Shown: piece after piece, positions 1 to 64,000 of the stretch | Layout of the letters: each line of letters opens with the position of its first letter | Position numbering within the stretch: position 1 is the stretch's first letter | Virus record (IMG/VR): IMGVR_UViG_3300044712_002668 | Location: 271,989-335,988 of that record | Strand: one strand, 5' to 3' | DNA length: 64,000 nucleotides | Position numbers and translations under genes: made by a program | The notes under the pieces: generated by a model | What the model was told of the DNA's origin: nothing | Databases searched by the model: none | Seen by the model: the letters and a program-made list of their open reading frames with translations, nothing else

Positions 1-2
1 AT

Positions 3-953
3 CTTGGTTCAACCAATGGTTATGGTCGTGGGTTTGAGCGGAATCGTGGGCGGGATTTCGAGAATGAATTGCCTACTGAACTAGAGTTCAAGAAGTATAA
101 TAAGCATCTTGAAATCAATGTTACTCACAACATCTATCACTTTCTGGAGGAGCGTTGTGAGATTTCAAAGCTTGATGAGATTTTCCATGGTCAGTATCTC
201 AAGGAGAAGGATCCTGATAATGACCGTAGTTGGATGAGTTTGATGGAGGAGTTTCCTCAGTGGCTCTGTGAGACTTTTCAGGAACCTTGTGAGGAATGTG
301 ATGGTTCTGAGAATGAGGATGAACCTTGTGAGTTCTGTAGTGGTACTGGCAAGGTTGGTTCCACTTATGGTGAGCCTGGTGGTATTTATGGTGAGGGTAA
401 GCCTATCTTCAATTATACTTACAATACCGATAACCTATTGAGTCAGAACATTCAGTATCTTTATTTCACTCTTGGCGGTAGGCATGACCGTGAAGAGTTT
501 GCTATCATTCAGATTCATAATGGTTGTGATGCCCGAGGTGGTATGACCACTCCTCATGTGTTTGAGGTTGGGCATTCTGGATCTGAGTATGACATTTTGG
601 AGGATAACCGAGCTACGATTTATTGTAGTGGTAAGAACCATCATCCTTCTGTGAAGGTAATTCCTGAGGAGCAGGAGAATCTTCCTGGTATTGATGTTGA
701 TCATAGTTGCCGTGGCAAGTATGGTCAGAATCGTTTTTGGGATATGGAGGGATACAATAGTTTCCCTGAGGGTGAGGACCACAAGGCTACTCACCTTGAA
801 GATTATGAAGTGAAGGTTTTGGATAGTAAGGAGGATCCGAATGCGGATAATCCCGAGCCTCATGTCTGGGAGGCTGGGAAGCTATGCATTGAGCATGAAA
901 CGGGGCTTGGATATTGTCCTTATTGCGGAGCAAGGTTGGAAGCCGGGCGTTAA
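3..953 (+). CDS. Hypothetical phage protein with Zn-binding CxxC pairs, 5'-truncated by window edge
   Basis: Frame open from base 3 into the 69..953 ORF; CEEC/CEFC and CPYC motifs. Confidence 0.7.
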   Translation, partial: LGSTNGYGRGFERNRGRDFENELPTELEFKKYNKHLEINVTHNIYHFLEERCEISKLDEIFHGQYLKEKDPDNDRSWMSLMEEFPQWLCETFQEPCEECDGSENEDEPCEFCSGTGKVGSTYGEPGGIYGEGKPIFNYTYNTDNLLSQNIQYLYFTLGGRHDREEFAIIQIHNGCDARGGMTTPHVFEVGHSGSEYDILEDNRATIYCSGKNHHPSVKVIPEEQENLPGIDVDHSCRGKYGQNRFWDMEGYNSFPEGEDHKATHLEDYEVKVLDSKEDPNADNPEPHVWEAGKLCIEHETGLGYCPYCGARLEAGR

Positions 954-1063
954 TCATCGCCTTCGTCTTCAAATCCTTCTTCCTCTGCTTCTCCTTCCTC
1001 TTCTTCGGAAGCTTTCTTAAGAAAAATATCAATCATCTCTTCTAGCTTAGCAAACTTTTCCAT
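950..1063 (-). CDS. 37-aa peptide MEKFAKLEEMIDIFLKKA plus poly-acidic tail (not in ORF track)
   Basis: Hand-translated; GAGGG SD upstream; N-terminus resembles MDKMAKLEKIVNNF of the 1306..1683 protein. Confidence 0.65.
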   Translation of the reverse strand: MEKFAKLEEMIDIFLKKASEEEEGEAEEEGFEDEGDD

Positions 1064-1089
1064 AAACCCTCTAAATAAAATAGTGGAAA

Positions 1090-1311
1090 ATGCCTGGACA
1101 GAAATTCAACTTTGGAGAAATCTTTAAAAAAGAATTTGAAAGGTTTGGTAAAGGCAAGAATAGATTTAGATTGATGAATGATTATTCGATAGGGGCGGGA
1201 CAAATGGACTCTGCCTTTGAATCAAAAGGCAAAGTAAAAGTAGAAACTCTGGAAAAGTTCTGTGAGTATCTTGGTTTGGAACTGGAAATTATTGTAAAGA
1301 GAAGATCATGA
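1090..1311 (+). CDS. Small XRE-like HTH DNA-binding protein
   Basis: IGAGQMDSAFESKG...VETLEKFCEYLGLEL pattern typical of Cro/XRE HTH. Confidence 0.55.
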   Translation: MPGQKFNFGEIFKKEFERFGKGKNRFRLMNDYSIGAGQMDSAFESKGKVKVETLEKFCEYLGLELEIIVKRRS

Positions 1312-1683
1312 ATCTTCATCCTCATCATACATTACATACTTATCATATAAGTTTTTAGCAATTGGATCTTCTAGATCAAATAATATTCCATCCTTTAGTT
1401 CTGGAACTATATTTGATGACCAATAATAGTGAGCTACTATATTTGAAAGGTAATTATGTTTTTCTTTATCACTTAAATCAAGTGAACTTATTTCTTGTTC
1501 TTTCTTGAAAAGAGCATCAATAATTATCTCTCTTAAATCTGAAAGGTTGTTTTTCAGATTATTACAAACTTTATCTAGAACGTGCATGGTTTTTTGAAGT
1601 TTCTCTTCAAGACCATGACTGCCTTTCTTAACAGTAAAGTAGAAGTTGTTGACAATTTTTTCCAGTTTAGCCATCTTATCCAT
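1306..1683 (-). CDS. Hypothetical protein with K-x-A-type N-terminal helix
   Basis: ORF; likely ATG at 1683 (MDKMAKLEK). Confidence 0.6.
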   Translation of the reverse strand: MDKMAKLEKIVNNFYFTVKKGSHGLEEKLQKTMHVLDKVCNNLKNNLSDLREIIIDALFKKEQEISSLDLSDKEKHNYLSNIVAHYYWSSNIVPELKDGILFDLEDPIAKNLYDKYVMYDEDEDS

Positions 1684-1745
1684 GTCTATATTTCTAAAAA
1701 TGCCTTGGATGGGATGACACATAAAAAACAAAAAGAGTTTGAGTC

Positions 1746-1967
1746 ATGAGCAAAGAAGACCTGATCGAGATCCGTGGCCGTATTATTGAAGCCCTTGGTG
1801 GTGGACAGTATTCAATCCAGGTGGATGGAAATGATACTGTTCTTCGTGCCAGATTGGGAGGCAAGATGAAGCAGAAACATATCAGGGTTATCCCTGGTGA
1901 CCTTGTTACTGTAGGCGTAAGCCCATATGATATGAGTCATGGTATTATTACTTGGCGTTTCAAGTAA
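1746..1967 (+). CDS. infA: Translation initiation factor IF-1
   Basis: MSKEDLIEIRG, GKMKQKHIRVIPGDLVTVGVSPYD and GIITWR match IF-1 over the full 73 aa. Confidence 0.95.
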   Translation: MSKEDLIEIRGRIIEALGGGQYSIQVDGNDTVLRARLGGKMKQKHIRVIPGDLVTVGVSPYDMSHGIITWRFK

Positions 1968-1978
1968 AGGTAAACACA

Positions 1979-2824
1979 ATGACCAACACCCAAGACATCC
2001 TCAGAATTTGTTCCAATGGTCCCAAGGTTGTTTTCAAGCCCGCCAAGGGTACAAAGCTTGGTGATTTTACTACCAAAACTTCTACACTGTATGGTGTAGA
2101 TAAGATTGTTGAAGCCTTCAAGGATTTCACCAAGGATAAGAATCCGGCAAAGTTTATCGGTAATATTTACGATGGCCGAGAGATTGTTGCCGTTGTTTCT
2201 TATAACGTCAAACAGGGAGTGATGATTTGTGATAAGGCACTTGAAACCCGCTATTGGTCTGAAACTGATGCTGTCATTGCTTCTGCCAAGCGTAATGAGT
2301 ATTACGCAAAGATAAAGCCCATCGTTACTCTTTATAATGAAACCTTCCTCAACTTTGTTTCAAATATTTATAACACTATGGTAATTGAAAATGTCAAGAC
2401 TGTTGTGGTTTTCAATTACCGTGAGAGTTTGATTGAGAGCTTTGAAGATTTGAAGAAGGCATTGTTTGATGGTGCAGATTTTGACAAGATCAATTCCACT
2501 GGAGTTTTGCTGAAGAATCCTTTTGTGATTGATGTTGGAAACAAGAGTGTGAATGTAAAGAAGAATAAGGGCATTCTTAGTTTCAGGTATGATGATTTCA
2601 CTGCCAGTGTGTCATTGTCTAATATCAAGATTGATACGGATGATGGGGCTGAGGTTTGGTTTGATTATGTAAAGAAGGTAGAGTTGATTCATGGTTATCT
2701 TTGCGAGGATAATCAGAATGATACTTCTACTGTGCTGAATGAGTTGAAGGCATTGTATGAGTCTTCCAAGGCTGAGATGTTGAAGATTCGTACTGAGCTT
2801 GGAGTAAAGACCCTCAATGACTGA
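1979..2824 (+). CDS. Hypothetical protein
   Basis: Long ORF, AAGG SD, genome-typical codon usage. Confidence 0.7.
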   Translation: MTNTQDILRICSNGPKVVFKPAKGTKLGDFTTKTSTLYGVDKIVEAFKDFTKDKNPAKFIGNIYDGREIVAVVSYNVKQGVMICDKALETRYWSETDAVIASAKRNEYYAKIKPIVTLYNETFLNFVSNIYNTMVIENVKTVVVFNYRESLIESFEDLKKALFDGADFDKINSTGVLLKNPFVIDVGNKSVNVKKNKGILSFRYDDFTASVSLSNIKIDTDDGAEVWFDYVKKVELIHGYLCEDNQNDTSTVLNELKALYESSKAEMLKIRTELGVKTLND

Positions 2825-3212
2825 TACCACAGAGGAAAGGCTTGACGATTATTGTAAGCGTATTGGATTGAAGATGAAGGTTGAATACATCGGACTAATA
2901 TCCGATGGATTGTTTTCCAAGAAGCATTATAAATGCAGGCTTGGTTTCAAGGGTAGGACTTTGACTACCGATTTTTATCAGGGTATGGGTTGCACAGAAG
3001 AACCGGTTATCCCTGATGTGATTTCAAGTTTGTGTTTGGATGCTTCTGCTGGAATGGAAGACTTTCCTTTTTTCTGTTCCAGCTTTGGATATGATACCGA
3101 TTCGATGAAGGCCAATAAGCTTTGGAAGGCATGCAAGGCTACCGTGCCCAAGTTGAAGAGGTTTCTTGGAGATGCATTCAATGAAACCTGTGAGAAGGGT
3201 AGTACTTGGTAA
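2817..3212 (+). CDS. Hypothetical phage protein
   Basis: Coupled ORF in operon. Confidence 0.7.
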   Translation: MTDTTEERLDDYCKRIGLKMKVEYIGLISDGLFSKKHYKCRLGFKGRTLTTDFYQGMGCTEEPVIPDVISSLCLDASAGMEDFPFFCSSFGYDTDSMKANKLWKACKATVPKLKRFLGDAFNETCEKGSTW

Positions 3213-3490
3213 TGGGACAGGATATTGATAACGCAAAACCAGGTGACATATTTGTAGCGGCTGATAATGGTATTTACGGTGTTATTGTATTGGCTGCTAA
3301 AAATAAAGTTGATGATGTAAATTTGTGTGCCTTTACATCCAAGGGTCCTGATATGAAAGGACCCTTTACCAATTACTTTATGGATGCATGGAAGCTTACT
3401 TATCGTTATAGAGTTCCTGATATAAAGGATTGGGATTGGATTCCTGAAAGTGTTAATGAATATGCTTGGGAAGTAAAAGAGAACTCGTAA
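3212..3490 (+). CDS. Hypothetical protein
   Basis: TAATG coupling. Confidence 0.6.
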   Translation: MGQDIDNAKPGDIFVAADNGIYGVIVLAAKNKVDDVNLCAFTSKGPDMKGPFTNYFMDAWKLTYRYRVPDIKDWDWIPESVNEYAWEVKENS

Positions 3491-3822
3491 TGTCAAGGCA
3501 ATATACACAAGAAGAGATTCGAGATAAGTTTATGACTCATGTTGCTGCTCTTGTCAGGTATTGGCAGCGGCAAGTTGATTGTTCTTCTGATGAGAAAGTT
3601 GAGGGTATTACCCATTCTCTTCTTGTAGCTCTGGATGGTGGAGCAATGGCTCTTCCGGCTTTCAAGGTCATTGCGGATCCGCATCCTGCTGATAAGCAAT
3701 ATCATATTGAACATGATGAAAATTGGTATCCTGAGAGTCATGAGTTGAATCATCCTGGTGATATTACGGCAGATGGACTTCTTCATGAGGTTCTGTTCAA
3801 GTACCTGAAGGATGACGAATGA
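3490..3822 (+). CDS. Hypothetical phage protein
   Basis: TAATG coupling. Confidence 0.7.
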   Translation: MSRQYTQEEIRDKFMTHVAALVRYWQRQVDCSSDEKVEGITHSLLVALDGGAMALPAFKVIADPHPADKQYHIEHDENWYPESHELNHPGDITADGLLHEVLFKYLKDDE

Positions 3823-4376
3823 ACATCAACAACCTCAAGAGTTTTATTACTGGTAAGATTGATTCGATCAAGAATGTTGTATTGAATAAGTTTGGGGTTA
3901 GCGGAGAGCCGTTGTTTGTGGGTGGTAGTTGGGAAGTGTTTGTTGAGAAGATCCATGAAATCGTGGATGATTATGTTGAGAATAGTCACAGACGTTTTTT
4001 GGAATCATTGGTTACCAATGAGGTTGAGTTCAAGATTGGTGAGCTGGATCTTCCAACTGAGAATCGTATTAATGATTTGATTGATGAAGCGATGACTGAG
4101 AAGATTGATGAAGCTATCGATAAGGCTATTTCGGATGAGGGTAATGAACATTTGAGGACAGTTATTACTGAAATTGTTGAGGAGAACGCTGTAACTGAGG
4201 AGTATATTTCTGATATTGTTCGAACACAGTTGAGTGACCAAGGTGATGATTTTGAGGATTCTGTTATGAGTGTAGTCAAGACAAACAGTGATTTTGAGTT
4301 GTGTGTTCTGGATATTATCAAGGATAATCCCAGGGCTGTTCTCAAGGCATTGCTTGAGGGTTTGAATAACGAGTAG
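3819..4376 (+). CDS. Acidic helical hypothetical protein
   Basis: ATGA overlap; D/E-rich. Confidence 0.7.
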   Translation: MNINNLKSFITGKIDSIKNVVLNKFGVSGEPLFVGGSWEVFVEKIHEIVDDYVENSHRRFLESLVTNEVEFKIGELDLPTENRINDLIDEAMTEKIDEAIDKAISDEGNEHLRTVITEIVEENAVTEEYISDIVRTQLSDQGDDFEDSVMSVVKTNSDFELCVLDIIKDNPRAVLKALLEGLNNE

Positions 4377-4386
4377 TAGGTGAATA

Positions 4387-5478
4387 ATGGGACTATCTGA
4401 CGAAGAGAGAATCTCTAAGGTTTTTGCAGTATTCATTCGTTTGAATGATTACTTTGATACTAATACATCTCAGTATCATAAGTATGATTTGGAAATATAT
4501 AATAAGCTGAAGAAGATTGTAAAGAAGTTGTGGATTACTTATTATAGTGGTTCACGAAATGGTATGTTCTGGTTTTGTGGTGGCGAGATTGATAGCACTG
4601 ATTTGCCGCCCATGGGAACCATGGCATCATCATTCAGGTTGCTTGATAAGGAAGATGTTTTTTTTCCACCTCCCAAGGATGAGGAGGAGAAGAAAGATAG
4701 GGACTTCTGGAATTATGAGAAGCCTGAAAAGGAACAGACTTCTTATGACAAGCTTTGTTATTATATTCGTCAGTATTTCGATAAAATTGAATTCTTGCAT
4801 AAGAAGAATGAGCACGCTGTATGGAATGTGTTTCGTGAATGCGAAGCATATTTCTATGCAGCCAATCGATATGATGATAAGTTGTCAAAGCGTTTGGGCA
4901 AGGTTACCAAGTTGTTTGCTGAGATGATGGGTATTTGTACTCATGCATTTGCAAACAATCCTGTTTATTATAAAGCCTGGATGGCTGATAAGATTCTTGA
5001 GAAGTTCAAGGTTTATGATGGGAACGATCTTGTTATGCAATGGTTTATAAAGCATAACTTTCATCATAAGATTTCTTTGAAGTATTATGATAATGCTCAG
5101 CTTTATGCTGATTATAAGAAGTTCCGAGCGTTGTCAGCTCCATCCTTGATGGATAAGATAGAGGTATTGTTCAGGTTCATTGGGGGCGGGCTTGATGATT
5201 TTTATCATAAGCAATTGCTTGAATCATGTAAGAAGGCTAATTTTAGTGAAGGTGATATCAAGAAGGTTGAGGGTTGGTTGAATAATTGTAAGAAGCTTCG
5301 TGAGGAAAAGGAGGCTGAAACTAAAACTGATTATAATAAGAATCGTTTTGATTCTGTATGGTTTGAGAGTTATGATGTAAAGGATACTGAGGAGAAGCCT
5401 GAAGTAAAGAAGGAGGTCAAGAAGATTTCAGCTCCAAAGAAGAAGCCTGTTACAAAGAAGGCCAAGGTCAAGAAATGA
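4387..5478 (+). CDS. Hypothetical protein with Lys-rich tail
   Basis: 363-aa ORF with AGGTG SD. Confidence 0.75.
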   Translation: MGLSDEERISKVFAVFIRLNDYFDTNTSQYHKYDLEIYNKLKKIVKKLWITYYSGSRNGMFWFCGGEIDSTDLPPMGTMASSFRLLDKEDVFFPPPKDEEEKKDRDFWNYEKPEKEQTSYDKLCYYIRQYFDKIEFLHKKNEHAVWNVFRECEAYFYAANRYDDKLSKRLGKVTKLFAEMMGICTHAFANNPVYYKAWMADKILEKFKVYDGNDLVMQWFIKHNFHHKISLKYYDNAQLYADYKKFRALSAPSLMDKIEVLFRFIGGGLDDFYHKQLLESCKKANFSEGDIKKVEGWLNNCKKLREEKEAETKTDYNKNRFDSVWFESYDVKDTEEKPEVKKEVKKISAPKKKPVTKKAKVKK

Positions 5479-5672
5479 CCCTTTGGAATTTTTGGCATTC
5501 ACCATGGCAACGCAAGTTGCTATTTATTATCATATCTATCTTTGCTTTTATTGCTTATCTTAGAGGGGAATCTGTATTACTTGAACTGGCCTGGGATGGT
5601 GTTTGGATCTCCGGTGTAGAATTGATAACGGCAATATTGATGACGATGTTCTGCACAGAGCCAAAGAAATGA
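5475..5672 (+). CDS. Small two-TM membrane protein
   Basis: Two hydrophobic segments; ATGA overlaps at both ends. Confidence 0.55.
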   Translation: MTLWNFWHSPWQRKLLFIIISIFAFIAYLRGESVLLELAWDGVWISGVELITAILMTMFCTEPKK

Positions 5673-5935
5673 CAATCGAAAAGGTATCAGTTTTGATTTA
5701 CTCTCACAGGCATGGAACTGATGTGAGTGTTTATAAGACTAATGAGGGGGCTATCAAGGCAGTCTTTGAAATTATGGCTGAATATAAACTTGAGCTTGAG
5801 GGTTCTGGTGATAAGGAGGCTATTGCAGAATTTGAGGAAGCTGTGAAGAATAATGATATCGGAACGGCTTCAGAGATTTGGGCTGAGATTGTTGGAGAAA
5901 CTTTCGAGATCAATGAGGTTCCTTTGAATGAATAA
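5669..5935 (+). CDS. Hypothetical protein
   Basis: Coupled ORF, start MTIEK. Confidence 0.6.
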   Translation: MTIEKVSVLIYSHRHGTDVSVYKTNEGAIKAVFEIMAEYKLELEGSGDKEAIAEFEEAVKNNDIGTASEIWAEIVGETFEINEVPLNE

Positions 5936-6230
5936 AGAAGTGGCATTGGTTTTATTGCATCGTAGACATGGCTATGTTGAAAGTGTTTATATTCTACCAG
6001 AACAAGAAGCTTATAGACAAGCTATAATTTATATAATTGGCAATCTTAATTGTACTACAAATCCTGAAGATATTCAGGTTATTAAAAATCTTATTCTTGA
6101 AAAGAAATATGAAGAAGCTTATGAGATATTGGATGCTGAGAATTATGTAGCAGTTATGCCGATAAATACTCTTGATGAGGAGGTTTCTGATACTGAGGTT
6201 ATCAAGTGGCTAACTGGAGATAATAAATAA
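5928..6230 (+). CDS. Hypothetical protein
   Basis: Coupled ORF with GAGG SD. Confidence 0.6.
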   Translation: MNKEVALVLLHRRHGYVESVYILPEQEAYRQAIIYIIGNLNCTTNPEDIQVIKNLILEKKYEEAYEILDAENYVAVMPINTLDEEVSDTEVIKWLTGDNK

Positions 6231-6472
6231 TGTACGACAATGATGATGAGGATTATGACCCTTGTTATGATAATGATGACGATGATGATTTGATTGATGG
6301 GGTTGGGTTTGCACAAGAGGGCAGTGCTCTCCGGGCCGAAACCCCTGACAATCCCCGCATCTATCCTTGTCCTACTTGCGGTGCAGAAAATGTTCTTACC
6401 TTGATTGATAAGGCCCGTCATTACCAATGCGACCGCTGTGCAGATAGGGCAGAGCGTGGAGGTGATTGGTAA
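6230..6472 (+). CDS. Acidic Zn-ribbon protein
   Basis: CPTC...CDRC; TAATG coupling. Confidence 0.65.
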   Translation: MYDNDDEDYDPCYDNDDDDDLIDGVGFAQEGSALRAETPDNPRIYPCPTCGAENVLTLIDKARHYQCDRCADRAERGGDW

Positions 6473-6732
6473 TGCTCAAAGACTGGGATGAGAAGATTGA
6501 CATCTCTGATTTGATTGATAATTATAATGACGATAAGATTAATGTGATAGCAGTTGCCAAGGGTTTGGCTGACAGGCTTGCCGCTTGCAAGTGGAGCAAG
6601 AAAGATTTTATCGTTGATTGTATTGCTAGACTTCGTGATGCTGTAGAAGACGAAGATGAGTTTGATGAGCTTCTTGAAGAGCTTTATGATTGGGGAGATA
6701 CTAATAAGCGTCTTTGGGTTCAGGCAATGTAA
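6472..6732 (+). CDS. Hypothetical phage protein
   Basis: GGAGG SD; coupled. Confidence 0.65.
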   Translation: MLKDWDEKIDISDLIDNYNDDKINVIAVAKGLADRLAACKWSKKDFIVDCIARLRDAVEDEDEFDELLEELYDWGDTNKRLWVQAM

Positions 6733-7170
6733 TTAGTCTTTTGGAATATCCTTTCTTGAAGCTGGCTGCATAAGGAGATTCCTTGCACTAACAGGGGTGG
6801 CTATATCAGCCATCCCTTGGTATGGTTGTCCATGCTCTCTCATTAAAAATAATGCCAGCCTTCTTAAATTAGCTCTATATCTTTTTATAACTTGATACTT
6901 CTCATTGATTTTATTTTGCAATTTATTTATTTCATCTCTCTTCAATCTTCGCATAAACTCTGATGTTTGAATAAGAAGTTCTTCATTAACTTTATCTATA
7001 TTATTTTGTAGATAAGATATCTCCTCTTCCATAAGTTTTATTTTATCTATTTGATATTCTACTTTATCTCTTATTGTTTCATCAAGCAAGTGAAGATGGG
7101 CCTTGATTTCCTCAATGGCTATCTTGATAATCTTCATATCGCGAGCAATTTTTACCAATACGTTTTTCAT
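6733..7170 (-). CDS. Coiled-coil protein with LVKIA/IIKIA N-terminal motif
   Basis: Likely start MKNVLVKIA at 7170. Confidence 0.6.
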   Translation of the reverse strand: MKNVLVKIARDMKIIKIAIEEIKAHLHLLDETIRDKVEYQIDKIKLMEEEISYLQNNIDKVNEELLIQTSEFMRRLKRDEINKLQNKINEKYQVIKRYRANLRRLALFLMREHGQPYQGMADIATPVSARNLLMQPASRKDIPKD

Positions 7171-7192
7171 ATTAGTATAAAAGAATATGACT

Positions 7193-7366
7193 ATGAACAA
7201 ACCAAACAAATTAGTATTGACAATCAATATTGGAAATGATGATGTTCAAACCAGGGACGATGTTGCCAGGGTTATCAAGCAACATCTCACCAAGATTGCT
7301 AATAAAGATTCTGGTAAGATTATGGATGATAATGGAAACTCCATTGGTAAGTGGGAATATCAATGA
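7193..7366 (+). CDS. 57-aa hypothetical protein (not in ORF track)
   Basis: Hand-translated MNKPNKLVLTINIGND...IMDDNGNSIGKWEYQ; ATGA overlap with next gene. Confidence 0.6.
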   Translation: MNKPNKLVLTINIGNDDVQTRDDVARVIKQHLTKIANKDSGKIMDDNGNSIGKWEYQ

Positions 7367-7593
7367 GCGATGATGCTCCAAGAAAATTTTTCAAATGCAC
7401 TTTCACTGTCACTGTAATTTGTGAAGATGAGCCGATAGCTCCTGATACGAGTTTGGGGGATATTGAGTATGAGATTATGGAGGGAGAGTGTGTTGGGGAT
7501 GTGGAGTATGCAGAAGTGCAGGAGATAACTTATGAAGAGGCGAAGGTTGAGTGTGAGAAAATTGGAGCTGAGATTGAATTTTTCGGACCATAA
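7363..7593 (+). CDS. Acidic hypothetical protein
   Basis: Coupled ORF. Confidence 0.6.
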   Translation: MSDDAPRKFFKCTFTVTVICEDEPIAPDTSLGDIEYEIMEGECVGDVEYAEVQEITYEEAKVECEKIGAEIEFFGP

Positions 7594-7612
7594 ACTGCTT
7601 GATAAAAATCAT

Positions 7613-7640
7613 TTGACAATTGAAAACTCTGTGATATCTA
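7613..7640 (+). promoter_or_regulatory. sigma70-like promoter TTGACA-16-TATCTA with TGn
   Basis: Intergenic, upstream of histone-like gene. Confidence 0.45.
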
Positions 7641-7673
7641 ACTGATAACCCGGTACAAAAGGAAAAAAACAAC

Positions 7674-8384
7674 ATGGCCAAGACCACCGATACCAGCATT
7701 TCCGCCGCTTTCGCCACCAAGGCCGCTCGTCTGGTTGAGCTTGAGAAGGAGCTTGCTCTTCTGAAGAAGGAGCTTGCTGAGGATCTCAAGAGCATTTCAA
7801 CGAGTGAGCTTGCTCCTATTGTGAAGGATCTGGTTGCGGTGCAAAAGCAGGCACGCCCTGCCCGGACGAATGTTCGCGGCAGTGTTCGTTCCCCTGTGAC
7901 TGGCGAGACTCCCACGGAGTACGTCAGGCGTTGTGATCCGAACCTCTCCATCAAGGAGGTGATTGAGCTTGCCAAGGAAGAGGTCAAGCTTGATATTTCG
8001 TATGCCCTTGTTTATCAGACTCGTAAGAACGATTCTGCGAAGGGTGTTGTTGCTCCCCCTCCAAAGAAGGCTGTCAAGAAGGCTCCTGCAAAGGAGGAGC
8101 CGAAGCCTTCCAAGAAGGAAACTCCCAAGCCTGCTAAGAAGGAGGAACCTAAGCCCTCCAAGAAGCCGGCCAAGAAGGAGCCTGCCAAGGAGATTGCAAA
8201 GCCGACCAAGGAGGAGGCCAAGCCTTCCAAGAAGAAGTCGGTCATTGTCAAGAAGGGAGAGGTTGCCGCTGCCAAGCCGGCTGTGACGCCCTCCAAGCGT
8301 GTTGCTAAGAAGCCCCTTGCCCCTGCGCCCGAGGTTGTTGTCCCTGCCCTTGAGGCTGCTACGGAAGTTTCCGCTGCCAACTAA
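7674..8384 (+). CDS. Histone H1-like DNA-binding protein (coiled coil, small helical domain, K/A/P/E-rich repeats)
   Basis: PAKKEEPKPSKK repeats; strongly biased GCC/AAG codons; paralog at 8966. Confidence 0.75.
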   Translation: MAKTTDTSISAAFATKAARLVELEKELALLKKELAEDLKSISTSELAPIVKDLVAVQKQARPARTNVRGSVRSPVTGETPTEYVRRCDPNLSIKEVIELAKEEVKLDISYALVYQTRKNDSAKGVVAPPPKKAVKKAPAKEEPKPSKKETPKPAKKEEPKPSKKPAKKEPAKEIAKPTKEEAKPSKKKSVIVKKGEVAAAKPAVTPSKRVAKKPLAPAPEVVVPALEAATEVSAAN

Positions 8385-8436
8385 GGCCAAGAATTGAAAG
8401 CACTCTTCCTTAACTTAATCCTTATAAAGGGATTAT

Positions 8437-8871
8437 ATGACCAACAGAACCCTCGATAAAGCATTGACTCTCGTTGCATTGGCTCTCGAATCAATCCCTG
8501 GTACGGCCAGGGAATTGAATCGCAAGCGGCACGAAGCCCGTCTTCAAAAACGTTTGTTTGATTCGTTGAAAAACATTGTTAAGAAGAAGCCCTCCAAGGC
8601 TGAGGGTGAGGTTAAGAAGGAAGTCAAGCGAGAGAAGAACCTTGATTATTTGAATGCTCTTCAACTTGTAAAGTCTTATTTGAACAAGGTTGGTAAGAAG
8701 GAATTTATTGTTGAAGATGTTTGTAAATATGCAAATCAGTTTGATAAGAATGTTATCAGGGGCCGTATTGAATATTGTAAGCAGGCTGGGCTTGTAAAGA
8801 CCACTGGTAAGCGTGGTAAGAATTCTCGCGGTAAGAATGTTGAAATCCTTGCTGTTGTTGAAAAGAACTGA
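8437..8871 (+). CDS. Basic protein, possible winged-helix C-terminus
   Basis: Lys/Arg-rich; AAGGGA SD. Confidence 0.6.
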   Translation: MTNRTLDKALTLVALALESIPGTARELNRKRHEARLQKRLFDSLKNIVKKKPSKAEGEVKKEVKREKNLDYLNALQLVKSYLNKVGKKEFIVEDVCKYANQFDKNVIRGRIEYCKQAGLVKTTGKRGKNSRGKNVEILAVVEKN

Positions 8872-8900
8872 ACATTTTGTCAGATAACATATTTTTGAAC

Positions 8901-8928
8901 TTGCATCAATGAACATCAGCGCTATAAA
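8901..8928 (+). promoter_or_regulatory. sigma70-like promoter TTGCAT-16-TATAAA
   Basis: Intergenic, upstream of second histone-like gene. Confidence 0.45.
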
Positions 8929-8965
8929 TCAATCAAGCAACCGCAACAACAAGGAACAAAACAAC

Positions 8966-9421
8966 ATGGCCAAGACCACCACCACCAGTGTTTCCGCTAC
9001 CGCTTCTTCTTTCAGTGCCCAGCTCGCTCGCCTTGCTGAGCTTCAGCTTGAGACTGAGACTCTGAAGAAGAGCCTGCTTTCGCAGCTCGGACCTGATTAC
9101 GCCAAGGGTCAGGTTGCTGCTTCTTTCAAGCCGGTCAAGCGTGCTTCTCGTGGCCGTCCTTCTGGTGAGGATATCCGCGTGAACGGCATCACCCGCAGCG
9201 AGTTCATTCGCAATTGTGATCCCGCTCTCTCCATTAAGGAGGTGCAGGAGCTTGGCCGTAACGCCGGGTTCGGAGAGATTGGTTACCACCTTGTTTATCA
9301 GGTGCGCCTGAACGCTGCCGCCAAGGCCGAGGCCGAGCGGGAAGCCAAGGCGCTTGCCAAGGCCGAGCGTGCCAAGGCCAAGGCTGCTTCTGAGAAGAAG
9401 GCTGCCAAGGGTAAGAAGTAA
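8966..9421 (+). CDS. Histone-like DNA-binding protein, paralog of 7674..8384
   Basis: Shared MAKTT start and CDP.LSIKEV.EL...Y.LVYQ.R domain; AK-rich tail. Confidence 0.75.
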   Translation: MAKTTTTSVSATASSFSAQLARLAELQLETETLKKSLLSQLGPDYAKGQVAASFKPVKRASRGRPSGEDIRVNGITRSEFIRNCDPALSIKEVQELGRNAGFGEIGYHLVYQVRLNAAAKAEAEREAKALAKAERAKAKAASEKKAAKGKK

Positions 9422-9443
9422 CCTTTTTTGAAAAAAATTGTTG

Positions 9444-9483
9444 GCCCAGGGAGAGGGAAACCTCTCCTTGGGCTTCTTTTTTT
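9444..9483 (+). terminator. Intrinsic terminator
   Basis: GCCCAGGGAGAGG-GAAA-CCTCTCCTTGGGC hairpin followed by T-tract. Confidence 0.85.
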
Positions 9484-9543
9484 GATATATCTATCAATCA
9501 TAGATTATTTCTTTAAAGAAAGTTTGAATCGAAGCGAGCAAAA

Positions 9544-9768
9544 ATGGATCAATTATTGATAGAAACCATGGAGCTGGCAACACGTAGATTCAAAAACAAT
9601 AAGATAAGAGTTTGGTATATAAAAGTTGGACCTAAAAATTGGAGAGCGATTATCTTCAATACTCAAAACAGAATTGTTTATCTGCGTGGGCCAGCAAAGA
9701 AATCACCCAAATCCGCATTGAATGCAATCGGTGCGTTACTTATTACTGCAATGCAGAAAATTTCTTAA
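9544..9768 (+). CDS. Basic hypothetical protein
   Basis: ORF after terminator. Confidence 0.5.
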   Translation: MDQLLIETMELATRRFKNNKIRVWYIKVGPKNWRAIIFNTQNRIVYLRGPAKKSPKSALNAIGALLITAMQKIS

Positions 9769-9877
9769 GGAAGAAAAAAGAAATGCTAATCAAACTGTTA
9801 TTTGTTTGTAGCAAGTGTGGTAGAATCAAAGCACCTTTTGAGAAGTGTATGTGTTTCTTTTATAGGAAACTACACGT

Positions 9878-10126
9878 ATGAAAGTTATAATTCTGAAAAA
9901 GAATGATTGGTATGGATCAGAGTATGGTTTTGGTGCTACCAGAGATTATATTTATGGTTTCGGTGCCACCAGAGATTATTTTCATGGCTGTGGTTATGGG
10001 GTTAGCGATGTGGATGGCGGTGGTTGGGGTGTTGGTGCTGGTTATGGAGGCGGTTGTGGTTTTGGAGATGGAGATGGTTATGGTGATATTAGATGGAAAA
10101 ATACAAAAGGTGTTTGCGAGTATTGA
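9878..10126 (+). CDS. Gly-rich MKV.IL family protein (cluster 1)
   Basis: MKVIILKKNDW plus GxG core; internal YGFGATRDY duplication. Confidence 0.7.
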   Translation: MKVIILKKNDWYGSEYGFGATRDYIYGFGATRDYFHGCGYGVSDVDGGGWGVGAGYGGGCGFGDGDGYGDIRWKNTKGVCEY

Positions 10127-10371
10127 TCCTGAATAAACATAATTGGATGAGAGAAGAGGATGGCGCTGGCTATGGTCATGGCGATGGTCATGGCGATGGT
10201 TGTGGCGATGGTAATGGTTGCAATAGTGACTCCAGTAGTCATTATTATTATCGTCATGGCCGTGGTTATGCTGATGGATTTGGTTTTGGAACAGGTATTG
10301 GCGAAGGAAGTGGCCGTAATCCTGGTTGTGGTTATAATGGTTATGGCGATGGAATTTTATATGAAAGATGA
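10114..10371 (+). CDS. Gly-rich MKV.IL family protein (cluster 1), probable TTG start
   Basis: (L)RVLILNKHNW plus GHGDG repeats. Confidence 0.65.
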   Translation: MRVLILNKHNWMREEDGAGYGHGDGHGDGCGDGNGCNSDSSSHYYYRHGRGYADGFGFGTGIGEGSGRNPGCGYNGYGDGILYER

Positions 10372-10524
10372 CATCGTAACAATACAGATGACTCGTGCTC
10401 AGGCCGAGTACGTTGAAAAATGCGTTGATGCAAGAAGGATAAAAGGTTCAAAAGGTAGAGAGTTCGCTGCTTGGAGAGCTATAAAGAAAGCCCTTGGCAC
10501 TTGGAAAGAAGAAAATAAAACCAA

Positions 10525-10890
10525 ATGACAAGAGAACAAACAATAGGTTTGGCTGTTTCATATTTGATTATCGATGGTCTACGAGATCATACTCAGATCT
10601 TTCACACCATCCAACGTGCCTGTGAATTGGCTCGCACCAAAACTCCAGACGTTATCATTACAAGAGACCATGCCGTTGCTCTAAGAAATCTCTCCGGCCT
10701 TGAATATGAACTTCTTAAAATAAAAGATGTTTCATTGGAAGAAGTTTGTAATGCTTTTGTTCTTCGTAGAACTAATATGATAGAGGATTATAAGAATCTT
10801 CTTGATGCTTCCGATGGAGATGAAAATGATAGTCTCCTGGTTTGGTTGAGGGAACAAGCAAAGATTCTAGGTCTGGAAATAGAAAGATAA
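10525..10890 (+). CDS. Hypothetical protein
   Basis: Coupled ORF. Confidence 0.6.
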   Translation: MTREQTIGLAVSYLIIDGLRDHTQIFHTIQRACELARTKTPDVIITRDHAVALRNLSGLEYELLKIKDVSLEEVCNAFVLRRTNMIEDYKNLLDASDGDENDSLLVWLREQAKILGLEIER

Positions 10891-10900
10891 TGGTGCTGCC

Positions 10901-13156
10901 ATGATGCAGAATCGCTATCCAGGTAAGTGTCAGAGTTGTAATGTTCCCTTGGCTGCTGGAGAAGGTTTCGCTTACAAGAACGGTTATCGTTGGCTTCAAT
11001 GTTGTAACTCAACCGCTTGTATCAATCGTCTGGGTTTGAAAGCCCCCGCTTCCGCTGATATTCGCGGAGAACGAAAGATTACCGAGATTGGTGAGATTAT
11101 CATGGGATTTGATAGGGATGCCGTTCCTCTTATCAAATCTCTTCCTGGGGCTCGTTGGAACCCTGACAATAAGCTTTGGACTGTCTCTGTTATTCCTCGT
11201 GACCTTCCCCGTGTCATTGAGGTTTGCGATCAGTTGAAGCTGGATATTCCAGAATCTCTCAGGGCTTCTTTGAATGCCGGAACCGTGGACAGCAACAAGG
11301 CCCGAGCGAGAGCCGAAGCTGCTCGCCGCCATGATGGCAAAACTTTGTTCGAGTTCCAAAAGGATGGCGTTGTTTTCTTGGCTCTGCACGATCATGCACT
11401 CCTAGCGGACGATATGGGACTTGGAAAGAGCGTGCAGGCTCTTGTTGCTCTCCCTGATAATGCTCAGGTGCTTCTAATCTGCCCGGCTGCTGTAAAGTAT
11501 AACTGGCAGAACGAAGCCAAGATGTGGCGTCCCGAATTTGAAACCATCGTTTGTGAAGGCAAGGATTCCTTTGTTCTTCCCAAGCCTAATCAAATTGTTA
11601 TCATCAATTATGAAATCCTTCCCGCCTTTCTGGTTCCCAAAGAAGTTGAAGGTAAACTCACCAAGAGTGGTAAGCCATATAAGGAAGCTCCCATTCCTGA
11701 TGATATCAGAAAGGAATTGAAGAATGTTATTTTGATTGGGGATGAGTTCCATAAGGTAAAGAATTATAAGAGCATGATGTCCCAGAAGATTGGGGCTATG
11801 ACCAAACTCTGCAAGGTTGTTTGGGCTCTTACCGGTACTCCTCTTATGACTCGCCCTCAGGATTTGTTTGGGATGTTGGCATCTGGCAACATGTATCCAT
11901 TTGGTTCATGGGACAAGTTTGTTGAGAGGTTCAACGGATATAGAGGGCAGTATGGAATAGTATTTGGGAATCCCAAGCCGGAAGTTCCGGAGATGTTGAA
12001 GCGAGTATCTATTCGCCGTTTGAAGACTGAGGTTTTGAAGGATCTTCCCACGAAGATTTATAAGGATATCCTTGTTGATATTGATAAGACTTTGAAGAAG
12101 TATCTTGATAAGGTTACATTGGAGATTGCAATCAATCAGGGACATGTAATTACTGATGAAGAGATTGCTGATGCCAAAAAGAATATGGATGATGTGGCTT
12201 TGAAGATTAATATGAATGACCTTCCTAACTTCAAGGAGTTCTCCACTATCAGGCGTATGTTGGCTGAGGCCAGAATCCCTGCCATGATGGAGATTGTTGA
12301 GAGTTATGAGGATAGCGAAACTCCTCTGGTTGTTTTCTCCGCTCATACCAAGCCTCTTGAGGAACTTGGTAAGCGTGATGGTTGGGGTATTATTACTGGT
12401 GATACTCCCGCTGTTACTCGTGAAAAGGCCAAGCAGGATTTCCAAGCCGGTAAGTTGAAGGGTATCGCTGTTGCTATCAAGGCAGGTGGTGTGGGTATTA
12501 CACTCACACATGCTAGTCATGCATTGTTTGTGGATTTGGATTGGACGCCTGGATTGAATATACAGGCTGAGGATCGTATTTGCCGGATTGGAGCAACAAC
12601 CGAGAATGTATTGATTCAGAGGATGACATCAAATCATCCAATGGATCAGCATATTAATAAGTTGATTTGCAAGAAGATAGCATTGATGTATGAGGCATTG
12701 GACAAGTCAATCAAGGTCAAGCCGTTGAAGAAGCGGCCTGAGAAGATTGAATTGGTAGAGGAGACTGAGGCTGATATGTTGGCGCGAATTGAAGCGGCCG
12801 GCAAGGAAGCTGAAAAGCAATTTTACAAGGATAAGGTTCATGGAATTTTGGGAAGGGAGTTGGCAAGGGCAGAAGGAATACCGGAACCCAAGCTTACACC
12901 CAAGCGCAAGGAATTGATATTGAGGGCTTTGGATTATATGGCATCTCGTTGTGATGGAGCTGAGAGCCGGGATTATATGGGTTTCAATAAGCCCGATGCG
13001 GCGATTGCTCAATGGTTGTATGGAGCTGAGTTTGCAGAGGATGAAGTAATCTGGAGGGTTACCGAAAGAATTTTGAGTAGGTATTATAGGCAGCTTGTTA
13101 CCATTGGTAAGGAGTTTGGAGAGGACTTTACTGCTATCTGGAAGCCAGATGTATAA
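10901..13156 (+). CDS. SNF2/SWI2-family helicase (HARP/SMARCAL1-like) with N-terminal Zn finger
   Basis: ADDMGLGKS, DEFH, LTGTP, GGVGITLT, QAEDRICRIG motifs. Confidence 0.9.
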   Translation: MMQNRYPGKCQSCNVPLAAGEGFAYKNGYRWLQCCNSTACINRLGLKAPASADIRGERKITEIGEIIMGFDRDAVPLIKSLPGARWNPDNKLWTVSVIPRDLPRVIEVCDQLKLDIPESLRASLNAGTVDSNKARARAEAARRHDGKTLFEFQKDGVVFLALHDHALLADDMGLGKSVQALVALPDNAQVLLICPAAVKYNWQNEAKMWRPEFETIVCEGKDSFVLPKPNQIVIINYEILPAFLVPKEVEGKLTKSGKPYKEAPIPDDIRKELKNVILIGDEFHKVKNYKSMMSQKIGAMTKLCKVVWALTGTPLMTRPQDLFGMLASGNMYPFGSWDKFVERFNGYRGQYGIVFGNPKPEVPEMLKRVSIRRLKTEVLKDLPTKIYKDILVDIDKTLKKYLDKVTLEIAINQGHVITDEEIADAKKNMDDVALKINMNDLPNFKEFSTIRRMLAEARIPAMMEIVESYEDSETPLVVFSAHTKPLEELGKRDGWGIITGDTPAVTREKAKQDFQAGKLKGIAVAIKAGGVGITLTHASHALFVDLDWTPGLNIQAEDRICRIGATTENVLIQRMTSNHPMDQHINKLICKKIALMYEALDKSIKVKPLKKRPEKIELVEETEADMLARIEAAGKEAEKQFYKDKVHGILGRELARAEGIPEPKLTPKRKELILRALDYMASRCDGAESRDYMGFNKPDAAIAQWLYGAEFAEDEVIWRVTERILSRYYRQLVTIGKEFGEDFTAIWKPDV

Positions 13157-13158
13157 AT

Positions 13159-13722
13159 ATGTTAAAGTCTAACACCAAGATTTCTGGTATTTATTTCCTT
13201 TCGGATCATGCCGGAGATATATGCCTGGTTAAAGAAGATACATATACTCCCGATGAAAAGTATTTGGACAATTATTATGTCACTGTAATCAAGGAAGATA
13301 AAGAAGAAAAGGTATTGATACTGGATAATTATGGCGATGAATGGTTGACTGGAAAGATAAGGAAGAGACTATTTGGAACCAAGAATCATACGATTGGATT
13401 GAATACTTCCGATGGTCATATTTATCTGGTGAGTGCATCTGCTGAACCTGGAAGCGATGTATATGATTTGTTCTTGTCTGATTTTGCCAATGACACACCT
13501 ATCTTCCTACCTAAGGGATATCTATCAAAACTTGATGAGTTGAAGAGTTGTAAGAGGCCATATGTTCTTTACATAGCTCCATGGGCAATGATGCATTTCA
13601 TGGATAGGGATTTTGGTTATGACAAGTTGATTGAGCATTTGATTATTCAATTTGATTTCGATCCTTATCTTGAAGTTTACAATGATAGTTATCGTACTGT
13701 AACGGCATGGAATAAAACCTGA
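13159..13722 (+). CDS. Hypothetical protein
   Basis: ORF in operon. Confidence 0.6.
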   Translation: MLKSNTKISGIYFLSDHAGDICLVKEDTYTPDEKYLDNYYVTVIKEDKEEKVLILDNYGDEWLTGKIRKRLFGTKNHTIGLNTSDGHIYLVSASAEPGSDVYDLFLSDFANDTPIFLPKGYLSKLDELKSCKRPYVLYIAPWAMMHFMDRDFGYDKLIEHLIIQFDFDPYLEVYNDSYRTVTAWNKT

Positions 13723-14024
13723 TGAGTGATATGTTTGAAAGATTTACCAATGGTGAAGACCCTGTTACGGCAGATCTTTTGGAGAAACTAAAGCAAGGCA
13801 AGGATCTAAGGCTTGCTCTTATTCGTCATCTTCAAACTCTCAGCGTTGGTTCGGAAGAGAACCTAAGAGTTCAAGCTATCTCTCTTCTGTATCTGGCCGC
13901 TCATGCCTTTATCGGCAAGCCATCCGATAAAGAGATGTTGAGCTTGGCTTTTGGAATTGCTTCCGAAAAGATGTTTGAGATTGTTTATAAGGTAAAAACA
14001 AATGGCCCTGGCAATCTCTCTTGA
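13722..14024 (+). CDS. Hypothetical protein
   Basis: TGATG coupling. Confidence 0.6.
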   Translation: MSDMFERFTNGEDPVTADLLEKLKQGKDLRLALIRHLQTLSVGSEENLRVQAISLLYLAAHAFIGKPSDKEMLSLAFGIASEKMFEIVYKVKTNGPGNLS

Positions 14025-14334
14025 AAAATTATTCTTTCTCTTAAGAAATCTTTTTGAGATGATAATTATAAATCTTTTTCCTAAACTATACCAAAGAAAG
14101 TTTTATTCTTCTTCAATGCCATTGCCTTTATTTACTGCAGTATCAAGCAATCATTGGTCTGTAAGGTACTTCAATCTTTTTCCAAGTGCTATAGTTCGAA
14201 GATTCAAGATTATGACCAAGGAAGAATTTATGAAGTTCATGGATGAATGTATAGATTATGCTCCTGATTATAAATCTCAATTCATGCTTAATAAACATAA
14301 GAAAAATTTCGAGGAGCTGACCAGAGATTCTGAC

Positions 14335-14362
14335 TTGACAAACAAAGCTTTTCTGTCAAAAT
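14335..14362 (+). promoter_or_regulatory. sigma70-like promoter TTGACA-16-CAAAAT (TGn), overlapping a TTGACA..TGTCAA palindrome
   Basis: Upstream of the orphan Ku start. Confidence 0.45.
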
Positions 14363-14409
14363 GACCTTTGGTCATTTCGTAAACCAGCACAAAACAAGGA
14401 AACACAACC

Positions 14410-14448
14410 ATGGCATCTCACTCCACCGGTAGTTTTACGATTGGTTTT
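14410..14448 (+). pseudogene. Orphan duplicate of first 13 codons of Ku (MASHSTGSFTIGF)
   Basis: Near-identical to 15400..15438, with its own AAGGA SD. Confidence 0.8.
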
Positions 14449-15340
14449 GTAGTTTATTCCAATCAGATTCCCAAATTGATTTAATTGTGTACCCGGCTTC
14501 TATTAATATCTTCTCTTTAAGAATTGTGTTATCGTAAAGAGCACCATAAGTTATTTTATTTTTTGGATTTATATCTGTAGGTTTGTATAGTTTAGGGTTA
14601 CCATGCCAAGAATCACCGTTGAATTCGTATACCGTTTTTGTTTCTGGATCATAACCATCAGCCTTAAATCTTTTTTCTCCAATATGAATGGTTACCTCTC
14701 TGTGTAATGGGTCATCTGGAATGCCTAGAGAATCCAACCATTTGTTTTGTTTGTATGTATTTAGACATTTAGGACATCCATTACCAGCTAAATGATTACT
14801 TGGACTTTGTTTAAAGCCTCCGTGTTTGTGACATGTTATTGTTATTTTTATTCTGTTATTTGTGTATACTACATTTTCATATGAATATTTTCCATTATGA
14901 ATCTTATTAGCTTTAATGATAAATGATTCTTTATCCATGTTTGTAGTACCTCCACATTTTTGACATCCTTTACCAACCAAATGATTATGTGGTGTTTGTT
15001 CAAACTCTCCATGCTCTTGACATACTATAATTACTTTTTTGTAATTTCCTATATATACAACTTTGTTGTATGAGTATTTTTCTCCATGAACTTTATTAGC
15101 CTTTTTAATAAACTCTTCTGTATTTGAGCGCTTAGCGTTACCAATTTTATTTGGCATACATTTTGGACACCCCTGACCACGAAAATGACCGTCTGGTGTT
15201 TGCTCAAAGTTTCCATGTTTTTTACATGTTATTGTTATTTTTATTCTGTTATTTATGTATTTAGCGTTTTCATATGAGTATTCTCCGTCATGAATATTTG
15301 TCGCTTTTGTTATAAATTCTTTTGTTGTAAGTCGTTTCAT
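14435..15340 (-). mobile_element. Free-standing homing-endonuclease-like gene: three DUF723-like Zn repeats plus a VSR/PD-(D/E)xK-like nuclease
   Basis: Repeated C..HG.F.Q.P..H..G.GC.KC; C-terminal ADGY...YEFNGDSWHG...IWE. Confidence 0.8.
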
Positions 15341-15399
15341 ATAATAATTTATTATGAAACAACAGAAAACCTACTCGACACAAAAAGAAAGAAAAAACA

Positions 15400-16272
15400 A
15401 TGGCATCTCACTCCACTGGTAGCTTTGTAATTGGTTTCGGACCTCTCACGTGTATGGTAAAGACCTACGTTTCAGCATCACCAACTCGTATTGGGTTCAA
15501 GTGGATCAATAAGAAGACGGGTAATCTTGTTGGTCAGAAGAAGTTTGACAAGGTAACTAACGAGGAAGTTCAGCAAGCAGATATTATTAATGGATATGAA
15601 TATTCCAAGGATAAGTATCTACACTTTACTGATGTAGAGGTAGATAATATGCAGGCTACGAAGAAGGATACGATGGAGATTGCGGAGTTCGTTCCGATCA
15701 GTTCCATTGATCCGTTGCAGGTAGAGAAGACGTTTTACCTACAGCCTGATAAGGGTCAGGATGGTAATTACAAGTTGTTCTCTGTTGTTCTAGCCAAGTG
15801 TGGCAGGGCTGCTGTTGGTAAGTGGGTATCACGAGGCAAGGAACATCTTGTTGTGATTCGTGCTTATCAGCATGGAATTATTATGCACCAGATGTTCTAT
15901 CATAATGAGGTGCGTGGTTTTGAGGATAAGTGTTCTGCTGTTCCGCTCAATGAGAGGAACGTAAAGATTGCTGAGGAAATGATTTCTTATGGTTTGAGTG
16001 AGACGTTTGATTCCAAGAAGTATGCAGATATGTTTGTTGATAAGTTGAATGCTGCCGTGGCAAAGAAGTTGGCCAATCCTGATGAGCCGATTACTGCTGA
16101 TACCGGAGCTGCTTTGAAGGTTATTGATCAGGGCGATGCAATGCTCGCTTGGCTTGATGCAAAGCGTAAGGAGAAGGCCCAGCCTGTTGCCGAGCCTGTT
16201 GTTGAGAAGCCTGAGCCTCTCAAGTTGACCTCCAAGCCTGCCAAGAAGGCCAGGGCAAAGAAGGCTTCTTAA
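15400..16272 (+). CDS. ku: Ku DNA end-binding protein (NHEJ)
   Basis: IGFGPLT..VKTY, GYEYSKDKY, MEIAEFVP...IDP...KTFYLQP, RGKEHLV.IR; basic tail. Confidence 0.9.
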   Translation: MASHSTGSFVIGFGPLTCMVKTYVSASPTRIGFKWINKKTGNLVGQKKFDKVTNEEVQQADIINGYEYSKDKYLHFTDVEVDNMQATKKDTMEIAEFVPISSIDPLQVEKTFYLQPDKGQDGNYKLFSVVLAKCGRAAVGKWVSRGKEHLVVIRAYQHGIIMHQMFYHNEVRGFEDKCSAVPLNERNVKIAEEMISYGLSETFDSKKYADMFVDKLNAAVAKKLANPDEPITADTGAALKVIDQGDAMLAWLDAKRKEKAQPVAEPVVEKPEPLKLTSKPAKKARAKKAS

Positions 16273-17075
16273 AGATCCCACTCTTCTAGATCAGTAGGTA
16301 TCTCAGGTTTCTGTCCTTCTTGACTCATCATTTCTTCGTAATGAGCTCTTAACCCTCTAAGACCGTGTATTTTTACTCTTCTATTAGTAATACTTTCCAT
16401 AAGTAATTTTTTGTTATGTGCGGCTGCTTGAATAGCAATGCTATCTTTTTCTAGATAACCTTCCATTTTATCATGTCTTTTCCATTCTGCTTCATCTTCT
16501 AGATTCAATTGTCTTAGTTTATGTATGCGATTATCTATCTCTTCTATTTTCTTAGCCCAAATACTTGCTTGCTTTACAATAGATCTATATGTTTCGATGG
16601 CACCTGTGCTATTCATACCTGGATTACATTTGTAAGCTGGTGCTACTAATCTACCACCAGGCGTATAAATATCCCAATATACACCAGCAGTATCCATATA
16701 TCGGTTATATTTCTTGAAGCTAGTGTTTTTGGAAATAGCATCATTTCTTTGAATTGTTTCAACAAATCTTTGGTTTTCTGGAGTATTAACAAACCCCTGA
16801 TCAAGGATTTGTTTAATGTGATCATTGTCTATGTTACGTTTCTTATCAGAAGCACGTTCTGCGTTTAGTTCTTGCTGAGCCTTCTGTTGTTGAGCTTGTT
16901 GTTTAGCCTGCTGAAAAGTCTGAACTTGCTGTTGAGCCTGCTGAGTAGCTGGACCAATTTTTGGTTGCAAAGTTTTTGCTTGTTCCCATGGCCAAGCAGC
17001 TTGCTTTACAATAGATCTATACGTTTCGATGGCAACTTTCTTCGCGGCAGCTAATGCAATTTTCTTGGTGTTCAT
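16269..17075 (-). CDS. Hypothetical protein carrying two AIETYRSIVKQA motifs
   Basis: Internal DNA direct repeat (about 16567-16602 and 16998-17033); paralogous motif at 33431..33673. Confidence 0.7.
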   Translation of the reverse strand: MNTKKIALAAAKKVAIETYRSIVKQAAWPWEQAKTLQPKIGPATQQAQQQVQTFQQAKQQAQQQKAQQELNAERASDKKRNIDNDHIKQILDQGFVNTPENQRFVETIQRNDAISKNTSFKKYNRYMDTAGVYWDIYTPGGRLVAPAYKCNPGMNSTGAIETYRSIVKQASIWAKKIEEIDNRIHKLRQLNLEDEAEWKRHDKMEGYLEKDSIAIQAAAHNKKLLMESITNRRVKIHGLRGLRAHYEEMMSQEGQKPEIPTDLEEWDL

Positions 17076-17122
17076 GTTTTTATGTGTAAGTATGTATATA
17101 CAAAAACAAAATCAAAAAGTAT

Positions 17123-17587
17123 ATGAGAAACACCCTCCTGATTAGTTTTATAGTTCTACTTTTTCCTCTCTCTGCAAGTGGAGATTCAAATGATTTCAAT
17201 CAGAACATTGGAGGAAGATGGAGCACTCCACAGGGAGGAACCATGATTATCTCTCAATGTCGTGGTTGTGATATCATTACTGTTACTTATCGTTCTTCAG
17301 ATATTCCGGTTGGTAGTTTGACCTTTAAAACAGATTTGTATGGAATTGACAATACCACCTTCCGGTTGGCTGGAAGGTCTCAGGATGAGGCTTTCCGTGC
17401 CAAGGATGGGTGGATTTGCACCATGAGGGGGCTCACCCTCTCGGTTCGTGGTAAGCTCCTGGGCAAGTGGCCTACTCGCGAAATCGAGGCTTCCACTTGC
17501 TTCGCCTCCGGTTCTATCGGCTGCGAAAAAGGAGATAAACTTAATACCAAATTCTTCAGGTCTGAATGTGATGGTACCTGGAAATGA
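17123..17587 (+). CDS. Secreted Cys-containing protein
   Basis: Signal peptide MRNTLLISFIVLLFPLSASG; six Cys. Confidence 0.65.
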   Translation: MRNTLLISFIVLLFPLSASGDSNDFNQNIGGRWSTPQGGTMIISQCRGCDIITVTYRSSDIPVGSLTFKTDLYGIDNTTFRLAGRSQDEAFRAKDGWICTMRGLTLSVRGKLLGKWPTREIEASTCFASGSIGCEKGDKLNTKFFRSECDGTWK

Positions 17588-17805
17588 AAATGTACCATAT
17601 AAGAGTTTTCGATCCTGAAGAAGGTTTCGTTACCAAAGCTACCGTTCCTTTCGATAATATTTATCCTTCTGTATACAAAATGTTTCCTGATTCTAAAGTT
17701 GTTTGGCTAGATGATTTCAATGAGGCTGAAATTATAGATGAGAATAATTTGATTCTAGCAGAATTGTTTGTAGTATATACAGAGGACAATCATGCTGACT
17801 CCTGA
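17584..17805 (+). CDS. Hypothetical protein
   Basis: Coupled ORF. Confidence 0.55.
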   Translation: MKMYHIRVFDPEEGFVTKATVPFDNIYPSVYKMFPDSKVVWLDDFNEAEIIDENNLILAELFVVYTEDNHADS

Positions 17806-18052
17806 TACCATCCAGATTTTGAATGATACTATTGAAGATACCGAATCTCTAACTCTAAGAAACAAGATTGTAAGTATCCTTACTTCCAATCATATTAGTT
17901 ATCATCAAGCTGTAATTAATTTGATTACCTTGGCTGTATCTGTTGCAAGGAGTGATGGTCTAAGTAAAGAAGGTTTTGTAGATATCGCAAAACATATTTA
18001 TGACAATATCCAGTTTGTAAATAATCCTGATAGTGAGAAAGGCAGCAACTAA
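17792..18052 (+). CDS. Hypothetical protein
   Basis: GAGG SD; overlaps upstream gene. Confidence 0.55.
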   Translation: MLTPDTIQILNDTIEDTESLTLRNKIVSILTSNHISYHQAVINLITLAVSVARSDGLSKEGFVDIAKHIYDNIQFVNNPDSEKGSN

Positions 18053-18703
18053 ATGAACAACCAAATAAGACTTATAAAGTTGACTCCGCAGCTTGAAGCT
18101 CTACAGAAATTTGTCAATGATAATATCATTACTCCTCGTAATGGAGCAATGACTGCTCAGGAAATCTATAACAAATTCGGCAAGCATAATACTTCATTGG
18201 ACAAGGATGATTTCATCCAGGCATTCCGGTTTGCAATTCATGAGGGAAAGATTACTGGAATTGCAGGAAGCGGAAAGGGAGGTTACAAGAGAGCGGATCT
18301 TGTAAAGCCTCGTAAGAACCGTTCTCCTCGTACCCCTGTGTTTGAACCTGTTGCTGAAGCCTCTTCCGATTCTTCTGTAGAAGAGGAAGAGGTTGTTGAG
18401 GATGATAAGGTTGGTATTGATATCCGTATCGGTTCCTATCGTTTGGTTCCCCTTGATAAGAGAAATTGGGGATTGCAGAAGAAGAATGGTAACGATTGGA
18501 TTACGCAGGGATATTATAGCAAGCTTCGTGAAGCATTGACTGGGGTTGCCAGTAAGTTGATTGATAAGCAGCTAAAGAGTTCTCCCAAGACTATCAAGGA
18601 ACTTGGTGAACTTGTTAGCCTTATCAAGGTTGCTGAAAAGAATTTGATCTCAAATATGGAGAAGATGGTTTATGAGCATAAGCAGGAGCAGGACAATGCG
18701 TAG
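18053..18703 (+). CDS. Two-domain hypothetical protein, possible N-terminal winged helix
   Basis: GSGKGGYKR wing-like motif; acidic linker. Confidence 0.6.
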   Translation: MNNQIRLIKLTPQLEALQKFVNDNIITPRNGAMTAQEIYNKFGKHNTSLDKDDFIQAFRFAIHEGKITGIAGSGKGGYKRADLVKPRKNRSPRTPVFEPVAEASSDSSVEEEEVVEDDKVGIDIRIGSYRLVPLDKRNWGLQKKNGNDWITQGYYSKLREALTGVASKLIDKQLKSSPKTIKELGELVSLIKVAEKNLISNMEKMVYEHKQEQDNA

Positions 18704-18886
18704 CACTAAAACCTTCTCGGTTGTTGATAAAGATGGTAATGTTCTTTATCAGTTGAAAGACCTTCCTATCAATCATCCTTCCCTGATTCTAGTTACTCTA
18801 CCCATCGCTCTTGAGAGTTTTGAACTCAACCAGCGTGTAAAGGGTACTGATTTGGTGCGTAATATCATATACATCGAAAGAACTCG

Positions 18887-19681
18887 ATGACTACTGAGAA
18901 CAACATTACAGTGTTGATGAGCGTTTCAAAGGAATGGGTTGAGCAGAATAGAGATAAGTATTTCTTTTCGGTAGAGCGTGATAGTTATGATAGTGTTGAT
19001 ATCCGTATTAGTACAAAGATTAGTGTAGAAGATTTTCTTAAGAATGAGGAAGTTTTTTATAAGCAACCTGAGAGAGCTTCTGATGAGGAGTTCTGGAAGG
19101 TTATAGAGGGTTGTGATTGGGCAAAGGATTTTGATTTCAAGAGAGTCAAGAAGTTCTTGATTTCTAAGTATAGAGATGATGTAGATGGTTTGGATAAGTT
19201 CAGGGAGGCATATACCAAGAAGCGTGGAAAGTTGGGCAAGGTTGCCAGGAATCTTAAATTGGGACTTGGCGATGATAGCTACGGTGATTTGCTTGCCCAT
19301 ATCATTGGTCTTGGTCAGGATGAGTTTGATAAGTGTATTGATAATCCTAAGCTCATTGAAATTCGTGCCAGGAAGAATGCTTTCGTAGAGAGTTTTGCAT
19401 ATAGCATTCCATATGCTAGTGATTTCAAGTGTATGGAATTGTCCTACTATAAAGAACAAGCTCAAAGGATTATTGATGATTTGGAGGGGCTGGATTGTAA
19501 AGCAGCCAAGGATACCATCAAGTTGTGTGGTTTGTTGTTGGAGGGAGATATTGAGGGATTCCTCAGGTATGAGGAAGGTTTGAGGGATAACGCTACGGTG
19601 CTTCGCAGTGATTGTAGTTTGGGATGGTTGATAGAGAATACCATTAGTGATTTGAGATTGTATGGAGAATTCATCCGTTGA
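18887..19681 (+). CDS. Hypothetical protein, possibly DUF4240-like
   Basis: SDEEFWKVIE...GDDSY.DL.AHII..G pattern. Confidence 0.55.
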   Translation: MTTENNITVLMSVSKEWVEQNRDKYFFSVERDSYDSVDIRISTKISVEDFLKNEEVFYKQPERASDEEFWKVIEGCDWAKDFDFKRVKKFLISKYRDDVDGLDKFREAYTKKRGKLGKVARNLKLGLGDDSYGDLLAHIIGLGQDEFDKCIDNPKLIEIRARKNAFVESFAYSIPYASDFKCMELSYYKEQAQRIIDDLEGLDCKAAKDTIKLCGLLLEGDIEGFLRYEEGLRDNATVLRSDCSLGWLIENTISDLRLYGEFIR

Positions 19682-19845
19682 TGAATTGATTCTGGATATT
19701 GCAGAAAAATTTCATGTACCACAAAATAAAGTAGGGTTATCCAGAGTTTCTCATGGATGGTTGGCCGATATCAGGGTTGGCGGACATACCTATGAGTATG
19801 AGGCCAGCTCTGATATCGAAGCTTTGAAGGGATTGTTATCACATC

Positions 19846-20805
19846 CTATTTGATTTGATTATAAACATCTTTAAATAATCTTGCTATCTTTACAAGCTCA
19901 CTTATATGTGAGCTTTTTTTATTCTTACCAAACACACCAGAGATATACTTTTCTGCTTCTTGCAGGGTTTTCAATGGTTCCTTCCTTAATACGGATTCGT
20001 GTTTGGTTGCTTTACCATGAGCCTTTTCATAATTATCCCCATCATAAATCATATGTTCACACTCTATGATTTCATGAATGAGTATAGGGATGAGTTCTTT
20101 CTTTTCATAGTGTGATTCAATCCATATCGTATTGTTTGGTACATAGGAATACCTTCCAGGGTTTCCTCCCATAACAAAATCAGTATCAAACTTCTGACGT
20201 ACCAAATTACCATCTACAAGATTTACTTTATAACCGTATACTTCGCCAATTTCTTTTGTAACAACATCTTTATCAGAGATGTTTTTATGTTTTTTATATT
20301 TATCCATTCTCTTTTCTGGAGAATCTTTCTCTTTCCATAAAACAATTATACGTTTATCTACGGGTTTTTTATGGTTATCCTTTGGAAATGTAAACCATAT
20401 CGGAGCGAATTCTTTTTGTGTGATGATTTTATATTCACCAACTGAAGGATCCATTATCTCTATCTCTGTATCGTTGATGTCAGATACTACAGAATAATGA
20501 GAATCATCATTGCTAAACCACTCTACAATGATTTGATAATTCTCTTTCAATAATTTCTCTACTTCTTTAAAAGAAGAATTGTTTTTTATATAACCTTTAA
20601 GATTATATTTCTTGGCACCGCTTAAAAGATCTTCAGCTTCTATACCATGCTCTTCAGTGGCACCGATATTCTTGGCAATATCTTCCAACTCTTCATGGGT
20701 ATTATAGAAATGCAGGATGCTTTTCAGACATGCCGGTCCACAGAAACCTGGGGTCTGATCAATCGCTATAGGTTTTTTATAAAACTTTTCTTCAGCTTTC
20801 GTCAT
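19846..20805 (-). CDS. C39-family cysteine peptidase fused to an HExxE domain
   Basis: QTPGFCGPACL, SHYSVV, IMDP triad; C-terminal VDG..VR...HEIIEC domain paralogous to 27744..28280. Confidence 0.8.
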   Translation of the reverse strand: MTKAEEKFYKKPIAIDQTPGFCGPACLKSILHFYNTHEELEDIAKNIGATEEHGIEAEDLLSGAKKYNLKGYIKNNSSFKEVEKLLKENYQIIVEWFSNDDSHYSVVSDINDTEIEIMDPSVGEYKIITQKEFAPIWFTFPKDNHKKPVDKRIIVLWKEKDSPEKRMDKYKKHKNISDKDVVTKEIGEVYGYKVNLVDGNLVRQKFDTDFVMGGNPGRYSYVPNNTIWIESHYEKKELIPILIHEIIECEHMIYDGDNYEKAHGKATKHESVLRKEPLKTLQEAEKYISGVFGKNKKSSHISELVKIARLFKDVYNQIK

Positions 20806-20845
20806 ACATTAAATTCTGTAATATGCGATGACTAAGGTGCAGTAA

Positions 20846-23281
20846 ATGAAAGCAAACAAAGAACAGAATTTAAACAAGCATTTGTACTGTGTGATGCTTA
20901 TGGCCATGCATTGTGCTGAATATCTTGGCGTCAATGATACGGCTCTCAAAGAGGTCATCGGGCTTTCTGCTTTCCTTCATGACGTAGGTAAGGCTACCAA
21001 ATATTTTCAAAACATCTCCCTCAGGGAAGAGAAGACCAGCACCAAAAAGTTTTTCGATCTTATTCGTGAACAGTATCCCCAATTTTCCGGAGAGGATGGT
21101 AAGGATTGGTATCCGAGGCATAACGAAATCTCATGGTTGTGGGCGGCTCTACACGCTACCGGTAAGTCTCTGTTCAAGAAGGTTGGCCTCCAAGCTATCT
21201 ATTGGCATCACGGAACCTTTGATATCAACCCTATCCGAGATACTGATACCAAATCCCTTGTAGAAGAATTGACCAAGTTCTCTCCCGATGAATGGAAAAC
21301 CATTGACCAAACAATCAAATCCCTTATTGATAATACAAACTTTCCTTTTGATATTACAAAGTATCTTGATGATAACATTGAACATTGTAAGATGTCACCT
21401 TTGTTTGATATTGAAGATAAGGCTGCCAATAATGGCATGATTGAAAACGCTCAGCGTTGGGTTATTCGTAGTTGTGTGATGTATGCTGATGCTACTGTTT
21501 CAAGGATGTCTTCCGATGAATTGAATGATCTAATTCTCAATAGAAATCCAGCTACTTATTTCAAGCCTTATTATCTCTCTGTGAAGCCTGAGTTTGTTTG
21601 TCCTGAAGGTTACGATCCGGAACGTTTCAGGATTCAGAGTGAGATTTATAAGAGTTGTAATCATACTACGGTTGTAAAGGCTCCTGCTGGTTTCGGTAAG
21701 ACCTTGATTGGTTTGATGTGGGGCCTGCTACATGGACAACAGTTCTATTGGGTTTGCCCTCGTAATGATGTTGCCCAAGGCGTTTTCGAAAACATCAAGG
21801 AAGAACTCCGTAGACTTAACATCAATATCAATGTTGAATTGTTCCTGACATCGGAACGTCAAGACTCATTTGGACCGAATGTACCGCATGTACATGGTAC
21901 GTGTGACATTGTGGTAACGAACATTGATATGTTGATGGCTCCATTGCAGAGTCACAAGCATGCATGCAGGGTTTTTGATATCAATGCTCGTAACATTATC
22001 ATGGATGAGTTCCATGAGTTGATTGGTGATGAAGGAATGTTTTCGGCCTTTATCAATTATATGAGGGCTCGCAATTTGATTTGCTCAAATACGAGAACCT
22101 TGCTCTTGTCAGCTACTCCTTCCGTCCTGAATGAACTTTGGGATAGCGATACAAAGCAAACCAGGCTTCTTCCAGATGATGAACATCATTATAAGGCTCA
22201 GCATGATAAGCCTTATTACTTCAAGTTCGCTACTGCAATGCCCACCAAGCCGTTGCCTGGCTCGTTGAGTATGTATTGCAGCATTTCCACTGTCATTGTA
22301 AATTACAATCCAAGAGTTCATACGGCAATTATTCACAGTCATTATCCAACGAATTACAAGAAGGACATTTTGAATGGAATTTTCAAGACCTTTGGAAAGG
22401 GAGGGGATAAGAATGGGACTGTGATATCAGCGCCTATTCTACAGGCTGCATTTGATATTTCATTCAGGAGTATGTATAAGGCAGTTGAATCTCCTGAGGG
22501 AGACATTCAGCCACTTGGGCGTGTGAATCGTTGGGGAGAGTTGGAGAGTGCAGAGGTTGTGTTGGTACCTTTGGCGGCTTCTAATCCTAGTGAACGGGGA
22601 GCAATCAATACCCGATATGATTTGGACCTGCACCGGGATTGGTTGAAGTATTTGAAGAACAATATAAAGTCAAAGGCTACGTTGGATGAGGTTTATTCTT
22701 TGTATAATGCTTACAATAATGTTGCCAAGCCGAAGTTGATATCTTATTATTACAGGTGTTTGGATAAGGCAACTGAGAGATTGTCAAAGTTCTTCCCCAA
22801 GGACTTCGGAGTTTCCCGGCCTTCTCGTGATAATATCAAATCGGTTTCAAATCTGAGAAGTTATTCTCCATCATTCTTTATTGTAGTAAGGAATTTGAAG
22901 ACCAAGGATTGGCATCCATTTGCTTTCAATATTCAGAACTATGATTTGGATGAGTGCATAAGTGAAAACCGGGAGAAGTTGGAAGCGTATACAATTAAAA
23001 CTGTTATGGAGCATTTGAATGAATTGAAGTTTGAGGATGGCGAATGTCATTTTGATTATAGTAAGATTTTGAATAGGTTCTTCAATCCAAAGAGGAAGAG
23101 TGAGAAGAAGATTGGTGGCAAGCTTGTAAAGATAACTTCCAAGGTTCGTAAGAATTATAAGGCAGAAGATTTTATTGATTATATCAGGGAAACAAAAACG
23201 CCATTGCCGGTGTTTGATAGGTTCTTTGATCCTGTTCGTGGTTTGGTTAAGGAAGAGTTTTTGTACGCAATCAATTATTGA
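20846..23281 (+). CDS. cas3: CRISPR-associated Cas3 (HD nuclease plus SF2 helicase), no Cas2 fusion
   Basis: KHL...LHDVGKA...RHNEIS...WHHG...AD; APAGFGKT, DEFH, SATP, GRVNR; adjacent to cas genes and array. Confidence 0.92.
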   Translation: MKANKEQNLNKHLYCVMLMAMHCAEYLGVNDTALKEVIGLSAFLHDVGKATKYFQNISLREEKTSTKKFFDLIREQYPQFSGEDGKDWYPRHNEISWLWAALHATGKSLFKKVGLQAIYWHHGTFDINPIRDTDTKSLVEELTKFSPDEWKTIDQTIKSLIDNTNFPFDITKYLDDNIEHCKMSPLFDIEDKAANNGMIENAQRWVIRSCVMYADATVSRMSSDELNDLILNRNPATYFKPYYLSVKPEFVCPEGYDPERFRIQSEIYKSCNHTTVVKAPAGFGKTLIGLMWGLLHGQQFYWVCPRNDVAQGVFENIKEELRRLNININVELFLTSERQDSFGPNVPHVHGTCDIVVTNIDMLMAPLQSHKHACRVFDINARNIIMDEFHELIGDEGMFSAFINYMRARNLICSNTRTLLLSATPSVLNELWDSDTKQTRLLPDDEHHYKAQHDKPYYFKFATAMPTKPLPGSLSMYCSISTVIVNYNPRVHTAIIHSHYPTNYKKDILNGIFKTFGKGGDKNGTVISAPILQAAFDISFRSMYKAVESPEGDIQPLGRVNRWGELESAEVVLVPLAASNPSERGAINTRYDLDLHRDWLKYLKNNIKSKATLDEVYSLYNAYNNVAKPKLISYYYRCLDKATERLSKFFPKDFGVSRPSRDNIKSVSNLRSYSPSFFIVVRNLKTKDWHPFAFNIQNYDLDECISENREKLEAYTIKTVMEHLNELKFEDGECHFDYSKILNRFFNPKRKSEKKIGGKLVKITSKVRKNYKAEDFIDYIRETKTPLPVFDRFFDPVRGLVKEEFLYAINY

Positions 23282-23316
23282 AGTTCAATCAACCAACCAA
23301 CAAGGAAAAAAACAGC

Positions 23317-24429
23317 ATGTCAATCGCCAAGTCTCTGCTTCTTCGTGTCCTTTTCAATGGTGATGGAATCGTCAATTTTGATTCTCCGGATCAAAAGTAT
23401 CTTTGGAACAAGTTGGAGGGGGCAGGTTTTATCAGGCACAATAATACCATGGTTGGAAAGGCCAGGTATGAGTCAAAAAAGGTAACTCGTCAGAATCAGG
23501 ATAAAGAGGATTATGAGAAGGAGGTTTATACACGGGTTCCAATCAATTCTGCAGACTGCATTCGTCATACCATGTATGAAGATGTGATGCGAACGCATCT
23601 TCCCAATGTTCAGCATGATGATGATTGGTTGATTCGTACCATTGCAAACCCTGCTTTCATCCAGCGTGGGTATATGTTCCCCCGTGCCAACAAGGAATCT
23701 TGGAAGCGCAAGTCTTCATTGGCTTTCGGTTATGCCAAGGGTATTACGCCAAGTGTTCCGGCAATTGAAACGTTTTCAAATTCTCAAGAAAGGGATAATG
23801 TTGAGAAGAGCGAGAGTGGTTCTGAGACATCTTTCTTCTCTCGTGAGGTTCGAGGACAAGTAAATTATGAAATGACTGGAGTAATTGATTTGGCTGAGCT
23901 TGGGTTTATCTCCTTGAGTGATGTTCATGATCGTTTGGGATTCCATCCCGATCTTGATGGTGAGTTTATTGAGATGTTCAAGAAGCATTTCAAGTTTGAG
24001 GATACGATTACTTCTGGGTATTTTGTTCGTGAAGGTGATGCTTATGAGATTCCTGAGCAGGGTATTCTGCTTGGGGACAAGTATGTTATCGCCATGGTTG
24101 AGGATATCCTGAAGCGTTTGGCCAGGTTCAATTTGGTTCGTACCACTACTGGTTTTCTTCAGACTGCCAAGGTTGAGGTTATGGTTGTCAAGGATCCTTT
24201 GACTGACCGTGTTACCAATACTGATGGTTGGATTAATGTTTTTGATAATGGTAAGTTTTCTGTTGACTTTTTGAAGGGTCTCAAGATTGAGCGTGTTTAT
24301 AATGAGACCTCTATTGAGGAGGCTATTGAGAAGGTTCGGCATTATAAGGAACTGAAGAATGTTGATGAGCCGGTTGTGGAAGCCAAGCCCCCGAAGAAGC
24401 CGCGTGGCAAGAAAGAGGCGGCGGCATGA
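23317..24429 (+). CDS. cas7: Cas7 backbone subunit, type I-F2 (Cas7fv)-like
   Basis: G.GIVN, S.DCIRH, RGY, KR.S.L, TSFFS, L.FISL...DR, E.GILL, L.RLA, collinear with recalled Cas7fv motifs. Confidence 0.82.
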   Translation: MSIAKSLLLRVLFNGDGIVNFDSPDQKYLWNKLEGAGFIRHNNTMVGKARYESKKVTRQNQDKEDYEKEVYTRVPINSADCIRHTMYEDVMRTHLPNVQHDDDWLIRTIANPAFIQRGYMFPRANKESWKRKSSLAFGYAKGITPSVPAIETFSNSQERDNVEKSESGSETSFFSREVRGQVNYEMTGVIDLAELGFISLSDVHDRLGFHPDLDGEFIEMFKKHFKFEDTITSGYFVREGDAYEIPEQGILLGDKYVIAMVEDILKRLARFNLVRTTTGFLQTAKVEVMVVKDPLTDRVTNTDGWINVFDNGKFSVDFLKGLKIERVYNETSIEEAIEKVRHYKELKNVDEPVVEAKPPKKPRGKKEAAA

Positions 24430-25328
24430 GCAAGTATATTCTGCTTCTGGATTTTCAAAACGCAGGAATCTTTAAAAAGTATTGGCATAAAACAGAGCCT
24501 CGCTCTGCTTCCGGTGATGACCGTATTTTTGATGGAAAGAATTCCGATTATCGTCGTAAGGATCAATGGATTGAACCTTCTACGGTAACCTTTCATTATA
24601 GTTTTATTGAGAATGTTTTGAGAGTTCTTGCCGGGCGTAGACCCGTTCCTAAGTATCGCTCATCCTGTGTTGAACATGATGATGATATAATCAGGTTGGC
24701 TAAAAATAGTTATGTAAAAATTGATGCATTGGTCAGGCATTGGGAGGGGAAGCCTGACACATTTGCCACAGAGACCATGACAGTCAGGAAGGCGTCATGG
24801 AATGCATGGAATCAGGGTTGTATAGTTGGTTGGAAAAGGTTGGAGAATTTGTTGCCTGAGGATTTGTTCAATGAATTCTGTAGATTGGTTGAGAATATTT
24901 TTGGAATTGATTATTATAGAAAGGTTACGTTGAGTAAGGTTATTGAGAAGATTCATACGATGAAGAATGATAAGAGGATCATATCATTGTGTGACAGGGC
25001 GGTAGCCGTTTCGTGTACAAATTTCAAGCATCTATTGTTGGAAACTGGGCAGCCAACATTTTTTCAAGCCAGTTATAAGAAGTATGGGGATTCAACGGAA
25101 GCGAATGTTTGTATGAGAACCTTGACTGTGAAGGGAATTGCTGATGTAAGCAGATTGGATGGTATGATTGGAGTACCTGTAACGGCTGAAGAGTTGGAGA
25201 TGTTCCGCAAGGGTCGTGGATTTGCCACATTGTTTGATGGGGGTTTGGTAACTATAAACAAGGTTGTAGATTTGGAGTATTCAAACACTGGTGTAGTTTT
25301 GAATGGGTATACGCAAGCACTACAATGA
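24426..25328 (+). CDS. cas5: Large Cas5 subunit, Cas5fv-like with helical insertion
   Basis: 300 aa; IENVLRVLAG helix and C-terminal Gly loop ATLFDGGLV; lies between cas7 and cas6. Confidence 0.65.
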   Translation: MSKYILLLDFQNAGIFKKYWHKTEPRSASGDDRIFDGKNSDYRRKDQWIEPSTVTFHYSFIENVLRVLAGRRPVPKYRSSCVEHDDDIIRLAKNSYVKIDALVRHWEGKPDTFATETMTVRKASWNAWNQGCIVGWKRLENLLPEDLFNEFCRLVENIFGIDYYRKVTLSKVIEKIHTMKNDKRIISLCDRAVAVSCTNFKHLLLETGQPTFFQASYKKYGDSTEANVCMRTLTVKGIADVSRLDGMIGVPVTAEELEMFRKGRGFATLFDGGLVTINKVVDLEYSNTGVVLNGYTQALQ

Positions 25329-25846
25329 ACCTGTATAAAATCCACAAGGCATTTGCGAATCCTTATCAGAACCACCAGGCATTGAAGAACTTGTTTCTGG
25401 GAGAGGGGCGGGTTCTTTTCCAGAACTTGGGTTCTTCTTTATTGGTGCTTTCTCAAATAAAGTTGAGCGATGAATACCGGAATAACTTTTTGATTGATTT
25501 TCTTGATATTGATAATTGTTTGAATGGTGACATTATGAATTTTTCTATCAGGTTGAATGCTTGCAAGGGCAGTCAGGGCAAGCGATATACGTTGAAGGAG
25601 GATGAATTTGAGAGGTGGGTTGATTGGAAGATGGGACAAGCTGGAGTTTCATTGGTTAAGAAGAGCATTCATAATGAGGGAGTTATTGTTAGTGACAGGC
25701 AGGGTGGGCATTGTTATCATGCTTCATTGTTTGTATCTGGTATATTGAAGGTTGAGGATAGGGTTTTGTTCAGCAAATCGGTTGAGCTTGGCATTGGACA
25801 TGGCAAAGCTTTCGGGTTCGGGTTGTTGAATGTGTTTACGTGTTAG
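25325..25846 (+). CDS. cas6: Cas6 endoribonuclease, Cas6e-like
   Basis: NPYQNHQAL, F.IRLNA.K, C-terminal GIGHGKAFGFGLL G-loop. Confidence 0.88.
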   Translation: MNLYKIHKAFANPYQNHQALKNLFLGEGRVLFQNLGSSLLVLSQIKLSDEYRNNFLIDFLDIDNCLNGDIMNFSIRLNACKGSQGKRYTLKEDEFERWVDWKMGQAGVSLVKKSIHNEGVIVSDRQGGHCYHASLFVSGILKVEDRVLFSKSVELGIGHGKAFGFGLLNVFTC

Positions 25847-25847
25847 A

Positions 25848-27473
25848 GTTCTCTACTGGTTTTTGTAGGGATTGAAATAAATCTGTCGCTCAGCGCTCCT
25901 TTGCCTCGTTGAATTGAATTCCCTACTATATTATGTAGGGGTTGAAATGAGCAATTGGCCATAGCTTTCAGGGAACAATACGATCATTGAATTCCCTACT
26001 ATATTATGTAGGGGTTGAAATCCCCCAACGACCTGGAGTTTTTACAGATCCAATTAAATTCCCTACTATATGTAGGGATTGAAACCGAATCAGGATATGT
26101 CGTCGTGGTTGTGTATCGGTATAATTGAATTCCCTATTATATAGGGATTGAAAAGTCGCATTCGAAGTCAAGACCGCTATTGGTAAAGTATTCCTACTAT
26201 ATGTAGGGATTGAAACACCCTGCGTTGGGCCCGAAAGAGACCGGCGGTTGTCCGATTGAATTTCCTACTGTATGTAGGGATTGAAATATAGGAGGCTCCC
26301 TCGGGGATGTGTCAGTGCGAACATTGAATTCCCTGCTATGTGTAGGGATTGAAATGATGTGGTCGGTGCCATATTCCTACCGCGTGACTGAATTTCCTAC
26401 TGTATGTAGGGATTGAAACTCCGTTGGTTCCCGCGAGATGGTTATCGTGGAGGTATTGATTCCCTATTATATAGGGATTGAAATAACGTTTTTGAAGGTC
26501 CGTCGCGTATAGCTTAGTTTAGTTTCCTACTATATGTAGGGATTGAAACGTGCGTATGACATAGAAGTGTGTTGCCGTGATGGTTCCCTGCTGTATGTAG
26601 GGATTGAAATCTTAGTTTCACCGGAATTCAGGTGATGACATTTATTTCCCTGCTTTATGTAGGGATTGAAATGCGAGCAGTCTAAATTCTTCGGCAGTCA
26701 GTTTGGAGTCGGTTTTCCTACCAAGGTAGGGATTGAAATGGTGGACATAACCAGAATAGTCGTGGACTTGTAGTTAATCCCTAATAAAATAGGGGTTGAA
26801 ATGTAGTTGGCGGATTTAAAGGAGACCAACTAAATCTCCCTACAATATGTAGGGGTTGAAACTTTCTCTCTTTTCCGCGTCCATCAGTCTTTATGATTCC
26901 CCGCTATATGCAGGGATTGAAATCCGCAACCACCGTTTAGTCCTGCTAACATTACGTAGTTCTCCGCTATATGCGGAGGTTGAAACCCTACTCCGTCTTT
27001 CAGTGACGCTACCGTTTTTATTCCCTATTTATGTAGGGGTTGAAATAAGGATGGATCCAATCATTGGGATGTTCTATTGTCTCCCTATTTATGTAGGGAT
27101 TGAAACAGCGGAAGAACTCAATCTTTCCAAGTTTGATTGATAGTTTCCCTACTAAATATAGGGATTGAAATGCTATTTATGATATGATTCAGCGTGTCAA
27201 AATAGTTTTCCTACTGTAGTGTAGGGATTGAAACTCCACTGCATCTAGTACAGCGAATGATTCTTAATGTCCCTGCTAATAAGCAGGGGTTGAAACTACC
27301 CTGATAGACTGCCTTCTATTGATTATGATGATTCCCTACAATATGTAGGGATTGAAATCGTCAGGCTATTGATGAGAATGCCATTGTTCAATGTCCCTGC
27401 TGATGTAGGGGTTGAAATCAAAGCACGCCTTCGGGCAGTACAATTAGAATCATCTCCCTACACCATGTAGGGA
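25848..27473 (+). CRISPR. CRISPR array, 26 degenerate repeats and 25 spacers; consensus (ATTGAA)TTCCCTACTATATGTAGGGATTGAAAY
   Basis: Hairpin plus RTTGAAA recurring every 60-73 nt from 25877 to 27417; last repeat lacks the handle. Confidence 0.95.
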
Positions 27474-27486
27474 CTCGGAGAATACA

Positions 27487-27723
27487 ATGAAAGATAAAGA
27501 TACTCTAAAGCCTTTATACATCTGGCTCTCCTGCACCCATGCACGAGGCGATTCCTACGAGGAGGCTTTCCAAGAAGCCTTGACCAAGAAGCCGGAAATT
27601 GCTAACCTTACTTGGAAGGGTGTCCCTCTAGGTCATTACGAAGCAACAAATTCTTTCTATAATCAAACTTATAATTTCATCCCTAACGGAAAGTTCTCAG
27701 AATTTGTTTTTGAGGCTCAATGA
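27487..27723 (+). CDS. Hypothetical protein
   Basis: GGAG SD abutting the terminal repeat. Confidence 0.6.
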   Translation: MKDKDTLKPLYIWLSCTHARGDSYEEAFQEALTKKPEIANLTWKGVPLGHYEATNSFYNQTYNFIPNGKFSEFVFEAQ

Positions 27724-27743
27724 TAATATTTCAGTATTGATTT

Positions 27744-28280
27744 ATGAATATTGAGGCCATAGAAAATATTGTTTCTATGTATTGTATAGCGGCTGAAGAG
27801 GAAGATAAACATCGTCGTCATTTGGACTGGGATGATTTAAGAGCTGATGTACAATCCAGAGGGAAAAAGAAAGATCCAAAGTTGAAGCTGTCCGGTAAAT
27901 GGAAGGTCTTTGTACGTAAAGAAGGACCATTCAAAATATATGCTGTTGATGGAAAATGGATTAGAAACAATCTTTCCGTGATATTCAATCATGGGGGACA
28001 TGGTTTTGTACATGAGTTTATTCCAGCAGATGAAATATGGATTGCAACAAATCATCATGATGAAGGAAAGAATAGCTCCTGTGGGTGTGGTAAAGGAAAT
28101 AGTAAAGTATCAAAAGAATATTTTGATAGTTGTGTAGAACATGAAATTGAAGAATTCAAGCATATGAAAAAAGGAAAGCCTTATAAACCAGCTCATCAAA
28201 AAGCCTTGGATGCTGAGAAAAATCTCGGTCTATTGAAGAGTATGGTTGGTGATAGCGGTTCCACACCATTGAAACTCTAA
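27744..28280 (+). CDS. HExxE-domain protein, paralog of the C39 fusion C-terminal domain
   Basis: AVDGKWIR...GGH...IP..EIWI...HEIEE...AH.KA. Confidence 0.65.
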   Translation: MNIEAIENIVSMYCIAAEEEDKHRRHLDWDDLRADVQSRGKKKDPKLKLSGKWKVFVRKEGPFKIYAVDGKWIRNNLSVIFNHGGHGFVHEFIPADEIWIATNHHDEGKNSSCGCGKGNSKVSKEYFDSCVEHEIEEFKHMKKGKPYKPAHQKALDAEKNLGLLKSMVGDSGSTPLKL

Positions 28281-28294
28281 CAAATGGTATCAAA

Positions 28295-28621
28295 ATGAGC
28301 TACGAAGGTCACATCCAGAATATCTGTAAGAATGGTCATTTGTTTGAATGTGATTCCTATATACCCAAAACAACTTGCCCAGTATGTCTAGCTTCAATTG
28401 CTTGGTCAAATGAAGTGGATGATACAAATGGCGAAGAATATGGTCATGTTGATCTGGATCCTTTCCGTAGAAAAGCTGGTTCAAGAGTGACTGAACAAAC
28501 CAGTAAGGGTTGGAGAACAATAGAATACCATGCCGAATACAATATTCCTCCTAAAGATGTAGAGAAAACCTTCCGTGATGAAGATGGTCATGTTCTTTCT
28601 ATAAAGAATTATCCAGAATAA
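28295..28621 (+). CDS. Zn-ribbon hypothetical protein
   Basis: MSYEG..Q.ICKNGH...CPVC. Confidence 0.65.
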   Translation: MSYEGHIQNICKNGHLFECDSYIPKTTCPVCLASIAWSNEVDDTNGEEYGHVDLDPFRRKAGSRVTEQTSKGWRTIEYHAEYNIPPKDVEKTFRDEDGHVLSIKNYPE

Positions 28622-28622
28622 T

Positions 28623-29018
28623 ATGCAAACTTTTCTTCCCTACCCAGATTTCAAGAAGTCTGCAAAGATTCTGGATTTCCGTAGGCTTGGAAAACAAAGA
28701 CTGGAATGCGTTACCATTCTAAGAGGTAAATGGCCAAATCATTCAGTTTCCAAGATGTGGCTTGACTATCACTACCAATTGTGCGAATATGCTAAAGAGA
28801 TCTGTTTAGAGTGGAGAAGAAGAGGCTATAAGGATGTTCAGTATGATGTTGTTTGTGAGATGCAAAAACATCTTATAGATACAGGGCTTCCTCCCTGGTT
28901 CGGTAATAAAACTTTTCATCGTGCTCATAAAAGTAATCTTGTCCGTAAGAAGCCTGATTATTATAGAAAATACTTCCCTGATGTTCCCGATAATCTCCCC
29001 TATCTATATCCGAAGTAA
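28623..29018 (+). CDS. MSMEG_6728-like / pyrimidine-dimer DNA glycosylase family protein
   Basis: MQTFLPYPDF..SA..LD.RRLGKQR.E; PPWFG...H..H.SNL.RK. Confidence 0.8.
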   Translation: MQTFLPYPDFKKSAKILDFRRLGKQRLECVTILRGKWPNHSVSKMWLDYHYQLCEYAKEICLEWRRRGYKDVQYDVVCEMQKHLIDTGLPPWFGNKTFHRAHKSNLVRKKPDYYRKYFPDVPDNLPYLYPK

Positions 29019-29027
29019 GGTAAACAT

Positions 29028-30071
29028 ATGCACGAGAAAATGAATAAGGTTTTGGCTGGCCTTGGTATCAATGGTAAGTGCATCCTCGCTAACCAACACC
29101 GTCATCTTGCTTATTTCGATATATCTCTTGAACCGCGTACTTCTATTCGTACCCTGGAAAGGAATGCCCGAGAGATAGCCTTGGGCATTCGTAGCAAGAC
29201 CACACCTATTGTTAAGGTGATTCCCGAGGAGGGAGTTGTAAGGCTTCAGGTAGCAATGGAGGATGCCAAGCCTATTCTTCATAAATCTATTTACAATCGT
29301 ACATTTCAGGTAAAGGAGATTCTTCCATTTATCCTTGGCGAGGATGAAACGGGCAACAAGCTTGTTATGGATATGGTAAAGAATCCTCATCTTCTTATTG
29401 CGGGTGGTACAGGTTCTGGCAAGTCCGTTCTACTACATAATCTTATTGCGAATGCTATTTATCTTCGAGCAATCAAGTTCACCAATACCGATTTGATTCT
29501 GGTTGATCCCAAGCGTGTGGAGTTCAACTTCTATAATGATCCTTTGTTTCCGTTTATTCATATTGAGAACACGTATGAAGGTTGTGTAGAGATGCTTGAG
29601 GAGATGGTGTTGGTCATGGAGCGAAGGTATGCTCATATGGCTAGTATCAATGTCCGTAGTGTTGAGGATGATCCTGGTTTGTTTGTATTCAAGATGATTG
29701 TGATTGATGAGGTTTCCGACCTTATTCTGCAGGATAAGGAGAAGCATCTTCATGATTTGTTGATTACTCTGGCTCAGAAGGGCCGAGCTGCTGGTATCTA
29801 TATTGTTCTGGCTACTCAGCGTCCCAGTGTGGATATTATTACTGGTACTATCAAGGCTAATTTCCCTGGCCGGATTGCTTGTAAGACTGCTTCCCGTATT
29901 GATTCAAAGGTTATTCTTGATGAAATTGGAGCCGAGAGTTTGCTGGGCCGAGGCGATGCCATCCTGAAGAACATGGAACATGATAGGGTCAGGTTTCAGG
30001 TTGCCTATACGGATGAGAATCAGATTAAATCTACCTATAAGTTCTTTACTGAATACTACAGGGCAGCATGA
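29028..30071 (+). CDS. FtsK/SpoIIIE-family motor domain (soluble; no TM or gamma domain)
   Basis: PHLLIAGGTGSGKS, VDPKRVE, IDE, GRAAGI...ATQRPS, GAESLLGRGD. Confidence 0.9.
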   Translation: MHEKMNKVLAGLGINGKCILANQHRHLAYFDISLEPRTSIRTLERNAREIALGIRSKTTPIVKVIPEEGVVRLQVAMEDAKPILHKSIYNRTFQVKEILPFILGEDETGNKLVMDMVKNPHLLIAGGTGSGKSVLLHNLIANAIYLRAIKFTNTDLILVDPKRVEFNFYNDPLFPFIHIENTYEGCVEMLEEMVLVMERRYAHMASINVRSVEDDPGLFVFKMIVIDEVSDLILQDKEKHLHDLLITLAQKGRAAGIYIVLATQRPSVDIITGTIKANFPGRIACKTASRIDSKVILDEIGAESLLGRGDAILKNMEHDRVRFQVAYTDENQIKSTYKFFTEYYRAA

Positions 30072-30295
30072 AACGTCTTGCCAAGACATTACTTTGGAAT
30101 GGAATAAAGCTTGAACGTACTAATGCTTTTTCAAATACCTGTTGGGTAGGTAGTGATGATAGATATAATTACTTTGTATATCGTTCTGGAAGTGGGTTTA
30201 CGGCAAAAATACAGGATCATTCTGGAAAGATAATTGCGCAGGCATCTAATGATGATTATAGAATAGCTATTGAGGAGGCATTGAAAGATATATGA
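30068..30295 (+). CDS. Hypothetical protein
   Basis: ATGA coupling. Confidence 0.55.
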   Translation: MKRLAKTLLWNGIKLERTNAFSNTCWVGSDDRYNYFVYRSGSGFTAKIQDHSGKIIAQASNDDYRIAIEEALKDI

Positions 30296-30582
30296 GTGGT
30301 GTACATGTAGCGCGTGTTTATTATAGATTAGAGAAGTTATTGGAATATCAACTGGAGGGTTTGGACCCTGAAACTCATCTTTACAATAAGATCAAGAGAT
30401 ACTGGATTCGTAGATGGAAGATTCATAATGCAAAGAATCCAGGAGATCCTTTGGTTTTGAAGTGTGCTGTTTGTAGTGGGCAAGAACGTGCATTTGATAT
30501 AAAGAGTGGTAAATTCAAGATATCCACAAGAGCTGAGCAAGATAATTTGAAAGAAGTGTTAGAGGAAAGAGATGACAACTAA
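30292..30582 (+). CDS. Hypothetical protein
   Basis: ATGA coupling. Confidence 0.55.
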   Translation: MSGVHVARVYYRLEKLLEYQLEGLDPETHLYNKIKRYWIRRWKIHNAKNPGDPLVLKCAVCSGQERAFDIKSGKFKISTRAEQDNLKEVLEERDDN

Positions 30583-30994
30583 GCAAGATATCAAAGAATG
30601 GCTTGACGAAGCAAAGGCAAAGAACGCAACTCATATGCTAGTTGTTTGTGATACTTTTGATTATGAGGATTATCCGGTATATGTTTTATCAGGACAGGAT
30701 GTAAATAAGCAGATTCTTTTTTATTCAAAGGATATGCAAAAAGTTATGGAAGTCTATAACTTGAATATGAATATTGATTATCAGCTTAATGAACAACGAT
30801 CTTATAATATTGAAACAGTTTCAATTACTAAAAATACTTCAAGTATAGAAAAGCCTTTGAGGGGTCAATTGAAAAAAGCTTTAGTACTTGATGATCATCA
30901 GGAATCTCTTTCTCAAGAAGTTGAAATTCTTAAAAAAGAACTTGCAAAGGCAAAAGAGGATATTGCACAATTGCAAAGGGAGAAAATAAAATGA
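30572..30994 (+). CDS. Hypothetical phage protein
   Basis: ATHMLVVCDTFDYEDYPVYV motif; coupled. Confidence 0.65.
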   Translation: MTTKQDIKEWLDEAKAKNATHMLVVCDTFDYEDYPVYVLSGQDVNKQILFYSKDMQKVMEVYNLNMNIDYQLNEQRSYNIETVSITKNTSSIEKPLRGQLKKALVLDDHQESLSQEVEILKKELAKAKEDIAQLQREKIK

Positions 30995-31431
30995 AGAAAA
31001 CAAATGATTACATTCCTGTAGATGAATGTCAGGACCGTAGGTTATACCGTATTCATTCTCGTAACCTGAATATTGTTGGTGTTTATAACGCAGAGCATCA
31101 AGGTTTTATAGGTATCAGGGAGAAGTTTGGTTCTAGATATTTGTTTATGGAGTTTCATTGGGATACAGGTATGCCTTTTGGAACAGTTCAACCTGATGAA
31201 TCAACTCCTGAAATTCTTCCTGATGATATTCTATTGGCAGAAAGACTAGAAGGTTCTATATGTCAATGTGGAGTTGATGTAGATTTCATACAGGATGATC
31301 CTAAAAGTTCTGCAGGACATTGGGAGCATTTGCAGCCAAGTCCAAAATGCAATAACATCAGAGCATATACAAAGACAAATAAAGAATTGTTTAAATGGTT
31401 AGAGGAAATGGAGGAGAAGTATCCAAGATGA
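30991..31431 (+). CDS. Hypothetical phage protein
   Basis: Coupled ORF. Confidence 0.65.
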   Translation: MKKTNDYIPVDECQDRRLYRIHSRNLNIVGVYNAEHQGFIGIREKFGSRYLFMEFHWDTGMPFGTVQPDESTPEILPDDILLAERLEGSICQCGVDVDFIQDDPKSSAGHWEHLQPSPKCNNIRAYTKTNKELFKWLEEMEEKYPR

Positions 31432-31674
31432 AAGATATGCTTGATCAGAACTTAATAATTACGGTTGATGGTTTGGTGGATGGAGAAGGGAAAATCCACC
31501 AAACCGTTTTCAAGGCCAAGCGGATTCGTACGCAAACCATTGGTTTGGATGATGGATGCGGGCTTGTTACCATTGTCTTTGTGGATGAGAGTACCAAATG
31601 GGATGTACCTGAGGATCTCAAAAGCATGTTGGTGAAACGTGAACATGCAGACCGTAAGGTAAATGGGTTGTAAA

Positions 31675-31872
31675 ATGAAAGTCTTAATTCTTAAGAAAGA
31701 AGATTGGAAATTGCCAGAGAATGATTCCAAATCAGATACTGGAGATGGTTTTGGAAAAGGGTTTGGAGGTGGATGCCGTCGCCCAACTTTTTACAGTAAC
31801 GGTAAAGGAGAAGTAGTTGGTCATGGAGATGGTAATGGTAAGGGAGAGGGTTGTGGTATTAATTGGGTTTGA
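31675..31872 (+). CDS. Gly-rich MKV.IL family protein (cluster 2)
   Basis: MKVLILKKEDWKLPE plus Gly core. Confidence 0.7.
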   Translation: MKVLILKKEDWKLPENDSKSDTGDGFGKGFGGGCRRPTFYSNGKGEVVGHGDGNGKGEGCGINWV

Positions 31873-31875
31873 TAA

Positions 31876-32109
31876 ATGAAAGTCTTGATTCTTAATAAAG
31901 AAGATTGGCAGATACCCGAACATTGTCCGGTTAATACTGTTGCAACATATGCTAGAACGAGTGATGGGGCTGGTGCTTGTAGTAACGATATGGCCACGGG
32001 TTATGGGGGTGGTTGTACTCGTTCTTTTCCACATAGGAATAATGATGGATTCGGAAGTGTAGTAGGTAATGGTTATGGCGATGGTAGAGGGTATGGTTTT
32101 CCTATATGA
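31876..32109 (+). CDS. Gly-rich MKV.IL family protein (cluster 2)
   Basis: MKVLILNKEDWQIPE. Confidence 0.7.
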   Translation: MKVLILNKEDWQIPEHCPVNTVATYARTSDGAGACSNDMATGYGGGCTRSFPHRNNDGFGSVVGNGYGDGRGYGFPI

Positions 32110-32354
32110 AAGTCCTTATCCTTAAAAAGGAACATTGGCAGATACCTGAAAAGTGTCCGGTTAATTTTATTGCTGCTTTTGAACGTTATACTGGTGGGGG
32201 TGGTCGAGCAGGTGGATGTTGCCCAGGAGGTGTAGGTTGGGGAGGAGGTTGCAATTGTGGCGATTCACCACATATTAATTTTGGATTTGGAGATATGGTA
32301 GGTAGTGGGCGTGGTGATGGTAGGGGGCACGGTAATTGTAAGGTAATTATATGA
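32106..32354 (+). CDS. Gly-rich MKV.IL family protein (cluster 2)
   Basis: MKVLILKKEHWQIPE. Confidence 0.7.
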   Translation: MKVLILKKEHWQIPEKCPVNFIAAFERYTGGGGRAGGCCPGGVGWGGGCNCGDSPHINFGFGDMVGSGRGDGRGHGNCKVII

Positions 32355-32587
32355 AGGTATTAATTCTTGATAAAGAAGATTGGCAAACACCTGAGGATAC
32401 CGGTAGAGGATCCTATCCTAAAATGTTTAAAGATATGGAACTAGGAAGAGGAAATGGTGAAGGTTTAGGTGGCGGATCTGGTTGTTATACCAGAAGTATG
32501 GGTTGTGGTTTTTATGGTTATGGACAAGTATGCGGTCAGGGTAATGGTAATGGTACGGGCAGCGGAATACATATAAGGACATACTAA
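32351..32587 (+). CDS. Gly-rich MKV.IL family protein (cluster 2)
   Basis: MKVLILDKEDWQTPE. Confidence 0.7.
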   Translation: MKVLILDKEDWQTPEDTGRGSYPKMFKDMELGRGNGEGLGGGSGCYTRSMGCGFYGYGQVCGQGNGNGTGSGIHIRTY

Positions 32588-33438
32588 TGAAACTACTTTG
32601 GATAACAGATTCTCATTTTGATTTTGTACCTGGCAAAGCTGGCATGTTAGGTAAATACATGGCAGCAGATTATCCGGATACGGATGGTTTATTGATTACT
32701 GGAGATATCTCTAACGGTAATTATGGCAAAAGAGATTTGAAAGATATCTCTGTAGCATTGGGTAAGCCTGTTTATTTTATAAACGGAAACCATGACTACT
32801 ACCATTCCTCTTTTGAGCGTACAGATAAGAGATCAAGGGACGCTGTTAAAGAGGTTGCAGAGCATGTAAAAACTACACCATCAAATGCTAGCTTGCATTT
32901 TCTTGATGATGGATTTGTAAAGATTGATGATAACACTGTAATAGCCGGAAATTCCAACTGGTATGATTGCCGTCATGGCAATGTCTTTGGTACGCCAGTG
33001 GATCTTACAGATTTCCAGGTCAATAAAGACCTAAGACAATACGCTTTCAGGGAGCAAAAGATTGATGCTTCCAAAGCTTATGCAGATAAAAAAGCATCTC
33101 AAATGTTCGAGATGCTTTCAAGTATTCCTGATGATATTTCCAGGATTATTTTGTTGCTTCATGTGCCGCCATATCCTCAAGCGGCTTGGCATCAAGGTCA
33201 ACCTTCAAATTCAGATTGGCAACCTTGGATGGTTTCCAAAGTATCAGGAGAAAAACTGCTCGACTTTCGTGAGCAGTTTCCTGATAAGAAGTTGTTGGTC
33301 CTTTGTGGTCATACCCATTCTTCTGGTTATTTCAAAGTTGATGATAACCTTGAAATATATACTGGCAAAGCAGTATATGGTAGCCCAAAGGAATGTGGGA
33401 TTTTAGATACAGATAAATGGGAAGTTACGTTTATTTAA
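32587..33438 (+). CDS. Calcineurin-like metallophosphoesterase
   Basis: TDSH, TGDIS, GNHDYY, H.PP, CGHTH motifs. Confidence 0.88.
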   Translation: MKLLWITDSHFDFVPGKAGMLGKYMAADYPDTDGLLITGDISNGNYGKRDLKDISVALGKPVYFINGNHDYYHSSFERTDKRSRDAVKEVAEHVKTTPSNASLHFLDDGFVKIDDNTVIAGNSNWYDCRHGNVFGTPVDLTDFQVNKDLRQYAFREQKIDASKAYADKKASQMFEMLSSIPDDISRIILLLHVPPYPQAAWHQGQPSNSDWQPWMVSKVSGEKLLDFREQFPDKKLLVLCGHTHSSGYFKVDDNLEIYTGKAVYGSPKECGILDTDKWEVTFI

Positions 33439-33673
33439 CGTAAACAACATACCATTTATTGTTGGCAACATAGTATTCTGCTTTGCCGTCTTGACCTTTG
33501 CCTTTTGCTTCCGCTCCGGCTGGAAGTAAAAATCTATTGGCAACAACTATAGCGCGTTCCCAGTTCTCTCCTGTTTGGGCGCTATCATCAGCTTGCTTCA
33601 TAATAGCACGATATGTTTCAATAGCAGCTTGTTTAGCCGCAGCCTTTGCAATCTTTTTGATATCCTGTTTCAT
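33431..33673 (-). CDS. Small protein with KKIA...AIETYRAIMKQA leader motif
   Basis: Paralogous to N-terminus of 16269..17075. Confidence 0.65.
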   Translation of the reverse strand: MKQDIKKIAKAAAKQAAIETYRAIMKQADDSAQTGENWERAIVVANRFLLPAGAEAKGKGQDGKAEYYVANNKWYVVYVK

Positions 33674-33705
33674 ACTTTCTATACAAACATAATGGCAGGA
33701 TCGCT

Positions 33706-34437
33706 ATGAAAAATTTCATGCTGGCCCAGTATTATGATTGGTCATTCGATCCTAAAGGATGGTTTATGTCCGAAAAACTTAATGGGCATAGGGCTGTTTT
33801 CAATAAACACTTCATAAAACGTGGTAATACAATCGTTACTCCCCCATCATGGTTTATGAAGGATTTTCCTGATGTAACCCTTGATGGTGAAATATATGCA
33901 GGAAGAGGCAATCTTCGTTTGGTTCAATCCCTTGGCCCAAGAGAACTTGATTGGAAAAATATAGTCTTTGCTGTTTTTGACGCCCCGGAATACCAAGGCC
34001 CCTTCAAAACAAGGTACTCATATATCTCTAATCTTCTAAAAAATAGACAGTATATACTTACCGTTCCTCATGTCATTTGCGAAGGCAAGGATGACCTACA
34101 GGAGCGTTTGGATGCCGTTATCGATATCAAGGGTGAAGGGTTGATGCTCCGTCATCCTGACTCATTGTACGAGCATAAACGTAGTAATAAACTTCTTAAG
34201 GTAAAGAAGTGGTATTATGATACGGCTGTAATTATTGGGCATCTTGAAAAGAATAGACCTGGGATGATTGGTTCTTTTCTATGCCGGGATGATAACGGGT
34301 ATGAATTCAAGGTAACGGGATTGAATGATGCGTTGGCAAGCAATCCATATCCAATTGGAACAAGATTGGAGTATAGGTATTATGAGAAGAATAAGGGAAA
34401 GCCAAAGCCTGCCACATTATTCAGGGTTATAAATTGA
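33706..34437 (+). CDS. Minimal ATP-dependent DNA ligase
   Basis: SEKLNGHRA (KxxG), LDGEIY, FAVFD, EGLMLR, RS..LLKVK; OB fold. Confidence 0.88.
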   Translation: MKNFMLAQYYDWSFDPKGWFMSEKLNGHRAVFNKHFIKRGNTIVTPPSWFMKDFPDVTLDGEIYAGRGNLRLVQSLGPRELDWKNIVFAVFDAPEYQGPFKTRYSYISNLLKNRQYILTVPHVICEGKDDLQERLDAVIDIKGEGLMLRHPDSLYEHKRSNKLLKVKKWYYDTAVIIGHLEKNRPGMIGSFLCRDDNGYEFKVTGLNDALASNPYPIGTRLEYRYYEKNKGKPKPATLFRVIN

Positions 34438-34443
34438 CATTTA

Positions 34444-34683
34444 ATGGTGGCACACTGGACTCTTAAATACAAGTTTCTAACAGACAATCCTGTTACAGAA
34501 CATCACGATTGTAGCTTCGATGATTTTTGTTATATCTTAAGGGCCAAGTATGTAGAAACAAATGACTATGTACTTGGAATGAGCGATAAACATTATCTAT
34601 GGATTGACAGTCCAAGTTTGACTATATTCGTTTCAGAGAATATAGATGAAAAACCAATAGAGATTGTGGTAGATGAATGTTGA
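34444..34683 (+). CDS. Hypothetical protein
   Basis: ORF. Confidence 0.5.
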   Translation: MVAHWTLKYKFLTDNPVTEHHDCSFDDFCYILRAKYVETNDYVLGMSDKHYLWIDSPSLTIFVSENIDEKPIEIVVDEC

Positions 34684-34962
34684 TTATTCTCTAACTTTGG
34701 CATTGAATAATCTACCCAACCATGAAGCATGTTGGTGTTCTTTTTCGAGATATATCTCGCCTATTCTTTGTATGATTTGATAGCGATCAGAGGCACCAAG
34801 ATTCAATAGATGATGGTGTATAGTGGGCCAGGAATGGCTCGCTAATTGTTTTGCTAGGGTTTCATTATCAATTGTCTTTGGCATAGCCTTACTCTCTGCA
34901 AAAGAACAGAGAGAATAGTATTTATTAGCCGCTATAATGATATTATCAGGTGAATAGGCCAT
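34684..34962 (-). CDS. Hypothetical protein (minus-strand mini-operon)
   Basis: GAGG SD; N-terminal IIIAANKYY helix. Confidence 0.6.
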   Translation of the reverse strand: MAYSPDNIIIAANKYYSLCSFAESKAMPKTIDNETLAKQLASHSWPTIHHHLLNLGASDRYQIIQRIGEIYLEKEHQHASWLGRLFNAKVRE

Positions 34963-34963
34963 A

Positions 34964-35188
34964 TCAACCTCTGCTTAAAGCTTCTTCAAACAAAGAAGCT
35001 AACCTTACGATCTCATCAATACTAAACCCTAGACGCTCTGCGCGGGCTTTTTTCTTGGGCTTTTTCTTCTTTTTGACCCTTTCAGGCAGGGCTTTGATGT
35101 TAGGGGTTTCGTGAGCCCATTCTTTTGCCATTTCAGGCTTGAACTTGAACATCCATTTCTGTTGTTTTTTCGATTTGAAGGGGGACAT
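34964..35188 (-). CDS. Small basic phage protein (PFKSK.QQ.WMF...PE.A..W type)
   Basis: Recognised phage motif; C-terminal IVRLASLF helix. Confidence 0.65.
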   Translation of the reverse strand: MSPFKSKKQQKWMFKFKPEMAKEWAHETPNIKALPERVKKKKKPKKKARAERLGFSIDEIVRLASLFEEALSRG

Positions 35189-35787
35189 TATTTTCCTGGG
35201 GTAATATATTCAATAGCAAGTTCAATATTTTTTATAAGATGGGTTATTTTGTTTTGTTGTTCTATACTTCTAAGCTCACCTTTAAGTTGCTTGGCTGATC
35301 TGAGACCGCTTTGCAGGGTATGGTGTAATAATTTTATGTTTGGCTTGAAAGAAGGAGGTTCTGATACCGGACTTGGCTTGACTTCTACATGAGGTTTGCT
35401 TTCTACTGGTAGTATAGCTGGTTTATGAGCTATTTCTGTCTGTAATTGATGCAAACTTCTCATGGTAGGGCTTTCTCTGGCTGTCCAGGTATTTACTGAT
35501 TGAGGTTCAACATAAGGTGGCATAGGCGGCCTATGCTCTCTATGTGTTACGGGCTCTTCCGCCTCTTCTAAACCAAGCTCATGGGGGTGAACCGGGGTAT
35601 AGGACTGTTCCGGGGAGGTATCCAATCCCTCAAAACCACTGGGCCTACCATACTGACGGTATTGATCTCTTATTGCTCTGCGCAAATGAGGGTGAATCTC
35701 ATCCCAAGATACAGTTCCTTCTGTACGTCTGGGATCTTGTGTGCTTTTTTTATAAACTTCAGCAAATTTTAATATGTCAGCCCTCAT
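35188..35787 (-). CDS. Pro-rich hypothetical protein
   Basis: GAGG SD; TAATG coupling; MRADILKFAEVY start. Confidence 0.65.
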   Translation of the reverse strand: MRADILKFAEVYKKSTQDPRRTEGTVSWDEIHPHLRRAIRDQYRQYGRPSGFEGLDTSPEQSYTPVHPHELGLEEAEEPVTHREHRPPMPPYVEPQSVNTWTARESPTMRSLHQLQTEIAHKPAILPVESKPHVEVKPSPVSEPPSFKPNIKLLHHTLQSGLRSAKQLKGELRSIEQQNKITHLIKNIELAIEYITPGK

Positions 35788-35822
35788 ATTTCCTCTTTAT
35801 AAAATATATAAATATTGCCATC

Positions 35823-35847
35823 GCGGGCCTTGTGCCCGCTTTTTTTT
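35823..35847 (+). terminator. Intrinsic terminator
   Basis: GCGGGC-CTTGT-GCCCGC followed by T8. Confidence 0.75.
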
Positions 35848-35988
35848 GGCCTTGTGATTACAGTGACACTGTAATCCAGCCATACTGTAATCTAACTACA
35901 TGTAGGAGGATATTGGTTCAGGTAACTGGACGCATGGCAATGACGGGGTAGGGTTGGTCATTCCTGGCTATAAAGCAGCATAGGGAAT

Positions 35989-36849
35989 ATGGATCTCTAT
36001 TATTGTGCAGCAGCTTATTCACATTTTGCGAGGATGATTAATCCTGATGTAGTAAATAGATTGAACAAGTTATTTGAAGATAAGTTCAATGGAGTATTTG
36101 TTATCGTTAATCGTGACGGCAAATGGAAATTCGAGACTGCCAAGAGAGCAGAGTATGAGCGCGCCATACGTGAGGTATTGAAGACAGAGGGTTTGGACTG
36201 GGATGGTGGAAGAAGAATAGGTTATCTGAACCCTGATTCTTTCTATATAGATTATTTAGATAATGTAGAATTCAAGTCTGAGATTGTTCCATGTAAAACT
36301 GATAAGACTAAAAAGGCTGTAGCTCATAAGATAGTGATTACCAAAGAGCAAAAGAAAGGTCCTTCAAAGTTTCATCAGGCTTTAATGCATGGTGGTAACT
36401 TTACCAGACCTTTGAAAGACAGTAATGATGCTGAAGATATCGATGATACGGTTAACGTAGGTGATATTTTCATACAGCACAATCAAGACCTATCAAACCA
36501 ACCGGATCAAGAGCCAATAAAAGTACAAGTCTTTAAACTTAAAGAATCAAATGGTGAGATTTGGGTTTGTTTTCAGCCGATAAGTCCATTTACTGGAAAG
36601 ATTACTACTGATATTTGGTGGGATGATCAGGGTTGGATTCCTGGTCGTCATGATCCTGAATATACTAGAGAATGGTTTATCTTGAATAGAGATTTTCATC
36701 CAAAAACAAAAGACTTTTTAGATGATTATTCTTTTGATCTTGTAAACAATAAGCGCAAAAGAATAAATAAAATATCAAATAGAGTAGTACCTTTAAATCT
36801 CTTTAAAGAAAAATGGAGAAAGGTAAAAAAGCCTGAGTCCATGTCGTAA
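35989..36849 (+). CDS. Hypothetical protein
   Basis: 286-aa ORF with AGGGA SD. Confidence 0.65.
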   Translation: MDLYYCAAAYSHFARMINPDVVNRLNKLFEDKFNGVFVIVNRDGKWKFETAKRAEYERAIREVLKTEGLDWDGGRRIGYLNPDSFYIDYLDNVEFKSEIVPCKTDKTKKAVAHKIVITKEQKKGPSKFHQALMHGGNFTRPLKDSNDAEDIDDTVNVGDIFIQHNQDLSNQPDQEPIKVQVFKLKESNGEIWVCFQPISPFTGKITTDIWWDDQGWIPGRHDPEYTREWFILNRDFHPKTKDFLDDYSFDLVNNKRKRINKISNRVVPLNLFKEKWRKVKKPESMS

Positions 36850-36864
36850 TGTGTGCGACAATGT

Positions 36865-36918
36865 ATGCGTAAATTTGTACGCATCGGGGCTTGACGGTGG
36901 CAGATGATCGGGTAGTAT
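36865..36918 (+). promoter_or_regulatory. Palindrome ATGCGTA-n6-TACGCAT followed by promoter TTGACG-16-TAGTAT
   Basis: In the intergenic region heading the 37040-39103 unit. Confidence 0.5.
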
Positions 36919-37039
36919 CGGCCTTCCCAGGGATGGGATTCAGATAGTGATTCTGGGGGATCGCATATTGGAACGGTTCGAGGGGGAAGATAGACTGTTT
37001 GCTTAATCGTTTTATTGTCTAGTCGTTTTGCGGGAGAAA

Positions 37040-37297
37040 ATGATGGATCAGCAATTAGCGTTAGCGGTTAGCAAACAGGATCTATATCGTTATGGTTGTC
37101 CGCATTGTGGGGGCCATAATTGCAGCCAGTTTCTGAAGATGGGGACTTGTGACGTATGGGTATGTGAGCAGTGCGGCAAGGATTGTCTGACGGTTGCAGA
37201 GTCCATATCTGAGCTGGACAATATTGAATTCCGCAATACCGATATTCGGGACCTGACTCGTGCCCATCCGGCCAAGACGAATTTTCTTGTTCACTGA
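37040..37297 (+). CDS. Zn-ribbon protein
   Basis: CPHC...CEQC; GGAG SD. Confidence 0.6.
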   Translation: MMDQQLALAVSKQDLYRYGCPHCGGHNCSQFLKMGTCDVWVCEQCGKDCLTVAESISELDNIEFRNTDIRDLTRAHPAKTNFLVH

Positions 37298-37344
37298 AGT
37301 ATCCTGATGAATCAATCCATTAAGGATTGTTAAGGAAAGTAAAA

Positions 37345-38076
37345 ATGAAGCTCAATCAAGTTCTGGCAATTGAAGAGTCCGTAAAGAAGCAACCTTTGGC
37401 GGATCTGACTCAGGCTTACCACATTGCGCAGAAGCCGGATCTTTTTACTGGTTTCAATCGTACATGGCATCCTCGTTTTGAGGATGGAGTAAAGTATCCT
37501 GAAGAGAGTAAGATTGTTCAACAGAATACTCTTGAGTTGATCAAGAGTGTTACTGCTCAAATGAGCGAGATGTTTAACATTGTTGCTACAAAGGATATTG
37601 CCAATTGTTCGGCCAAGGCTGATATCATTGTGGATGAGGTGGTGCTGGTGGCAGCGGTGCCGGTTACCTACCTGATTTTCCTTGAGAAGAAGCTGGTTGA
37701 TCTGCGGACTTTCGTTTCCAAGCTTCCTGTACTTGACCCGAGCAAGAAGTGGAGCTATAACGCTCAGGACGGGCTGTATAGGTCTGAGCCTGAGGAACGG
37801 CTCAAGACAAAGAAGACAGTTCGTCCTATTGTGAAATATGATGCTACTAAAGAGCATCCTGCACAAACAGAGTTGATTTCAGAAGATATTGTAGAGGGGA
37901 GCTGGAAGGAGACTCATCTTTCCGGTGCATTGGCAAGAGATACTGTCAAGTTCATGTTGGATAAGATTTCCAAGTTGGAGCAAGCTGTAAAGGTTGCTCG
38001 TGAGAAGGCCAATTCGATTGATGTAGAGAGATCGAAGATTGGTGAAGTGGTTTTGAACTACCTCTTTTCGGTATAA
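37345..38076 (+). CDS. Conserved coiled-coil protein (MKLNQ..A.E family, also seen in bacteria), function unknown
   Basis: LNQVLAIE, F.GF.RT..P..E.G..YPEE, PVTYLIFLEK.L, Y.AT.EHPAQ, W....SGA, AVK.ARE.AN. Confidence 0.75.
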   Translation: MKLNQVLAIEESVKKQPLADLTQAYHIAQKPDLFTGFNRTWHPRFEDGVKYPEESKIVQQNTLELIKSVTAQMSEMFNIVATKDIANCSAKADIIVDEVVLVAAVPVTYLIFLEKKLVDLRTFVSKLPVLDPSKKWSYNAQDGLYRSEPEERLKTKKTVRPIVKYDATKEHPAQTELISEDIVEGSWKETHLSGALARDTVKFMLDKISKLEQAVKVAREKANSIDVERSKIGEVVLNYLFSV

Positions 38077-38083
38077 GGCGAAT

Positions 38084-38344
38084 ATGATTCCGTTGAATGG
38101 ATATGTTCTAGTACGTACTACTGCCACTGATACCAAGTCAAGTGGTGGTTTGTATATCCCTCCATCTGAAAATAACAGTGAAGGGATCGTAGAAAGAATT
38201 GCAGAAGGTATGGAAGTACCTTTTGAGGTTGGAGATACAGTGTTCTTCAAGCCTGCTGCCGGTCTGGTTTTCACCAAAGAAAATGTGAAATACAGAGTGG
38301 TGAAGTTTGAGGATGACATTGTAGGGATGATCAAGAAATCTTGA
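38084..38344 (+). CDS. groES: GroES co-chaperonin
   Basis: PLNGYVLV, KSSGGLYIP mobile loop, VGDTV.F, EDDIVG. Confidence 0.85.
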   Translation: MIPLNGYVLVRTTATDTKSSGGLYIPPSENNSEGIVERIAEGMEVPFEVGDTVFFKPAAGLVFTKENVKYRVVKFEDDIVGMIKKS

Positions 38345-38403
38345 TCAAAAACCTTTCCAGAGCTTGAAATGTTCTGGAAAGGGCGGCCCCTTTGTTGGGG
38401 CTA

Positions 38404-38785
38404 ATGGCAGACAATCTTAAGTTTAAGTTGAAAACTGAAGTTCAAATCGAAAGCCGTTGATGGTAACATCGTGAAGGTTCGAATCCTTCCCTCCCCACCA
38501 TCCACAGCACAGGTAGTCCTTTGAAACGTATACTCCAAGGTATTCATTCTACCTAGAAAGAATGATTCTGGTTGTCTTGTGTTCCTGCTTTCCCGTTCTC
38601 TCTCATCCATCCTCCAAGTTTGTTGGTGAGTATATAAAGTAAGAGTGCGATGGTTCAAGTCCATCGGCTGTGTCTGAAGCTGACTTATCAAAATCCTGGT
38701 AATTTTGGAGTTAGCTTCGCCTACCTGGGGAGGTAGCCGAATTGGCACAGGCAAACGGTAATTAGAGAATCAAGCTATTCTGCCA
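38404..38785 (+). ncRNA. Circularly permuted, anticodon-less tRNA-Leu-like RNA (module A)
   Basis: 3' half 38454-38500 (CCGTT, variable arm GATG-GTAA-CATC, GAAGG-TTCGAAT-CCTTC, CCTCCCC-A-CCA) pairs with downstream 5' half 38727-38758 (GGGGAGG, D arm, AACGG); ends closed by TGGCAGA/TCTGCCA. Confidence 0.8.
38503..38673 (+). ncRNA. Nested degenerate tRNA-like module inside module A
   Basis: CACAGC/GCTGTG acceptor-like stem, GATGG-TTCAAGT-CCATC T arm, TATACTC/GAGTATA stem enclosing a long insert. Confidence 0.55.
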
Positions 38786-38800
38786 AGTTCTTAAAGAATA

Positions 38801-39060
38801 ACGTTTTATCCTAATCAAGGTGTTGTGACAAATTGCCGAGGTATTGGTTCAATTCCAATCCCCTTCTCTAAGAGCTTTAGTGATTCCGTATAGCGTTGTA
38901 CCATAGAACTCTAACGCCCCCATCATCCCTCAGAAACAACGCAGAGTTTTTTGGTATGGAGTTATTCTTATTAAAGCTCTTAGTGAAGGGGTAGCCTAAT
39001 CGTAGGGCGCGGTAAATAAAGCCTAATCATAACATTAAACGTCGTGGGATAAATAGACGT
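38801..39060 (+). ncRNA. Second circularly permuted tRNA-like RNA (module B, YrlA-type topology)
   Basis: TGCCG-AGGT-ATTGG-TTCAATT-CCAAT-CCCCTTC (38834-66) pairs with GAAGGGG-TA-GCCT..GGGC-G-CGGTA (38985-39014); acceptor extended by CTAAGAGCTTTA/TAAAGCTCTTAG; termini paired. Confidence 0.78.
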
Positions 39061-39062
39061 AT

Positions 39063-39103
39063 GGGCCAGGTGGATGACAGGGTATCGTCTTTCTACCTGG
39101 CCC
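39063..39103 (+). terminator. Strong hairpin closing the RNA locus (terminator or processing site)
   Basis: GGGCCAGGTGGA...TCTACCTGGCCC followed by weak T-rich run. Confidence 0.5.
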
Positions 39104-39124
39104 TTCCTATTTAAGGATTTTTTC

Positions 39125-39448
39125 ATGTTAGGTAATTCTGTAATTCGTTTAACTATTCATACTGTCAAGGAGCTGGCCACTAAATGTATCGCTAAAGTTG
39201 ATAGCGAACGATTTGAAGCTGTAAAGGTGGCCAGAAATAATTTTATGTATAAAGAAGCTTTGAAAAGCATGCCGGAAGAGGAAAGAGAAAAATTGTTTAT
39301 ACGTACTTATGAGTATAGCAGGGCAAGAAATGTTTATTCTGAATCGTATAAACTAGCTAACAAGATTCTTAGGTCAGAAGATTTCCTGTGTAATGCGTTT
39401 ATTTATATGACACTAAATGATTTGGATGCTTTGACAAACATTCTTTGA
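39125..39448 (+). CDS. Hypothetical protein
   Basis: AAGGA SD before MLGNS. Confidence 0.6.
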   Translation: MLGNSVIRLTIHTVKELATKCIAKVDSERFEAVKVARNNFMYKEALKSMPEEEREKLFIRTYEYSRARNVYSESYKLANKILRSEDFLCNAFIYMTLNDLDALTNIL

Positions 39449-39455
39449 GGGTGAT

Positions 39456-40166
39456 ATGAATAATAGATTTTCATGGATTGTTCCTGGCAGACAAATTCTT
39501 TGTCAAAACGAATTGATTATAGATGATATTGTTGTGTGTAAAGGGGATGTTTGTAAAATCTTAAATGTTGAAGGTCATTCATATCCAGATAACGTTATCT
39601 TTTCAACAAAAGATAATTCCATTAAAATGTTTCTTGGAGATTTTATTTATTATTTCCGGGATCATACAACAAAAGAGGATATTAAAAGAGCTATCCAGCC
39701 TGTTTTGAATACTAAAGGTATTGGACAGGTTATATCACATGAACATCCTTCTACAAATAAAGATGCTGGAAAATATAAGTTTATTGGTTTTTGGGCACAA
39801 TCTCAAGCAGAAATGCTTCTTCAACTTGGTGTAAAGATTATTTTTCCATGGCCTGCTGATTTGGTAGATGAAACATGGACTAATGATTTGAACGGCAAAC
39901 GAGAGAAGCATAAAATTCTATATTATATGAAAATGCAGCCAAAGGTAGAGCATTGGTTGGGGTACTCTTGGTGTAGGATATGTGATAAACACAACAATGG
40001 AGCATCAGATCAATCAGATGGTGTATATTATTGGCCCGAGGGTTATATTCATTATATTGAAGAGCATAATGTAAAACCACCTCAAGAATTTATTGATCAT
40101 GTAATACAGAAGCTTGGTCCAGATGATCACGATGAACATAGTGGAATGCCATTGGATTTGGAATAA
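39456..40166 (+). CDS. Hypothetical protein with C-terminal G.S.CRIC...WPEG..HY...H metal-binding domain
   Basis: Motif pattern; GAGGG SD. Confidence 0.65.
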   Translation: MNNRFSWIVPGRQILCQNELIIDDIVVCKGDVCKILNVEGHSYPDNVIFSTKDNSIKMFLGDFIYYFRDHTTKEDIKRAIQPVLNTKGIGQVISHEHPSTNKDAGKYKFIGFWAQSQAEMLLQLGVKIIFPWPADLVDETWTNDLNGKREKHKILYYMKMQPKVEHWLGYSWCRICDKHNNGASDQSDGVYYWPEGYIHYIEEHNVKPPQEFIDHVIQKLGPDDHDEHSGMPLDLE

Positions 40167-40175
40167 AGGTGTTAT

Positions 40176-40826
40176 ATGAAGTTGAATTCAGTTATAAACA
40201 GGTACATTAGTGGTGATGGTAGTGATACCATTTGGTATAATGATTTCGCTTTAGAAATTTATTATGCAAATAATACGCATCCCATTCATGAAGTTATTAA
40301 AAAAGGGTTTGCCGGTACTGTAAACAAACATACTCTGACATTTGTTGATCATGATGAAAAAGAATATAAAATCTTAAAACATGATAAGCAAATGATTATT
40401 TTAGATGATAATCTTTATCATAACTTTTCATTCATGACTCTTGACGGTACAGATATCGATTTTGATTTTAAGAAGTTTCCTTCTTTTAGAGCGCCTCATT
40501 ATCTATTCAAAGTAGATAACGAGGATATTGTTGTTTATGTCAGCATGGATAAGCACAAGTTTGATTACAATACCTGTCATATGTATGTTGGAAATATTGG
40601 TGGTACATTTGTACATGTACCAATCAAAGAGTTTACAAGATATAGGGATGGTGGAACTACCTATATAAAGACAGATATGGGTGTTTTATTTGCTCCAACT
40701 CCGTTTGAAAAAGATAAGAAAGCCTCTTTCAATAAGAAGAATTTAGAATCTTTAAATCCAGAAGATTTTACTATTATAGAAGATCATGGTAAGGATGTAA
40801 CTATAAACCTTGTGAGTAGAAAATGA
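40176..40826 (+). CDS. Hypothetical protein
   Basis: RYRDGGTT motif; AAGG SD. Confidence 0.65.
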   Translation: MKLNSVINRYISGDGSDTIWYNDFALEIYYANNTHPIHEVIKKGFAGTVNKHTLTFVDHDEKEYKILKHDKQMIILDDNLYHNFSFMTLDGTDIDFDFKKFPSFRAPHYLFKVDNEDIVVYVSMDKHKFDYNTCHMYVGNIGGTFVHVPIKEFTRYRDGGTTYIKTDMGVLFAPTPFEKDKKASFNKKNLESLNPEDFTIIEDHGKDVTINLVSRK

Positions 40827-41371
40827 CAGACGATAAAGGTTATTGGTCCGGACCATGTCCGATACACGTTCTTTCAGCGGCAGAGGCTATAAGGAAAAGG
40901 CCAAAGCTATATTTTGGTGAGAATAATTTTGAGCCAGTATTAAAATCCATTATATGTTTTTTAAAAACATATGGTGAGATTGCTTCAGTTGTTGTTGGTT
41001 ACGAATCAATAGTAACTGCATTTTTGAATAATCCAATAGAGAATTTTGATATTTTTAGTCAGTTGTATGCTCCAGGTGGTCCAGAAGAATTCCAACCTGT
41101 AGTAGTTATAGCTTCAACCTCTTCAGCAAAAATACAGTATGAGTATAATGATGAGTTTTATGAGTTCAATTTTAAGAATGGTGAGTTTGTAGATAAGTGT
41201 GTGCCCAGTGTTCCTAAATACGATAGGAATTTAATTAAATTGTATTTGACATGGGATGAAAAATTAACACCAATTGATGATAAGATTATAAATAATGTAT
41301 TGGAGAATTTGGAACACGAAGGATATTGTGTTTATTCAGAGCGAGATATAGATAAGATTTTAGGATATTAA
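40823..41371 (+). CDS. Degenerate GyrB/ParE N-terminal (GHKL-like) fragment protein
   Basis: IHVLSAAEAIRKRPKLYFG resembles the GyrB I.VL...EAVRKRPGMYIG arm; catalytic E..DN..D motif not seen. Confidence 0.55.
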   Translation: MTDDKGYWSGPCPIHVLSAAEAIRKRPKLYFGENNFEPVLKSIICFLKTYGEIASVVVGYESIVTAFLNNPIENFDIFSQLYAPGGPEEFQPVVVIASTSSAKIQYEYNDEFYEFNFKNGEFVDKCVPSVPKYDRNLIKLYLTWDEKLTPIDDKIINNVLENLEHEGYCVYSERDIDKILGY

Positions 41372-41391
41372 AAGGGTAAAGGTATACGAGT

Positions 41392-42012
41392 ATGACTGAT
41401 GATCTTTATGATAGGCCAGAAGATTATTACGATTCAATTCCACGCCCATTATGTTGTGAGCTTCAGAGGAAGTTTCCTACCATAATAGCGAATGTTGATA
41501 TTTATAATGAGGGTGATTCTTATTTGGTGGAAGCCAAATGGACCCTGCAGCCAATTGAATATATAGCTCGTGATACCCAATACAAAATGGGTACTAAATA
41601 CTTTGAGGTCGAAAAGACTCCAAAGTTCTGCCCATATTGTGGCAAGAGATTGCCAAAGCTTGTAAGGAAAAAGAACCCTCCAAAAAATGTTTGTAGGGTT
41701 GTTGATACGGGATATTATTGCGATACATGTAAAGAAAGATTGATGGCATGTACTTGCTATCATCCAACAGCTTTATGGGAGGTTAAGCAGTCAAAACCCG
41801 AAGAACCAAACTTCATCAAAGCAGATTTGGTTGAAGGTTTGACTGATAATGAATTCAATGAGCGTGACAAGTTTATGATGGATCATCATCGGTGTAAGAA
41901 TGCTGAGTTCTATATTAATCTATCACGTGCATCTGGTATTGGTCAAGCTGTAGATATAATGTGTTCTGTCTGTAAAGAAGTCAAAAACATTACAGATTAT
42001 GATTGTTGGTAA
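41392..42012 (+). CDS. Multi-Zn-finger hypothetical protein
   Basis: CC, FCPYCGK.L, CDTC, CSVC. Confidence 0.65.
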   Translation: MTDDLYDRPEDYYDSIPRPLCCELQRKFPTIIANVDIYNEGDSYLVEAKWTLQPIEYIARDTQYKMGTKYFEVEKTPKFCPYCGKRLPKLVRKKNPPKNVCRVVDTGYYCDTCKERLMACTCYHPTALWEVKQSKPEEPNFIKADLVEGLTDNEFNERDKFMMDHHRCKNAEFYINLSRASGIGQAVDIMCSVCKEVKNITDYDCW

Positions 42013-42243
42013 GATGATTACGCTAAATACAGTAGGTTTTTGTTTTGTTTTATCATCAATCATATCATTGTTTCATTTATTTGTAAACAGAGGAAATTCT
42101 TATGGAATTGAAACTTATACGTTGATATTTTTCATGAATGCATTAACGGCAGCAATCCTTTTCTATATGCATTATCATATGGAAAATGGTAAAGAAGAAA
42201 AGAAACCCAGATCAGGACCGCAGTGGTTGTAAGGAGAAAAGAA

Positions 42244-42708
42244 ATGACAACAGAATCAATGGTACTTAGTGAGATTGAAACAATCAAGAAGCTCCGAAAG
42301 GAAACGTCAGCTCCGTTGGCTATCTGCAAAGAAGCCGTACAAAAACTTGGAACACATGATTTTGATAATCTTCTTCAGTATATCAAGAATTTTTCAGGGT
42401 ATAGTGTCAAGAGTAAAGAGAATGCAAATCGTTGTTATGTGATTAGATCTTATGTACATCATACCAATCAGCTTGGTGTGTTGGTCAGGATCTCTGTTGA
42501 TACCGATTTTGCAGCTAAAAGTCAGGAAGTTATTGATTTTACAGATGGTTTGGCAATGACAATTGCTGCAAATAACCCAACGGATTTTTCTGTAAAGATT
42601 CCTTGGGTTATGGATGAAAACTTTACAGTTGAGCAGCAAAAAAATAAACTGGAAGCACAGATAAAAGAATCAATTCAGATTCATGATTGGCATTTTATGA
42701 GGTCGTAA
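42244..42708 (+). CDS. tsf: Elongation factor Ts, short/truncated form
   Basis: IKKLRKETSAP...CKEA UBA-like domain; SYVHH...GVLV.I..DTDF.AK. Confidence 0.8.
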   Translation: MTTESMVLSEIETIKKLRKETSAPLAICKEAVQKLGTHDFDNLLQYIKNFSGYSVKSKENANRCYVIRSYVHHTNQLGVLVRISVDTDFAAKSQEVIDFTDGLAMTIAANNPTDFSVKIPWVMDENFTVEQQKNKLEAQIKESIQIHDWHFMRS

Positions 42709-42971
42709 TGGTAAGTAATATATCTAAAGAAGAGTGGGCTTTAATTATAGCTCACAAAATGTTAATAGAATTGGTAGATGAGGCTGTTAAGCTTAATGAT
42801 TACTCTCATGTACTAAATTATATCGCTATTGTAGTAAGCCCTATATTGGATAATTTTTTTAAAGAGGTAAGGGTTAATGATGGAGATCCTGATCTTAGAA
42901 TGAATAGATTAAGACTTATGAAATCAATAAGTAAACAGTGTTTAAGAATTGCGGACTTTTCCAAATTATGA
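42708..42971 (+). CDS. Stand-alone GlyRS beta-subunit C-terminal (DALR anticodon-binding) domain
   Basis: P.LDNFF.EV.VND.D.DLR.NRL.L......ADFSKL. Confidence 0.75.
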   Translation: MVSNISKEEWALIIAHKMLIELVDEAVKLNDYSHVLNYIAIVVSPILDNFFKEVRVNDGDPDLRMNRLRLMKSISKQCLRIADFSKL

Positions 42972-43201
42972 AAGTCTTAATCCTTAACAATAGAGATTGG
43001 ATGATAGAAGAAAAATGTTATGGGTATGGTTGTTGTAATTATGGCAATGGAGGTGGTGATGGGTGCGGTGACGGAAATATAGTATCTGGATGTGGTTTTG
43101 GGGTTGGTTATGCAGATGCTCGTCAAGGGTTTTTTGGTGGCACCGGGGCTGGATGTGTTTTTGGACATGGCGATGGATCTGGAATCGGATATGGAAAATG
43201 A
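42968..43201 (+). CDS. Gly-rich MKV.IL family protein (cluster 3)
   Basis: MKVLILNNRDW. Confidence 0.7.
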   Translation: MKVLILNNRDWMIEEKCYGYGCCNYGNGGGDGCGDGNIVSGCGFGVGYADARQGFFGGTGAGCVFGHGDGSGIGYGK

Positions 43202-43428
43202 AAGTCATTATTCTTAACAAAAAAGAATGGCAAAAACCAGAAACTGGTTTTAGTTGTGGTGATAATTTATATCTTATGAACGGTTCTGGTTATGCAGATG
43301 GTTTTGGTGGTATGATGGGTAACGCTTCTGGTGGTGGACTTTCAGATTTGGGGAATTGTTATAAAGGATTTGGATGTGGTATAGCTTGGGGTCATGGTCA
43401 GGGTGATGGGACAGGCGAACGTGAATGA
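43198..43428 (+). CDS. Gly-rich MKV.IL family protein (cluster 3)
   Basis: MKVIILNKKEWQKPE. Confidence 0.7.
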   Translation: MKVIILNKKEWQKPETGFSCGDNLYLMNGSGYADGFGGMMGNASGGGLSDLGNCYKGFGCGIAWGHGQGDGTGERE

Positions 43429-43679
43429 AGGTCATTATATTTAATCATAATGATTGGAAAACATTAGAGCATGGTCCTGGGCGTGGTGCTCATACAGACG
43501 GTGAGGGTCGTGCTGATGGTTGTAAATGTTATGGTGCTTATAATGTAGTTTGTAGAAGTGTTTCTGGAGGCGGTTATGCAGAGGGGGTTTGTTGTTTTTG
43601 GTGTCCGCCACAAGGTTATTTCAGGGGACATGGATTTGGTGCGGCGCCTGGTTGTGGCCAAGGTAATGGAACAGGATAA
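43425..43679 (+). CDS. Gly-rich MKV.IL family protein (cluster 3)
   Basis: MKVIIFNHNDW. Confidence 0.7.
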   Translation: MKVIIFNHNDWKTLEHGPGRGAHTDGEGRADGCKCYGAYNVVCRSVSGGGYAEGVCCFWCPPQGYFRGHGFGAAPGCGQGNGTG

Positions 43680-43921
43680 TGAGGGTCATTATACTTAATC
43701 ATAATGACTGGCAGATACCAGAAGATAGTTGTGGGTGGGGAGCTTCAGCAACTACTGAATTTGGTAATGGTCTTGCTGATATAAGCCGTAATGATGTGGT
43801 AATTGGTATTGGTGATGGTTATGCAGATGGCCCTTGCGGTATTTTTCGTGGATTCGGATATGGCAGAACATATGGTTGTGGTTCGGGAAATGGTACAGGT
43901 TATGGACATGGAAGAGAATGA
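43679..43921 (+). CDS. Gly-rich MKV.IL family protein (cluster 3)
   Basis: MRVIILNHNDWQIPE. Confidence 0.7.
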   Translation: MRVIILNHNDWQIPEDSCGWGASATTEFGNGLADISRNDVVIGIGDGYADGPCGIFRGFGYGRTYGCGSGNGTGYGHGRE

Positions 43922-44181
43922 AAGTATTAATTCTTAATAAAAAAGATTGGCAAACACCAGAGGGAACCGGACTTGCTTTAACTGGTTGTGGTCGTGCAGA
44001 TGGAGCTGGCCCAACAGGATTTCCGATACGTGATGGTGGGGTTGGTTATGGTTATGGAGATGGTCGTCAGTGTATTTCACAAGGACAAGTAGATGAAGAT
44101 GGCCATTTTATTTTTTTTCAAGGATATGGAATTGGCTCGGTACCTGGTTATGGCCAAGGTAATGGTACTGGAACAGGATAA
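43918..44181 (+). CDS. Gly-rich MKV.IL family protein (cluster 3)
   Basis: MKVLILNKKDWQTPE. Confidence 0.7.
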   Translation: MKVLILNKKDWQTPEGTGLALTGCGRADGAGPTGFPIRDGGVGYGYGDGRQCISQGQVDEDGHFIFFQGYGIGSVPGYGQGNGTGTG

Positions 44182-44417
44182 TGAAGGTTCTTATTCTTAA
44201 TAAAGAACATTGGCAGATACAGGAATATGATGGCTGTGGTAGTGGACTTGCTCTTTGGGGTTGTGGCTGTGCAGAAGGTGCCGGTCTAATAAACAAAAAA
44301 GGTGGAGATGGTTATGGTTATGGAGATGGCTACTGTGGCTATCGTTGGATTTCACAAGGATGTGGAATTGGTGCAGCTCCTGGTTACGGTCAAGGTAATG
44401 GCAATGGAACAAGTTAA
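44181..44417 (+). CDS. Gly-rich MKV.IL family protein (cluster 3)
   Basis: MKVLILNKEHWQIQE. Confidence 0.7.
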   Translation: MKVLILNKEHWQIQEYDGCGSGLALWGCGCAEGAGLINKKGGDGYGYGDGYCGYRWISQGCGIGAAPGYGQGNGNGTS

Positions 44418-44657
44418 ATGAAAGTACTTATCCTTAACAAGGAACATTGGCAGATACAAGAAAATGGTATTGGATATGGTAACACATATACCGTAAAGGG
44501 ACTTGGTGGTGGGCGGGCTGATATCTATACTATTAATAAAGGAAGGAATTTCGGAGAAGGTTATGCAGATGGTTATAGGGGTGATCAGGTTAATGTAGAT
44601 AATAAATTTAAAATTGCTAATGGTTGTGGTCGTGCTTCTGGATGCGTATCAATATGA
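44418..44657 (+). CDS. Gly-rich MKV.IL family protein (cluster 3)
   Basis: MKVLILNKEHWQIQE. Confidence 0.7.
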   Translation: MKVLILNKEHWQIQENGIGYGNTYTVKGLGGGRADIYTINKGRNFGEGYADGYRGDQVNVDNKFKIANGCGRASGCVSI

Positions 44658-45073
44658 ATGATACTCTGAACCAAATCAAAGTCTTTAACGAAAAGATAAT
44701 GTCTTGGACAAATGAAGTTGAAAAATACTTAACTCCAAGCATGTATGAAGTATATAATTTATTAAAGAAGTTTGAAGAAGAGAGTAAGTATAAAGCTAAA
44801 GTATGTCATATCCAAGAGATGACATTAAGAAAATACGGATTTTTTGATGCTGCCGATTTCTGGCGGCAACGTGCAGATTGTTTTAAGAAAAACAACCCAA
44901 AACCTCTTATCAGTAAAGAGTTTTGGTTTTATCTTATGGAATGTCAAGAGAAGGTTTGCAGGGCCGAAGGGCTTTTTGATGAGGCTGATTATTATCGTCA
45001 GATGAAACACAGCATAGAATCAAGCGTTCACATTGCTCCTTGGAAAATAATTATCAACATTAATGAAATATGA
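44654..45073 (+). CDS. Hypothetical protein with internal duplication (G.FD.AD..RQ twice)
   Basis: Coupled ORF. Confidence 0.55.
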   Translation: MNDTLNQIKVFNEKIMSWTNEVEKYLTPSMYEVYNLLKKFEEESKYKAKVCHIQEMTLRKYGFFDAADFWRQRADCFKKNNPKPLISKEFWFYLMECQEKVCRAEGLFDEADYYRQMKHSIESSVHIAPWKIIININEI

Positions 45074-45438
45074 CATCATTAGAGCGTAAACTAATTGTTT
45101 ATTTTCTCAACCTTGCAGCCGATGAATTCAGCAATCATGGGTGCAATGATTTCAGAGCCAAAGATGCTGACCTTACCAAACAGGAAATCAAATCTCTTCA
45201 AGAACTTCTTAAGACAGAGGGGTTTTATGGAGATGATGAGGTACCTGATTCAGACATATTTTATGATTGGATGATAATGAATTTGATGGCAGAGAGGCTT
45301 GAGAAGAATATTACATTAAAAAATGGTCCAAAAGAATATGTAGTTGATAAAGATTTGGTTTGCTCACAGTGTAATAATGTAATGGAACCCAAAGAGGGTT
45401 GTTTGGTGTGTAGGAATTGTGGGTTTAATCGCGGTTGA
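45070..45438 (+). CDS. Hypothetical protein with C-terminal NrdJ-type Zn ribbon
   Basis: CSQC....PKEGCLVCRNCGF. Confidence 0.6.
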   Translation: MTSLERKLIVYFLNLAADEFSNHGCNDFRAKDADLTKQEIKSLQELLKTEGFYGDDEVPDSDIFYDWMIMNLMAERLEKNITLKNGPKEYVVDKDLVCSQCNNVMEPKEGCLVCRNCGFNRG

Positions 45439-46687
45439 ATTATGAAAACTATTTACGAAGATAACCTTATTAAAATCCAAGGTTACGAAAACAATGGCAA
45501 ATGGTTTGGTAGACTGTTTATCTGTTATAACGGAAGTGTGTACACTGGATTTGCAGAAGTCATTACCAAGTCAAAAGAAGATGGTATTAAAAAGTTTATT
45601 GAGATGTTGGTAAGTTTATCAAGCTTTGAATTCAAAAGCTCAATAAAAGAAAGTATTATGAGGATACCGTTTTGATAAATGAAGAAGATAAAAATGCAGG
45701 CTGCGGCTGTTGTGGCTGTATAGTTTACATTTCCATATTCGTTGCCATGGTCTGGGTTTCAATTCAAATTCTCAAGTACATAGGCGCTTTGTAATGATCT
45801 CGCTCATTTCCAAACTAAAAAACATACCCACTACTTATCCTATGTTTGATGCTTTCAACTATGGAGAGTTGATAGCCAAATATGATAATGGTATGGTTTC
45901 CAGATGGCATAAGAATAAAGATTGTAAACCGATTGGTATTTCAATAGATCATGTATATCATAATGGTATTTATACCAAAGCAAATACGGGTTATGTTTTG
46001 GTAATTGAAGAACAATGTGTATTCTCCACCAATCTATTTGATGATCTACTTGAGTATAGACCTGGAGATTATTTGGGTATCGGGCATTGTATGAAGTCTG
46101 ATAATGTCTGGATTCCAAGTAGATTGTTAGGTTCTGATGAATATTTTGCTCAGGTAGTATGTATGGATGCTAAAAACTTACAACTGGAGTTCTCTCCAGT
46201 GTTATTGGCCGCAGCTCTGGGTGGTTCTGCTACAACTGAGGCTTACGGCGCTACCTGCGGCGATTGTCATGAATATTATGAATATGCTGTGAAAGTTAAT
46301 AGTTTTATTTGCAAGGGCTGCCAACTAAGAAGAGAAGTATTTGGCTGATGTCTTCTGAACAAATCATAATAAACTCAATTGAGATTGCTCAAGAAAAGGG
46401 TATCAAGATAAAAAGAGGAGCCCTGTTTTCATGGCATGGCTGTAAGCTGATATCTTGTGATTGTTCCGGGGCGGTATTGGTAGCATATGCAGAACCATTT
46501 CAATCCTTTCCAAAAGGATGGTTGAAGGTTTTGTTTACAATATTGGAATGTGATCATTTCTGGTGGCGCAGATTTGATTATGGTTTCAACCAGCAGAACA
46601 TAATGTATAAGCGTATCAGTGATACGGAATACGAAGAAGATAGTGTTAGTAAATTTGCTATGCAATTGTCAAAGAGGGTGATATAAT

Positions 46688-47116
46688 ATGGCCGCTAAAA
46701 AGAAGAAAATTAAACTATCCACTACTGAGCAGAAGATTCGTGAGCTACAGGCCGAGGCTAGTAAACTAAAACAAGCCGAGGATAAAAAAAAGACAGATAA
46801 GGTTCTTGCGAAACTTGATGATCGTGCAAAGATAGTTTGGGATCTGATCAAGGATGAGCTTGGCTATCTAGATGATAGTTACCTTAAACTTTTGATGAAA
46901 GGTACAGGTAAAAATGTCAAGCTAAACCTAACACATAACACGCATAAACCATATTTTGTGTGTCAGTTTTTTAATAGCCCAATTGGAAACTTTTTATCAG
47001 AAAACGAAGCTATCGATTGTGTAAATGGTATAATTCATTGTGGAACAAGATATTTAGTTATTGATGTGGATAACCAAAGGCAAGTTGAAGTAAAAATAAG
47101 AATAGAGTTTCAATGA
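46688..47116 (+). CDS. Hypothetical protein
   Basis: ORF with GAGGG SD. Confidence 0.6.
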   Translation: MAAKKKKIKLSTTEQKIRELQAEASKLKQAEDKKKTDKVLAKLDDRAKIVWDLIKDELGYLDDSYLKLLMKGTGKNVKLNLTHNTHKPYFVCQFFNSPIGNFLSENEAIDCVNGIIHCGTRYLVIDVDNQRQVEVKIRIEFQ

Positions 47117-47316
47117 CCAATAACGTTTCCCAACTTCAGGATAAAGTAAACCGTCTTGAGCGGCGTATCGAAACTCTTGAAAGAGAGATTGGCGGCAAAG
47201 AGATTGAGATTGAACGCAAGGATCGTGAGATTGCCCGTCTCAAAGAACAGCTTGAGCAAATGACAGCTAACTATGAAGAAGCTCAGGCTTTTATAGACAA
47301 TGGAAATTTCTCTTGA
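47113..47316 (+). CDS. Coiled-coil protein
   Basis: Heptad pattern. Confidence 0.6.
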   Translation: MTNNVSQLQDKVNRLERRIETLEREIGGKEIEIERKDREIARLKEQLEQMTANYEEAQAFIDNGNFS

Positions 47317-47325
47317 GGAGTAAAT

Positions 47326-47703
47326 ATGGACAGAGCTCTTCGCTATGGTGTTCCTTTGAAGCCTGCCAAAGTTGACGTAGATCTGGAAAAGTCATTTGTT
47401 AAGTATCTGACAGAAAAGAATTATACTGTATATCCTCCAGGTCATTCTGATAATGAAGAAATTGTCAAACTTAAAAATGAAATAGAACGCTTAAATAAAG
47501 AAAGAGAAAGCGGTCTGGATATGATATCTAGACTTAGAGATGAACGGCGTCAGTTCAATAATGAGCTTGTGGAGGCTCTTGATCTTAATCAAGATACCTT
47601 TGATACTATGACTGACTATGAAGGTCAAGAAGATATCATAAAGGCAATCAAGGAAAAATCTAGAGATAAAATTTCTTTAAGAAAACTATTAAGAAATTTA
47701 TGA
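47326..47703 (+). CDS. Hypothetical protein
   Basis: GAGGAG SD. Confidence 0.6.
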   Translation: MDRALRYGVPLKPAKVDVDLEKSFVKYLTEKNYTVYPPGHSDNEEIVKLKNEIERLNKERESGLDMISRLRDERRQFNNELVEALDLNQDTFDTMTDYEGQEDIIKAIKEKSRDKISLRKLLRNL

Positions 47704-47948
47704 AAAAATATTTACTTTTAGCCGGAAGTTGTTACTATCCACGAAGAGGAATAGGAGATTGGCAAGGCTGTTTTGAAACAATTGAATTGGCTGAGAAGCA
47801 AATAGAAACAACTGTAGAGTATGATTATTTTACAAAAGGCCCAAGAAAGGGGGAAATTAAAGAAGGATCCGCAAGACATTATTACAAAATTGGTCGTGAT
47901 ACATATGATTGGTATGAAATTGTAGATCTTGATGATTGGATCGGTTGA
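47700..47948 (+). CDS. Hypothetical phage protein (YLL.AG..YYP..G..D type)
   Basis: Recognised phage motif; coupled. Confidence 0.6.
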   Translation: MKKYLLLAGSCYYPRRGIGDWQGCFETIELAEKQIETTVEYDYFTKGPRKGEIKEGSARHYYKIGRDTYDWYEIVDLDDWIG

Positions 47949-47949
47949 T

Positions 47950-48351
47950 ATGAAGAAGTTTTTATTGGTAGAACGGCAAAGTGGTGGTTGTGATTATACT
48001 ATAGGATGTGGAATAAGGGTAACTACTATCACTGCGGAATCTTTGGAAGATGCCATCAAACAATGTGGTGGAAATTTAACCGAAGAAGATTTGCGTAAAG
48101 ATGAGGATGAGGATGATGAAGATGAAGACTATGATGATGAATATTCATTGATTAGTGACTATCAAGCCAAGAATGAACATGGTATTAATAGCGCGTTTTT
48201 ATATGAAATTGCTTCTTCAACAAACCTTGAAAAGCCAATTTTATCTTCAAGATCTGTTTTGAACAAACTAAAGAAAGAGGCCAAAGAAAAAGAACAAGAA
48301 AAAAAAGAGCTTGAAGAACTTAAGCGTCTCAAGAAAAAGTATAATAAATAG
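47950..48351 (+). CDS. Hypothetical phage protein (GCDYTIGCG motif)
   Basis: Motif; acidic tract. Confidence 0.6.
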   Translation: MKKFLLVERQSGGCDYTIGCGIRVTTITAESLEDAIKQCGGNLTEEDLRKDEDEDDEDEDYDDEYSLISDYQAKNEHGINSAFLYEIASSTNLEKPILSSRSVLNKLKKEAKEKEQEKKELEELKRLKKKYNK

Positions 48352-48359
48352 GAACCTAT

Positions 48360-49406
48360 ATGATAGTAAGAACTGACGGGCTCATCAAAACCGTAACCTC
48401 TCCCGATTACAATTACAAGTTTGATTTACGAAACGGAAACTTTTGTAGATGGGGAAAAACTCTTGATGACGATCCTGTTCAGGCTCCTCATCCTGAGATT
48501 GCTGATATAGAAGTAACTACCATTTGCTCTGGTTTGAATGGTAAGGTTTGTGCCCATTGTTATAAATCAAATACACCAATGGGTTTCAATATGTCTCTGG
48601 ATTTATATAGAAAAATACTTTACAAGATATCTGCATCAGGCTTACTTACCCAAGTAGCTTTCGGTGCGGATAGTACCGGATATTCCAATCCAGAACTCAT
48701 AGACATGATGGAGTTTACCCGTAGTCAAGGAGTGATTCCTAATATTACGGTAGCTGACATTGATACTTTTATGGCTAAAAAACTGGCCGGTGTTTGCGGT
48801 GCAGTTGCTGTCAGCCGATATGAGAACAAAGAGTATTGTTATAACTCCATTGCCAGATTGGCAGAGGCCGGGTTACAACAAATCAATATTCATTTAATGA
48901 TTAGCAAGGAAACATATCACCTTGCAGAAGAAACAATCAAGGATATCCAAACAGATCCTAGATTGAAAAGCCTTAAGGCTTTGGTTATGTTGTCTCTTAA
49001 ACAAAAGGGTAGAGGAACAAAGTATACCCCTCTTACTCAGAAAGAGTTTCACTCCCTGGTAAAACAAGGAGTGGATGCCGGAGTGTCTCTTGGATTCGAT
49101 TCCTGTAGCGCAATCAAGTTCCTCAATACTCTCAAAAAAGGAAAAGAATACTTAAAAATCAAACAACAGGTTGAACCATGTGAAAGTACTTTGTTCTCTA
49201 TATTTATCAATTATAGAGGAGAGGCTTTCCCTTGTTCATTTGCTGATGGTATCCCTGGGTGGGAAAGAGGCATTCCTGTTATTGGGTATACACACTTTTA
49301 CGATGTATGGCATCATGAAAGAATGATTGAGTTCAGGAACAAGTTATTGGAAACAAGCAAACAAAATTCCCATGATTGCAGGGAATGTCCTTTGTTCAAG
49401 GTATAA
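48360..49406 (+). CDS. Radical SAM protein with SPASM/twitch-like C-terminus
   Basis: DIEVTTICSGLNGKVCAHCY (Cx7Cx2C); PCES...PCSF...CRECP. Confidence 0.85.
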   Translation: MIVRTDGLIKTVTSPDYNYKFDLRNGNFCRWGKTLDDDPVQAPHPEIADIEVTTICSGLNGKVCAHCYKSNTPMGFNMSLDLYRKILYKISASGLLTQVAFGADSTGYSNPELIDMMEFTRSQGVIPNITVADIDTFMAKKLAGVCGAVAVSRYENKEYCYNSIARLAEAGLQQINIHLMISKETYHLAEETIKDIQTDPRLKSLKALVMLSLKQKGRGTKYTPLTQKEFHSLVKQGVDAGVSLGFDSCSAIKFLNTLKKGKEYLKIKQQVEPCESTLFSIFINYRGEAFPCSFADGIPGWERGIPVIGYTHFYDVWHHERMIEFRNKLLETSKQNSHDCRECPLFKV

Positions 49407-49409
49407 TAT

Positions 49410-49799
49410 ATGGAACCTTTAAGTTGTATCAGGTGTACTAAACCTCTTTATTATAAGAGTGATAAGCCTATCTCTGTAGAAGATGGTATAGCACAAGGAT
49501 GGAATAAATACGTTATAACTTCTGGGTTTCATACCAGTGGTTGGTATTGTCCTCGTTGTTCAGTTGGTTATCTTGACTATAAAGTCAAAGAAGTTAAAAC
49601 TTATTTAAACATATGTTTATCTACTTGTTTTGGTGCTTCGGTTTTTTATATTATATCCTTAATATTTTTAGGGTTTTCTTTTATTGGGTTTTTAGCTAAT
49701 GCTACATGGATATCAATTGTATTAGCGTTAGCATATTATTTTAGAAAACAATATCTTTCAAGAAAAAATGATCTTGAAATACAAATGGGAAAGATTTGA
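49410..49799 (+). CDS. Zn-finger plus two-TM membrane protein
   Basis: CIRC/CPRC and hydrophobic segments. Confidence 0.55.
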   Translation: MEPLSCIRCTKPLYYKSDKPISVEDGIAQGWNKYVITSGFHTSGWYCPRCSVGYLDYKVKEVKTYLNICLSTCFGASVFYIISLIFLGFSFIGFLANATWISIVLALAYYFRKQYLSRKNDLEIQMGKI

Positions 49800-50136
49800 A
49801 TTATGACTGAAGAATTAGAAATGACTGAGCAAGAAGAAAAAGAAATGGCAGATGCTTTTGCAGAATACTTTGCACCATTATGTTATGATGATCCTTGGGT
49901 TGAAAATTTAAAAATAGGAGATAAAGTTAAGATTTCTACCAAGGGAGATGTTATTTTTAATGTAATAATGCATGAGCTTTCAGGTACTGGTCAACCTTTT
50001 GGTATTTTATACAGGTTGAGGTTGGAAAACTCTAAAACAAAAGAGTTTCATGATGATATTGTGAAGCCTGATGGTGTCAGTGTATATTATGTTCGTCACC
50101 TCATAAAGGAGTAAATCTAATGATATATACCGCTGC

Positions 50137-51156
50137 ATGTCGAAAAGAATTTTACTTACTGGTGCTTCTGGTTTCGTTGGCTCTCATGTCCTTCGCCATG
50201 TTCTGAAAAATACAGATTGGTTTGTAGTTTGTCCGGTTACATTTACCTACAAGGGACTACAGGACAGAATAAGATCGGCTATAAGTGGAATAGATGAAGA
50301 ATGTAAGAGGATAAAGTTAGTCAAGTGTGATTTAACTGCTCCGATATCATCTGTTACAGCGCATGAGTTTGGAAAGATAGATTATGTTTTAAATGTTGCA
50401 AGTAATAGTCATGTGGATAGAAGTATAACACATCCATCTGAATTTATAATCCATAATGTATCTTTGATTTGTTATCTTTTAGATTGGGCAAAAAGTGTTC
50501 AAATTGAAAAGTTCATACAAATATCAACTGATGAAGTATACGGTCCTGCTGCTGTAGGACATGATCATAGGGAATGGGAGGATTTGCATTTACCTAGCAA
50601 TCCATATTCTGCTTCCAAGGCAGCACAAGAGGATATTTGTTTTTCATATTGGAGAACTTATGGAATACCATTGGCTATTACCAATACGATGAACATAATA
50701 GGGGAAATGCAAGATCCTGAAAAGTATGTACCCATGACAATAAAGAAGATCTTGAATGAGGAAGAAGTTATCATTCACGGATCGGCTGATGGTAAGACTA
50801 TTGGTAGCAGGTATTATTTACATGCTAGAAATCAAGCCGATGGATTGTTGCATGTTTTGAAAATGCCATTTGTGTTTTATGGAGCCGGTGTGGATAGACC
50901 TATGAGGTTTCATATTGCCGGTGAGAAAGAGATAAATAATCTTGAGTTAGCACAAATGATAGCGGATATAATTGGCAAGAAATTACGATATAAGATTGTT
51001 GATTTCCATTCTTCGCGTCCTGGGCACGATTTGCGATACGCCCTGAACTGTGATAAAATCACAGCCTCCGGTTGGCGAGCCCCATTTGGATTGGAGGAAA
51101 GTTTAAGAAGAACCATTGAATGGACATTGAAGCATCCTGAATGGTTGCGTATATAA
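50137..51156 (+). CDS. NAD-dependent dehydratase, dTDP-glucose 4,6-dehydratase (RmlB)-like
   Basis: TGASGFVG, SHVDRSI, STDEVYG, PYSASKA, RPGHDLRY. Confidence 0.9.
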   Translation: MSKRILLTGASGFVGSHVLRHVLKNTDWFVVCPVTFTYKGLQDRIRSAISGIDEECKRIKLVKCDLTAPISSVTAHEFGKIDYVLNVASNSHVDRSITHPSEFIIHNVSLICYLLDWAKSVQIEKFIQISTDEVYGPAAVGHDHREWEDLHLPSNPYSASKAAQEDICFSYWRTYGIPLAITNTMNIIGEMQDPEKYVPMTIKKILNEEEVIIHGSADGKTIGSRYYLHARNQADGLLHVLKMPFVFYGAGVDRPMRFHIAGEKEINNLELAQMIADIIGKKLRYKIVDFHSSRPGHDLRYALNCDKITASGWRAPFGLEESLRRTIEWTLKHPEWLRI

Positions 51157-51170
51157 TTCAACATATATGC

Positions 51171-51422
51171 ATGAAAACAATATATGCAATTCTGGCATTT
51201 CTAACTGTAACAACTATTACAACAACGGCATTTGCTGATGTAAAGACAACTGTTTGGAAGGATAGTTATGGGTATACATTCGATGACGATCCTTTGTCAG
51301 CCGGTGGCTTTGGTCCAAATGATACTGTAATCAAAGTCAGGGCCAAAGCTGCCAAGACTACATTGATTCGTCCAAGAATATCATTTGTTACTGAGCTTAT
51401 AAAGTCAGTAGAGTATATCTGA
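51171..51422 (+). CDS. Secreted CglF/GltF-like small protein (myxobacterial gliding family)
   Basis: Signal peptide ending AFA; YTFDDDPL.AGG.GP....I.VR......LIRPR.SFV.EL.KSVE. Confidence 0.6.
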   Translation: MKTIYAILAFLTVTTITTTAFADVKTTVWKDSYGYTFDDDPLSAGGFGPNDTVIKVRAKAAKTTLIRPRISFVTELIKSVEYI

Positions 51423-51636
51423 AAGTCAATAGAAATGGGCTGTGGTAGTTATTCCGGGCAGCATGTTGGGCTTTATTATGGAGCGGATCCTTCTGGAAAA
51501 GGAAGGATCCCTCCCTATGTCCATAAGAACTATGGCGATCTCTATGAGGTTATCATCAAGAAAGATGATAAGCATTTCGTAATAGCTACATGTATATACG
51601 AAGAGGATGCTTACTCTGTACTAAAACCATATCAAC

Positions 51637-52101
51637 ATGCATAGATTATTTCCTGTAGAATTTATAAGGCAATGTATAGAAATTTATATCAAGGATCATG
51701 GTAAACCACCAAAGATACTTGTTGTAAGTAATATTGATATGGTTGATTACACTATCACATGTTCAATGCAACAGGTGAAAAGTTTACTTGATATAGCACC
51801 AGATTTAAAAATAACAACTGGTTATTATCTTGAAAGAGGCGAAATAGATTTAGCCATGGTAGATATTAATGATTGTGATAGAGAAAAACTAAACTCTATC
51901 ATGTATGATCTCATCCTGAACGATCCTTATATTGAAGAGGATGAGTTGGCAGATGATGCTTTTGTCATTATGTTTCCAGAAGCAGACTCTGATACTCCAG
52001 ATATTTTTAATGAGTTTGCCCACATGTGGATCAGGATGTTGATAGATTCCGATCCTGGTTATAGATGTAGTTGTGGAAGTGGATTCCATAAAGAAAGATA
52101 G
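51637..52101 (+). CDS. Hypothetical protein with SEC-C-like CSCGSG tail
   Basis: ORF. Confidence 0.5.
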   Translation: MHRLFPVEFIRQCIEIYIKDHGKPPKILVVSNIDMVDYTITCSMQQVKSLLDIAPDLKITTGYYLERGEIDLAMVDINDCDREKLNSIMYDLILNDPYIEEDELADDAFVIMFPEADSDTPDIFNEFAHMWIRMLIDSDPGYRCSCGSGFHKER

Positions 52102-52102
52102 T

Positions 52103-52852
52103 ATGATTCTTATTACTCAGCCAAGAGCTGGCTCATCTCATAATGAAATAATCGCTCTGCAAATGACAGCCAGGGAAATGGGTTGGGATGTGTTCCCCGC
52201 TCCTACTAGCTGGAGAATGACAGATGAGTTTATTGCAACAAAACCTGTAGGGGTTCCTTACGGGTCACAGATATTTTGTGAAACTATTTGTCAACAACTT
52301 GATTGGGGTTTGATAGCTAATCCATTTGATTGGTTGGCCAGTGTCCCACCTGCTTTTCTTAAAAGAAAAGTTGAGTTTATGACATTGGTTGAGGCCAAGA
52401 AAAATACCGAACGTAAGTTCATAAAACCCGCTGATGATAAATGTTTTGACGCCAAGGTGTATGAGATTGGTGAGTTCAATCCTCCTCCGGTTCTTCCAGA
52501 TGAAATACCAGTTCTAGTATCTGATGTTGTAAAGTTTACTGAAGAATACCGTTGTGTTGTTAGGGATAATAAGGTTGTAACACATTCTTGTTATGTTCTT
52601 GGGGATGAGATTTGTAATCCTAAGAACTATCATATCTCAGAAGCTCCAGCAGCATTCTTGAACTCTCTGTTAGAGGTTTACAAGTCTGAGAACGCTGTGA
52701 TTGATGTTGGGATTATGGAGCAAGGATTTGCCGTAATTGAAACAAACCCAATCTGGGCATCTGGAATTTATGGCGGGGATTCTACCGAGATATTGAAGAC
52801 TATGGAAACAACTTGTTATAGGAGTATAGAATGGGCAGAGTTGAAGAAATAA
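52103..52852 (+). CDS. ATP-grasp protein (DUF4343/R2K-like)
   Basis: KFIKP..DK.F.A.VY, EYRC.V, VIDVG, VIE.NP.WASGIY. Confidence 0.75.
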   Translation: MILITQPRAGSSHNEIIALQMTAREMGWDVFPAPTSWRMTDEFIATKPVGVPYGSQIFCETICQQLDWGLIANPFDWLASVPPAFLKRKVEFMTLVEAKKNTERKFIKPADDKCFDAKVYEIGEFNPPPVLPDEIPVLVSDVVKFTEEYRCVVRDNKVVTHSCYVLGDEICNPKNYHISEAPAAFLNSLLEVYKSENAVIDVGIMEQGFAVIETNPIWASGIYGGDSTEILKTMETTCYRSIEWAELKK

Positions 52853-53571
52853 AAGCCGAGATACATAAACTTAGACAAGAATTGGAATTGATTCAGTCCG
52901 AGTGTTGTCATCCGGTATCCAGTATGACAGGTAAAGCACATGCCAATACTGGAAATTGGGATCCTGATGACGATAGGTATTGGTACTCTTTCACATGTGG
53001 TTTATGTGAAAAACACTGGACAGAAGACCAATCAAAATCATTATATTCAATTTCCAACGGAAAAGTATCCAAGAGAAAATAATGCGCAAGAAGATATTTA
53101 TAAACGATAAACATGTTGGATTTTGTTTAAAGCCCACCATAGAGAATGGGTTTGTGGTTTGCGATCTGGCAATGTTTACCGGGATTGACATGAAGATGTT
53201 ACATCCACTTTTCAAACATTTGGGGCGTTTGAAATTGAAGATAGAGTCCATAGAAGGGGAGTGGTATTTCCATAGTAGCCCGGCTTTTTTCCATCAGCCA
53301 GGCTTGGTAGTTGTCTCTAATTATGGCCCGGCCTCTCCCATCAGTGAGGGAATGGTCCAATTTGAAGCGGCCTGAATCATGTCCAAAGTAGAACTAGAAA
53401 ACTTCTTTAATAAAATGATTGATGAAATTGACCTTCAAAAGTTATTAACGGATATGATAATTGAAGAAGTTTATGGTTTTATTCCTGCTATTCCACAGGT
53501 GAATGACAAACTTTTTGACAATAAAACAACAGCTATTGTAAAACGTCAAAGTACAGCGATTGTAAAATACA

Positions 53572-54114
53572 ATGCATAAGAAAGTTATTTGTTTTTATGG
53601 TGGTCCGGGTACTGGAAAATCTACTATCAGTGCCCAATTATTCGCCCTTCTCAAGATAAAAGGGTTGAATGTAGAGCTTGTAAGGGAATATGTAAAGGAT
53701 TGGGTATGGGAGAAACGTGCAATTCTTCCTGGTGACCAATTGTATATCTTTGCAAAACAATGTCGAAAAGAAAGGATATTGTTTCAAGATGTAGATGTCA
53801 TTATTACAGATTCTCCTATCTGGTTATCTGCTATTTATGAAAGAAAAGTAGATCCAGATCCTATGATTATTCCTTTGGCCATAGATAAACAGGTTAGAGT
53901 GGCCAAAAGTTTCGGGTTTCAATATGTACACATCTTTTTACAAAGAGATGATAAGATAAAATACCAAACAGAAGGAAGATTTCAGTCTCTGGAAGAGGCA
54001 AAAAAAATAGATGATGAGATTTCAAGCTATATGGATAGGAATTATCCGTTCGATTTGAAGATCAGCGCATCAATTCAGGTTGAAGACCTGTTGCCTTTGG
54101 TATTTCCAACATGA
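53572..54114 (+). CDS. P-loop kinase/ATPase (NadR/AAA_28-like)
   Basis: GGPGTGKST, EY.KD.VW, ITDSP, GR.Q..EEA. Confidence 0.8.
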   Translation: MHKKVICFYGGPGTGKSTISAQLFALLKIKGLNVELVREYVKDWVWEKRAILPGDQLYIFAKQCRKERILFQDVDVIITDSPIWLSAIYERKVDPDPMIIPLAIDKQVRVAKSFGFQYVHIFLQRDDKIKYQTEGRFQSLEEAKKIDDEISSYMDRNYPFDLKISASIQVEDLLPLVFPT

Positions 54115-54363
54115 TCCAGTCTCAAAAATTAAAAGAATTGCTCGATGAGAACATTGATTATGCTGGTTATGTAGATTACATGAGTAATAATGACAAAGAT
54201 ACGGCTGATAATGTGTTTTTAGGGTATGATTTAGCAAAAGAATCTGCCAAAAAGCACTATAAAGTGTTCTATTGCTTTATAGACAATGATACAATGGCTT
54301 TCATGATCGATAAGAATGAAACTACGGCTATCAGAAGGCTGAAGCGAGAGTTTAAAGAAAGCA

Positions 54364-54813
54364 ATGGCTGAATCTTCCAAGAAAACTTTCAAGGGTACTT
54401 GTCTTGTAATCCGTAATATGGTTCCCAATTGGGATAAAGCTTTAAAGCTTATAGATGAAACTCCAACAGAAGATATCTCAAAGCATATCATTGCTGCTCT
54501 GGGATTGACCGTTAGAGAGCCTTTGCCATCGGAAAAGGAAAACTACCCGTTGGTAAAACTAACGCAAGGAGCGTTGTTTGCGAGGCATCAGAAGAGATAC
54601 CCACATGATGTAAAAACTATTGCCATCAATGCTTTGCGTGAATGTGAAGCAATGTATCAAGGCAATAGTGATGTTGGGTGCGTACAACACGATACAGAGT
54701 GTTCAGTTCTTTTTGCTGGGGACTGTACAACAGGCAACAAGATACCGTTTGGTATGGATTGCATTTTGATTTTTAAGAGTTTGGGAGCCAGTGTTGCTGG
54801 TTTCGATGTATAA
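54364..54813 (+). CDS. Hypothetical protein
   Basis: Coupled ORF. Confidence 0.55.
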   Translation: MAESSKKTFKGTCLVIRNMVPNWDKALKLIDETPTEDISKHIIAALGLTVREPLPSEKENYPLVKLTQGALFARHQKRYPHDVKTIAINALRECEAMYQGNSDVGCVQHDTECSVLFAGDCTTGNKIPFGMDCILIFKSLGASVAGFDV

Positions 54814-54824
54814 AGGAAAGTAAA

Positions 54825-55295
54825 ATGAAAATTCGTAATGGTTTTGTAAGCAATAGTTCAGCTTCAAGTTTTCTTTGTCAGATTAGTTTAGAGCATCTAG
54901 CTGGTTCCGATTCTGACTATGAGGAGGGAACTTGTAGATGCCGTGATTGTCATTCACAGTTTTTATCTGAGTATTTAAGAAAGGTAGATATCAAAACCCT
55001 TTCCAAGGAAGAGGTTTCGAAAGCTTTGAAATCTTTATATGTTACAATAAATCCAGAGGATTCCGAGGAGGATCTGAAGGAGATGTTGCAAGATAAAGTT
55101 GAGCTTTGGCAGGGTTGTTCATATACAATTCATGTAACCAGTGTATTCTGTCCCATTTGCAACATGGAGCAATTCAAGGTTGTTGATTTATTGGCCTTTG
55201 CCTTGAAGCAACTTGGTAAGACCGAGGAAGAGTTGACTAAGGATATTGCTGCCAATTACAAAAACTATGCGGACTTTAAAAAGTATTTAGGATAA
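54825..55295 (+). CDS. MKIRNGFVSNSS family Zn-binding protein
   Basis: N-terminal motif; CxxC and CPIC. Confidence 0.75.
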   Translation: MKIRNGFVSNSSASSFLCQISLEHLAGSDSDYEEGTCRCRDCHSQFLSEYLRKVDIKTLSKEEVSKALKSLYVTINPEDSEEDLKEMLQDKVELWQGCSYTIHVTSVFCPICNMEQFKVVDLLAFALKQLGKTEEELTKDIAANYKNYADFKKYLG

Positions 55296-55296
55296 T

Positions 55297-55536
55297 ATGC
55301 TGGATGTAAAAACTATTGTTTCCAATCCGCAGGAAACAAAAGACGCTCTGGCTCGTCGTAAACCTGATGACCGTGATTACAGTGATACTGTAATTGATTA
55401 CATTTGTGTTTTATATGACTATGTGAAGAAGGAGAAGCAGGAGTTGGAGCAATTGAGGCATATACAGAAGCAAATGGAGCAGGACTATATTCGTTGGAAG
55501 AGGGTAGCCAAAGAGAATGGCTTTGATATAGATTGA
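55297..55536 (+). CDS. Stand-alone SerRS N-terminal coiled-coil-like domain
   Basis: MLDVKTIVSNPQETKDALARR resembles SerRS MLD...IR.NPE.VK..L.RR. Confidence 0.6.
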   Translation: MLDVKTIVSNPQETKDALARRKPDDRDYSDTVIDYICVLYDYVKKEKQELEQLRHIQKQMEQDYIRWKRVAKENGFDID

Positions 55537-55543
55537 GGATTTT

Positions 55544-56026
55544 ATGGGAATTGATATAAGTGCAAGATTGGTTGTTGCAATCCCGGTAAGCGGCCCTTTA
55601 TTGTTTACCAATAAGGAAGGAAATCCATGTTGTGAAAAATGTGGACATATTGGGAAGAAAGATAAATTCTGTGAAGAGTGTGGTGGTAGGATTAAATGTA
55701 ATCATCAGGAAGTAATTAATGATAAGGTTTATAAATGGATGATTGAACATGCCAAAGAGGATGCTGAGGGCTGGGATATTGTGGAGTATACAGATTGTTT
55801 TCGTGATTTATATTATCATGATATAAATGAGGTTACAGATAATAACCGTAATGCTATTGGTGTTATAATTGGAAGGACTGGAAGTCATAGAAGCCCAAGT
55901 ACAAGACCATATGATATACATAGGGAAGAAATACTTGAAGCAATATCTTTTGTTAGTAATATGGCTACAGCTATTGGGTTGTATAATGTGAACCCAAAAG
56001 TTTATTTATCTATGGAAATTGGGTAG
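55544..56026 (+). CDS. Double Zn-ribbon protein
   Basis: CEKC...FCEECG. Confidence 0.6.
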   Translation: MGIDISARLVVAIPVSGPLLFTNKEGNPCCEKCGHIGKKDKFCEECGGRIKCNHQEVINDKVYKWMIEHAKEDAEGWDIVEYTDCFRDLYYHDINEVTDNNRNAIGVIIGRTGSHRSPSTRPYDIHREEILEAISFVSNMATAIGLYNVNPKVYLSMEIG

Positions 56027-56325
56027 AGATGAAAGCTTACATAGAAATAAATAATAAACACTATCATTCAGATGGAACTCTTTCATTAAAGAATGGAAAG
56101 CTTTATGTGAATGGTAAGTTTATAGATTCAATTGAGAATCATTCTCCGGGAACTGTATTATACTTGAGTGAGGATGGTAAGATACTTCCTGATTCAAAAA
56201 TAACATTGGATATGGTTCCACCTGAGTCTGGCTATAACGATCAAGTCCCATACACTATGATTATTGCTTTTATTGTTCTTATGTTTGTATTTGTGGTGGT
56301 GTTTTTCTCCGTTCTTTGAGGTCAT

Positions 56326-56787
56326 ATGAAAATTCGTAACGGTTTTGTAAGCAACAGTTCATCATCAAGTTTTGTTTGTGACATCAGTGGTATGATTCTG
56401 ACTGATGGAGATGATCAGTATTACTCAGCCTATTGTAGTTGTACTGATTGCAAATCAAGATTTGATGGGCAATTTATTCTCAACCTGACCGAAAAACAGA
56501 TCTCAAAAATTTCAAAAGAAGATATTGATGATTTGATTTCAAGTAATGCTGATAGTAGAATAAAATCAATTAGGGATTTGATTTCTGAAGCAAACAATGG
56601 TGATGGTGCCAAGTATATCAATCATGTTCTATGTCCTATCTGTCAATTGAAAGAGGTAAAGAATGATGATGTGGTGGCATTCTTGTTGGCTGAAAAGCAA
56701 GAAACAGTGGCAACAATAAAGGCAGAAATAAAAAAGAAGTTTAAAAATTATCAAGAGTTTAAGGCCGCTATTACGGTTAAGGATTAA
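56326..56787 (+). CDS. MKIRNGFVSNSS family Zn-binding protein
   Basis: MKIRNGFVSNSSSSSFVC; CPIC. Confidence 0.75.
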   Translation: MKIRNGFVSNSSSSSFVCDISGMILTDGDDQYYSAYCSCTDCKSRFDGQFILNLTEKQISKISKEDIDDLISSNADSRIKSIRDLISEANNGDGAKYINHVLCPICQLKEVKNDDVVAFLLAEKQETVATIKAEIKKKFKNYQEFKAAITVKD

Positions 56788-57186
56788 GTAATATGGGAAT
56801 TTATAGTGAAGCTTTGCAGCGTGGGCTTGAAAACGAAAACAAGCATCGTATGTGTTTGGAGAATATTCGAAAACATTTAAAGGAAGCATCAGATGAGGTA
56901 ACCAAAGAACTTGGTTATTGTTGTAGATTTAAGCTTGAGAAATCAAAGTATCAGCACATATACCAGATCAGAGCTTATCGTGCAGGTTTTGCTGATGAAA
57001 ATGATTTTGAGGGGCCTTATCAATTTCTAGGTGAAATTGAAATAGATGCTGGTGGGAGTTATTTCTGTGAGTATAAAGTTGGTCTAAAAAAAGATCCAAA
57101 AGATTTTGATGTTTGGTTGGTTTCAAAACTATCCAATCCAAATGTAGCTGATTCTTTGGTACGTTTAGGTGAAGGAAAGATTTGAT

Positions 57187-57696
57187 ATGAAAACAAGAAA
57201 TGGTTTTGTAAGCAATAGTTCTACTTCTAGCTTTATATGTGATATTTCTGGCTGTGTCATTGTGAGTGATCATGGCGGCAATATGGATGGAGATATTGCT
57301 GAGTGTTTAAAGTGTAGCAGTTCATTTTTATTGAAATATATTGTAACACCAGATATCAAAACACTTTCTGACGAAGATATCAAAGATATCATTTCAGAAG
57401 ATCGTTTCGTTGATCAGGCTGATTTTGATCCGGATGAAATAAATGACAGGGCTGAGCTTGAAAGGCTATTTGGTGAGTTCATAGCTCATATTAATAATGA
57501 ATATAGTGATGGTCATTATTATTCTTTAAGTCATCATTTATGTCCTGTTTGTGCAATGAAAAAGCTTCCAAAAGAGTTATTATTTAGTTATTTGTTAAAG
57601 AAAGCAGGACTTACAAATAAAGCATTGACTAAACAAATCAAGTTGGAATTTGGAACCTTTGAAAAGTTCAAGGAGTTTCTTGATGCTAGTGAATAA
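57187..57696 (+). CDS. MKIRNGFVSNSS family Zn-binding protein
   Basis: MKTRNGFVSNSSTSSFIC; CPVC. Confidence 0.75.
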   Translation: MKTRNGFVSNSSTSSFICDISGCVIVSDHGGNMDGDIAECLKCSSSFLLKYIVTPDIKTLSDEDIKDIISEDRFVDQADFDPDEINDRAELERLFGEFIAHINNEYSDGHYYSLSHHLCPVCAMKKLPKELLFSYLLKKAGLTNKALTKQIKLEFGTFEKFKEFLDASE

Positions 57697-58234
57697 TCCT
57701 CAGGTTTGTACGTCTGAAAAGTATCCATTAAGACTTGATTGGGTAGATCAATCTGTAGCTTTGACCATAGCGCCTGGTAAAAAAGCCCCATCTGTTATGC
57801 ACGATATCCAATGGGATCGTGATATGGATATGGACTTGAAGGTTATTCAGGATGCTGGCATCTCTGTAGTTGTAACTTTGATGAAACTTAATGAGATGCT
57901 AATGTATGGTATTGGAGATTTGGGCCATAGGATTAAAGCTTTAGGTTGGGATTGGTATCATTTTCCTATTGAGGATGGTGGAATACCCAGTTCTATGATG
58001 GATGTTTTTCCTTTGGTGCAAGATATTCTTGTGGAGGTTTCTCAGGGCAAGAAGGTTCTCATTCATTGCCGTGGTGGTTTGGGTAGGACTGGCACCATTG
58101 CTGGTTGTTATCTGGTAGCCAAGGGAATGTCAGTAGAAGATACTTTGAAGAAATTGGTAGAAACCAGAGGGGAGTTTTGTCCTGAAAATGATATGCAAAA
58201 AGATTTCATTAGAAATTTTGTAAAGATGTTATGA
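57683..58234 (+). CDS. Dual-specificity/tyrosine phosphatase (CDKN3-like)
   Basis: PIEDG and HCRGGLGRTG active site. Confidence 0.88.
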   Translation: MLVNNPQVCTSEKYPLRLDWVDQSVALTIAPGKKAPSVMHDIQWDRDMDMDLKVIQDAGISVVVTLMKLNEMLMYGIGDLGHRIKALGWDWYHFPIEDGGIPSSMMDVFPLVQDILVEVSQGKKVLIHCRGGLGRTGTIAGCYLVAKGMSVEDTLKKLVETRGEFCPENDMQKDFIRNFVKML

Positions 58235-58967
58235 AAACAGCTATCATTGGCGATAGTGATGGCAGGTATTTTATGGGGTGGTGTGCAATGTCAACTCCAA
58301 AATATGAGAGTGATGATGAGTCATATATAATAATTCCAAGTTTTGTTTGTGATGTAAAAAATGCCAAGGTGTTTGATTCTGAGGCTCACGCCAACAGAAC
58401 TTTGAAGAATATTGTTGGTAGGCATCATGTGCGTTGTGCTATAATTAGCTGAAAGGTTTTACTATGCAAATTCATGAGATTTGTGGAGAAGCGGCTCTTA
58501 GATTATTGGTAATGGATCCGGATGTTACAGATGGTGTAGGTTATGATCTTCATAATCATGCCAACATTTTTATGTTGGATGCCGAATCTCCTGTTGGATT
58601 TTTTCAGGTACCAGAGTCATCCAAAGTGACCATGAAAATGTTTGATATTGATCGTTACAATCCAGTAGAGGCAATGGATAGATTCTTCAGTACAATATTT
58701 GGATTAGCTATTGGAAATACCAAATTCACAGTAAGAGATGCCCCTCACCACCATAGACGTTTGGTTTGCAATTCTAAATTCAAAGAGAAACATTTAAAAA
58801 ATATGTGTGATTGCACTACAATTGTAACTCTTGATTATCTTGGCGATAATGATTTGATTGGCTGTATGGATCAAGAATATACCGGTGTATTTGCTACCCA
58901 GAAAAATACATTTGGAGCCTTTGTGTTATTTTCTTCTTTTAGTCCTTATGTAATTAAATAAATTAAC

Positions 58968-58995
58968 TTGCACCGTTACTGAACCGTGCTATGCT
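58968..58995 (+). promoter_or_regulatory. sigma70-like promoter TTGCAC-16-TATGCT (TGn)
   Basis: Intergenic; followed by hairpin TCTGTTGG..CCAACAGA. Confidence 0.45.
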
Positions 58996-59063
58996 CGGCT
59001 GATTTCTCAATAGTTCTGTTGGGCGGAACCAACAGATAAACATCAATAAGTTGTCATATAGAT

Positions 59064-59555
59064 ATGATGACATTGATGTTTTTTACCAGTGATACATTGA
59101 TTAGCAGGGTGATAAAGTTTTTTACCAAAGGAACTGTAACACATGTTGCTATAGGTGGGTTTGAGATAGCTGGTATAAAGCTATGTCTTCACTCTGACAT
59201 AAAAGGGGTAAGATTTGCTACACGAGATAGTCTTACTTCCAATATGACATTGGTATCTGAATGGAATATTCTTGCTGATGATGTAGAAGAACAACTACCA
59301 ACCATAATAAAAAAGATAGGATCTTCATATGATTTTGGTGGCGTCTTTGGTATCGGTATAGTTCAGATATTGAAGTGGATTAACATCAAAGCAAAAAATC
59401 CATTCCATGATACAAATTCATATTTTTGTTCTGAACTTGTATTGGGTTTGAGTAAAAAAGTTCCTGAATGGAATGGGCTTGATCCTGTAGAAACTACTCC
59501 AGAAGATTTACTTGACATCTGTAAAAGAAGTTCTTCTTTTCTAAAAGTTTTATGA
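59064..59555 (+). CDS. Permuted papain-like NlpC/P60 (YiiX/YebB-like) enzyme
   Basis: THVAI, GSSYD, YFCSELV, TPEDL. Confidence 0.75.
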   Translation: MMTLMFFTSDTLISRVIKFFTKGTVTHVAIGGFEIAGIKLCLHSDIKGVRFATRDSLTSNMTLVSEWNILADDVEEQLPTIIKKIGSSYDFGGVFGIGIVQILKWINIKAKNPFHDTNSYFCSELVLGLSKKVPEWNGLDPVETTPEDLLDICKRSSSFLKVL

Positions 59556-59794
59556 AATACATAATACCATTATTGTTTTGTATATCATGTGGAAATGGTC
59601 ATACACAGAACATTGACATTACACCGAATCCAAATGGTGGAGCTCCACAGAATACAATAAATCCTAATCGTTGTGTTGACGGTCAAAAAGTAAGCTGTCA
59701 GGTTTCTTATGTTATAGATTCTAGTGGTCAAACCGTTATAGTTTATGGCACTAGAGTTTGTCTGAACAATCAATACAGTGAATGTGCAAAATGA
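59552..59794 (+). CDS. Cys-rich lipoprotein
   Basis: Lipobox-like ISCG; C..G....C...G...C.......C. Confidence 0.55.
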   Translation: MKYIIPLLFCISCGNGHTQNIDITPNPNGGAPQNTINPNRCVDGQKVSCQVSYVIDSSGQTVIVYGTRVCLNNQYSECAK

Positions 59795-60460
59795 AAATTG
59801 GTGACAAGGTAAAAATCAAATCTGATAAAATGAAACAGATTATTGAACAGCATCCTGAATACAAATCTCTTAAGGATGCTGAGTGTGTAATACATCATAT
59901 AGAAACCACTTATGTAATTGTATTACCGCCAAATAATAATTATATGATGTTTTTGAAAACACAGGTAGAAGTTGTATGACAAAACCCAATGAACATTTTT
60001 TGATGCGTGCAGTAAAAGTGCATTATGGTGATTCTTGTCCTAAATGTAAAGATAACGGCGTTTATTCTAAAGTAAACTGGGAACTTCACCCATGGGATAA
60101 GGACAATATCACCATGGAAGATCAGGTTCATGGATTCTGTGATAAGTGTGGTGTGATTATATTTGAAGCAGATTTGTTATTCAGGGTGGTTTGAATGTCA
60201 AAACCTCAACGTGATTTCCCTATAATAGGTGAATCTTTCTACGGTGTTACCAAAGCAGTATGTAAGAAATGCCACTATGCTTTTGCGGATAGCGAGCCAG
60301 CCTCTCAGAGAGGTGAGTATTGGCATCCAATAAGGGATCAAAACAATAAAGAGATTGTTTGCCCTAATGCTGGTAAATGTTTTCATATGGATTCAAATGA
60401 AGTTGAACCTTTCATGAAGAAATCCATGAGACGAAGAAATAAAAGGAACAAGGTAAAGGC

Positions 60461-60979
60461 ATGAAGATTATCAATGGTATTTGTTTTTTCTGGAAGGAAT
60501 TTCTTTCAAATTGGCAGGAGTCTCCGTTCCAGGTAAATCATAATGGACTTGTTCAACAATATAATTGCGTTGAACAATATATGATGGCTGAAAAGGCCAG
60601 AACCTTTAATGATACTGAAACTTTAAATAAAATTCTTTCCACTAAAATTCCAAAAGAACAAAAAGATTTTGGACGTAATGTCAAAAATTACAATGATGAA
60701 GTGTGGGCAAATGTAAGATACAAGGCTGTATTATTTGCTACAGTAGCGAAGTATGATCAGAATAAAGATTTGCTTGATAAGTTATTGGCGATAGAGTGTT
60801 ACAGTTTTTGTGAAGCCAGCCCATATGATAAGGTATGGGGAATCGGGATGGATGAGAATCACCCTGACATTGGTGATCCTGACAAGTGGCAAGGGCAGAA
60901 TCTTCTTGGTAAAGTAATTACAGGGGCCAGGGATATCTTGAAACAAAACAAAGATACTGGTATTATTTCTGCTCTGTAA
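60461..60979 (+). CDS. NADAR (YbiA-like) N-glycosidase
   Basis: FLSNW, EQYMMAEKA, K..GR.V, EASPYD.VWGIG, GQNLLG. Confidence 0.9.
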   Translation: MKIINGICFFWKEFLSNWQESPFQVNHNGLVQQYNCVEQYMMAEKARTFNDTETLNKILSTKIPKEQKDFGRNVKNYNDEVWANVRYKAVLFATVAKYDQNKDLLDKLLAIECYSFCEASPYDKVWGIGMDENHPDIGDPDKWQGQNLLGKVITGARDILKQNKDTGIISAL

Positions 60980-61179
60980 ACTGGTAAACCCTATCAAATG
61001 ATAAATTTTTTGATATGGTTGAAGCAATTGTTTTGTGAACACCAATTTGAATATGAAAGGGTCTGTGTTGAAACGTATAGCTATTTTGATTATGGTTATG
61101 GAAGAGACAGGTTGAAAATAGAGACTAGAATCATACGCACCTGTAAAGTTTGTGGACATCATACGAATTACAAAGAGAT

Positions 61180-61530
61180 ATGAGAACAATAACGAAACAA
61201 GATTTCCCTTTGTGGTTCAAGATACTGGTGCCAATTGTTTGTATCTGTATATCCTTGGCAGCATACAACGCCAAAGACTGTAAGTGTTCTTTGCCTGTTG
61301 ATACACCTCAGACGAAGGTAAAGCGTAAGTGGAATGATTGCCTTGAGGTGTGTACTGATAGTGAGTATCAGTGCCGACGAGATTGTTGGGGTGACGGTAC
61401 ATGTAAAGCAAAGTGTATTATCACTATGAATAGTTGTATGTCATTATGCGATCAGACTTGGAGTCCTAGATATGATAAAATAGCAGCACCAGCAGGTTCC
61501 ACACAACAAGGCTCAAATAATGACCACTGA
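61180..61530 (+). CDS. Membrane-anchored Cys-rich protein
   Basis: TM segment; CxxxC repeats. Confidence 0.55.
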   Translation: MRTITKQDFPLWFKILVPIVCICISLAAYNAKDCKCSLPVDTPQTKVKRKWNDCLEVCTDSEYQCRRDCWGDGTCKAKCIITMNSCMSLCDQTWSPRYDKIAAPAGSTQQGSNNDH

Positions 61531-61824
61531 TAAGTTCAAGAAGTTCGAAGATTGGTTCTGTGAGAATATCTATGAACCAGATGATGATAACTTCCTCATT
61601 GATCTCTGGGAAAAGATCAAAGCATGTAAATGCTTTGCCTATATGAACTATGGTGGTGATGCTTTCTCAGTTACTGAGGGTCAGGAAAAATTCCTGTATG
61701 GGACAGAAGTTCAGGTTAGAAATTTGATAAATATTCAAATAAAGCAAATCATTTCTGATTACGTAACATTGGAAGTGTTTGACATTGTGACTTGTACTCC
61801 TATCCAATTGAAGATTGATTTCAA

Positions 61825-62229
61825 ATGAAAACAATCGAAAAAGATAATCATATAAAAGTATGTTCTGTTACATACAAATGTGAGCATTGTGATTTTGAAG
61901 ATAGTAACTCATGGAGTGTTATAAGACATGAGGTTACCCATCTTGATATCATAGAAAGAACTCATGGTAGTTTTGTATTCTACCGCGCTCTTGATGAAGA
62001 AACTCTTAAAAAATACATTAATGGAAGGCATTATGATTCCGCTGTAATAATTGAATGGGATGGTCCAGGTTGGTATTCTATATGTTCTAGCAGTGAAGAT
62101 CCTTATCAAGAGGTTACATTTAGTCTGGAGAAATCCAAAATATATCTGGAAAAGATGTCGGCTAATGCTCGTCAAACTTTAAAAGAGATTGATGAGATTA
62201 ATGAAAATTATGATCTTAACATATGGTAA
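61825..62229 (+). CDS. C2H2 zinc-finger protein
   Basis: YKCEHCDF...RHE..H; WDG.GWY. Confidence 0.65.
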   Translation: MKTIEKDNHIKVCSVTYKCEHCDFEDSNSWSVIRHEVTHLDIIERTHGSFVFYRALDEETLKKYINGRHYDSAVIIEWDGPGWYSICSSSEDPYQEVTFSLEKSKIYLEKMSANARQTLKEIDEINENYDLNIW

Positions 62230-62233
62230 ATAA

Positions 62234-62665
62234 ATGAAAACTTCATTTAAAACAGAAACAACACAAACTGTACAACATAAACAGATAAGTATTTTTCATT
62301 GCGATTATTGTGATTTTCAATCGCCCAGTATAAGTGATACCGTAAGACATGAAGCTTCACATCTTGATGTCAAAGAGCTTATTATTAATGGCCATACTTT
62401 CTATAAAGCAAAAGACGCTTCAACCCTTAAAAAATATATAAATGCCATTAAGAATAGCGATGATGCAGTTGTAGCATGGGATGGAGAGGGGTGGTATGGT
62501 ATTCAGTTCTTTTATGATGATCCTATATTTGTAGTTAAAGCAGAAAGGTATATAAAAGAAATTAAAGAAAACGCCATCAAAGAGAGAGATGAAGCTATAC
62601 AAGATTATAATAATGCCGAAAAGCTTGAGAAAGAGTTCTTTAAAAGGGTAAAAGAAAATGAGTGA
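62234..62665 (+). CDS. C2H2 zinc-finger protein, tandem paralog of 61825..62229
   Basis: FHCDYCDF...RHE..H; TLKKYIN; WDG.GWY. Confidence 0.65.
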   Translation: MKTSFKTETTQTVQHKQISIFHCDYCDFQSPSISDTVRHEASHLDVKELIINGHTFYKAKDASTLKKYINAIKNSDDAVVAWDGEGWYGIQFFYDDPIFVVKAERYIKEIKENAIKERDEAIQDYNNAEKLEKEFFKRVKENE

Positions 62666-62851
62666 CGAACCTGCACGTTGGATGGAAGCTTTGAAGTTGG
62701 GTTATCTGACCAAATCTGAATTGCGTTTATTGCGATGTGGATTGGGTTATAAAATTGGATCTGAACATGGAGCGGCTGGTGCCATTGTCATGTTTGGACA
62801 AAAACTAGAAGAATGCGCTCGTAATCTGGATTCTCCAGAAATAGCTAAGAA

Positions 62852-63223
62852 ATGAAAAGAATAGCTATATTTACTATAGATGAAGTTTTTCCTTTTGTTT
62901 CCAATGAACTACACAAAACAAAGCATGGCTTTACGGTTGGTGATAAAGTATACAAAGTAAAAATGACATCTCAAAGATTGAGAGTTTTCAAATTAAACCC
63001 TAAGTGTGTAGGGTGTGGTTTGGAAGGATCATTCTTTGCATTGGAATATTCCAAAGACGAGAACCCTCATATGAATTTCTATGCCATAAAGGATGGCGAA
63101 GAAATACTTATGACAAAAGATCATATAATCCCTGTAAGTAAGGGTGGTCAAGATTCTATGTCAAATTATCAGACTATGTGCTTTATATGTAATAATAAAA
63201 AGAGTAACAATGACATATTATGA
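62852..63223 (+). CDS. HNH endonuclease
   Basis: CVGCG...MTKDHIIPVSKGG...N.Q.MC..CN..K. Confidence 0.85.
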   Translation: MKRIAIFTIDEVFPFVSNELHKTKHGFTVGDKVYKVKMTSQRLRVFKLNPKCVGCGLEGSFFALEYSKDENPHMNFYAIKDGEEILMTKDHIIPVSKGGQDSMSNYQTMCFICNNKKSNNDIL

Positions 63224-63671
63224 TAGAAGTAAAACTACATTTATAGATGGTACTCCGATATTCAAAACAGAAGAAGATGAAAGAAATGAAGATGAGATAT
63301 CCAAGATAATAGAAAAGAAATGGGAGTGTACTCTTCATAGCTTTGGAAGGTTATCCCCTATTGATTGGTATGCCATTAGAGATGGTAGAATGCTTGGGGT
63401 ACTGGAACTAAAATCCAGAACCCATGCAAGTGATAAATTCAAAACTGTATTTCTTAATGTTCGCAAATGGTTGGCGTTGCAGCTTGCCAGCACCGGCATG
63501 GGCGTTCCCGCTGCCTTTGTGGTAAAGTTCACCGATTGCACCAAGTACATTTATATACAGAATATAAACGCTAATAAAGTTAAAATCGGCGGCCTCACCT
63601 CTATAGTGAAAAGCCGGAACGATATCGAGCCACTGATTGAAGTGGATGTTTCTAAAATGGAGACAATATGA
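63210..63671 (+). CDS. PD-(D/E)xK nuclease-like protein
   Basis: PID...LELKSR. Confidence 0.65.
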   Translation: MTYYDRSKTTFIDGTPIFKTEEDERNEDEISKIIEKKWECTLHSFGRLSPIDWYAIRDGRMLGVLELKSRTHASDKFKTVFLNVRKWLALQLASTGMGVPAAFVVKFTDCTKYIYIQNINANKVKIGGLTSIVKSRNDIEPLIEVDVSKMETI

Positions 63672-64000
63672 ATTTTGAGATATGTGATAAGTGTGATAAA
63701 CATGCCATCTGGTTTTACCCAGGTGGTACAGAAGAAAACAAAGCTCCACAATATTGCGATGATTGTGTGCCAAGAGGCTGTTCCTGTAATGTATTATCTT
63801 GTGGTGTAGAAGCCGTAGATGATGATGGAAGACTTCTTCCATGCTGCGATTATATGTATTTTGAGAATGGAATTGATAAAGATGTTCCATTAATGACGGA
63901 TGAACAGGTTCAACAACTTGATGATCTGTATGCTAAACTCAGTGCTGGTACCATAACTGAAGACCAATATAATGAAGAGTTTGATAAGATAATTGGCTGA
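63668..64000 (+). CDS. Cys-rich hypothetical phage protein
   Basis: CDDCVPRGCSCN...GR.LPC. Confidence 0.6.
   Translation: MNFEICDKCDKHAIWFYPGGTEENKAPQYCDDCVPRGCSCNVLSCGVEAVDDDGRLLPCCDYMYFENGIDKDVPLMTDEQVQQLDDLYAKLSAGTITEDQYNEEFDKIIG

What the first reader, a model, noticed from the sequence alone, without database searches (positions are those of the whole stretch)
950..35787. Scattered, mostly minus-strand genes share a short K-x-A amphipathic helix: candidate head-targeting or maturation signal
Seen: unrelated proteins carry similar helices. N-terminal examples: MEKFAKLEEMIDIFLKKA (950-1063), MDKMAKLEKIVNNFY (1683), MKNVLVKIARDMKIIKIA (7170), KKIA...AIETYRSIVKQA (twice in 16269-17075, once in 33431-33673), MRADILKFAEVYKK (35787), IIIAANKYY (34962), IEAIENIVSMYCIAA (27744). 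C-terminal examples: ELVKIARLF (19846) and IVRLASLF (34964). The 37-aa peptide is only motif plus acidic tail. Established: T4 and phiKZ-like phages load internal head proteins through short sequences removed by the prohead protease. Inference: a portable packaging tag cleaved after K-x-A, marking proteins ejected into the host.
Basis: partly seen in the sequence, partly recalled or inferred. Interest (0 to 1): 0.62.

Follow-up and report, generated by a model that had tools for sequence, protein, structure and literature searches.

The report
Portable N-terminal leader in a megaphage
A phage-G-like giant phage puts the same ~26-residue basic helix, always ending in Lys-x-Ala, on the front of many unrelated small proteins; it is most likely a tag that loads them into the head and is then cut off, but nothing has yet shown cleavage or loading.

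Summary
Two of the ten listed proteins (window 16269-17075 and 33431-33673, both minus strand) carry a real conserved N-terminal leader of about 26 residues. It runs from KKIA to a terminal K-x-A.

- **Copies:** the 336-kb genome has six N-terminal copies and one internal half copy. One copy lies inside the head module.
- **Distribution:** a profile search of 1.84 billion proteins found 16 carriers. Their downstream parts fall into at least 11 unrelated families.
- **Boundary:** identity among the six genome copies is 76% inside the leader and 8% in the next 20 residues.
- **Selection:** synonymous codon differences outnumber non-synonymous ones, so the peptide itself is under selection.
- **Structure:** AlphaFold places a low-confidence linker at the K-x-A boundary, followed by different folds.
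- **Motif:** hydrophobic-hydrophobic-K-x-A is about 4.5-fold enriched in head-module proteins only. It is conserved near the scaffold C-terminus and in the capsid protein's N-terminal extension.
- **Protease:** the prohead protease is fused to the scaffold, as in herpesviruses, whose proteases cut after Ala.

A second small family (window 950-1063 and 1306-1683, plus one gene outside the window) is probably real. The remaining examples are at chance level. Cleavage, virion location and ejection are untested.

The parts
16998..17075 (-). Leader (aa 1-26) of the 268-aa protein P0003, ending in K-Q-A
   Evidence: HMM 80.6 bits, E 2.9e-23. Alignments A4 and A6. Coordinates.
16269..16997 (-). Cargo part of P0003: a Gln-rich stretch, then the internal half leader, then a coiled-coil-like C-terminus. 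No known family.
   Evidence: No Pfam, PHROG or NCBIfam hit. No homologue in five related genomes.
16566..16601 (-). Internal half copy of the leader (aa 159-170, ending K-Q-A then Ser). A possible second cleavage site.
   Evidence: 52 bits, E 2.2e-14. Its DNA differs at 1 of 35 bases from the N-terminal copy in the same gene. Coordinates.
33590..33673 (-). Leader (aa 1-28) of the 80-aa protein P0004, ending in K-Q-A
   Evidence: 78 bits, E 1.7e-22. AF2 gives a helix at 3-31 with pLDDT about 52 and a linker at 27-36 with pLDDT below 50.
33431..33589 (-). Cargo of P0004: a small beta domain (aa 40-80, pLDDT 80-86). An ortholog, P0011, exists in another metagenomic phage.
   Evidence: The whole protein scores 24-26 bits on Pfam HK97-gp10_like, cut-off 21.4. 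Foldseek against PDB finds nothing at E<=0.001.
950..1063 (-). 37-aa ORF: an 18-residue N-terminal motif of the second family, ending F-L-K-K-A, followed by an acidic tail
   Evidence: 46 bits in its own genome.
1306..1683 (-). 125-aa protein whose N-terminus belongs to the second family. The ending is degenerate (V-K-K-G).
   Evidence: 52.7 bits.
6733..7170 (-). Coiled-coil protein with two loose pattern matches near its N-terminus. Not a family member; chance level.
   Evidence: No partner in the all-against-all N-terminal BLAST. No genome-wide excess outside the head module.
35188..35787 (-). 199-aa protein with I-L-K-F-A at residues 5-9. A single pattern match; chance level.
19846..20805 (-). 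Protein with an N-terminal Peptidase_C39 domain.
   Evidence: Pfam PF03412, E 5.5e-16. BLAST does not pair its C-terminus with that of 34964-35188 at E<=1.
34964..35188 (-). 74-aa basic protein.

Best explanation
The window is the last 64 kb of a 336-kb record of an uncultured megaphage. Its capsid protein is 54% identical to that of Bacillus phage G.

The phage and a few close relatives carry a portable N-terminal module of about 26 residues. Its consensus is M-x-N-L-KKIA-x-x-AAK-x-AA-IETY-R/K-S-IM-K-x-A, a basic Ala-rich helix. The module is attached through a flexible linker to many unrelated small proteins.

My best reading is that this is a capsid-targeting propeptide. The helix would dock the cargo onto the scaffold or core of the assembling prohead. 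The HK97/assemblin-type prohead protease would then remove it by cutting after the Ala of hydrophobic-hydrophobic-K-x-A. Here that protease is the N-terminal domain of a 1171-aa protease-scaffold fusion. The same site would process the scaffold C-terminus and the capsid protein's N-terminal extension.

Shown: the module exists, it is modular, its boundary is sharp, the peptide is under selection, one copy lies in the head module, and the pentapeptide is enriched in head proteins.

Inferred: docking, cleavage, and residence in or ejection from the virion.
For: Modularity:
- Six N-terminal copies and one internal copy in this genome, and two in a syntenic relative.
- 16 carriers among 1.84 billion representative proteins.
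- Cargo parts fall into at least 11 families. BLAST links only the orthologs, and the best hhalign probability between families is 2.2%.

Boundary and selection:
- Among the six copies in this genome, identity is 76% in the leader and 8% in the next 20 residues. The codon comparison gives 133 synonymous and 84 non-synonymous differences.
- The 17-sequence alignment loses all conservation right after K-x-A.

Structure:
- AF2 models of two carriers give a helix ending at the boundary, then a linker with pLDDT below 50, then confident but different folds: beta in one, all-alpha in the other.

Link to the head:
- One copy lies between the protease-scaffold gene and the next head genes.
- The relative G001 has two tandem copies at that position.
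- G002 and G005 have a diverged tandem form at the same place.

Cleavage motif:
- 15 sites in 7,902 head-module residues against 3.2 +/- 1.9 expected; 0 of 500 shuffles reach 15. Nine control motifs are not enriched, and the rest of the genome is at expectation.
- Replicated in G001 (14 against 4.2) and in seven more distant head loci (33 against 11.0 summed).
- K-x-A followed by Ser is conserved near the scaffold C-terminus in nine relatives, while the residues before it vary.
- The capsid protein has a 41-residue N-terminal extension that phage G lacks. In it K-[YF]-A is invariant across 74 relatives.

Protease:
- PHROG head maturation protease, E 5e-16; NCBIfam prohead protease fusion, E 1.9e-9.

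Precedent:
- The fused layout mirrors herpesvirus UL26, with its release and maturation sites and an Ala as the C-terminal residue of the released protease (PMC4498786).
- SPN3US paralogs share an identical N-terminal 15 residues within their processed propeptides (PMC5694885).
Against: - No proteomic, structural or genetic data show cleavage or virion residence.
- I wrote the pentapeptide pattern and chose the head-module limits after seeing the data.
- A 9-residue matrix built from the leader ends does not pick out head proteins: 2 of the top 25 hits against 1.9 expected.
- Conservation of individual head-module sites between G000 and G001 is mixed.
- The whole capsid N-terminal extension is conserved, so K-[YF]-A is not singled out.
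- Phage G has no leader and no head-module enrichment: 3 against 0.9.
- Five of the six carriers lie far from the head module. In the window they sit next to Ku and DNA ligase genes.
- P0004 scores just above the Pfam cut-off for a neck/tail family.
- The complex prediction could not be run.
Confidence: 0.45

Rival explanations
1. The leader is a docking helix for some other shared partner and is not a head-loading propeptide. With its +4/+5 charge, the partner could be DNA or RNA, a membrane surface, a chaperone or a phage compartment. It need not be cleaved.
For: - The helix is strongly basic and Ala-rich.
- Five of the six carriers are scattered among replication and repair genes such as Ku, ligase and phosphoesterase.
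- The extended leader matrix shows no affinity to head proteins.
Against: - The conserved position of a copy inside the head module in four genomes.
- The sharp K-x-A ending matches a pentapeptide enriched only in head proteins.
- No partner has been identified.
Confidence: 0.25
2. The carriers are fast-diverging paralogs of one structural family, for example the HK97-gp10-like neck/tail proteins. The leader is simply the best-conserved first helix of that fold.
For: - P0004 scores 24.1 and 26.5 bits on PF04883, cut-off 21.4, over its whole length.
- The language-model search places the P0005 cargo near gp10-like, Minor_capsid_2 and YomN clusters at 0.83-0.85, which is only a lead.
Against: - Neither half of P0004 alone gives the Pfam hit, and no other carrier matches.
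- The two cargo folds modelled differ: beta in one, all-alpha in the other. The leader is not packed against them.
- No solved neck or tail structure appears among the Foldseek hits.
- hhalign finds no cargo-to-cargo similarity.
- 76% against 8% identity across a single boundary is not a paralog-like gradient.
- An internal half copy exists.
Confidence: 0.08
3. The leader is an N-terminal degradation or regulatory tag, recognised by a Clp-type or other protease or adaptor, that times the lifetime of accessory proteins.
For: - It is an N-terminal, portable, basic module on unrelated small proteins.
- Phage G encodes ClpP and ClpX (PMC12484599).
Against: - I did not search this genome for Clp genes.
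- This reading does not explain the head-module copy or the head-specific pentapeptide enrichment.
Confidence: 0.07
4. The leader is a RiPP or bacteriocin-type leader peptide processed by the C39 peptidase-domain protein encoded in the window.
For: - A Peptidase_C39 domain protein lies at 19846-20805.
- Many precursors share one leader and have variable downstream parts.
Against: - There is no Gly at position -2. The ending is K-x-A, with x being Q, M, L, A, I or S.
- Cargos are 50-240 residues and fold into domains.
- The peptidase is not fused to an ABC exporter.
- One copy sits in the head module.
Confidence: 0.03

Closest known systems
T4 capsid targeting sequence (CTS) of the internal proteins IPI, IPII, IPIII and Alt, removed by prohead protease gp21
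   Same: A short N-terminal tag on unrelated proteins, with its end coinciding with the protease motif. That motif is also used in capsid and scaffold proteins. (Own knowledge; T4 processing is summarised in PMC5694885.)
   Different: The T4 tag is about 10 residues and ends in L/I-x-E. This one is about 26 residues, basic, far better conserved, and ends in K-x-A. Here neither targeting nor cleavage has been shown.
Propeptides of phiKZ-like giant phages, for example SPN3US gp53 and gp54
   Same: These paralogs share an identical N-terminal 15 residues while the rest has diverged. Many head proteins are cut at one motif, and the protease cuts itself (PMC5694885).
   Different: Their motif is A/S/G-x-E, with cleavage after Glu. 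The proteins are paralogs rather than unrelated cargos. Those phages belong to a different lineage from phage G relatives.
Herpesvirus UL26 protease-scaffold (assemblin) with its release and maturation sites
   Same: An N-terminal protease domain is fused in frame to the scaffold. One site lies near the scaffold C-terminus, next to the presumed capsid-binding tail. The P1 residue is Ala and the next residue is Ser (layout and terminal Ala from PMC4498786; the consensus hydrophobic-x-A then S is from my own knowledge).
   Different: The phage motif has an invariant Lys at P3. In herpesviruses the hydrophobic residue sits at P3 and a polar or basic one at P2. No portable cargo leaders are known in herpesviruses.
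Encapsulin cargo-loading peptides
   Same: A short portable peptide loads unrelated cargo into an HK97-fold shell (own knowledge).
   Different: Those peptides are usually C-terminal, are not cleaved, and bind the shell protein directly.
Pfam HK97-gp10_like (PF04883)
   Same: P0004 scores just above the family cut-off.
   Different: No other carrier matches, and the fold search gives no support.

Membership tests
Capsid-targeting propeptide removed by a prohead protease (T4 CTS or phiKZ type) | The same N-terminal peptide sits on several otherwise unrelated proteins of one phage | tested here: met
   Six copies in G000 and 16 carriers overall. The cargos fall into at least 11 unrelated families.
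Capsid-targeting propeptide removed by a prohead protease (T4 CTS or phiKZ type) | The genome encodes a prohead maturation protease | tested here: met
   phrog_18299, E 5e-16, at aa 113-217 of the 1171-aa fusion. NF045541, E 1.9e-9.
Capsid-targeting propeptide removed by a prohead protease (T4 CTS or phiKZ type) | The tag ends at the protease's cleavage motif, which recurs in capsid, scaffold and other head proteins | tested here: inconclusive
   The pentapeptide is enriched in head modules and conserved in the scaffold and capsid protein. The pattern was defined after seeing the data, and the 9-mer matrix shows no enrichment. No cleavage data exist.
Capsid-targeting propeptide removed by a prohead protease (T4 CTS or phiKZ type) | Cleavage after Glu (L/I-x-E or A/S/G-x-E) | tested here: not met
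   All leaders end in K-x-A, or rarely G or N.
Capsid-targeting propeptide removed by a prohead protease (T4 CTS or phiKZ type) | Carriers are found in heads with the tag removed | not testable with these tools
   The phage is uncultured and no proteome is available.
HK97-gp10_like (PF04883) | Score above the Pfam gathering threshold | tested here: met
   Met for P0004 only, at 24.1 and 26.5 bits against 21.4. The other carriers have no hit.
HK97-gp10_like (PF04883) | Fold like that of solved neck or tail-completion proteins | tested here: inconclusive
   The AF2 model has a mean pLDDT of 67. Foldseek against PDB gives no match at E<=0.001 and no neck protein among its hits.
Herpesvirus-type protease-scaffold fusion | The protease domain is N-terminal and in frame with the scaffold | tested here: met
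   One ORF of 1171 aa, with orthologs of 1108-1276 aa in eight relatives.
Herpesvirus-type protease-scaffold fusion | Cleavage after Ala near the scaffold C-terminus | not testable with these tools
   Only the conserved K-x-A followed by S is seen.
Double-glycine leader cleaved by a C39 peptidase | Gly at position -2 and Gly, Ala or Ser at -1 | tested here: not met
   Position -2 is Q, M, L, A, I or S.

The most novel reading that the evidence does not exclude
Phage-G-like megaphages have a programmable head-loading system. A 26-residue basic leader would be sufficient to load any protein into the prohead. An assemblin-like protease that cuts after Ala in hydrophobic-hydrophobic-K-x-A would then remove it. 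If so, the leader marks from sequence alone the set of internal, probably ejected, proteins of uncultured giant phages.
Probability: 0.35. Interest if true: 0.72.

Novelty: new variant of a known kind. Interest (0 to 1): 0.56.

Why it matters
Internal and ejected head proteins of giant phages are hard to recognise from sequence. Where they are known, in T4 and phiKZ-like phages, they are key to host takeover and anti-defence.

A conserved leader would let such proteins be listed directly from metagenomes of phage-G-like megaphages. It would point to a prohead protease with Ala specificity at P1, a parallel with herpesvirus assemblin. It would also offer a simple tag for loading foreign proteins into very large capsids.

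If the leader instead docks to another hub, it still defines a lineage-specific protein-sorting signal in a clade with hundreds of environmental members.

Tried and rejected
- **Amphipathic helix:** the hydrophobic moment is not above that of shuffles.
- **Recent DNA duplication:** rejected. Synonymous sites are heavily diverged and the upstream DNA is not conserved. The exception is the intragenic pair in P0003.
- **Shared promoter:** no common upstream motif appeared. Only ribosome-binding-site k-mers and a weak GATATAT stand out.
- **Leaderless cargo homologues:** none in five relatives, and the word-index searches found only the window's own proteins. Modularity therefore rests on the unrelated cargos alone.
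- **Wider scans:** `search for related loci` with the short leader alignment failed its tblastn confirmation. A degenerate DNA pattern found one IMG/VR contig and no JGI metagenome contig.
- **Solved structures and folds:** the PDB sequence search with the protease domain gave nothing useful. The Foldseek searches with both cargo models gave nothing significant.
- **Leader matrix:** a 9-residue matrix of the leader ends showed no head enrichment.
- **Complex prediction:** There is no result either way.
- **Phage G paper:** the phage G capsid paper with mass spectrometry (J Mol Biol 2020) is not held.
Full report
**What the window is.** The window is bases 271989-335988 of a 335,988-bp virus record that CheckV rates 78% complete. 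Two of its leader-bearing proteins also lie on a 454,833-bp contig. The head module sits at about 23-49 kb of the record:
- large terminase and portal
- a 1171-aa protein whose residues 113-217 match a head maturation protease (phrog_18299, E 5e-16, NF045541, E 1.9e-9)
- a 336-aa major capsid protein (phrog_2522, E 1.3e-77)

The closest cultured relative is Bacillus phage G, whose capsid protein gp27 is 54% identical. The clade is large. At least 252 IMG/VR contigs matched the capsid protein; the best 80 are 79-91% identical, and several of them are 390-452 kb long.

**Checking the observation.** All quoted peptides are present, but they are heterogeneous. A six-frame scan of the whole genome and a profile search show that two of the listed proteins share a true N-terminal module. 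These are window 16269-17075(-), here P0003, and window 33431-33673(-), here P0004. Four genes outside the window share it too, at genome 37171, 179908, 210934 and 240538. P0003 also has an internal half copy at window 16566-16601. The module runs from KKIA to a terminal K-x-A.

**The boundary is sharp.** Among the six genome copies, identity is 76% inside the module and 8% in the next 20 residues. There are 133 synonymous and 84 non-synonymous codon differences, and upstream DNA is not conserved. This is old duplication with selection on the peptide, not recent copying. Remainders show no pairwise similarity.

**Distribution.**
- A degenerate DNA pattern finds one other IMG/VR contig, G001 (218 kb), and nothing in JGI metagenome contigs. 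G001 is syntenic and carries two tandem carriers.
- A profile search of 1.84 billion representative proteins finds 16 carriers, ten of them new.
- In the 17-sequence alignment, conservation stops exactly after K-x-A.
- The cargo parts fall into at least 11 families. BLAST links only orthologous pairs, and the best hhalign probability between families is 2.2%.
- Complete or near-complete relatives G003 and G004, the 62%-complete G006, and phage G lack the module.
- G002 and G005 have a diverged tandem version in one head-module protein.

**Architecture.** AlphaFold models of two carriers with their orthologs give the same picture. A helix ends at the boundary. A linker with pLDDT below 50 follows. 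Then comes a confident domain: beta in P0004 (pLDDT 80-86) and all-alpha in P0006 (83-92). The different folds and the unpacked helix argue against a single diverged paralog family. Foldseek finds no solved relative for either model. The helix has a net charge of +4 to +5 and is not amphipathic by hydrophobic moment.

**Link to head assembly.** One carrier (genome 37171-37449) lies between the protease-scaffold gene with its acidic neighbour and the next conserved head genes. G001 has its two carriers at the same place.

The pentapeptide hydrophobic-hydrophobic-K-x-A behaves as follows:
- It occurs 15 times in the 24 head-module proteins (7,902 residues) against 3.2 +/- 1.9 in per-protein shuffles. 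None of 500 shuffles reaches 15.
- Nine control patterns are not enriched.
- The rest of the genome, without the carriers, is at expectation: 33 against 26.9.
- The excess repeats in G001 (14 against 4.2) and, summed over seven more distant head loci, is 33 against 11.0.
- Near the scaffold C-terminus, K-x-A followed by Ser (Gly in one relative) is kept in nine relatives while the preceding residues vary. Further conserved sites lie along the scaffold.
- The capsid protein has a 41-residue N-terminal extension absent from phage G gp27. In it K-[YF]-A is invariant in 74 relatives.

The protease-scaffold fusion resembles herpesvirus UL26, which has a release site and a maturation site. The released herpesvirus protease ends in Ala (PMC4498786). 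That herpesvirus proteases cut between Ala and Ser is from my own knowledge. Giant phages of the phiKZ group process many head proteins at one motif, and two SPN3US paralogs share an identical N-terminal 15 residues within their processed propeptides (PMC5694885).

**Cautions.**
- I chose the pentapeptide pattern and the head-module limits after seeing the data.
- A 9-residue matrix from the leader ends does not enrich for head proteins.
- Site conservation between G000 and G001 is mixed.
- The whole capsid extension is conserved, not just the site.
- Phage G shows no head-module enrichment.
- P0004 scores just over the cut-off of Pfam HK97-gp10_like. Neither half alone gives that hit, and no other carrier matches.

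**Second family and the rest.**
- Window 950-1063(-), window 1306-1683(-) and genome 219809(+) share an N-terminal M-x-K-F-A-K-L-E start. Three of the four six-frame matches sit at residue 3-4 of an ORF. Two end in F-[LF]-K-K-A. The family is confined to this genome.
- G003, which lacks the main leader, has one pair of unrelated proteins sharing an N-terminal helix that ends in T-K-L-A. This is a lead only.
- The other listed peptides, including both C-terminal ones, are at chance level.

**Verdict.** A real, lineage-restricted, portable N-terminal leader ending in K-x-A is shown. Its role as a head-loading propeptide cut by the prohead protease is the best-supported reading (about 0.45) but rests on inference. 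It is a new variant of a known kind of system.

Noticed in passing
window 20846-27480: A compact phage-borne type I CRISPR-Cas locus. It comprises a Cas3-like HD-helicase (20846-23281), a Cas7/DevR-like protein (23317-24429), an unassigned 300-aa protein (24426-25328), a Cas6e-type protein (25325-25846) and an array. The array spans about 25840-27480 and has roughly 25 degenerate repeats containing GTAGGGATTGAAA, spaced 60-73 bp apart.
   Followed up: partly
window 15400-16272 (+) and 33706-34437 (+): A Ku beta-barrel protein (Pfam E 1.5e-33) and an ATP-dependent DNA ligase are present, which suggests a phage-encoded end-joining pair. Each lies directly beside one of the two leader-bearing genes. 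A metallophosphoesterase sits at 32587-33438.
   Followed up: no
G001 (IMGVR_UViG_3300037851_000671), about 33.9-36.1 kb: In this relative the major capsid gene is interrupted after the ANPIR motif by about 1.1 kb. The insert encodes a LAGLIDADG-like homing endonuclease and looks like an intron. G000 has the uninterrupted gene.
   Followed up: no
window 9878-10126, 32106-32587 and about 43.0-44.7 kb; also genome 235-251 kb: A large paralog family of at least 15 small proteins of 70-100 aa. Each starts with M-K-V-L-I-L-D/N-K-x-D-W and continues as a Gly-rich G-x-G repeat. Function unknown.
   Followed up: no
genome 211472-211765 (-); window 54825-55295, 56326-56787, 57187-57696 (+): Four proteins share the N-terminus M-K-x-R-x-G-F-V-S-N-S-S-S. 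Three of them also share C-terminal similarity, so these are ordinary paralogs.
   Followed up: no
genome 219809-220354 (+), outside the window: The third member of the second N-terminal family carries an H-E-W-G-H motif and may be a small zinc metallopeptidase-like protein. Pfam and NCBIfam give no significant hit.
   Followed up: partly
window 19846-20805 (-): A stand-alone Peptidase_C39 domain protein with no ABC transporter part. Its C-terminal half contains an H-E-I-I-E-C-E-H stretch. Its substrate is unknown.
   Followed up: partly
L024 (phage G, NC_023719) gp19 and gp21: The phage G prohead protease gp19 has L-L-K-I-A followed by S, 24 residues before its C-terminus. The scaffold-like gp21 has A-K-S-A followed by P-R-S-L-G-G, aligned with the clade's conserved scaffold site. 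Both are candidate sites that could be checked in published virion proteomes.
   Followed up: partly

What the first reader, a model, noticed from the sequence alone, without database searches (positions are those of the whole stretch)
9878..44657. Thirteen-member family with a fixed MKVLILNK.DWQ.PE leader and hypervariable Gly/Cys core, in three tandem arrays
Seen: 2 genes at 9878-10371, 4 at 31675-32587 and 7 at 42968-44657, about 65-90 aa, mostly translationally coupled. The first 11-15 residues are conserved. The cores keep GxG/ADG/G.GNGTG spacing but vary in all other positions, with many Cys, Tyr and Phe. Inference: either leader/core precursors like RiPPs (a radical SAM enzyme, an ATP-grasp ligase and a C39 peptidase, all classic RiPP maturation classes, are in this window) or a diversified polyglycine-II-bundle binder library for anti-defence or receptor blocking.
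Basis: partly seen in the sequence, partly recalled or inferred. Interest (0 to 1): 0.62.

Follow-up and report, generated by a model that had tools for sequence, protein, structure and literature searches.

The report
Glycine-rich small-protein family in a megaphage
A giant phage related to Bacillus phage G carries 30 copies (13 in this window) of a small protein with a fixed 15-residue head and a fast-changing, disordered glycine-every-second-residue tail; it belongs to no described family, does not look like an antibiotic-type peptide precursor, and its function is still unknown.

Summary
The 336-kb virus record holds 17 more upstream, 30 in all. Related metagenomic phage contigs also carry several copies each.

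The 15-residue N-terminus follows the pattern four hydrophobic residues, D/N, x, x, D/E, W, x, x, x, E. It is under protein-level purifying selection, shown by synonymous codon differences. It is better conserved across the clade than flanking orthologues.

The rest of each protein is a (Gly-X)n tract: 33% Gly with a strict period of 2, mostly acidic, predicted disordered. It changes by in-frame indels, patches of nonsynonymous change, and deletion by recombination between leaders.

The RiPP reading is weak:
- No maturase gene lies beside any array.
- The genome has no PqqD, YcaO or LanC hit.
- The "radical SAM" protein belongs to a family found in 172 T4-like phages that show no sign of this family.
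- The leader has no double-glycine site for a C39 peptidase.

The polyglycine-II reading fails because Gly recurs every 2 residues, not 3, and AlphaFold finds no fold.

Best guess: the head is a shared docking or address peptide and the tail a variable disordered payload. My favoured concrete version is a T4-style capsid-targeting tag cut after Glu15. That version is inferred, not shown.

The parts
9878..10126 (+). Family gene 1, array 1 (82 aa). Contains an internal 30-nt tandem repeat at 9923-9994.
10114..10371 (+). Family gene 2, array 1 (85 aa). TTG start; overlaps gene 1 by 13 nt. Contains a 12-nt tandem repeat at 10167-10217.
31675..31872 (+). Family gene 3, array 2 (65 aa).
31876..32109 (+). 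Family gene 4, array 2 (77 aa).
32106..32354 (+). Family gene 5, array 2 (82 aa). ATGA overlap with gene 4.
32351..32587 (+). Family gene 6, array 2 (78 aa). ATGA overlap with gene 5. Its stop overlaps the start of a metallophosphoesterase gene.
42968..43201 (+). Family gene 7, array 3 (77 aa).
43198..43428 (+). Family gene 8, array 3 (76 aa).
43425..43679 (+). Family gene 9, array 3 (84 aa). In a freshwater strain, codons 24-43 carry 9 nonsynonymous base changes and there is a 6-nt deletion. The listed changes leave the leader and the C-terminal part unchanged.
43679..43921 (+). Family gene 10, array 3 (80 aa). Missing, together with gene 11, in one contig of a freshwater strain (joint 43683 to 44186 between two leaders).
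43918..44181 (+). Family gene 11, array 3 (87 aa).
44181..44417 (+). Family gene 12, array 3 (78 aa). A 6-nt in-frame deletion at 44394 is seen in two freshwater runs.
44418..44657 (+). Family gene 13, array 3 (79 aa).

Best explanation
SHOWN
- These are real protein-coding genes of one family, found so far only in a small clade of phage-G-like giant phages.
- Each protein has a conserved 15-residue N-terminal peptide: four hydrophobic residues, D/N, x, x, D/E, W, x, x, x, E.
- The rest is 30-85 residues of a mostly acidic (Gly-X)n low-complexity tract that is predicted to be disordered.
- The tract changes by in-frame indels, clustered nonsynonymous change, and recombination between leaders that removes whole genes.

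INFERRED
- The N-terminal peptide is a common docking or address tag that brings every paralogue to the same partner.
- The tract is a fast-evolving payload in the phage-host arms race. The genes sit in accessory regions among ArdC-like, PcfJ-like, Ku, ligase, SNF2 and CRISPR-Cas genes.

FAVOURED CONCRETE VERSION (about 0.2 on its own)
- The tag works like the T4 capsid-targeting sequence. It would load the proteins into the prohead and be cut after the near-invariant Glu15 by the head maturation protease.
- The unstructured acidic peptides would then be packed with the DNA and ejected into the next host without needing to unfold.
For: Coding and selection
- In leader codons 2-15, identity is 0.77 at positions 1 and 2 against 0.51 at position 3.
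- 47% of same-residue pairs use different codons.

Clade-wide conservation
- Related contigs L003, L004, L005/L006, L030, L032/L033 and L041 carry family copies. All but L041, which has one, carry several, often in tandem.
- The leader keeps about 10-11 of 15 residues between this genome and L030. Flanking orthologues are only 34-44% identical.
- The leader profile hits only the 30 Gly-rich ORFs in the genome.

Disorder
- AlphaFold gives pLDDT 77-88 for the leader and 30-46 for the core.
- The Atlas model has mean pLDDT 0.40.
- The only PDB 'relatives' listed are low-complexity stretches: the top hit is an engineered GS linker, others are RG-type repeats.

Diversification
- 4 of 5 differences between the 99.8%-identical L005 and L006 fall in family genes, and all 4 change the protein.
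- Strain data show a leader-to-leader deletion of two genes, 6-nt in-frame indels and a patch of 9 nonsynonymous changes.
- Two window genes contain internal tandem repeats.

Precedent for the capsid-tag version
- T4 internal proteins are a diverse set of defence proteins that share only a capsid-targeting sequence (PMC3012670).
- T4 capsid-targeting sequences are 10-20 residues long. The giant-phage SPN3US paralogues gp53 and gp54 keep an identical 15-residue N-terminus ending S-x-E-15 while the rest has diverged (PMC5694885).
- Here E15 is present in 28 of 30 copies.
- The genome has a homologue of the phage G gp19 head maturation protease.
Against: - There is no expression or virion evidence. 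All seven sequencing runs found are DNA.
- The tag is not shared with unrelated proteins, as the T4 sequence is.
- The genes lie in the non-structural part of the genome, inside long co-directional operons with no recognisable promoter.
- The cleavage specificity of the phage-G-type protease is unknown. It matches no Pfam protease family.
- The PF03420 search found nothing, but it also found nothing in the control genomes, so it is uninformative.
- The major capsid protein is neither T4-like nor phiKZ-like.
- T4 internal proteins are basic; these proteins are mostly acidic.
- In relatives, the distance from the start Met to the motif varies by 0-4 residues.
Confidence: 0.35

Rival explanations
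1. Free cytoplasmic effectors or decoys. The proteins are not packaged. The N-terminal peptide binds a conserved host or phage hub protein by strand addition. The disordered (Gly-X)n tail then blocks, sequesters or phase-separates with variable targets such as defence proteins.
For: - The genes sit in accessory, early-like regions next to ArdC-like, PcfJ-like, Ku, ligase, SNF2 and CRISPR-Cas genes.
- The proteins are mostly acidic and predicted disordered.
- They turn over quickly between strains.
- A DUF6948 gene lies directly upstream of the largest array, overlaps the family gene on L041, and is fused to a similar tract in P0096.
Against: - No partner has been identified.
- DUF6948 is far more widespread than this family, and the adjacent cases come from related phages, so they are not independent.
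- It is unclear why one conserved hub would need 30 different tails.
Confidence: 0.2
2. RiPP-type precursors. The 15-residue leader guides a modifying enzyme (the rSAM/SPASM-like protein, the R2K ATP-grasp or another), and a protease such as the C39-domain protein releases modified Gly/Cys/Tyr-rich cores.
For: - The layout is leader plus variable core, in many paralogues.
- A SPASM-domain protein, an R2K ATP-grasp and a C39-domain protein are all in the window.
- A short hydrophobic strand is the kind of leader element that RiPP recognition domains bind (my own knowledge, not tested here).
- GYG and Cys motifs are common in the cores.
Against: - No enzyme lies beside any array, here or within 6 to 10 kb of family genes on four related contigs.
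- The genome has no PqqD, YcaO, LanC or Radical_SAM Pfam hit.
- The rSAM-like protein is phrog_7293 and is present in 172 T4-like phages that show no sign of the family.
- That gene sits next to a sugar-nucleotide epimerase/dehydratase gene.
- The leader has no double-glycine site.
- There is no usable GrrA or microcin B17 model hit.
- The 'core' is 50-70 residues with a conserved Gly skeleton, and Cys is not conserved.
Confidence: 0.1
3. Structural, self-assembling material. The period-2 Gly pattern would let strands stack into silk-like sheets, or form hairs on the capsid anchored by the N-terminal strand. Sulphur-globule envelope proteins and decoration proteins are loose analogies.
For: - Gly recurs strictly every second residue, and Tyr and Phe are frequent.
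- Similar tracts hit the sulphur globule protein family weakly.
- The N-terminal strand could add to a capsid sheet (inference only).
Against: - The X residues are often charged (D, R) and very variable.
- There is no predicted sheet.
- The genes are far from the structural module at about 8-65 kb of the record.
- 30 variants are hard to explain for a structural role.
Confidence: 0.1
4. By-products of slippage-prone DNA. These would be tolerated low-complexity ORFs, expanded by unequal recombination, with little or no function of their own.
For: - In-frame indels of 6 and 12 nt, and internal tandem repeats.
- Similar (GYGDG)n tracts are scattered as add-ons on many unrelated small phage proteins.
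Against: - The leader is under strong purifying selection and is conserved across diverged phages.
- All 30 frames are intact, and 17 of 21 junctions overlap the next start.
- The family is kept in multiple copies in at least five different related phage contigs.
Confidence: 0.07
5. Polyglycine-II bundle binders, like snow-flea antifreeze protein or the gp38 adhesin tip.
For: High Gly content, and variable residues between the glycines.
Against: - Polyglycine-II helices need Gly every third residue (established structural knowledge). Here the period is 2: Gly-Gly distance counts are 386 at 2 residues against 67 at 3.
- No confident fold in two AlphaFold runs.
- No PDB hit to such proteins among those listed.
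Confidence: 0.03

Closest known systems
T4 internal proteins with capsid-targeting sequence, and SPN3US gp53/gp54 (PMC3012670, PMC5694885)
   Same: - A short N-terminal peptide (10-20 residues in T4; an identical 15 in gp53/gp54) ending in Glu is the only conserved part of otherwise diverged phage paralogues.
- The loci are plastic and tied to counter-defence.
   Different: - No sequence similarity to those proteins was found.
- The tag here is restricted to one Gly-rich family.
- The proteins are mostly acidic and disordered, not folded and basic.
- The phage is G-like, and its protease specificity is unknown.
- Packaging and cleavage have not been tested.
Multi-precursor RiPP families such as prochlorosins (own knowledge), GrrA/OscA1 (TIGR04260) and microcin B17 (NF041037)
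   Same: Many paralogues share a conserved leader with variable, Gly/Cys-containing bodies.
   Different: - The leader is only 15 residues, and the body is long with a conserved Gly skeleton.
- There is no maturase nearby and no recognition domain in the genome.
- Model hits are absent or below cut-off.
(GYGDG)n tracts on other small phage proteins carrying DUF7666, DUF6948 or TIGR02996 domains
   Same: The same kind of period-2 Gly tract, rich in Y, D, S and N, appears as an N- or C-terminal add-on.
   Different: - Those proteins carry a folded domain in place of the 15-residue leader.
- They match the family profile only through the tract.
- Their function is also unknown.
Disordered Gly-rich translocation domains of colicins, and PE-PGRS proteins of mycobacteria (own knowledge, analogy only)
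   Same: A short conserved recognition element is joined to a Gly-rich, disordered or polymorphic region.
   Different: - No homology was found or tested.
- The organisms and repeat periods differ.
- These are leads recalled from memory, not tests.

Membership tests
RiPP precursor peptides (general) | A dedicated modifying enzyme is encoded with the precursors or co-occurs with them. | tested here: not met
   - No enzyme lies next to any array, or within 6 to 10 kb of family genes on L005, L030, L032 or L041.
- The rSAM-like protein occurs in 172 T4-like phages that show no sign of the family.
RiPP precursor peptides (general) | A leader recognition element (PqqD-like domain) or a class-defining enzyme (YcaO, LanC, Radical_SAM) is present in the genome. 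| tested here: not met
   PF05402, PF02624, PF05147 and PF04055 give no hit in the 336-kb record, while control genomes do. About 119 kb of the parent contig could not be searched.
RiPP precursor peptides (general) | The core is post-translationally modified and the leader is removed. | not testable with these tools
   This needs mass spectrometry.
Double-glycine leader peptides (C39 substrates) | GG, GA or GS at positions -2 and -1 of a 15-30 residue leader with the LSxxELxxIxGG-type pattern (own knowledge). | tested here: not met
   The leader ends in E and is then mostly followed by x-G-x-G. There is no fixed GG.
GrrA/OscA1 Gly-rich rSAM-modified RiPPs (TIGR04260) | Match to the family model. 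| tested here: not met
   None of the 13 window members hits the model at E up to 1. Three members scanned at E up to 10 give no hit either; only unrelated tract proteins score E 1.8-7.2.
Microcin B17 family (NF041037) | Match to the family model, plus a YcaO-type cyclodehydratase. | tested here: not met
   One member of 13 scores E 0.018, too weak to place the family. The genome has no YcaO.
Polyglycine-II bundle proteins | Gly every third residue, and a compact bundle fold. | tested here: not met
   The Gly period is 2. Core pLDDT is 30-46 in two runs.
T4-type capsid-targeting sequence proteins | A short N-terminal peptide (10-20 residues) is conserved among otherwise diverged proteins. | tested here: met
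   definition from PMC5694885.
T4-type capsid-targeting sequence proteins | The peptide ends at an x-x-Glu site that the prohead protease cuts. | tested here: inconclusive
   - E15 is present in 28 of 30 copies.
- A homologue of the phage G gp19 protease is present.
- The protease specificity is unknown.
- The complex prediction gave no verdict.
T4-type capsid-targeting sequence proteins | The tag is shared by unrelated packaged proteins. | tested here: not met
   The leader profile hits only the 30 Gly-rich ORFs.
T4-type capsid-targeting sequence proteins | The mature proteins are present in virions. | not testable with these tools
   The phage is uncultured, and all seven sequencing runs found are DNA.
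ClpX N-motif-2 degron (Met-basic, three hydrophobic, x5, hydrophobic; examples in PMC9775585, Table 2) | Fixed spacing from the N-terminal Met-basic pair. | tested here: not met
   Copies in this genome fit (M-K-V-L-I, five residues, W). Relatives start in other ways, for example M-I-I-L-D, M-L-P-I-L-I-L-D or M-N-V-L-Y, so Met-basic is not conserved.
TIGR02996 domain (ADWLEE motif) | Match to the domain model. | tested here: not met
   P0140 matches at E 2.2e-10. Family members do not match even at E up to 10. There is only a loose resemblance of D-W-L-x-E-x-G.

The most novel reading that the evidence does not exclude
This is a new class of phage effector: a library of intrinsically disordered (Gly-X)n proteins that all carry one 15-residue address peptide. 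The tails themselves would do the work, for example as pore-threading peptides ejected with the DNA, or as a selective gel or condensate that excludes host defence proteins. The phage would renew the library by slippage and leader-to-leader recombination.
Probability: 0.2. Interest if true: 0.8.

Novelty: new variant of a known kind. Interest (0 to 1): 0.58.

Why it matters
Giant phages carry hundreds of unannotated small genes. This family takes up about 7 kb of one genome and matches nothing usable in Pfam, PHROGs or NCBIfam.

It is conserved across a clade of phage-G-like megaphages from soil and freshwater metagenomes. It shows a clear split into a constrained 15-residue head and a fast-changing disordered tail.

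If the head is an address tag, it would extend the T4 capsid-targeting principle to a very different phage lineage. It could also serve as a portable tag for loading cargo.

If the tails act directly, they would be a rare case of functional low-complexity, disordered proteins in phage-host conflict.

The work also shows that period-2 Gly tracts are a recurring add-on to small phage proteins. As far as I could find, this has not been described.

Tried and rejected
- Family libraries. Pfam, PHROGs and NCBIfam scans of the family gave nothing usable.
- Cultured phages. DNA and protein searches of the phage collection found no match. Bacillus phage G, the closest cultured relative by capsid protein, lacks the family under the same search that finds 30 copies in this genome.
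- Collection scans. A profile scan and a leader pattern scan of viral contigs found no members. The metagenome pattern scan gave 23 hits, all chance matches, many of them one unrelated protein family sharing I-L-N-F-E-D-W.
- Structure. Two AlphaFold jobs gave no fold for the core, so no fold search was run.
- Complex prediction. Family member against the N-terminal 310 residues of the homologue of the phage G gp19 protease: no verdict (score 0.00). This is evidence neither for nor against binding.
- ClpX N-motif-2 degron. Rejected because the Met-basic spacing is not kept in relatives.
- Diversity-generating retroelement. Rejected because the strain differences are not adenine-specific and include indels.
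- Gene conversion. No other paralogue in the genome matches the variant patch in gene 43425.
- Promoter, terminator and upstream-motif inspection. Uninformative; the arrays lie inside operons.
- Rfam and tRNA scans of the window. Nothing found.
- T4-type protease and capsid Pfam searches. No hit, but the controls did not ring either, so these are uninformative.
- PDB profile search. The listed matches are low-complexity stretches such as GS linkers and RG-type repeats.
- Literature search for DUF7666, DUF6948 and TIGR02996. No papers found.
- Limits kept.
Full report
WHAT IS THERE

Thirteen + strand ORFs of 65-87 aa begin with M-[K/R]-V-[L/I]-I-[L/F] at window positions 9878, 10114 (TTG start), 31675, 31876, 32106, 32351, 42968, 43198, 43425, 43679, 43918, 44181 and 44418. 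A degenerate DNA pattern for K-V-x-I-L-x4-W matches 11 times in the window, against 0.02 expected from shuffles.

The window is the last 64 kb of a 335,988-bp IMG/VR virus record. The record's proteins are also seen on a 454,833-bp contig. A profile of the 13 proteins finds 30 matches in that record. Reading them out gives 17 more complete genes upstream of the window, at C1 235.5-236.4 kb, 243.6 kb, 247.7-251.4 kb and 255.7 kb. The family therefore has 30 members and takes up about 7 kb.

THE GENES ARE CODING, AND THE HEAD IS CONSTRAINED AS PROTEIN

- In leader codons 2-15, pairwise identity is 0.77 at codon positions 1 and 2 but 0.51 at position 3.
- 47% of pairs with the same residue use different codons.
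- V3 and W11 are invariant. I5 and L6 occur in 29 of 30 copies and E15 in 28 of 30.
- Twelve of 21 junctions between neighbouring family genes are ATGA overlaps, four more overlap by one base, and one pair overlaps by 13 nt.
- A profile of the first 16 residues hits only these 30 ORFs in all six frames of the genome.

THE BODY

After residue 16 the composition is 33% Gly, 6% each Tyr, Ser, Asp and Asn, 4.6% Cys and 3.9% Phe. Most members have a calculated pI of 4.2-6.

Gly recurs with a strict period of 2. Counts of Gly-Gly distances are 386, 317 and 288 at 2, 4 and 6 residues, against 58, 67 and 76 at 1, 3 and 5. The C-terminal part keeps a G-x-G-x3-G-x-G-x-G-x-G-x-G skeleton.

Cys is not a family feature. 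Window copies average 3.7 Cys and the others 2.3. Relatives on L030 carry at most one Cys each. A related strain replaces two Cys in gene 43425.

AlphaFold was run with 30 and then 52 aligned sequences. It gives pLDDT 77-88 for the leader, with a short helix at residues 8-11, and 30-46 for everything else. The Atlas model of one member has mean pLDDT 0.40. A profile search of PDB sequences lists only low-complexity matches: the best is an engineered GS linker, others are RG-type repeats.

RELATIVES

There is no usable hit in Pfam, PHROGs or NCBIfam. A profile search of 1.84 billion representative proteins finds only five clusters from outside this genome.

Their contigs carry further copies, all but one of them several and often in tandem:
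- L003 and L004: 3-4 copies each on contigs of about 1 kb.
- L005/L006: at least 15 diverged copies in 12 kb.
- L030 (a 91-kb NCBI contig): at least 9 copies in the 20 kb read.
- L032/L033: several copies.
- L041: one copy.

These contigs share other genes with this genome at 29-71% protein identity. Examples are a PcfJ-like gene inside the largest array and an ArdC-like gene next to the member at 255.7 kb. They therefore belong to one phage clade.

The motif common to all is four hydrophobic residues, D/N, x, x, D/E, W (rarely F), x, x, x, E, then G-x-G. About 10-11 of 15 leader residues are the same in this genome and in L030, where flanking orthologues are 34-44% identical.

THE PHAGE

The major capsid protein (C1:46848-47888, phrog_2522) is 53.7% identical to gp27 of Bacillus phage G. 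The portal protein and the gp19 head maturation protease of phage G also have homologues (PMC12484599 names gp19). Phage G itself lacks the family. The DNA is held by rhizosphere runs and, as a strain roughly 96% identical, by freshwater metagenome runs.

HOW THE FAMILY CHANGES

- L005 and L006 are 99.8% identical over 9.2 kb. Four of their five differences lie in family genes and all four change the protein: 6- and 12-nt in-frame indels and two nonsynonymous changes.
- Both differences between L032 and L033 lie at a family gene.
- In the freshwater strain, one contig joins 43683 to 44186. These are the same leader positions in two different genes, so two genes are removed.
- 6-nt in-frame deletions lie at 43559 and 44394.
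- Codons 24-43 of gene 43425 carry 9 nonsynonymous base changes. The listed changes leave its leader and C-terminal part unchanged. In flanking genes the listed changes are mostly synonymous (1 nonsynonymous to 4 synonymous, 1 to 3 and 2 to 4; one gene shows 5 to 2). This list was truncated by the tool, so these are indications and not rates.
- Two window genes contain internal tandem repeats of 30 and 12 nt.
- The changes are not adenine-specific, so a diversity-generating retroelement is not the source.

THE RiPP READING

- rSAM-like protein (48360-49406). It hits only the SPASM domain, carries Cx7Cx2C, and gives no Radical_SAM hit. It is a full-length member of phrog_7293. It has 44%-identical homologues in 172 T4-like Klebsiella, Enterobacter and Cronobacter phages. 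I found no sign of the family in those phages: the PHROGs scan, a tblastn search that may be blunted by low-complexity filtering, and a profile scan of 7 kb around the homologue in phage GAP161 were all negative. Here the gene lies next to a sugar-nucleotide epimerase/dehydratase gene.
- ATP-grasp (52073-52852). It belongs to the R2K clade.
- C39 domain (19846-20805, minus strand). It is fused to a region with an HExxE motif and sits divergently upstream of cas3.

The record has no PqqD, YcaO or LanC hit. None of the related contigs has a RiPP-type Pfam domain within 6 to 10 kb of family genes. The leader lacks a double-glycine site. The GrrA model does not match, and microcin B17 scores E 0.018 for one member only. 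Modification itself cannot be tested here.

THE POLYGLYCINE-II READING

This fold needs Gly every third residue. The period here is 2, and no fold is predicted.

A WIDER PATTERN

A word-indexed search with the 52-sequence profile returned 181 proteins. Of the 120 listed, only one is a new protein with the leader (P0134). Most of the rest match only through a (GYGDG)n-type tract attached to other small phage domains. These domains include DUF7666 (tract at either end), DUF6948 and TIGR02996.

The tract is therefore a recurring add-on, and this family is its smallest carrier. The single DUF6948 gene of this genome lies directly upstream of the largest array. On L041 a DUF6948 gene overlaps the family gene. 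On L005 it is a few hundred bases away. In P0096 it is fused to a tract. DUF6948 is much more widespread than the family, and these phages are related. This is a lead for a partner, not evidence.

INTERPRETATION

Shown: a real, selected, clade-specific, multi-copy family with a constrained 15-residue head and a fast-changing tail that is predicted disordered and carries Gly at every second position.

Inferred: the head is a common docking or address peptide and the tail a variable payload used in phage-host conflict.

The closest functional precedent is the T4 capsid-targeting sequence. The T-even internal proteins are a diverse set of defence proteins with only that sequence conserved (PMC3012670). 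These sequences are 10-20 residues long. In giant phage SPN3US, the paralogues gp53 and gp54 keep an identical 15-residue N-terminus ending S-x-E-15 (PMC5694885). The near-invariant Glu15 here fits a cleavage site of that type, and a small unstructured protein could pass through a tail without unfolding.

Several points count against this model:
- The tag is not shared with other proteins.
- The genes lie outside the structural module.
- The specificity of the phage-G-type protease is unknown.
- The proteins are mostly acidic.
- There are no expression or virion data.

I give the general statement together with this favoured version 0.35, and the capsid-tag version alone about 0.2. The rivals are free cytoplasmic effectors (0.2), RiPP precursors (0.1), self-assembling structural material (0.1), slippage by-products (0.07) and polyglycine-II binders (0.03).

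NOVELTY AND SCORE

I found no description of the family. Its architecture has analogies but belongs to no known family. I file it as a new variant of a known kind (address-tagged, diversifying phage accessory proteins). There is a 0.2 chance that it is a new class of disordered effector.

Noticed in passing
window 20846-27360: A phage-borne CRISPR-Cas locus. It holds Cas3 HD-helicase (20846-23281), a Cas7/DevR-like gene (23278-24429), a 300-aa ORF with no Pfam hit (24426-25328) and a Cas6e-like gene (25325-25846). A CRISPR array follows at about 25843-27360, with roughly 24 degenerate repeats (core TATGTAGGGATTGAAAC) spaced about 60-73 nt apart. Tandem Repeats Finder missed the array.
   Followed up: partly
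window 19846-20805 (minus strand): The C39 peptidase domain (residues 22-137) is fused to a C-terminal region with an HEIIECEH motif that looks like a metalloprotease. The gene is divergent from cas3.
   Followed up: partly
window 48360-49406: A SPASM-domain protein carries Cx7Cx2C, not the canonical CxxxCxxC of radical SAM enzymes, and gives no Radical_SAM Pfam hit. It is a full-length phrog_7293 member, with 44%-identical homologues in 172 T4-like Klebsiella, Enterobacter and Cronobacter phages, where some records annotate it as a radical SAM protein. Here it lies beside an NDP-sugar epimerase/dehydratase gene (50137-51156).
   Followed up: partly
window 15400-16272 and 33706-34437: A Ku-domain protein is present. 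A second ORF looks, by eye only, like an ATP-dependent DNA ligase, which would suggest a phage end-joining pair. The window also holds an SNF2 helicase (10901-13156), an FtsK-like ATPase (29028-30071), an EF-Ts-like protein (42223-42708) and a DUF7873 protein (37327-38076).
   Followed up: no
window 52073-52852: An ATP-grasp of the R2K clade (PF18299 and PF14243; phrog_7313). From my own knowledge, this clade is predicted to add amino acids to proteins.
   Followed up: no
G000:C1:247317-247574 (L002:1188-1604); L041:47-421; L005:10267-10599: A DUF6948 gene lies directly upstream of the largest family array, overlaps the family gene on L041, and lies near family genes on L005. In an unrelated protein (P0096) DUF6948 is fused to a similar Gly tract. 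It is a possible partner of the leader or the tract.
   Followed up: partly
proteins P0031-P0140: Period-2 (GYGDG)n tracts recur as N- or C-terminal add-ons on many small, mostly metagenomic proteins with DUF7666, DUF6948 or TIGR02996 domains. I found no paper that mentions these domains.
   Followed up: partly
G000:C1:32423-35938 (L035:12423-15938): The homologue of the phage G gp19 head maturation protease is the N-terminal ~260 residues of a 1171-aa ORF. This may be a protease-scaffold fusion. It matches no Pfam protease family.
   Followed up: partly
window 43683-44186, seen in run X3: One contig of a freshwater strain (roughly 96% identical) lacks two family genes. The joint lies between equivalent leader positions of two genes, which suggests copy number changes by leader-to-leader recombination.
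   Followed up: partly
G000 as a whole: IMG/VR labels the 336-kb record a provirus cut from a longer contig; its proteins are seen on a 454,833-bp contig. The capsid, portal and protease proteins are phage-G-like, and most genes run in one direction. It may therefore be a free megaphage, not a prophage.
   Followed up: no

What the first reader, a model, noticed from the sequence alone, without database searches (positions are those of the whole stretch)
51171..51422. Phage-encoded homolog of a myxobacterial gliding-motility protein (CglF/GltF-like)
Seen: signal peptide plus YTFDDDPLSAGGFGPND..I.VR...TTLIRPR.SFV.EL.KSVE. Recalled: this closely resembles small secreted Sorangium/Polyangium proteins related to Myxococcus CglF/GltF. 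Inference: points to a Polyangiales host and suggests the phage alters the gliding apparatus, either masking a receptor (superinfection exclusion) or changing motility of infected cells.
Basis: partly seen in the sequence, partly recalled or inferred. Interest (0 to 1): 0.6.

Follow-up and report, generated by a model that had tools for sequence, protein, structure and literature searches.

The report
Huge phage carries gliding-motor subunit GltF
A roughly 455-kb bacteriophage carries its own well-preserved copy of GltF, a small secreted part of the myxobacterial gliding motor, which ties this family of giant phages to Polyangia-type myxobacteria and suggests they interfere with how the infected cell moves.

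Summary
Window 51171-51422 (+) encodes an 83-aa protein with a Sec signal peptide (cleavage after AFA22) and a 61-aa mature part.

- **Family.** It belongs to the small, strongly conserved family that sits between gltE and gltG in the gltC-D-E-F-G cluster of Polyangia, in 73 of 82 loci. That family is homologous to Myxococcus GltF/CglF (hhalign 98.5%, E 1.8e-15). The curated CglF model is matched only below its cut-off.
- **Carrier.** The carrier is a 37% GC myovirus-like phage with portal, terminase, sheath and 36 tRNAs, on a 454,833-bp contig. The "provirus" label is a trimming artefact.
- **Other phage copies.** Four other low-GC huge-phage fragments also carry a GltF-like gene. One of them has it at a different genomic position.
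- **Selection.** Between two phage copies, synonymous sites are saturated while the mature peptide stays 91% identical.
- **Other glt genes.** No other glt gene was found in the 336 kb of the phage that was searched.

My best reading is a captured host subunit that occupies the GltF slot of the host's Agl-Glt machine. It more likely keeps that machine working than blocks it. A Polyangia host is inferred, not proven. The GC gap is 15-30 points and no CRISPR link was found. This is a new variant of a known kind, of moderate to high interest.

The parts
51171..51422 (+). Phage gltF-like gene: 83 codons plus stop. The product is P0001.
   Evidence: ORF and translation. Identical JGI gene call. NCBIfam NF033764 CglF at E 0.0019, 18 bits, covering residues 25-81 against profile positions 30-86 of 88. 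hhalign of its family against Myxococcia CglF gives 98.5% probability.
51171..51236 (+). Type I (Sec) signal peptide, residues 1-22, with predicted cleavage AFA|DV.
   Evidence: Read directly from the sequence. The same position carries A-x-A-Q in bacterial homologues. AF2 models residues 2-18 as a helix. All five phage copies keep a signal peptide that has been recoded to low-GC amino acids.
51258..51311 (+). Conserved block KDSYGYTFDDDPLSAGGF, residues 30-47. It aligns with the (T)xYDFEDDVVEGSF block of Myxococcia GltF. By my offset calculation this is the strand that the published model lays against the TonB-like C-terminal domain of GltG.
   Evidence: Invariant columns Y33 G34 Y35 F37 D39 D40 P41 L42 A44 G45 G46 F47. 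Aligned by hhalign. The assignment to the GltG-binding strand is my inference from residue numbers in PMC11761067.
51381..51413 (+). C-terminal amphipathic helix SFVTELIKSVE, residues 71-81. It is the counterpart of the NFVPEMLKSAEDI helix of Myxococcus GltF, which is modelled as docking into a crevice of GltC.
   Evidence: AF2 predicts helix 71-81. F72, S79 and E81 are invariant, and V73, E75, K78 and V80 nearly so. hhalign aligns this segment column for column. The published model is in PMC11761067.
50137..51156 (+). Upstream neighbour, 14 nt away on the same strand: NAD-dependent nucleotide-sugar epimerase/dehydratase, 339 aa.
   Evidence: Pfam PF01370 at 7.7e-42 and PF16363 at 3.2e-36. phrog_540 at 1.5e-74. 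It is not adjacent to the gltF-like gene in the related phage L105, so it is not a conserved partner.
51435..52852 (+). Downstream genes in the same tightly packed + strand array: a 69-aa and a 154-aa ORF of unknown function, then an R2K-clade ATP-grasp protein (52073-52852).
   Evidence: ORFs. Pfam PF18299 at 2.1e-25. The same order is found on a second JGI contig, L083, from another sample.

Best explanation
The gene is a phage-borne copy of gltF (cglF), the small periplasmic connector subunit of the myxobacterial Agl-Glt gliding (focal-adhesion) machine. It was captured from a Polyangia-type myxobacterium and has been kept under purifying selection in a lineage of roughly 430-455-kb myovirus-like phages.

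How it most likely works:
1. During infection the 83-aa precursor is exported by Sec and cleaved after Ala22.
2. The largely disordered 61-aa mature peptide enters the periplasm and takes the place of host GltF.
3. Its YGYxFDDDPL...GF segment pairs with the TonB-like C-terminal domain of GltG, next to GltD.
4. Its C-terminal helix (SFVTELIKSVE) docks into the outer-membrane-associated TPR protein GltC. This closes the force-transmitting link between the inner-membrane motor and the outer-membrane adhesin complex.

I propose that the phage supplies this small, probably short-lived subunit to keep the infected cell's gliding machine assembled (or to set its level) while host gene expression fails. 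Cyanophages do the same with the labile D1 protein. The host is then a gliding member of Polyangia or a close relative.

Shown: homology, secretion signal, phage carrier, conservation, recurrence in other phages.
Inferred: the binding partners, the direction of the effect (sustain rather than block), and the host.
For: **Identity**
- CglF is the only NCBIfam match. It covers the whole mature part and is matched by all 40 family members.
- The CglF model scores form a continuum from 100 to 17 bits across 153 of 201 sampled Myxococcota genomes.
- The profile-profile comparison with Myxococcia CglF gives 98.5% probability, E 1.8e-15, end to end.

**Positional orthology of the bacterial relatives**
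- The gene order is gltC (NF033756, 6e-75), a gltD-like 1236-aa TPR protein, gltE (7e-14), this family, gltG (NF033760, 1.5e-90), then a 3847-aa GltI-like TPR protein.
- The same order is found in Chondromyces crocatus.
- 73 of 82 loci have gltE upstream and gltG downstream.

**Phage carrier**
- Portal, large terminase, sheath, baseplate wedge and prohead protease are present.
- The genome has 36 tRNAs, 93% coding density and 37% GC.
- The contig continues with phage-type genes beyond the IMG/VR cut.

**Kept as a working protein**
- It retains every column that is invariant in A1 (in which it is one of the 40 rows); its differences from the family consensus are conservative ones such as R>K and M>L.
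- Against the copy in related phage L105, pS is 0.86 (saturated) and pN is 0.057 in the mature part.
- Four further low-GC huge-phage fragments carry a copy with its own signal peptide.
- In one related phage the copy sits at a different locus and resembles a different Polyangiaceae subclade.

**Role of GltF**
- It is an 89-aa secreted protein. It localises to focal adhesions and is needed for GltD clusters, and individual glt mutations abolish gliding (PMC3169522).
- It is modelled as a bridge between GltC and the GltG TonB-like domain/GltD, through a strand and a C-terminal helix (PMC11761067).
- The AF2 model of the phage protein shows the same layout, a disordered body with a C-terminal helix at 71-81.
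- Both elements are intact, which fits a functional subunit.
Against:
- The CglF model score (18 bits) is far below its curated cut-off of 90.
- The phage copy stands alone. No other glt gene is present in the 336 kb searched, so there is no contextual support inside the phage.
- The complex prediction with a Polyangiaceae GltG C-terminal domain gave no verdict (ipSAE 0.07).
- The host is unproven. The phage is 37% GC against 52-70% GC for the bacterial loci. The phage CRISPR repeat was not found as arrays in 401 Myxococcota genomes. Ribosomal protein bL12 gave no host signal.
- Nothing distinguishes 'sustains gliding' from 'jams gliding'. An over-expressed intact connector could also titrate partners.
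- GltF turnover has not been measured. The lability argument rests only on its predicted disorder and on processing of a GltF-mCherry fusion.
Confidence: 0.45

Rival explanations
1. Inhibitory mimic or superinfection exclusion. The phage GltF copy is made in excess or is subtly altered. It titrates GltG, GltC or GltD and uncouples the outer-membrane adhesin complex from the motor. The infected cell stops gliding. If the Glt outer-membrane complex or CglB is used as a receptor, its exposure at focal adhesions is prevented and related phages are excluded.
For: - Phages commonly switch off surface motility organelles that serve as receptors. From established knowledge: Pseudomonas phage proteins Tip, Aqs1 and Zip act against type IV pili.
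- GltF is a bridging subunit, so wrong stoichiometry could break the bridge.
- The phage copy carries lineage-specific changes at otherwise nearly invariant columns: Q23D, R55K, R62K, M76L.
- The gene lies among small genes of unknown function, as is typical of host-takeover regions.
Against: - Both predicted interaction elements are retained and all invariant columns are kept. A decoy would be expected to keep one interface and lose the other.
- The substitutions are conservative and follow the AT bias of the phage genome.
- Other phage copies (L106, L107) are 87-93% identical to bacterial GltF in the mature part, which is essentially wild type.
- Nothing shows that any Glt component is a phage receptor.
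Confidence: 0.25
2. The copy serves a Glt-like machine other than the gliding motor, or a social function. One option is the paralogous Nfs-type spore-coat transport system. Another follows from CglF being one of the proteins passed between cells by outer-membrane exchange: the phage version could spread to neighbouring cells and change their behaviour before they are infected.
For: - Most Myxococcota genomes have 2-3 CglF-model matches.
- A second, unlinked copy exists in one Polyangia genome (L039), and a divergent paralogue exists in G001 (L115).
- NfsA-H are described as a Glt-like envelope complex (PMC4488436).
- CglF has a type I signal sequence, and the authors infer from this that integral and associated outer-membrane proteins are also likely exchanged (PMC3325183).
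Against: - The phage copies are most similar to the copy that sits inside the gltC-D-E-F-G cluster, not to the divergent paralogues.
- It is not known whether periplasmic proteins are transferred by outer-membrane exchange.
- No data exist for Polyangia.
Confidence: 0.12
3. Passenger gene or wrong host. The gene was picked up by chance, directly or through another phage. It has no role in the present host, which may not be a myxobacterium. A lower-GC Glt-bearing lineage such as Bdellovibrionota is one candidate. A host without Glt is another.
For: - There is a GC gap of 15-30 points between the phage and all bacterial loci.
- There is no CRISPR, bL12 or spacer link to Myxococcota.
- gltF was also reported in Bdellovibrio (PMC3169522), and I could not sample that phylum.
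Against: - Saturated synonymous change with a 91% identical mature peptide between two phage copies rules out a decaying passenger.
- Five phage contigs carry a copy.
- The best 80 of the 313 genome stretches (the only ones listed) come from Myxococcota-type MAGs. Most are named Polyangiaceae, Polyangiales or Myxococcales, a few only 'delta proteobacterium' or 'Proteobacteria', and nearly all show the same glt synteny. The phage copies are 78-93% identical to them.
- 36 tRNAs, many reading A/U-ending codons, are what a low-GC phage in a high-GC host would need.
- CRISPR-linked myxophages with 46-51% GC are on record (bioRxiv 10.64898/2026.09.14.751636).
Confidence: 0.1

Closest known systems
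GltF / CglF of Myxococcus xanthus (MXAN_4868), NCBIfam NF033764
   Same: - It is a small secreted protein of 83-89 aa with a type I signal peptide and no Pfam domain.
- It has the same end-to-end architecture. The shared motifs are Y-x-F-(D/E)-D-D ... G ... P-(N/E)-(D/G) ... (T/S)-L-I-R-x-R-x-x-F-V-x-E-(L/M)-(I/L)-K-S-x-E at the very C-terminus.
- The AF2 model has a disordered body with a C-terminal helix, as in the published model.
   Different: - Profile identity to the Myxococcia type is only about 32%, and the score against the curated model is 18 bits against a cut-off of 90.
- It is encoded by a phage, away from any other glt gene.
- It is recoded to a 38% GC gene with K, I, T and Y in place of R, M, P and N.
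Polyangia-type GltF (for example Chondromyces crocatus CMC5_058390 and the Polyangiaceae MAG proteins P0014 and P0061)
   Same: - It belongs to the same subfamily. Identity in the 55-57-aa mature core is 76-78% for the window copy and up to 93% for other phage copies.
- It keeps every column that is invariant in the 40-sequence alignment.
   Different: - The bacterial genes lie between gltE and gltG in 73 of 82 loci, in 52-70% GC DNA.
- The phage gene lies between an epimerase gene and genes of unknown function, in 37% GC DNA.
Cyanophage psbA (D1) and similar host-derived auxiliary genes. Analogy from established knowledge.
   Same: A phage carries a single subunit of a large host machine rather than the whole machine. 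The copy is kept under purifying selection and is acquired from hosts.
   Different: - psbA is metabolic and its high turnover has been measured. Here the machine is a motility and adhesion apparatus.
- Lability of GltF is only inferred.
- No phage-borne Glt subunit is reported in the searched literature.
Phage inhibitors of surface motility used for superinfection exclusion (Pseudomonas phage Tip, Aqs1, Zip). From established knowledge.
   Same: These are small phage proteins that act on a host motility organelle.
   Different: Those proteins are unrelated to their targets and act in the cytoplasm or inner membrane on PilB and related components. The present protein is a faithful homologue of a structural subunit and is exported.

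Membership tests
GltF/CglF (adventurous gliding motility protein, NF033764) | Small protein of about 85-90 aa with a type I signal peptide and no lipobox. | tested here: met
   The protein is 83 aa with MKTIYAILAFLTVTTITTTAFA|DV and no Cys lipobox. GltF is 89 aa and signal-peptide positive (PMC3169522). CglF has a type I signal sequence (PMC3325183).
GltF/CglF (adventurous gliding motility protein, NF033764) | Scores above the curated cut-off of the NCBIfam equivalog model (90 bits). | tested here: not met
   The score is 18.2 bits at E 0.0019. The same holds for every Polyangia GltF tested (best E 1e-6). Only 3 of 201 Myxococcota genomes exceed the cut-off. The model is therefore tuned to Myxococcaceae-type sequences.
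GltF/CglF (adventurous gliding motility protein, NF033764) | Homology over the whole mature protein, including the C-terminal helix motif. | tested here: met
   hhalign of A1 against A3 gives probability 98.5%, E 1.8e-15, with 74 columns aligned to the last residue. The HMM match covers residues 25-81 against profile positions 30-86 of 88.
GltF/CglF (adventurous gliding motility protein, NF033764) | The gene lies in the G1 glt cluster between gltE and gltG. | tested here: not met
   The phage copy has no glt neighbour, and no other glt-cluster gene was found in the 336-kb record. The nearest bacterial relatives do meet this feature in 73 of 82 loci.
GltF/CglF (adventurous gliding motility protein, NF033764) | Binds the GltG TonB-like C-terminal domain and GltC (published AlphaFold model). 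| tested here: inconclusive
   Complex prediction of residues 23-83 with residues 540-676 of a Polyangiaceae GltG gave ipSAE 0.07 and no verdict. GltC was not tried, because only one job was allowed.
GltF/CglF (adventurous gliding motility protein, NF033764) | Required for gliding, localises to focal adhesion clusters, and its defect is rescued by cell contact (the cgl phenotype). | not testable with these tools
   This needs genetics and microscopy. The literature basis is PMC3169522 and PMC4488436.
Host-derived auxiliary gene of a phage | It lies on a bona fide phage genome rather than on flanking host DNA. | tested here: met
   Phage hallmark genes are present. GC is a uniform 32-44% along the 336 kb. 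The same small + strand genes lie on both sides and beyond the IMG/VR cut. The same gene order is found on contigs from other samples.
Host-derived auxiliary gene of a phage | Cellular origin, with purifying selection in the phage lineage. | tested here: met
   The family is otherwise found in Myxococcota genomes. In the mature part pN is 0.057 against pS 0.86. Whether there was one capture or several is unresolved (AU p = 0.097).

The most novel reading that the evidence does not exclude
A whole clade of roughly 430-455-kb low-GC megaphages infects Polyangia myxobacteria, and these phages have repeatedly captured gltF from different host lineages. The phage GltF is a working connector that keeps, or takes control of, the focal-adhesion gliding machine of the infected cell, so that the phage steers where its host moves and therefore where it bursts within a swarm. 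This would be the first phage-encoded structural subunit of a bacterial gliding motor, and the first megaphages assigned to myxobacteria.
Probability: 0.3. Interest if true: 0.8.

Novelty: new variant of a known kind. Interest (0 to 1): 0.62.

Why it matters
- **A handle on GltF.** GltF is the least understood essential piece of the Agl-Glt machine. Its role as a GltC-GltG/GltD bridge rests on a structure prediction only. A natural, independently evolving phage version shows which residues cannot change, and it is a ready-made probe for complementation or dominant-negative tests.
- **A host anchor for the phages.** The gene is a rare host anchor for an uncultured clade of 430-455-kb phages. 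It points to myxobacteria. A recent survey of 790 CRISPR-linked myxophages never uses the word "jumbo" and mentions no glt gene.
- **A new kind of auxiliary gene.** It would extend the idea of auxiliary phage genes from metabolism to a mechanical, envelope-spanning motility apparatus. That raises the question of whether phages manipulate the movement of social, swarming hosts.

Tried and rejected
- **Pfam and PHROGs on the protein:** no match.
- **tblastn against 50,697 GenBank phage records:** no match.
- **Complex prediction:** the mature phage GltF with residues 540-676 of a Polyangiaceae GltG gave no verdict (ipSAE 0.07). This is not evidence either way.
- **Host via phage ribosomal protein bL12:** the best cellular hits are all about 45-52% identical and come from Myxococcales, Treponema, Clostridia and Gammaproteobacteria alike. 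This is uninformative.
- **Host via the phage CRISPR repeat:** two single chance-level matches in 401 Myxococcota genomes and no arrays.
- **Spacers:** the whole array against the four related phage contigs gave only chance-level hits. Three GC-rich spacers against IMG/VR gave no exact match.
- **Monophyly of the phage copies:** the AU test gave p = 0.097, so a single origin is not rejected. The 57-column tree is mostly unresolved. An AU run on the full 136-row set did not finish in time.
- **Terminase search in the four related IMG/VR fragments:** none found. They are 23-49% complete.
- **Shine-Dalgarno usage:** moderate, 37% of starts against 13% at random positions. This does not discriminate between hosts.
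- **Provirus reading:** rejected. DNA beyond the IMG/VR cut is the same kind of phage DNA. It includes a bL12 gene, and I suspect that gene triggered the trimming.
- **Not used:** the large representative-protein search was not run, because the word search and family scans settled the family. No alternative genetic code was used.

Full report
**1. What is at the coordinates**

Window 51171-51419 (stop at 51420-51422), + strand, is an 83-codon ORF. Its product is MKTIYAILAFLTVTTITTTAFA|DVKTTVWKDSYGYTFDDDPLSAGGFGPNDTVIKVRAKAAKTTLIRPRISFVTELIKSVEYI. This is a classical type I signal peptide followed by a 61-aa mature part.

JGI's gene call on the source contig is identical. The gene starts 14 nt after a nucleotide-sugar epimerase gene and ends 12 nt before the next ORF. 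It sits in a long, tightly packed + strand array.

**2. The carrier is a huge phage, not a provirus**

The window is the last 64 kb of a 335,988-bp IMG/VR record labelled "provirus".
- The record is 32-44% GC throughout, 93% coding, mostly + strand, and has 36 tRNA genes.
- Twenty of its large ORFs include portal, large terminase, tail sheath, baseplate wedge and prohead protease.
- The underlying JGI contig is 454,833 bp. DNA beyond the IMG/VR cut shows the same small + strand phage-type genes: a CCA-adding enzyme, a second R2K ATP-grasp, a PARG-like gene and a ribosomal protein L7/L12 gene.
- I therefore read "provirus" as a trimming artefact and the element as a myovirus-like phage of at least 455 kb.
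- The window itself also carries a phage CRISPR-Cas system (see section 9).

**3. What the protein is**

Pfam and PHROGs find nothing. The only NCBIfam match is NF033764, "adventurous gliding motility protein CglF". It is weak (E 0.0019, 18 bits, cut-off 90), but it covers the whole mature part.

The word search found 111 homologues at 50-88% identity. All the named ones are Polyangiaceae, Sorangium, Chondromyces or Myxococcales. The scan of species-representative genomes confirmed 313 stretches. The 80 best that were listed come from Myxococcota-type MAGs, most of them named Polyangiaceae or Polyangiales and a few only "delta proteobacterium" or "Proteobacteria". The mature domain is extremely conserved, with 27 invariant columns in 40 sequences. 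Every one of those 40 sequences matches the CglF model, with a best E of 1e-6.

In bacteria this family is the positional GltF.
- In Chondromyces crocatus it follows a 1262-aa and a 479-aa TPR protein and precedes a 3820-aa TPR protein.
- In a Polyangiaceae MAG the order is GltC (6e-75), a GltD-like 1236-aa TPR protein, GltE (7e-14), this protein, GltG (1.5e-90, full length) and a 3847-aa GltI-like protein.
- Across 82 loci, 73 have gltE upstream and gltG downstream on the same strand. The exceptions are cut contigs, the IS-disrupted C. crocatus locus and one second copy.

The CglF model hits 153 of 201 sampled Myxococcota genomes, with a continuum of scores from 100 down to 17 bits. Only 3 are above the cut-off. 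A profile-profile comparison of the Polyangia/phage alignment with a Myxococcia CglF alignment gives 98.5% probability, E 1.8e-15, over 74 columns to the last residue.

So the protein is a member of the GltF/CglF superfamily, of the Polyangia subtype. It fails only the narrowly tuned equivalog cut-off and, being on a phage, the gene-neighbourhood criterion.

**4. The phage copy is maintained, and it is not alone**

- The identical protein with the same neighbours occurs on a contig from a second JGI sample.
- IMG/VR holds four more low-GC (34-44%) fragments of huge phages with a GltF-like gene. They are 23-49% complete, which implies genomes of roughly 170-430 kb.
- L105 is a close relative with conserved synteny. 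Its neighbouring SPASM radical-SAM gene is 71% identical and its GltF is 83% identical.
- Between the window copy and the L105 copy, synonymous sites are saturated (pS 0.86), while the mature 57 codons have pN 0.057. This is strong purifying selection inside the phage lineage.
- L108 belongs to a related phage. Its neighbours match G000 genes at 65-73 kb with 50-80% identity, yet the GltF-like gene lies there and not at the window's position. It is 85% identical to a different Polyangiaceae subclade with the signature RIRVRRGAQR..LIKPRTQF (SH-aLRT 92).
- L106 and L107 are 93% and 87% identical to Polyangiaceae proteins in the mature core. The window copy is 78% identical.
- This pattern suggests repeated capture. 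However, the 57-column tree is poorly resolved and an AU test does not reject one origin (p = 0.097).
- All phage copies have their own signal peptides, rewritten in low-GC amino acids.
- GltF is the only gene shared between the 336-kb phage record and the bacterial glt loci.

**5. How it most likely works**

From the literature:
- GltF (MXAN_4868) is an 89-aa signal-peptide protein. It localises with AglZ at focal adhesions in an AglQ-dependent manner and is needed for GltD clusters, and individual glt mutations abolish gliding (PMC3169522).
- It is the same protein as CglF (PMC4488436).
- CglF has a type I signal sequence, from which the authors infer that outer-membrane-associated proteins are also likely exchanged between cells (PMC3325183).
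- A published AlphaFold model describes it as largely disordered. It bridges the outer-membrane-associated TPR protein GltC, through its C-terminal helix, to the TonB-like C-terminal domain of GltG and to GltD, through a beta-strand (PMC11761067).

In the phage protein:
- The AF2 model (mean pLDDT 62) shows the same layout. The signal helix is residues 2-18, the middle is disordered, and the C-terminal helix is residues 71-81.
- Counting back from the common C-terminus, the published strand corresponds to the YGYTFDDDPLSAGGF block. This is my inference.
- Both elements are intact and carry the invariant residues.

I therefore propose that the exported phage peptide occupies the GltF slot of the host machine. 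Two observations point to a functional subunit rather than a decoy. Both interfaces are kept, and other phage copies are nearly wild type. A functional subunit would sustain or set the level of gliding while host expression collapses, as cyanophage D1 sustains photosynthesis. An inhibitory or exclusion role is the main rival. My one complex-prediction job gave no verdict.

**6. Host**

The case for a Polyangia host is functional. A gene under purifying selection that only makes sense together with GltC, GltD and GltG, and that is 78-93% identical to Polyangiaceae GltF, implies a host with a Polyangia-type Glt machine.

Consistent side evidence:
- The 36 tRNAs are rich in anticodons for A/U-ending codons, including two tRNA-Ile(UAU).
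- The spacers of the phage's own CRISPR array are richer in GC (mean 45%, several 54-63%) than the phage background of 37.8% (resampling p about 2e-4). Its targets are therefore GC-richer DNA.
- CRISPR-linked myxophages with 46-51% GC are on record.

Against:
- The GC gap to the bacterial loci (52-70%) is large.
- bL12, the CRISPR repeat and the spacer searches gave no link.
- Bdellovibrionota, which was also reported to have gltF, could not be sampled.

**7. Novelty**

In the searchable literature, no paper joins "adventurous gliding" with the phage terms I searched. A 2026 preprint on 790 CRISPR-linked myxophages never uses the word "jumbo" and mentions no glt gene. The soil huge-phage paper I checked does not mention myxobacteria. 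GenBank phages have no homologue.

The protein family is known and host-derived phage genes are a known kind. A phage-borne structural subunit of a gliding motor, recurring in megaphages, is a new variant of that kind.

**8. Limits**

- No metagenome-wide scan for further phage copies was made.
- The large representative-protein search was not used, because the family was settled without it.
- No alternative genetic code was invoked.

**9. Other features seen in passing**

- **Phage-encoded type I CRISPR-Cas system.** It comprises Cas3 (20846-23281), a Cas7fv-like protein (23278-24429), an unassigned 300-aa protein (24426-25328), a Cas6/CasE-like protein (25325-25846), and an array of 25 somewhat degenerate repeats at about 25843-27420.
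- **Three paralogous Cys-rich proteins.** They are about 155 aa and begin MK(I/T)RNGFVSNSS.SSF, at 54825, 56326 and 57187. Five tandem copies occur in L105.
- **Other annotated genes.** These are an SNF2 helicase, an FtsK-like ATPase, a C39 peptidase and a SPASM radical-SAM protein.

Noticed in passing
window 20846-27420: A phage-encoded type I CRISPR-Cas system. It comprises Cas3 (20846-23281; HD, DEAD and Cas3 C-terminal domains), a Cas7fv-like protein (23278-24429, NF040577 at 7e-23), an unassigned 300-aa protein (24426-25328), and a Cas6/CasE-like protein (25325-25846). An array of 25 partly degenerate repeats follows at about 25843-27420, with conserved core CCCTAC-N6-GTAGGGATTGAAA[CT] and period 60-73 nt. 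No cas1 or cas2 was seen nearby. Spacers average 45% GC against 37.8% for the phage. No target was found.
   Followed up: partly
L129:15329-15691 (JGI contig positions about 340.2-340.5 kb, just beyond the window end); also L129:13110-14639: The phage encodes a ribosomal protein L7/L12 homologue (120 aa, about 50% identical to bacterial bL12 of many phyla) and a CCA-adding enzyme. I suspect the bL12 gene is why IMG/VR trimmed the contig at 335,988 and called it a provirus.
   Followed up: partly
G000:C1:184644-215020 (outside the window): A block of 36 tRNA genes, mostly on the - strand. It includes two tRNA-Ile(UAU), two tRNA-Leu(UAA), Lys(UUU), Arg(UCU) and three tRNA-Met(CAU), plus two odd tRNA-like genes with two-base anticodon calls.
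   Followed up: no
window 54825-55295, 56326-56787, 57187-57696; L105:7199-9559: A family of paralogous Cys-rich proteins of about 155 aa that start MK(I/T)RNGFVSNSS(S/T/A)SSF and carry CxxC pairs. There are three copies in the window and five tandem copies in the related phage fragment L105. Function is unknown.
   Followed up: no
window 48360-49406 and 19846-20805 (-): A radical-SAM/SPASM-domain protein (348 aa, 71% identical in L105) lies about 1.8 kb upstream of the gltF-like gene, and a C39-family peptidase (319 aa) lies on the minus strand. Together they hint at peptide maturation, but they are not adjacent to each other.
   Followed up: no
window 52073-52852 and L129:17878-18693: Two R2K-clade ATP-grasp proteins (PF18299/PF14243) in the same phage. 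One lies 650 nt downstream of the gltF-like gene.
   Followed up: no
window 10901-13156 and 29028-30071: An SNF2-family helicase (751 aa) and an FtsK/SpoIIIE-type ATPase (347 aa), both encoded by the phage.
   Followed up: no
L039 (second copy in the genome of L033) and L115 (G001:C3:3118283-3118531): Some Polyangia genomes carry an extra GltF-like gene outside the glt cluster. L115 is a divergent paralogue (…VVFKDDPLAAGGFGPNDALLHVPGTPKRVMLLRPRTQFIPELLKSVENL), possibly serving a second Glt/Nfs-like machine.
   Followed up: no
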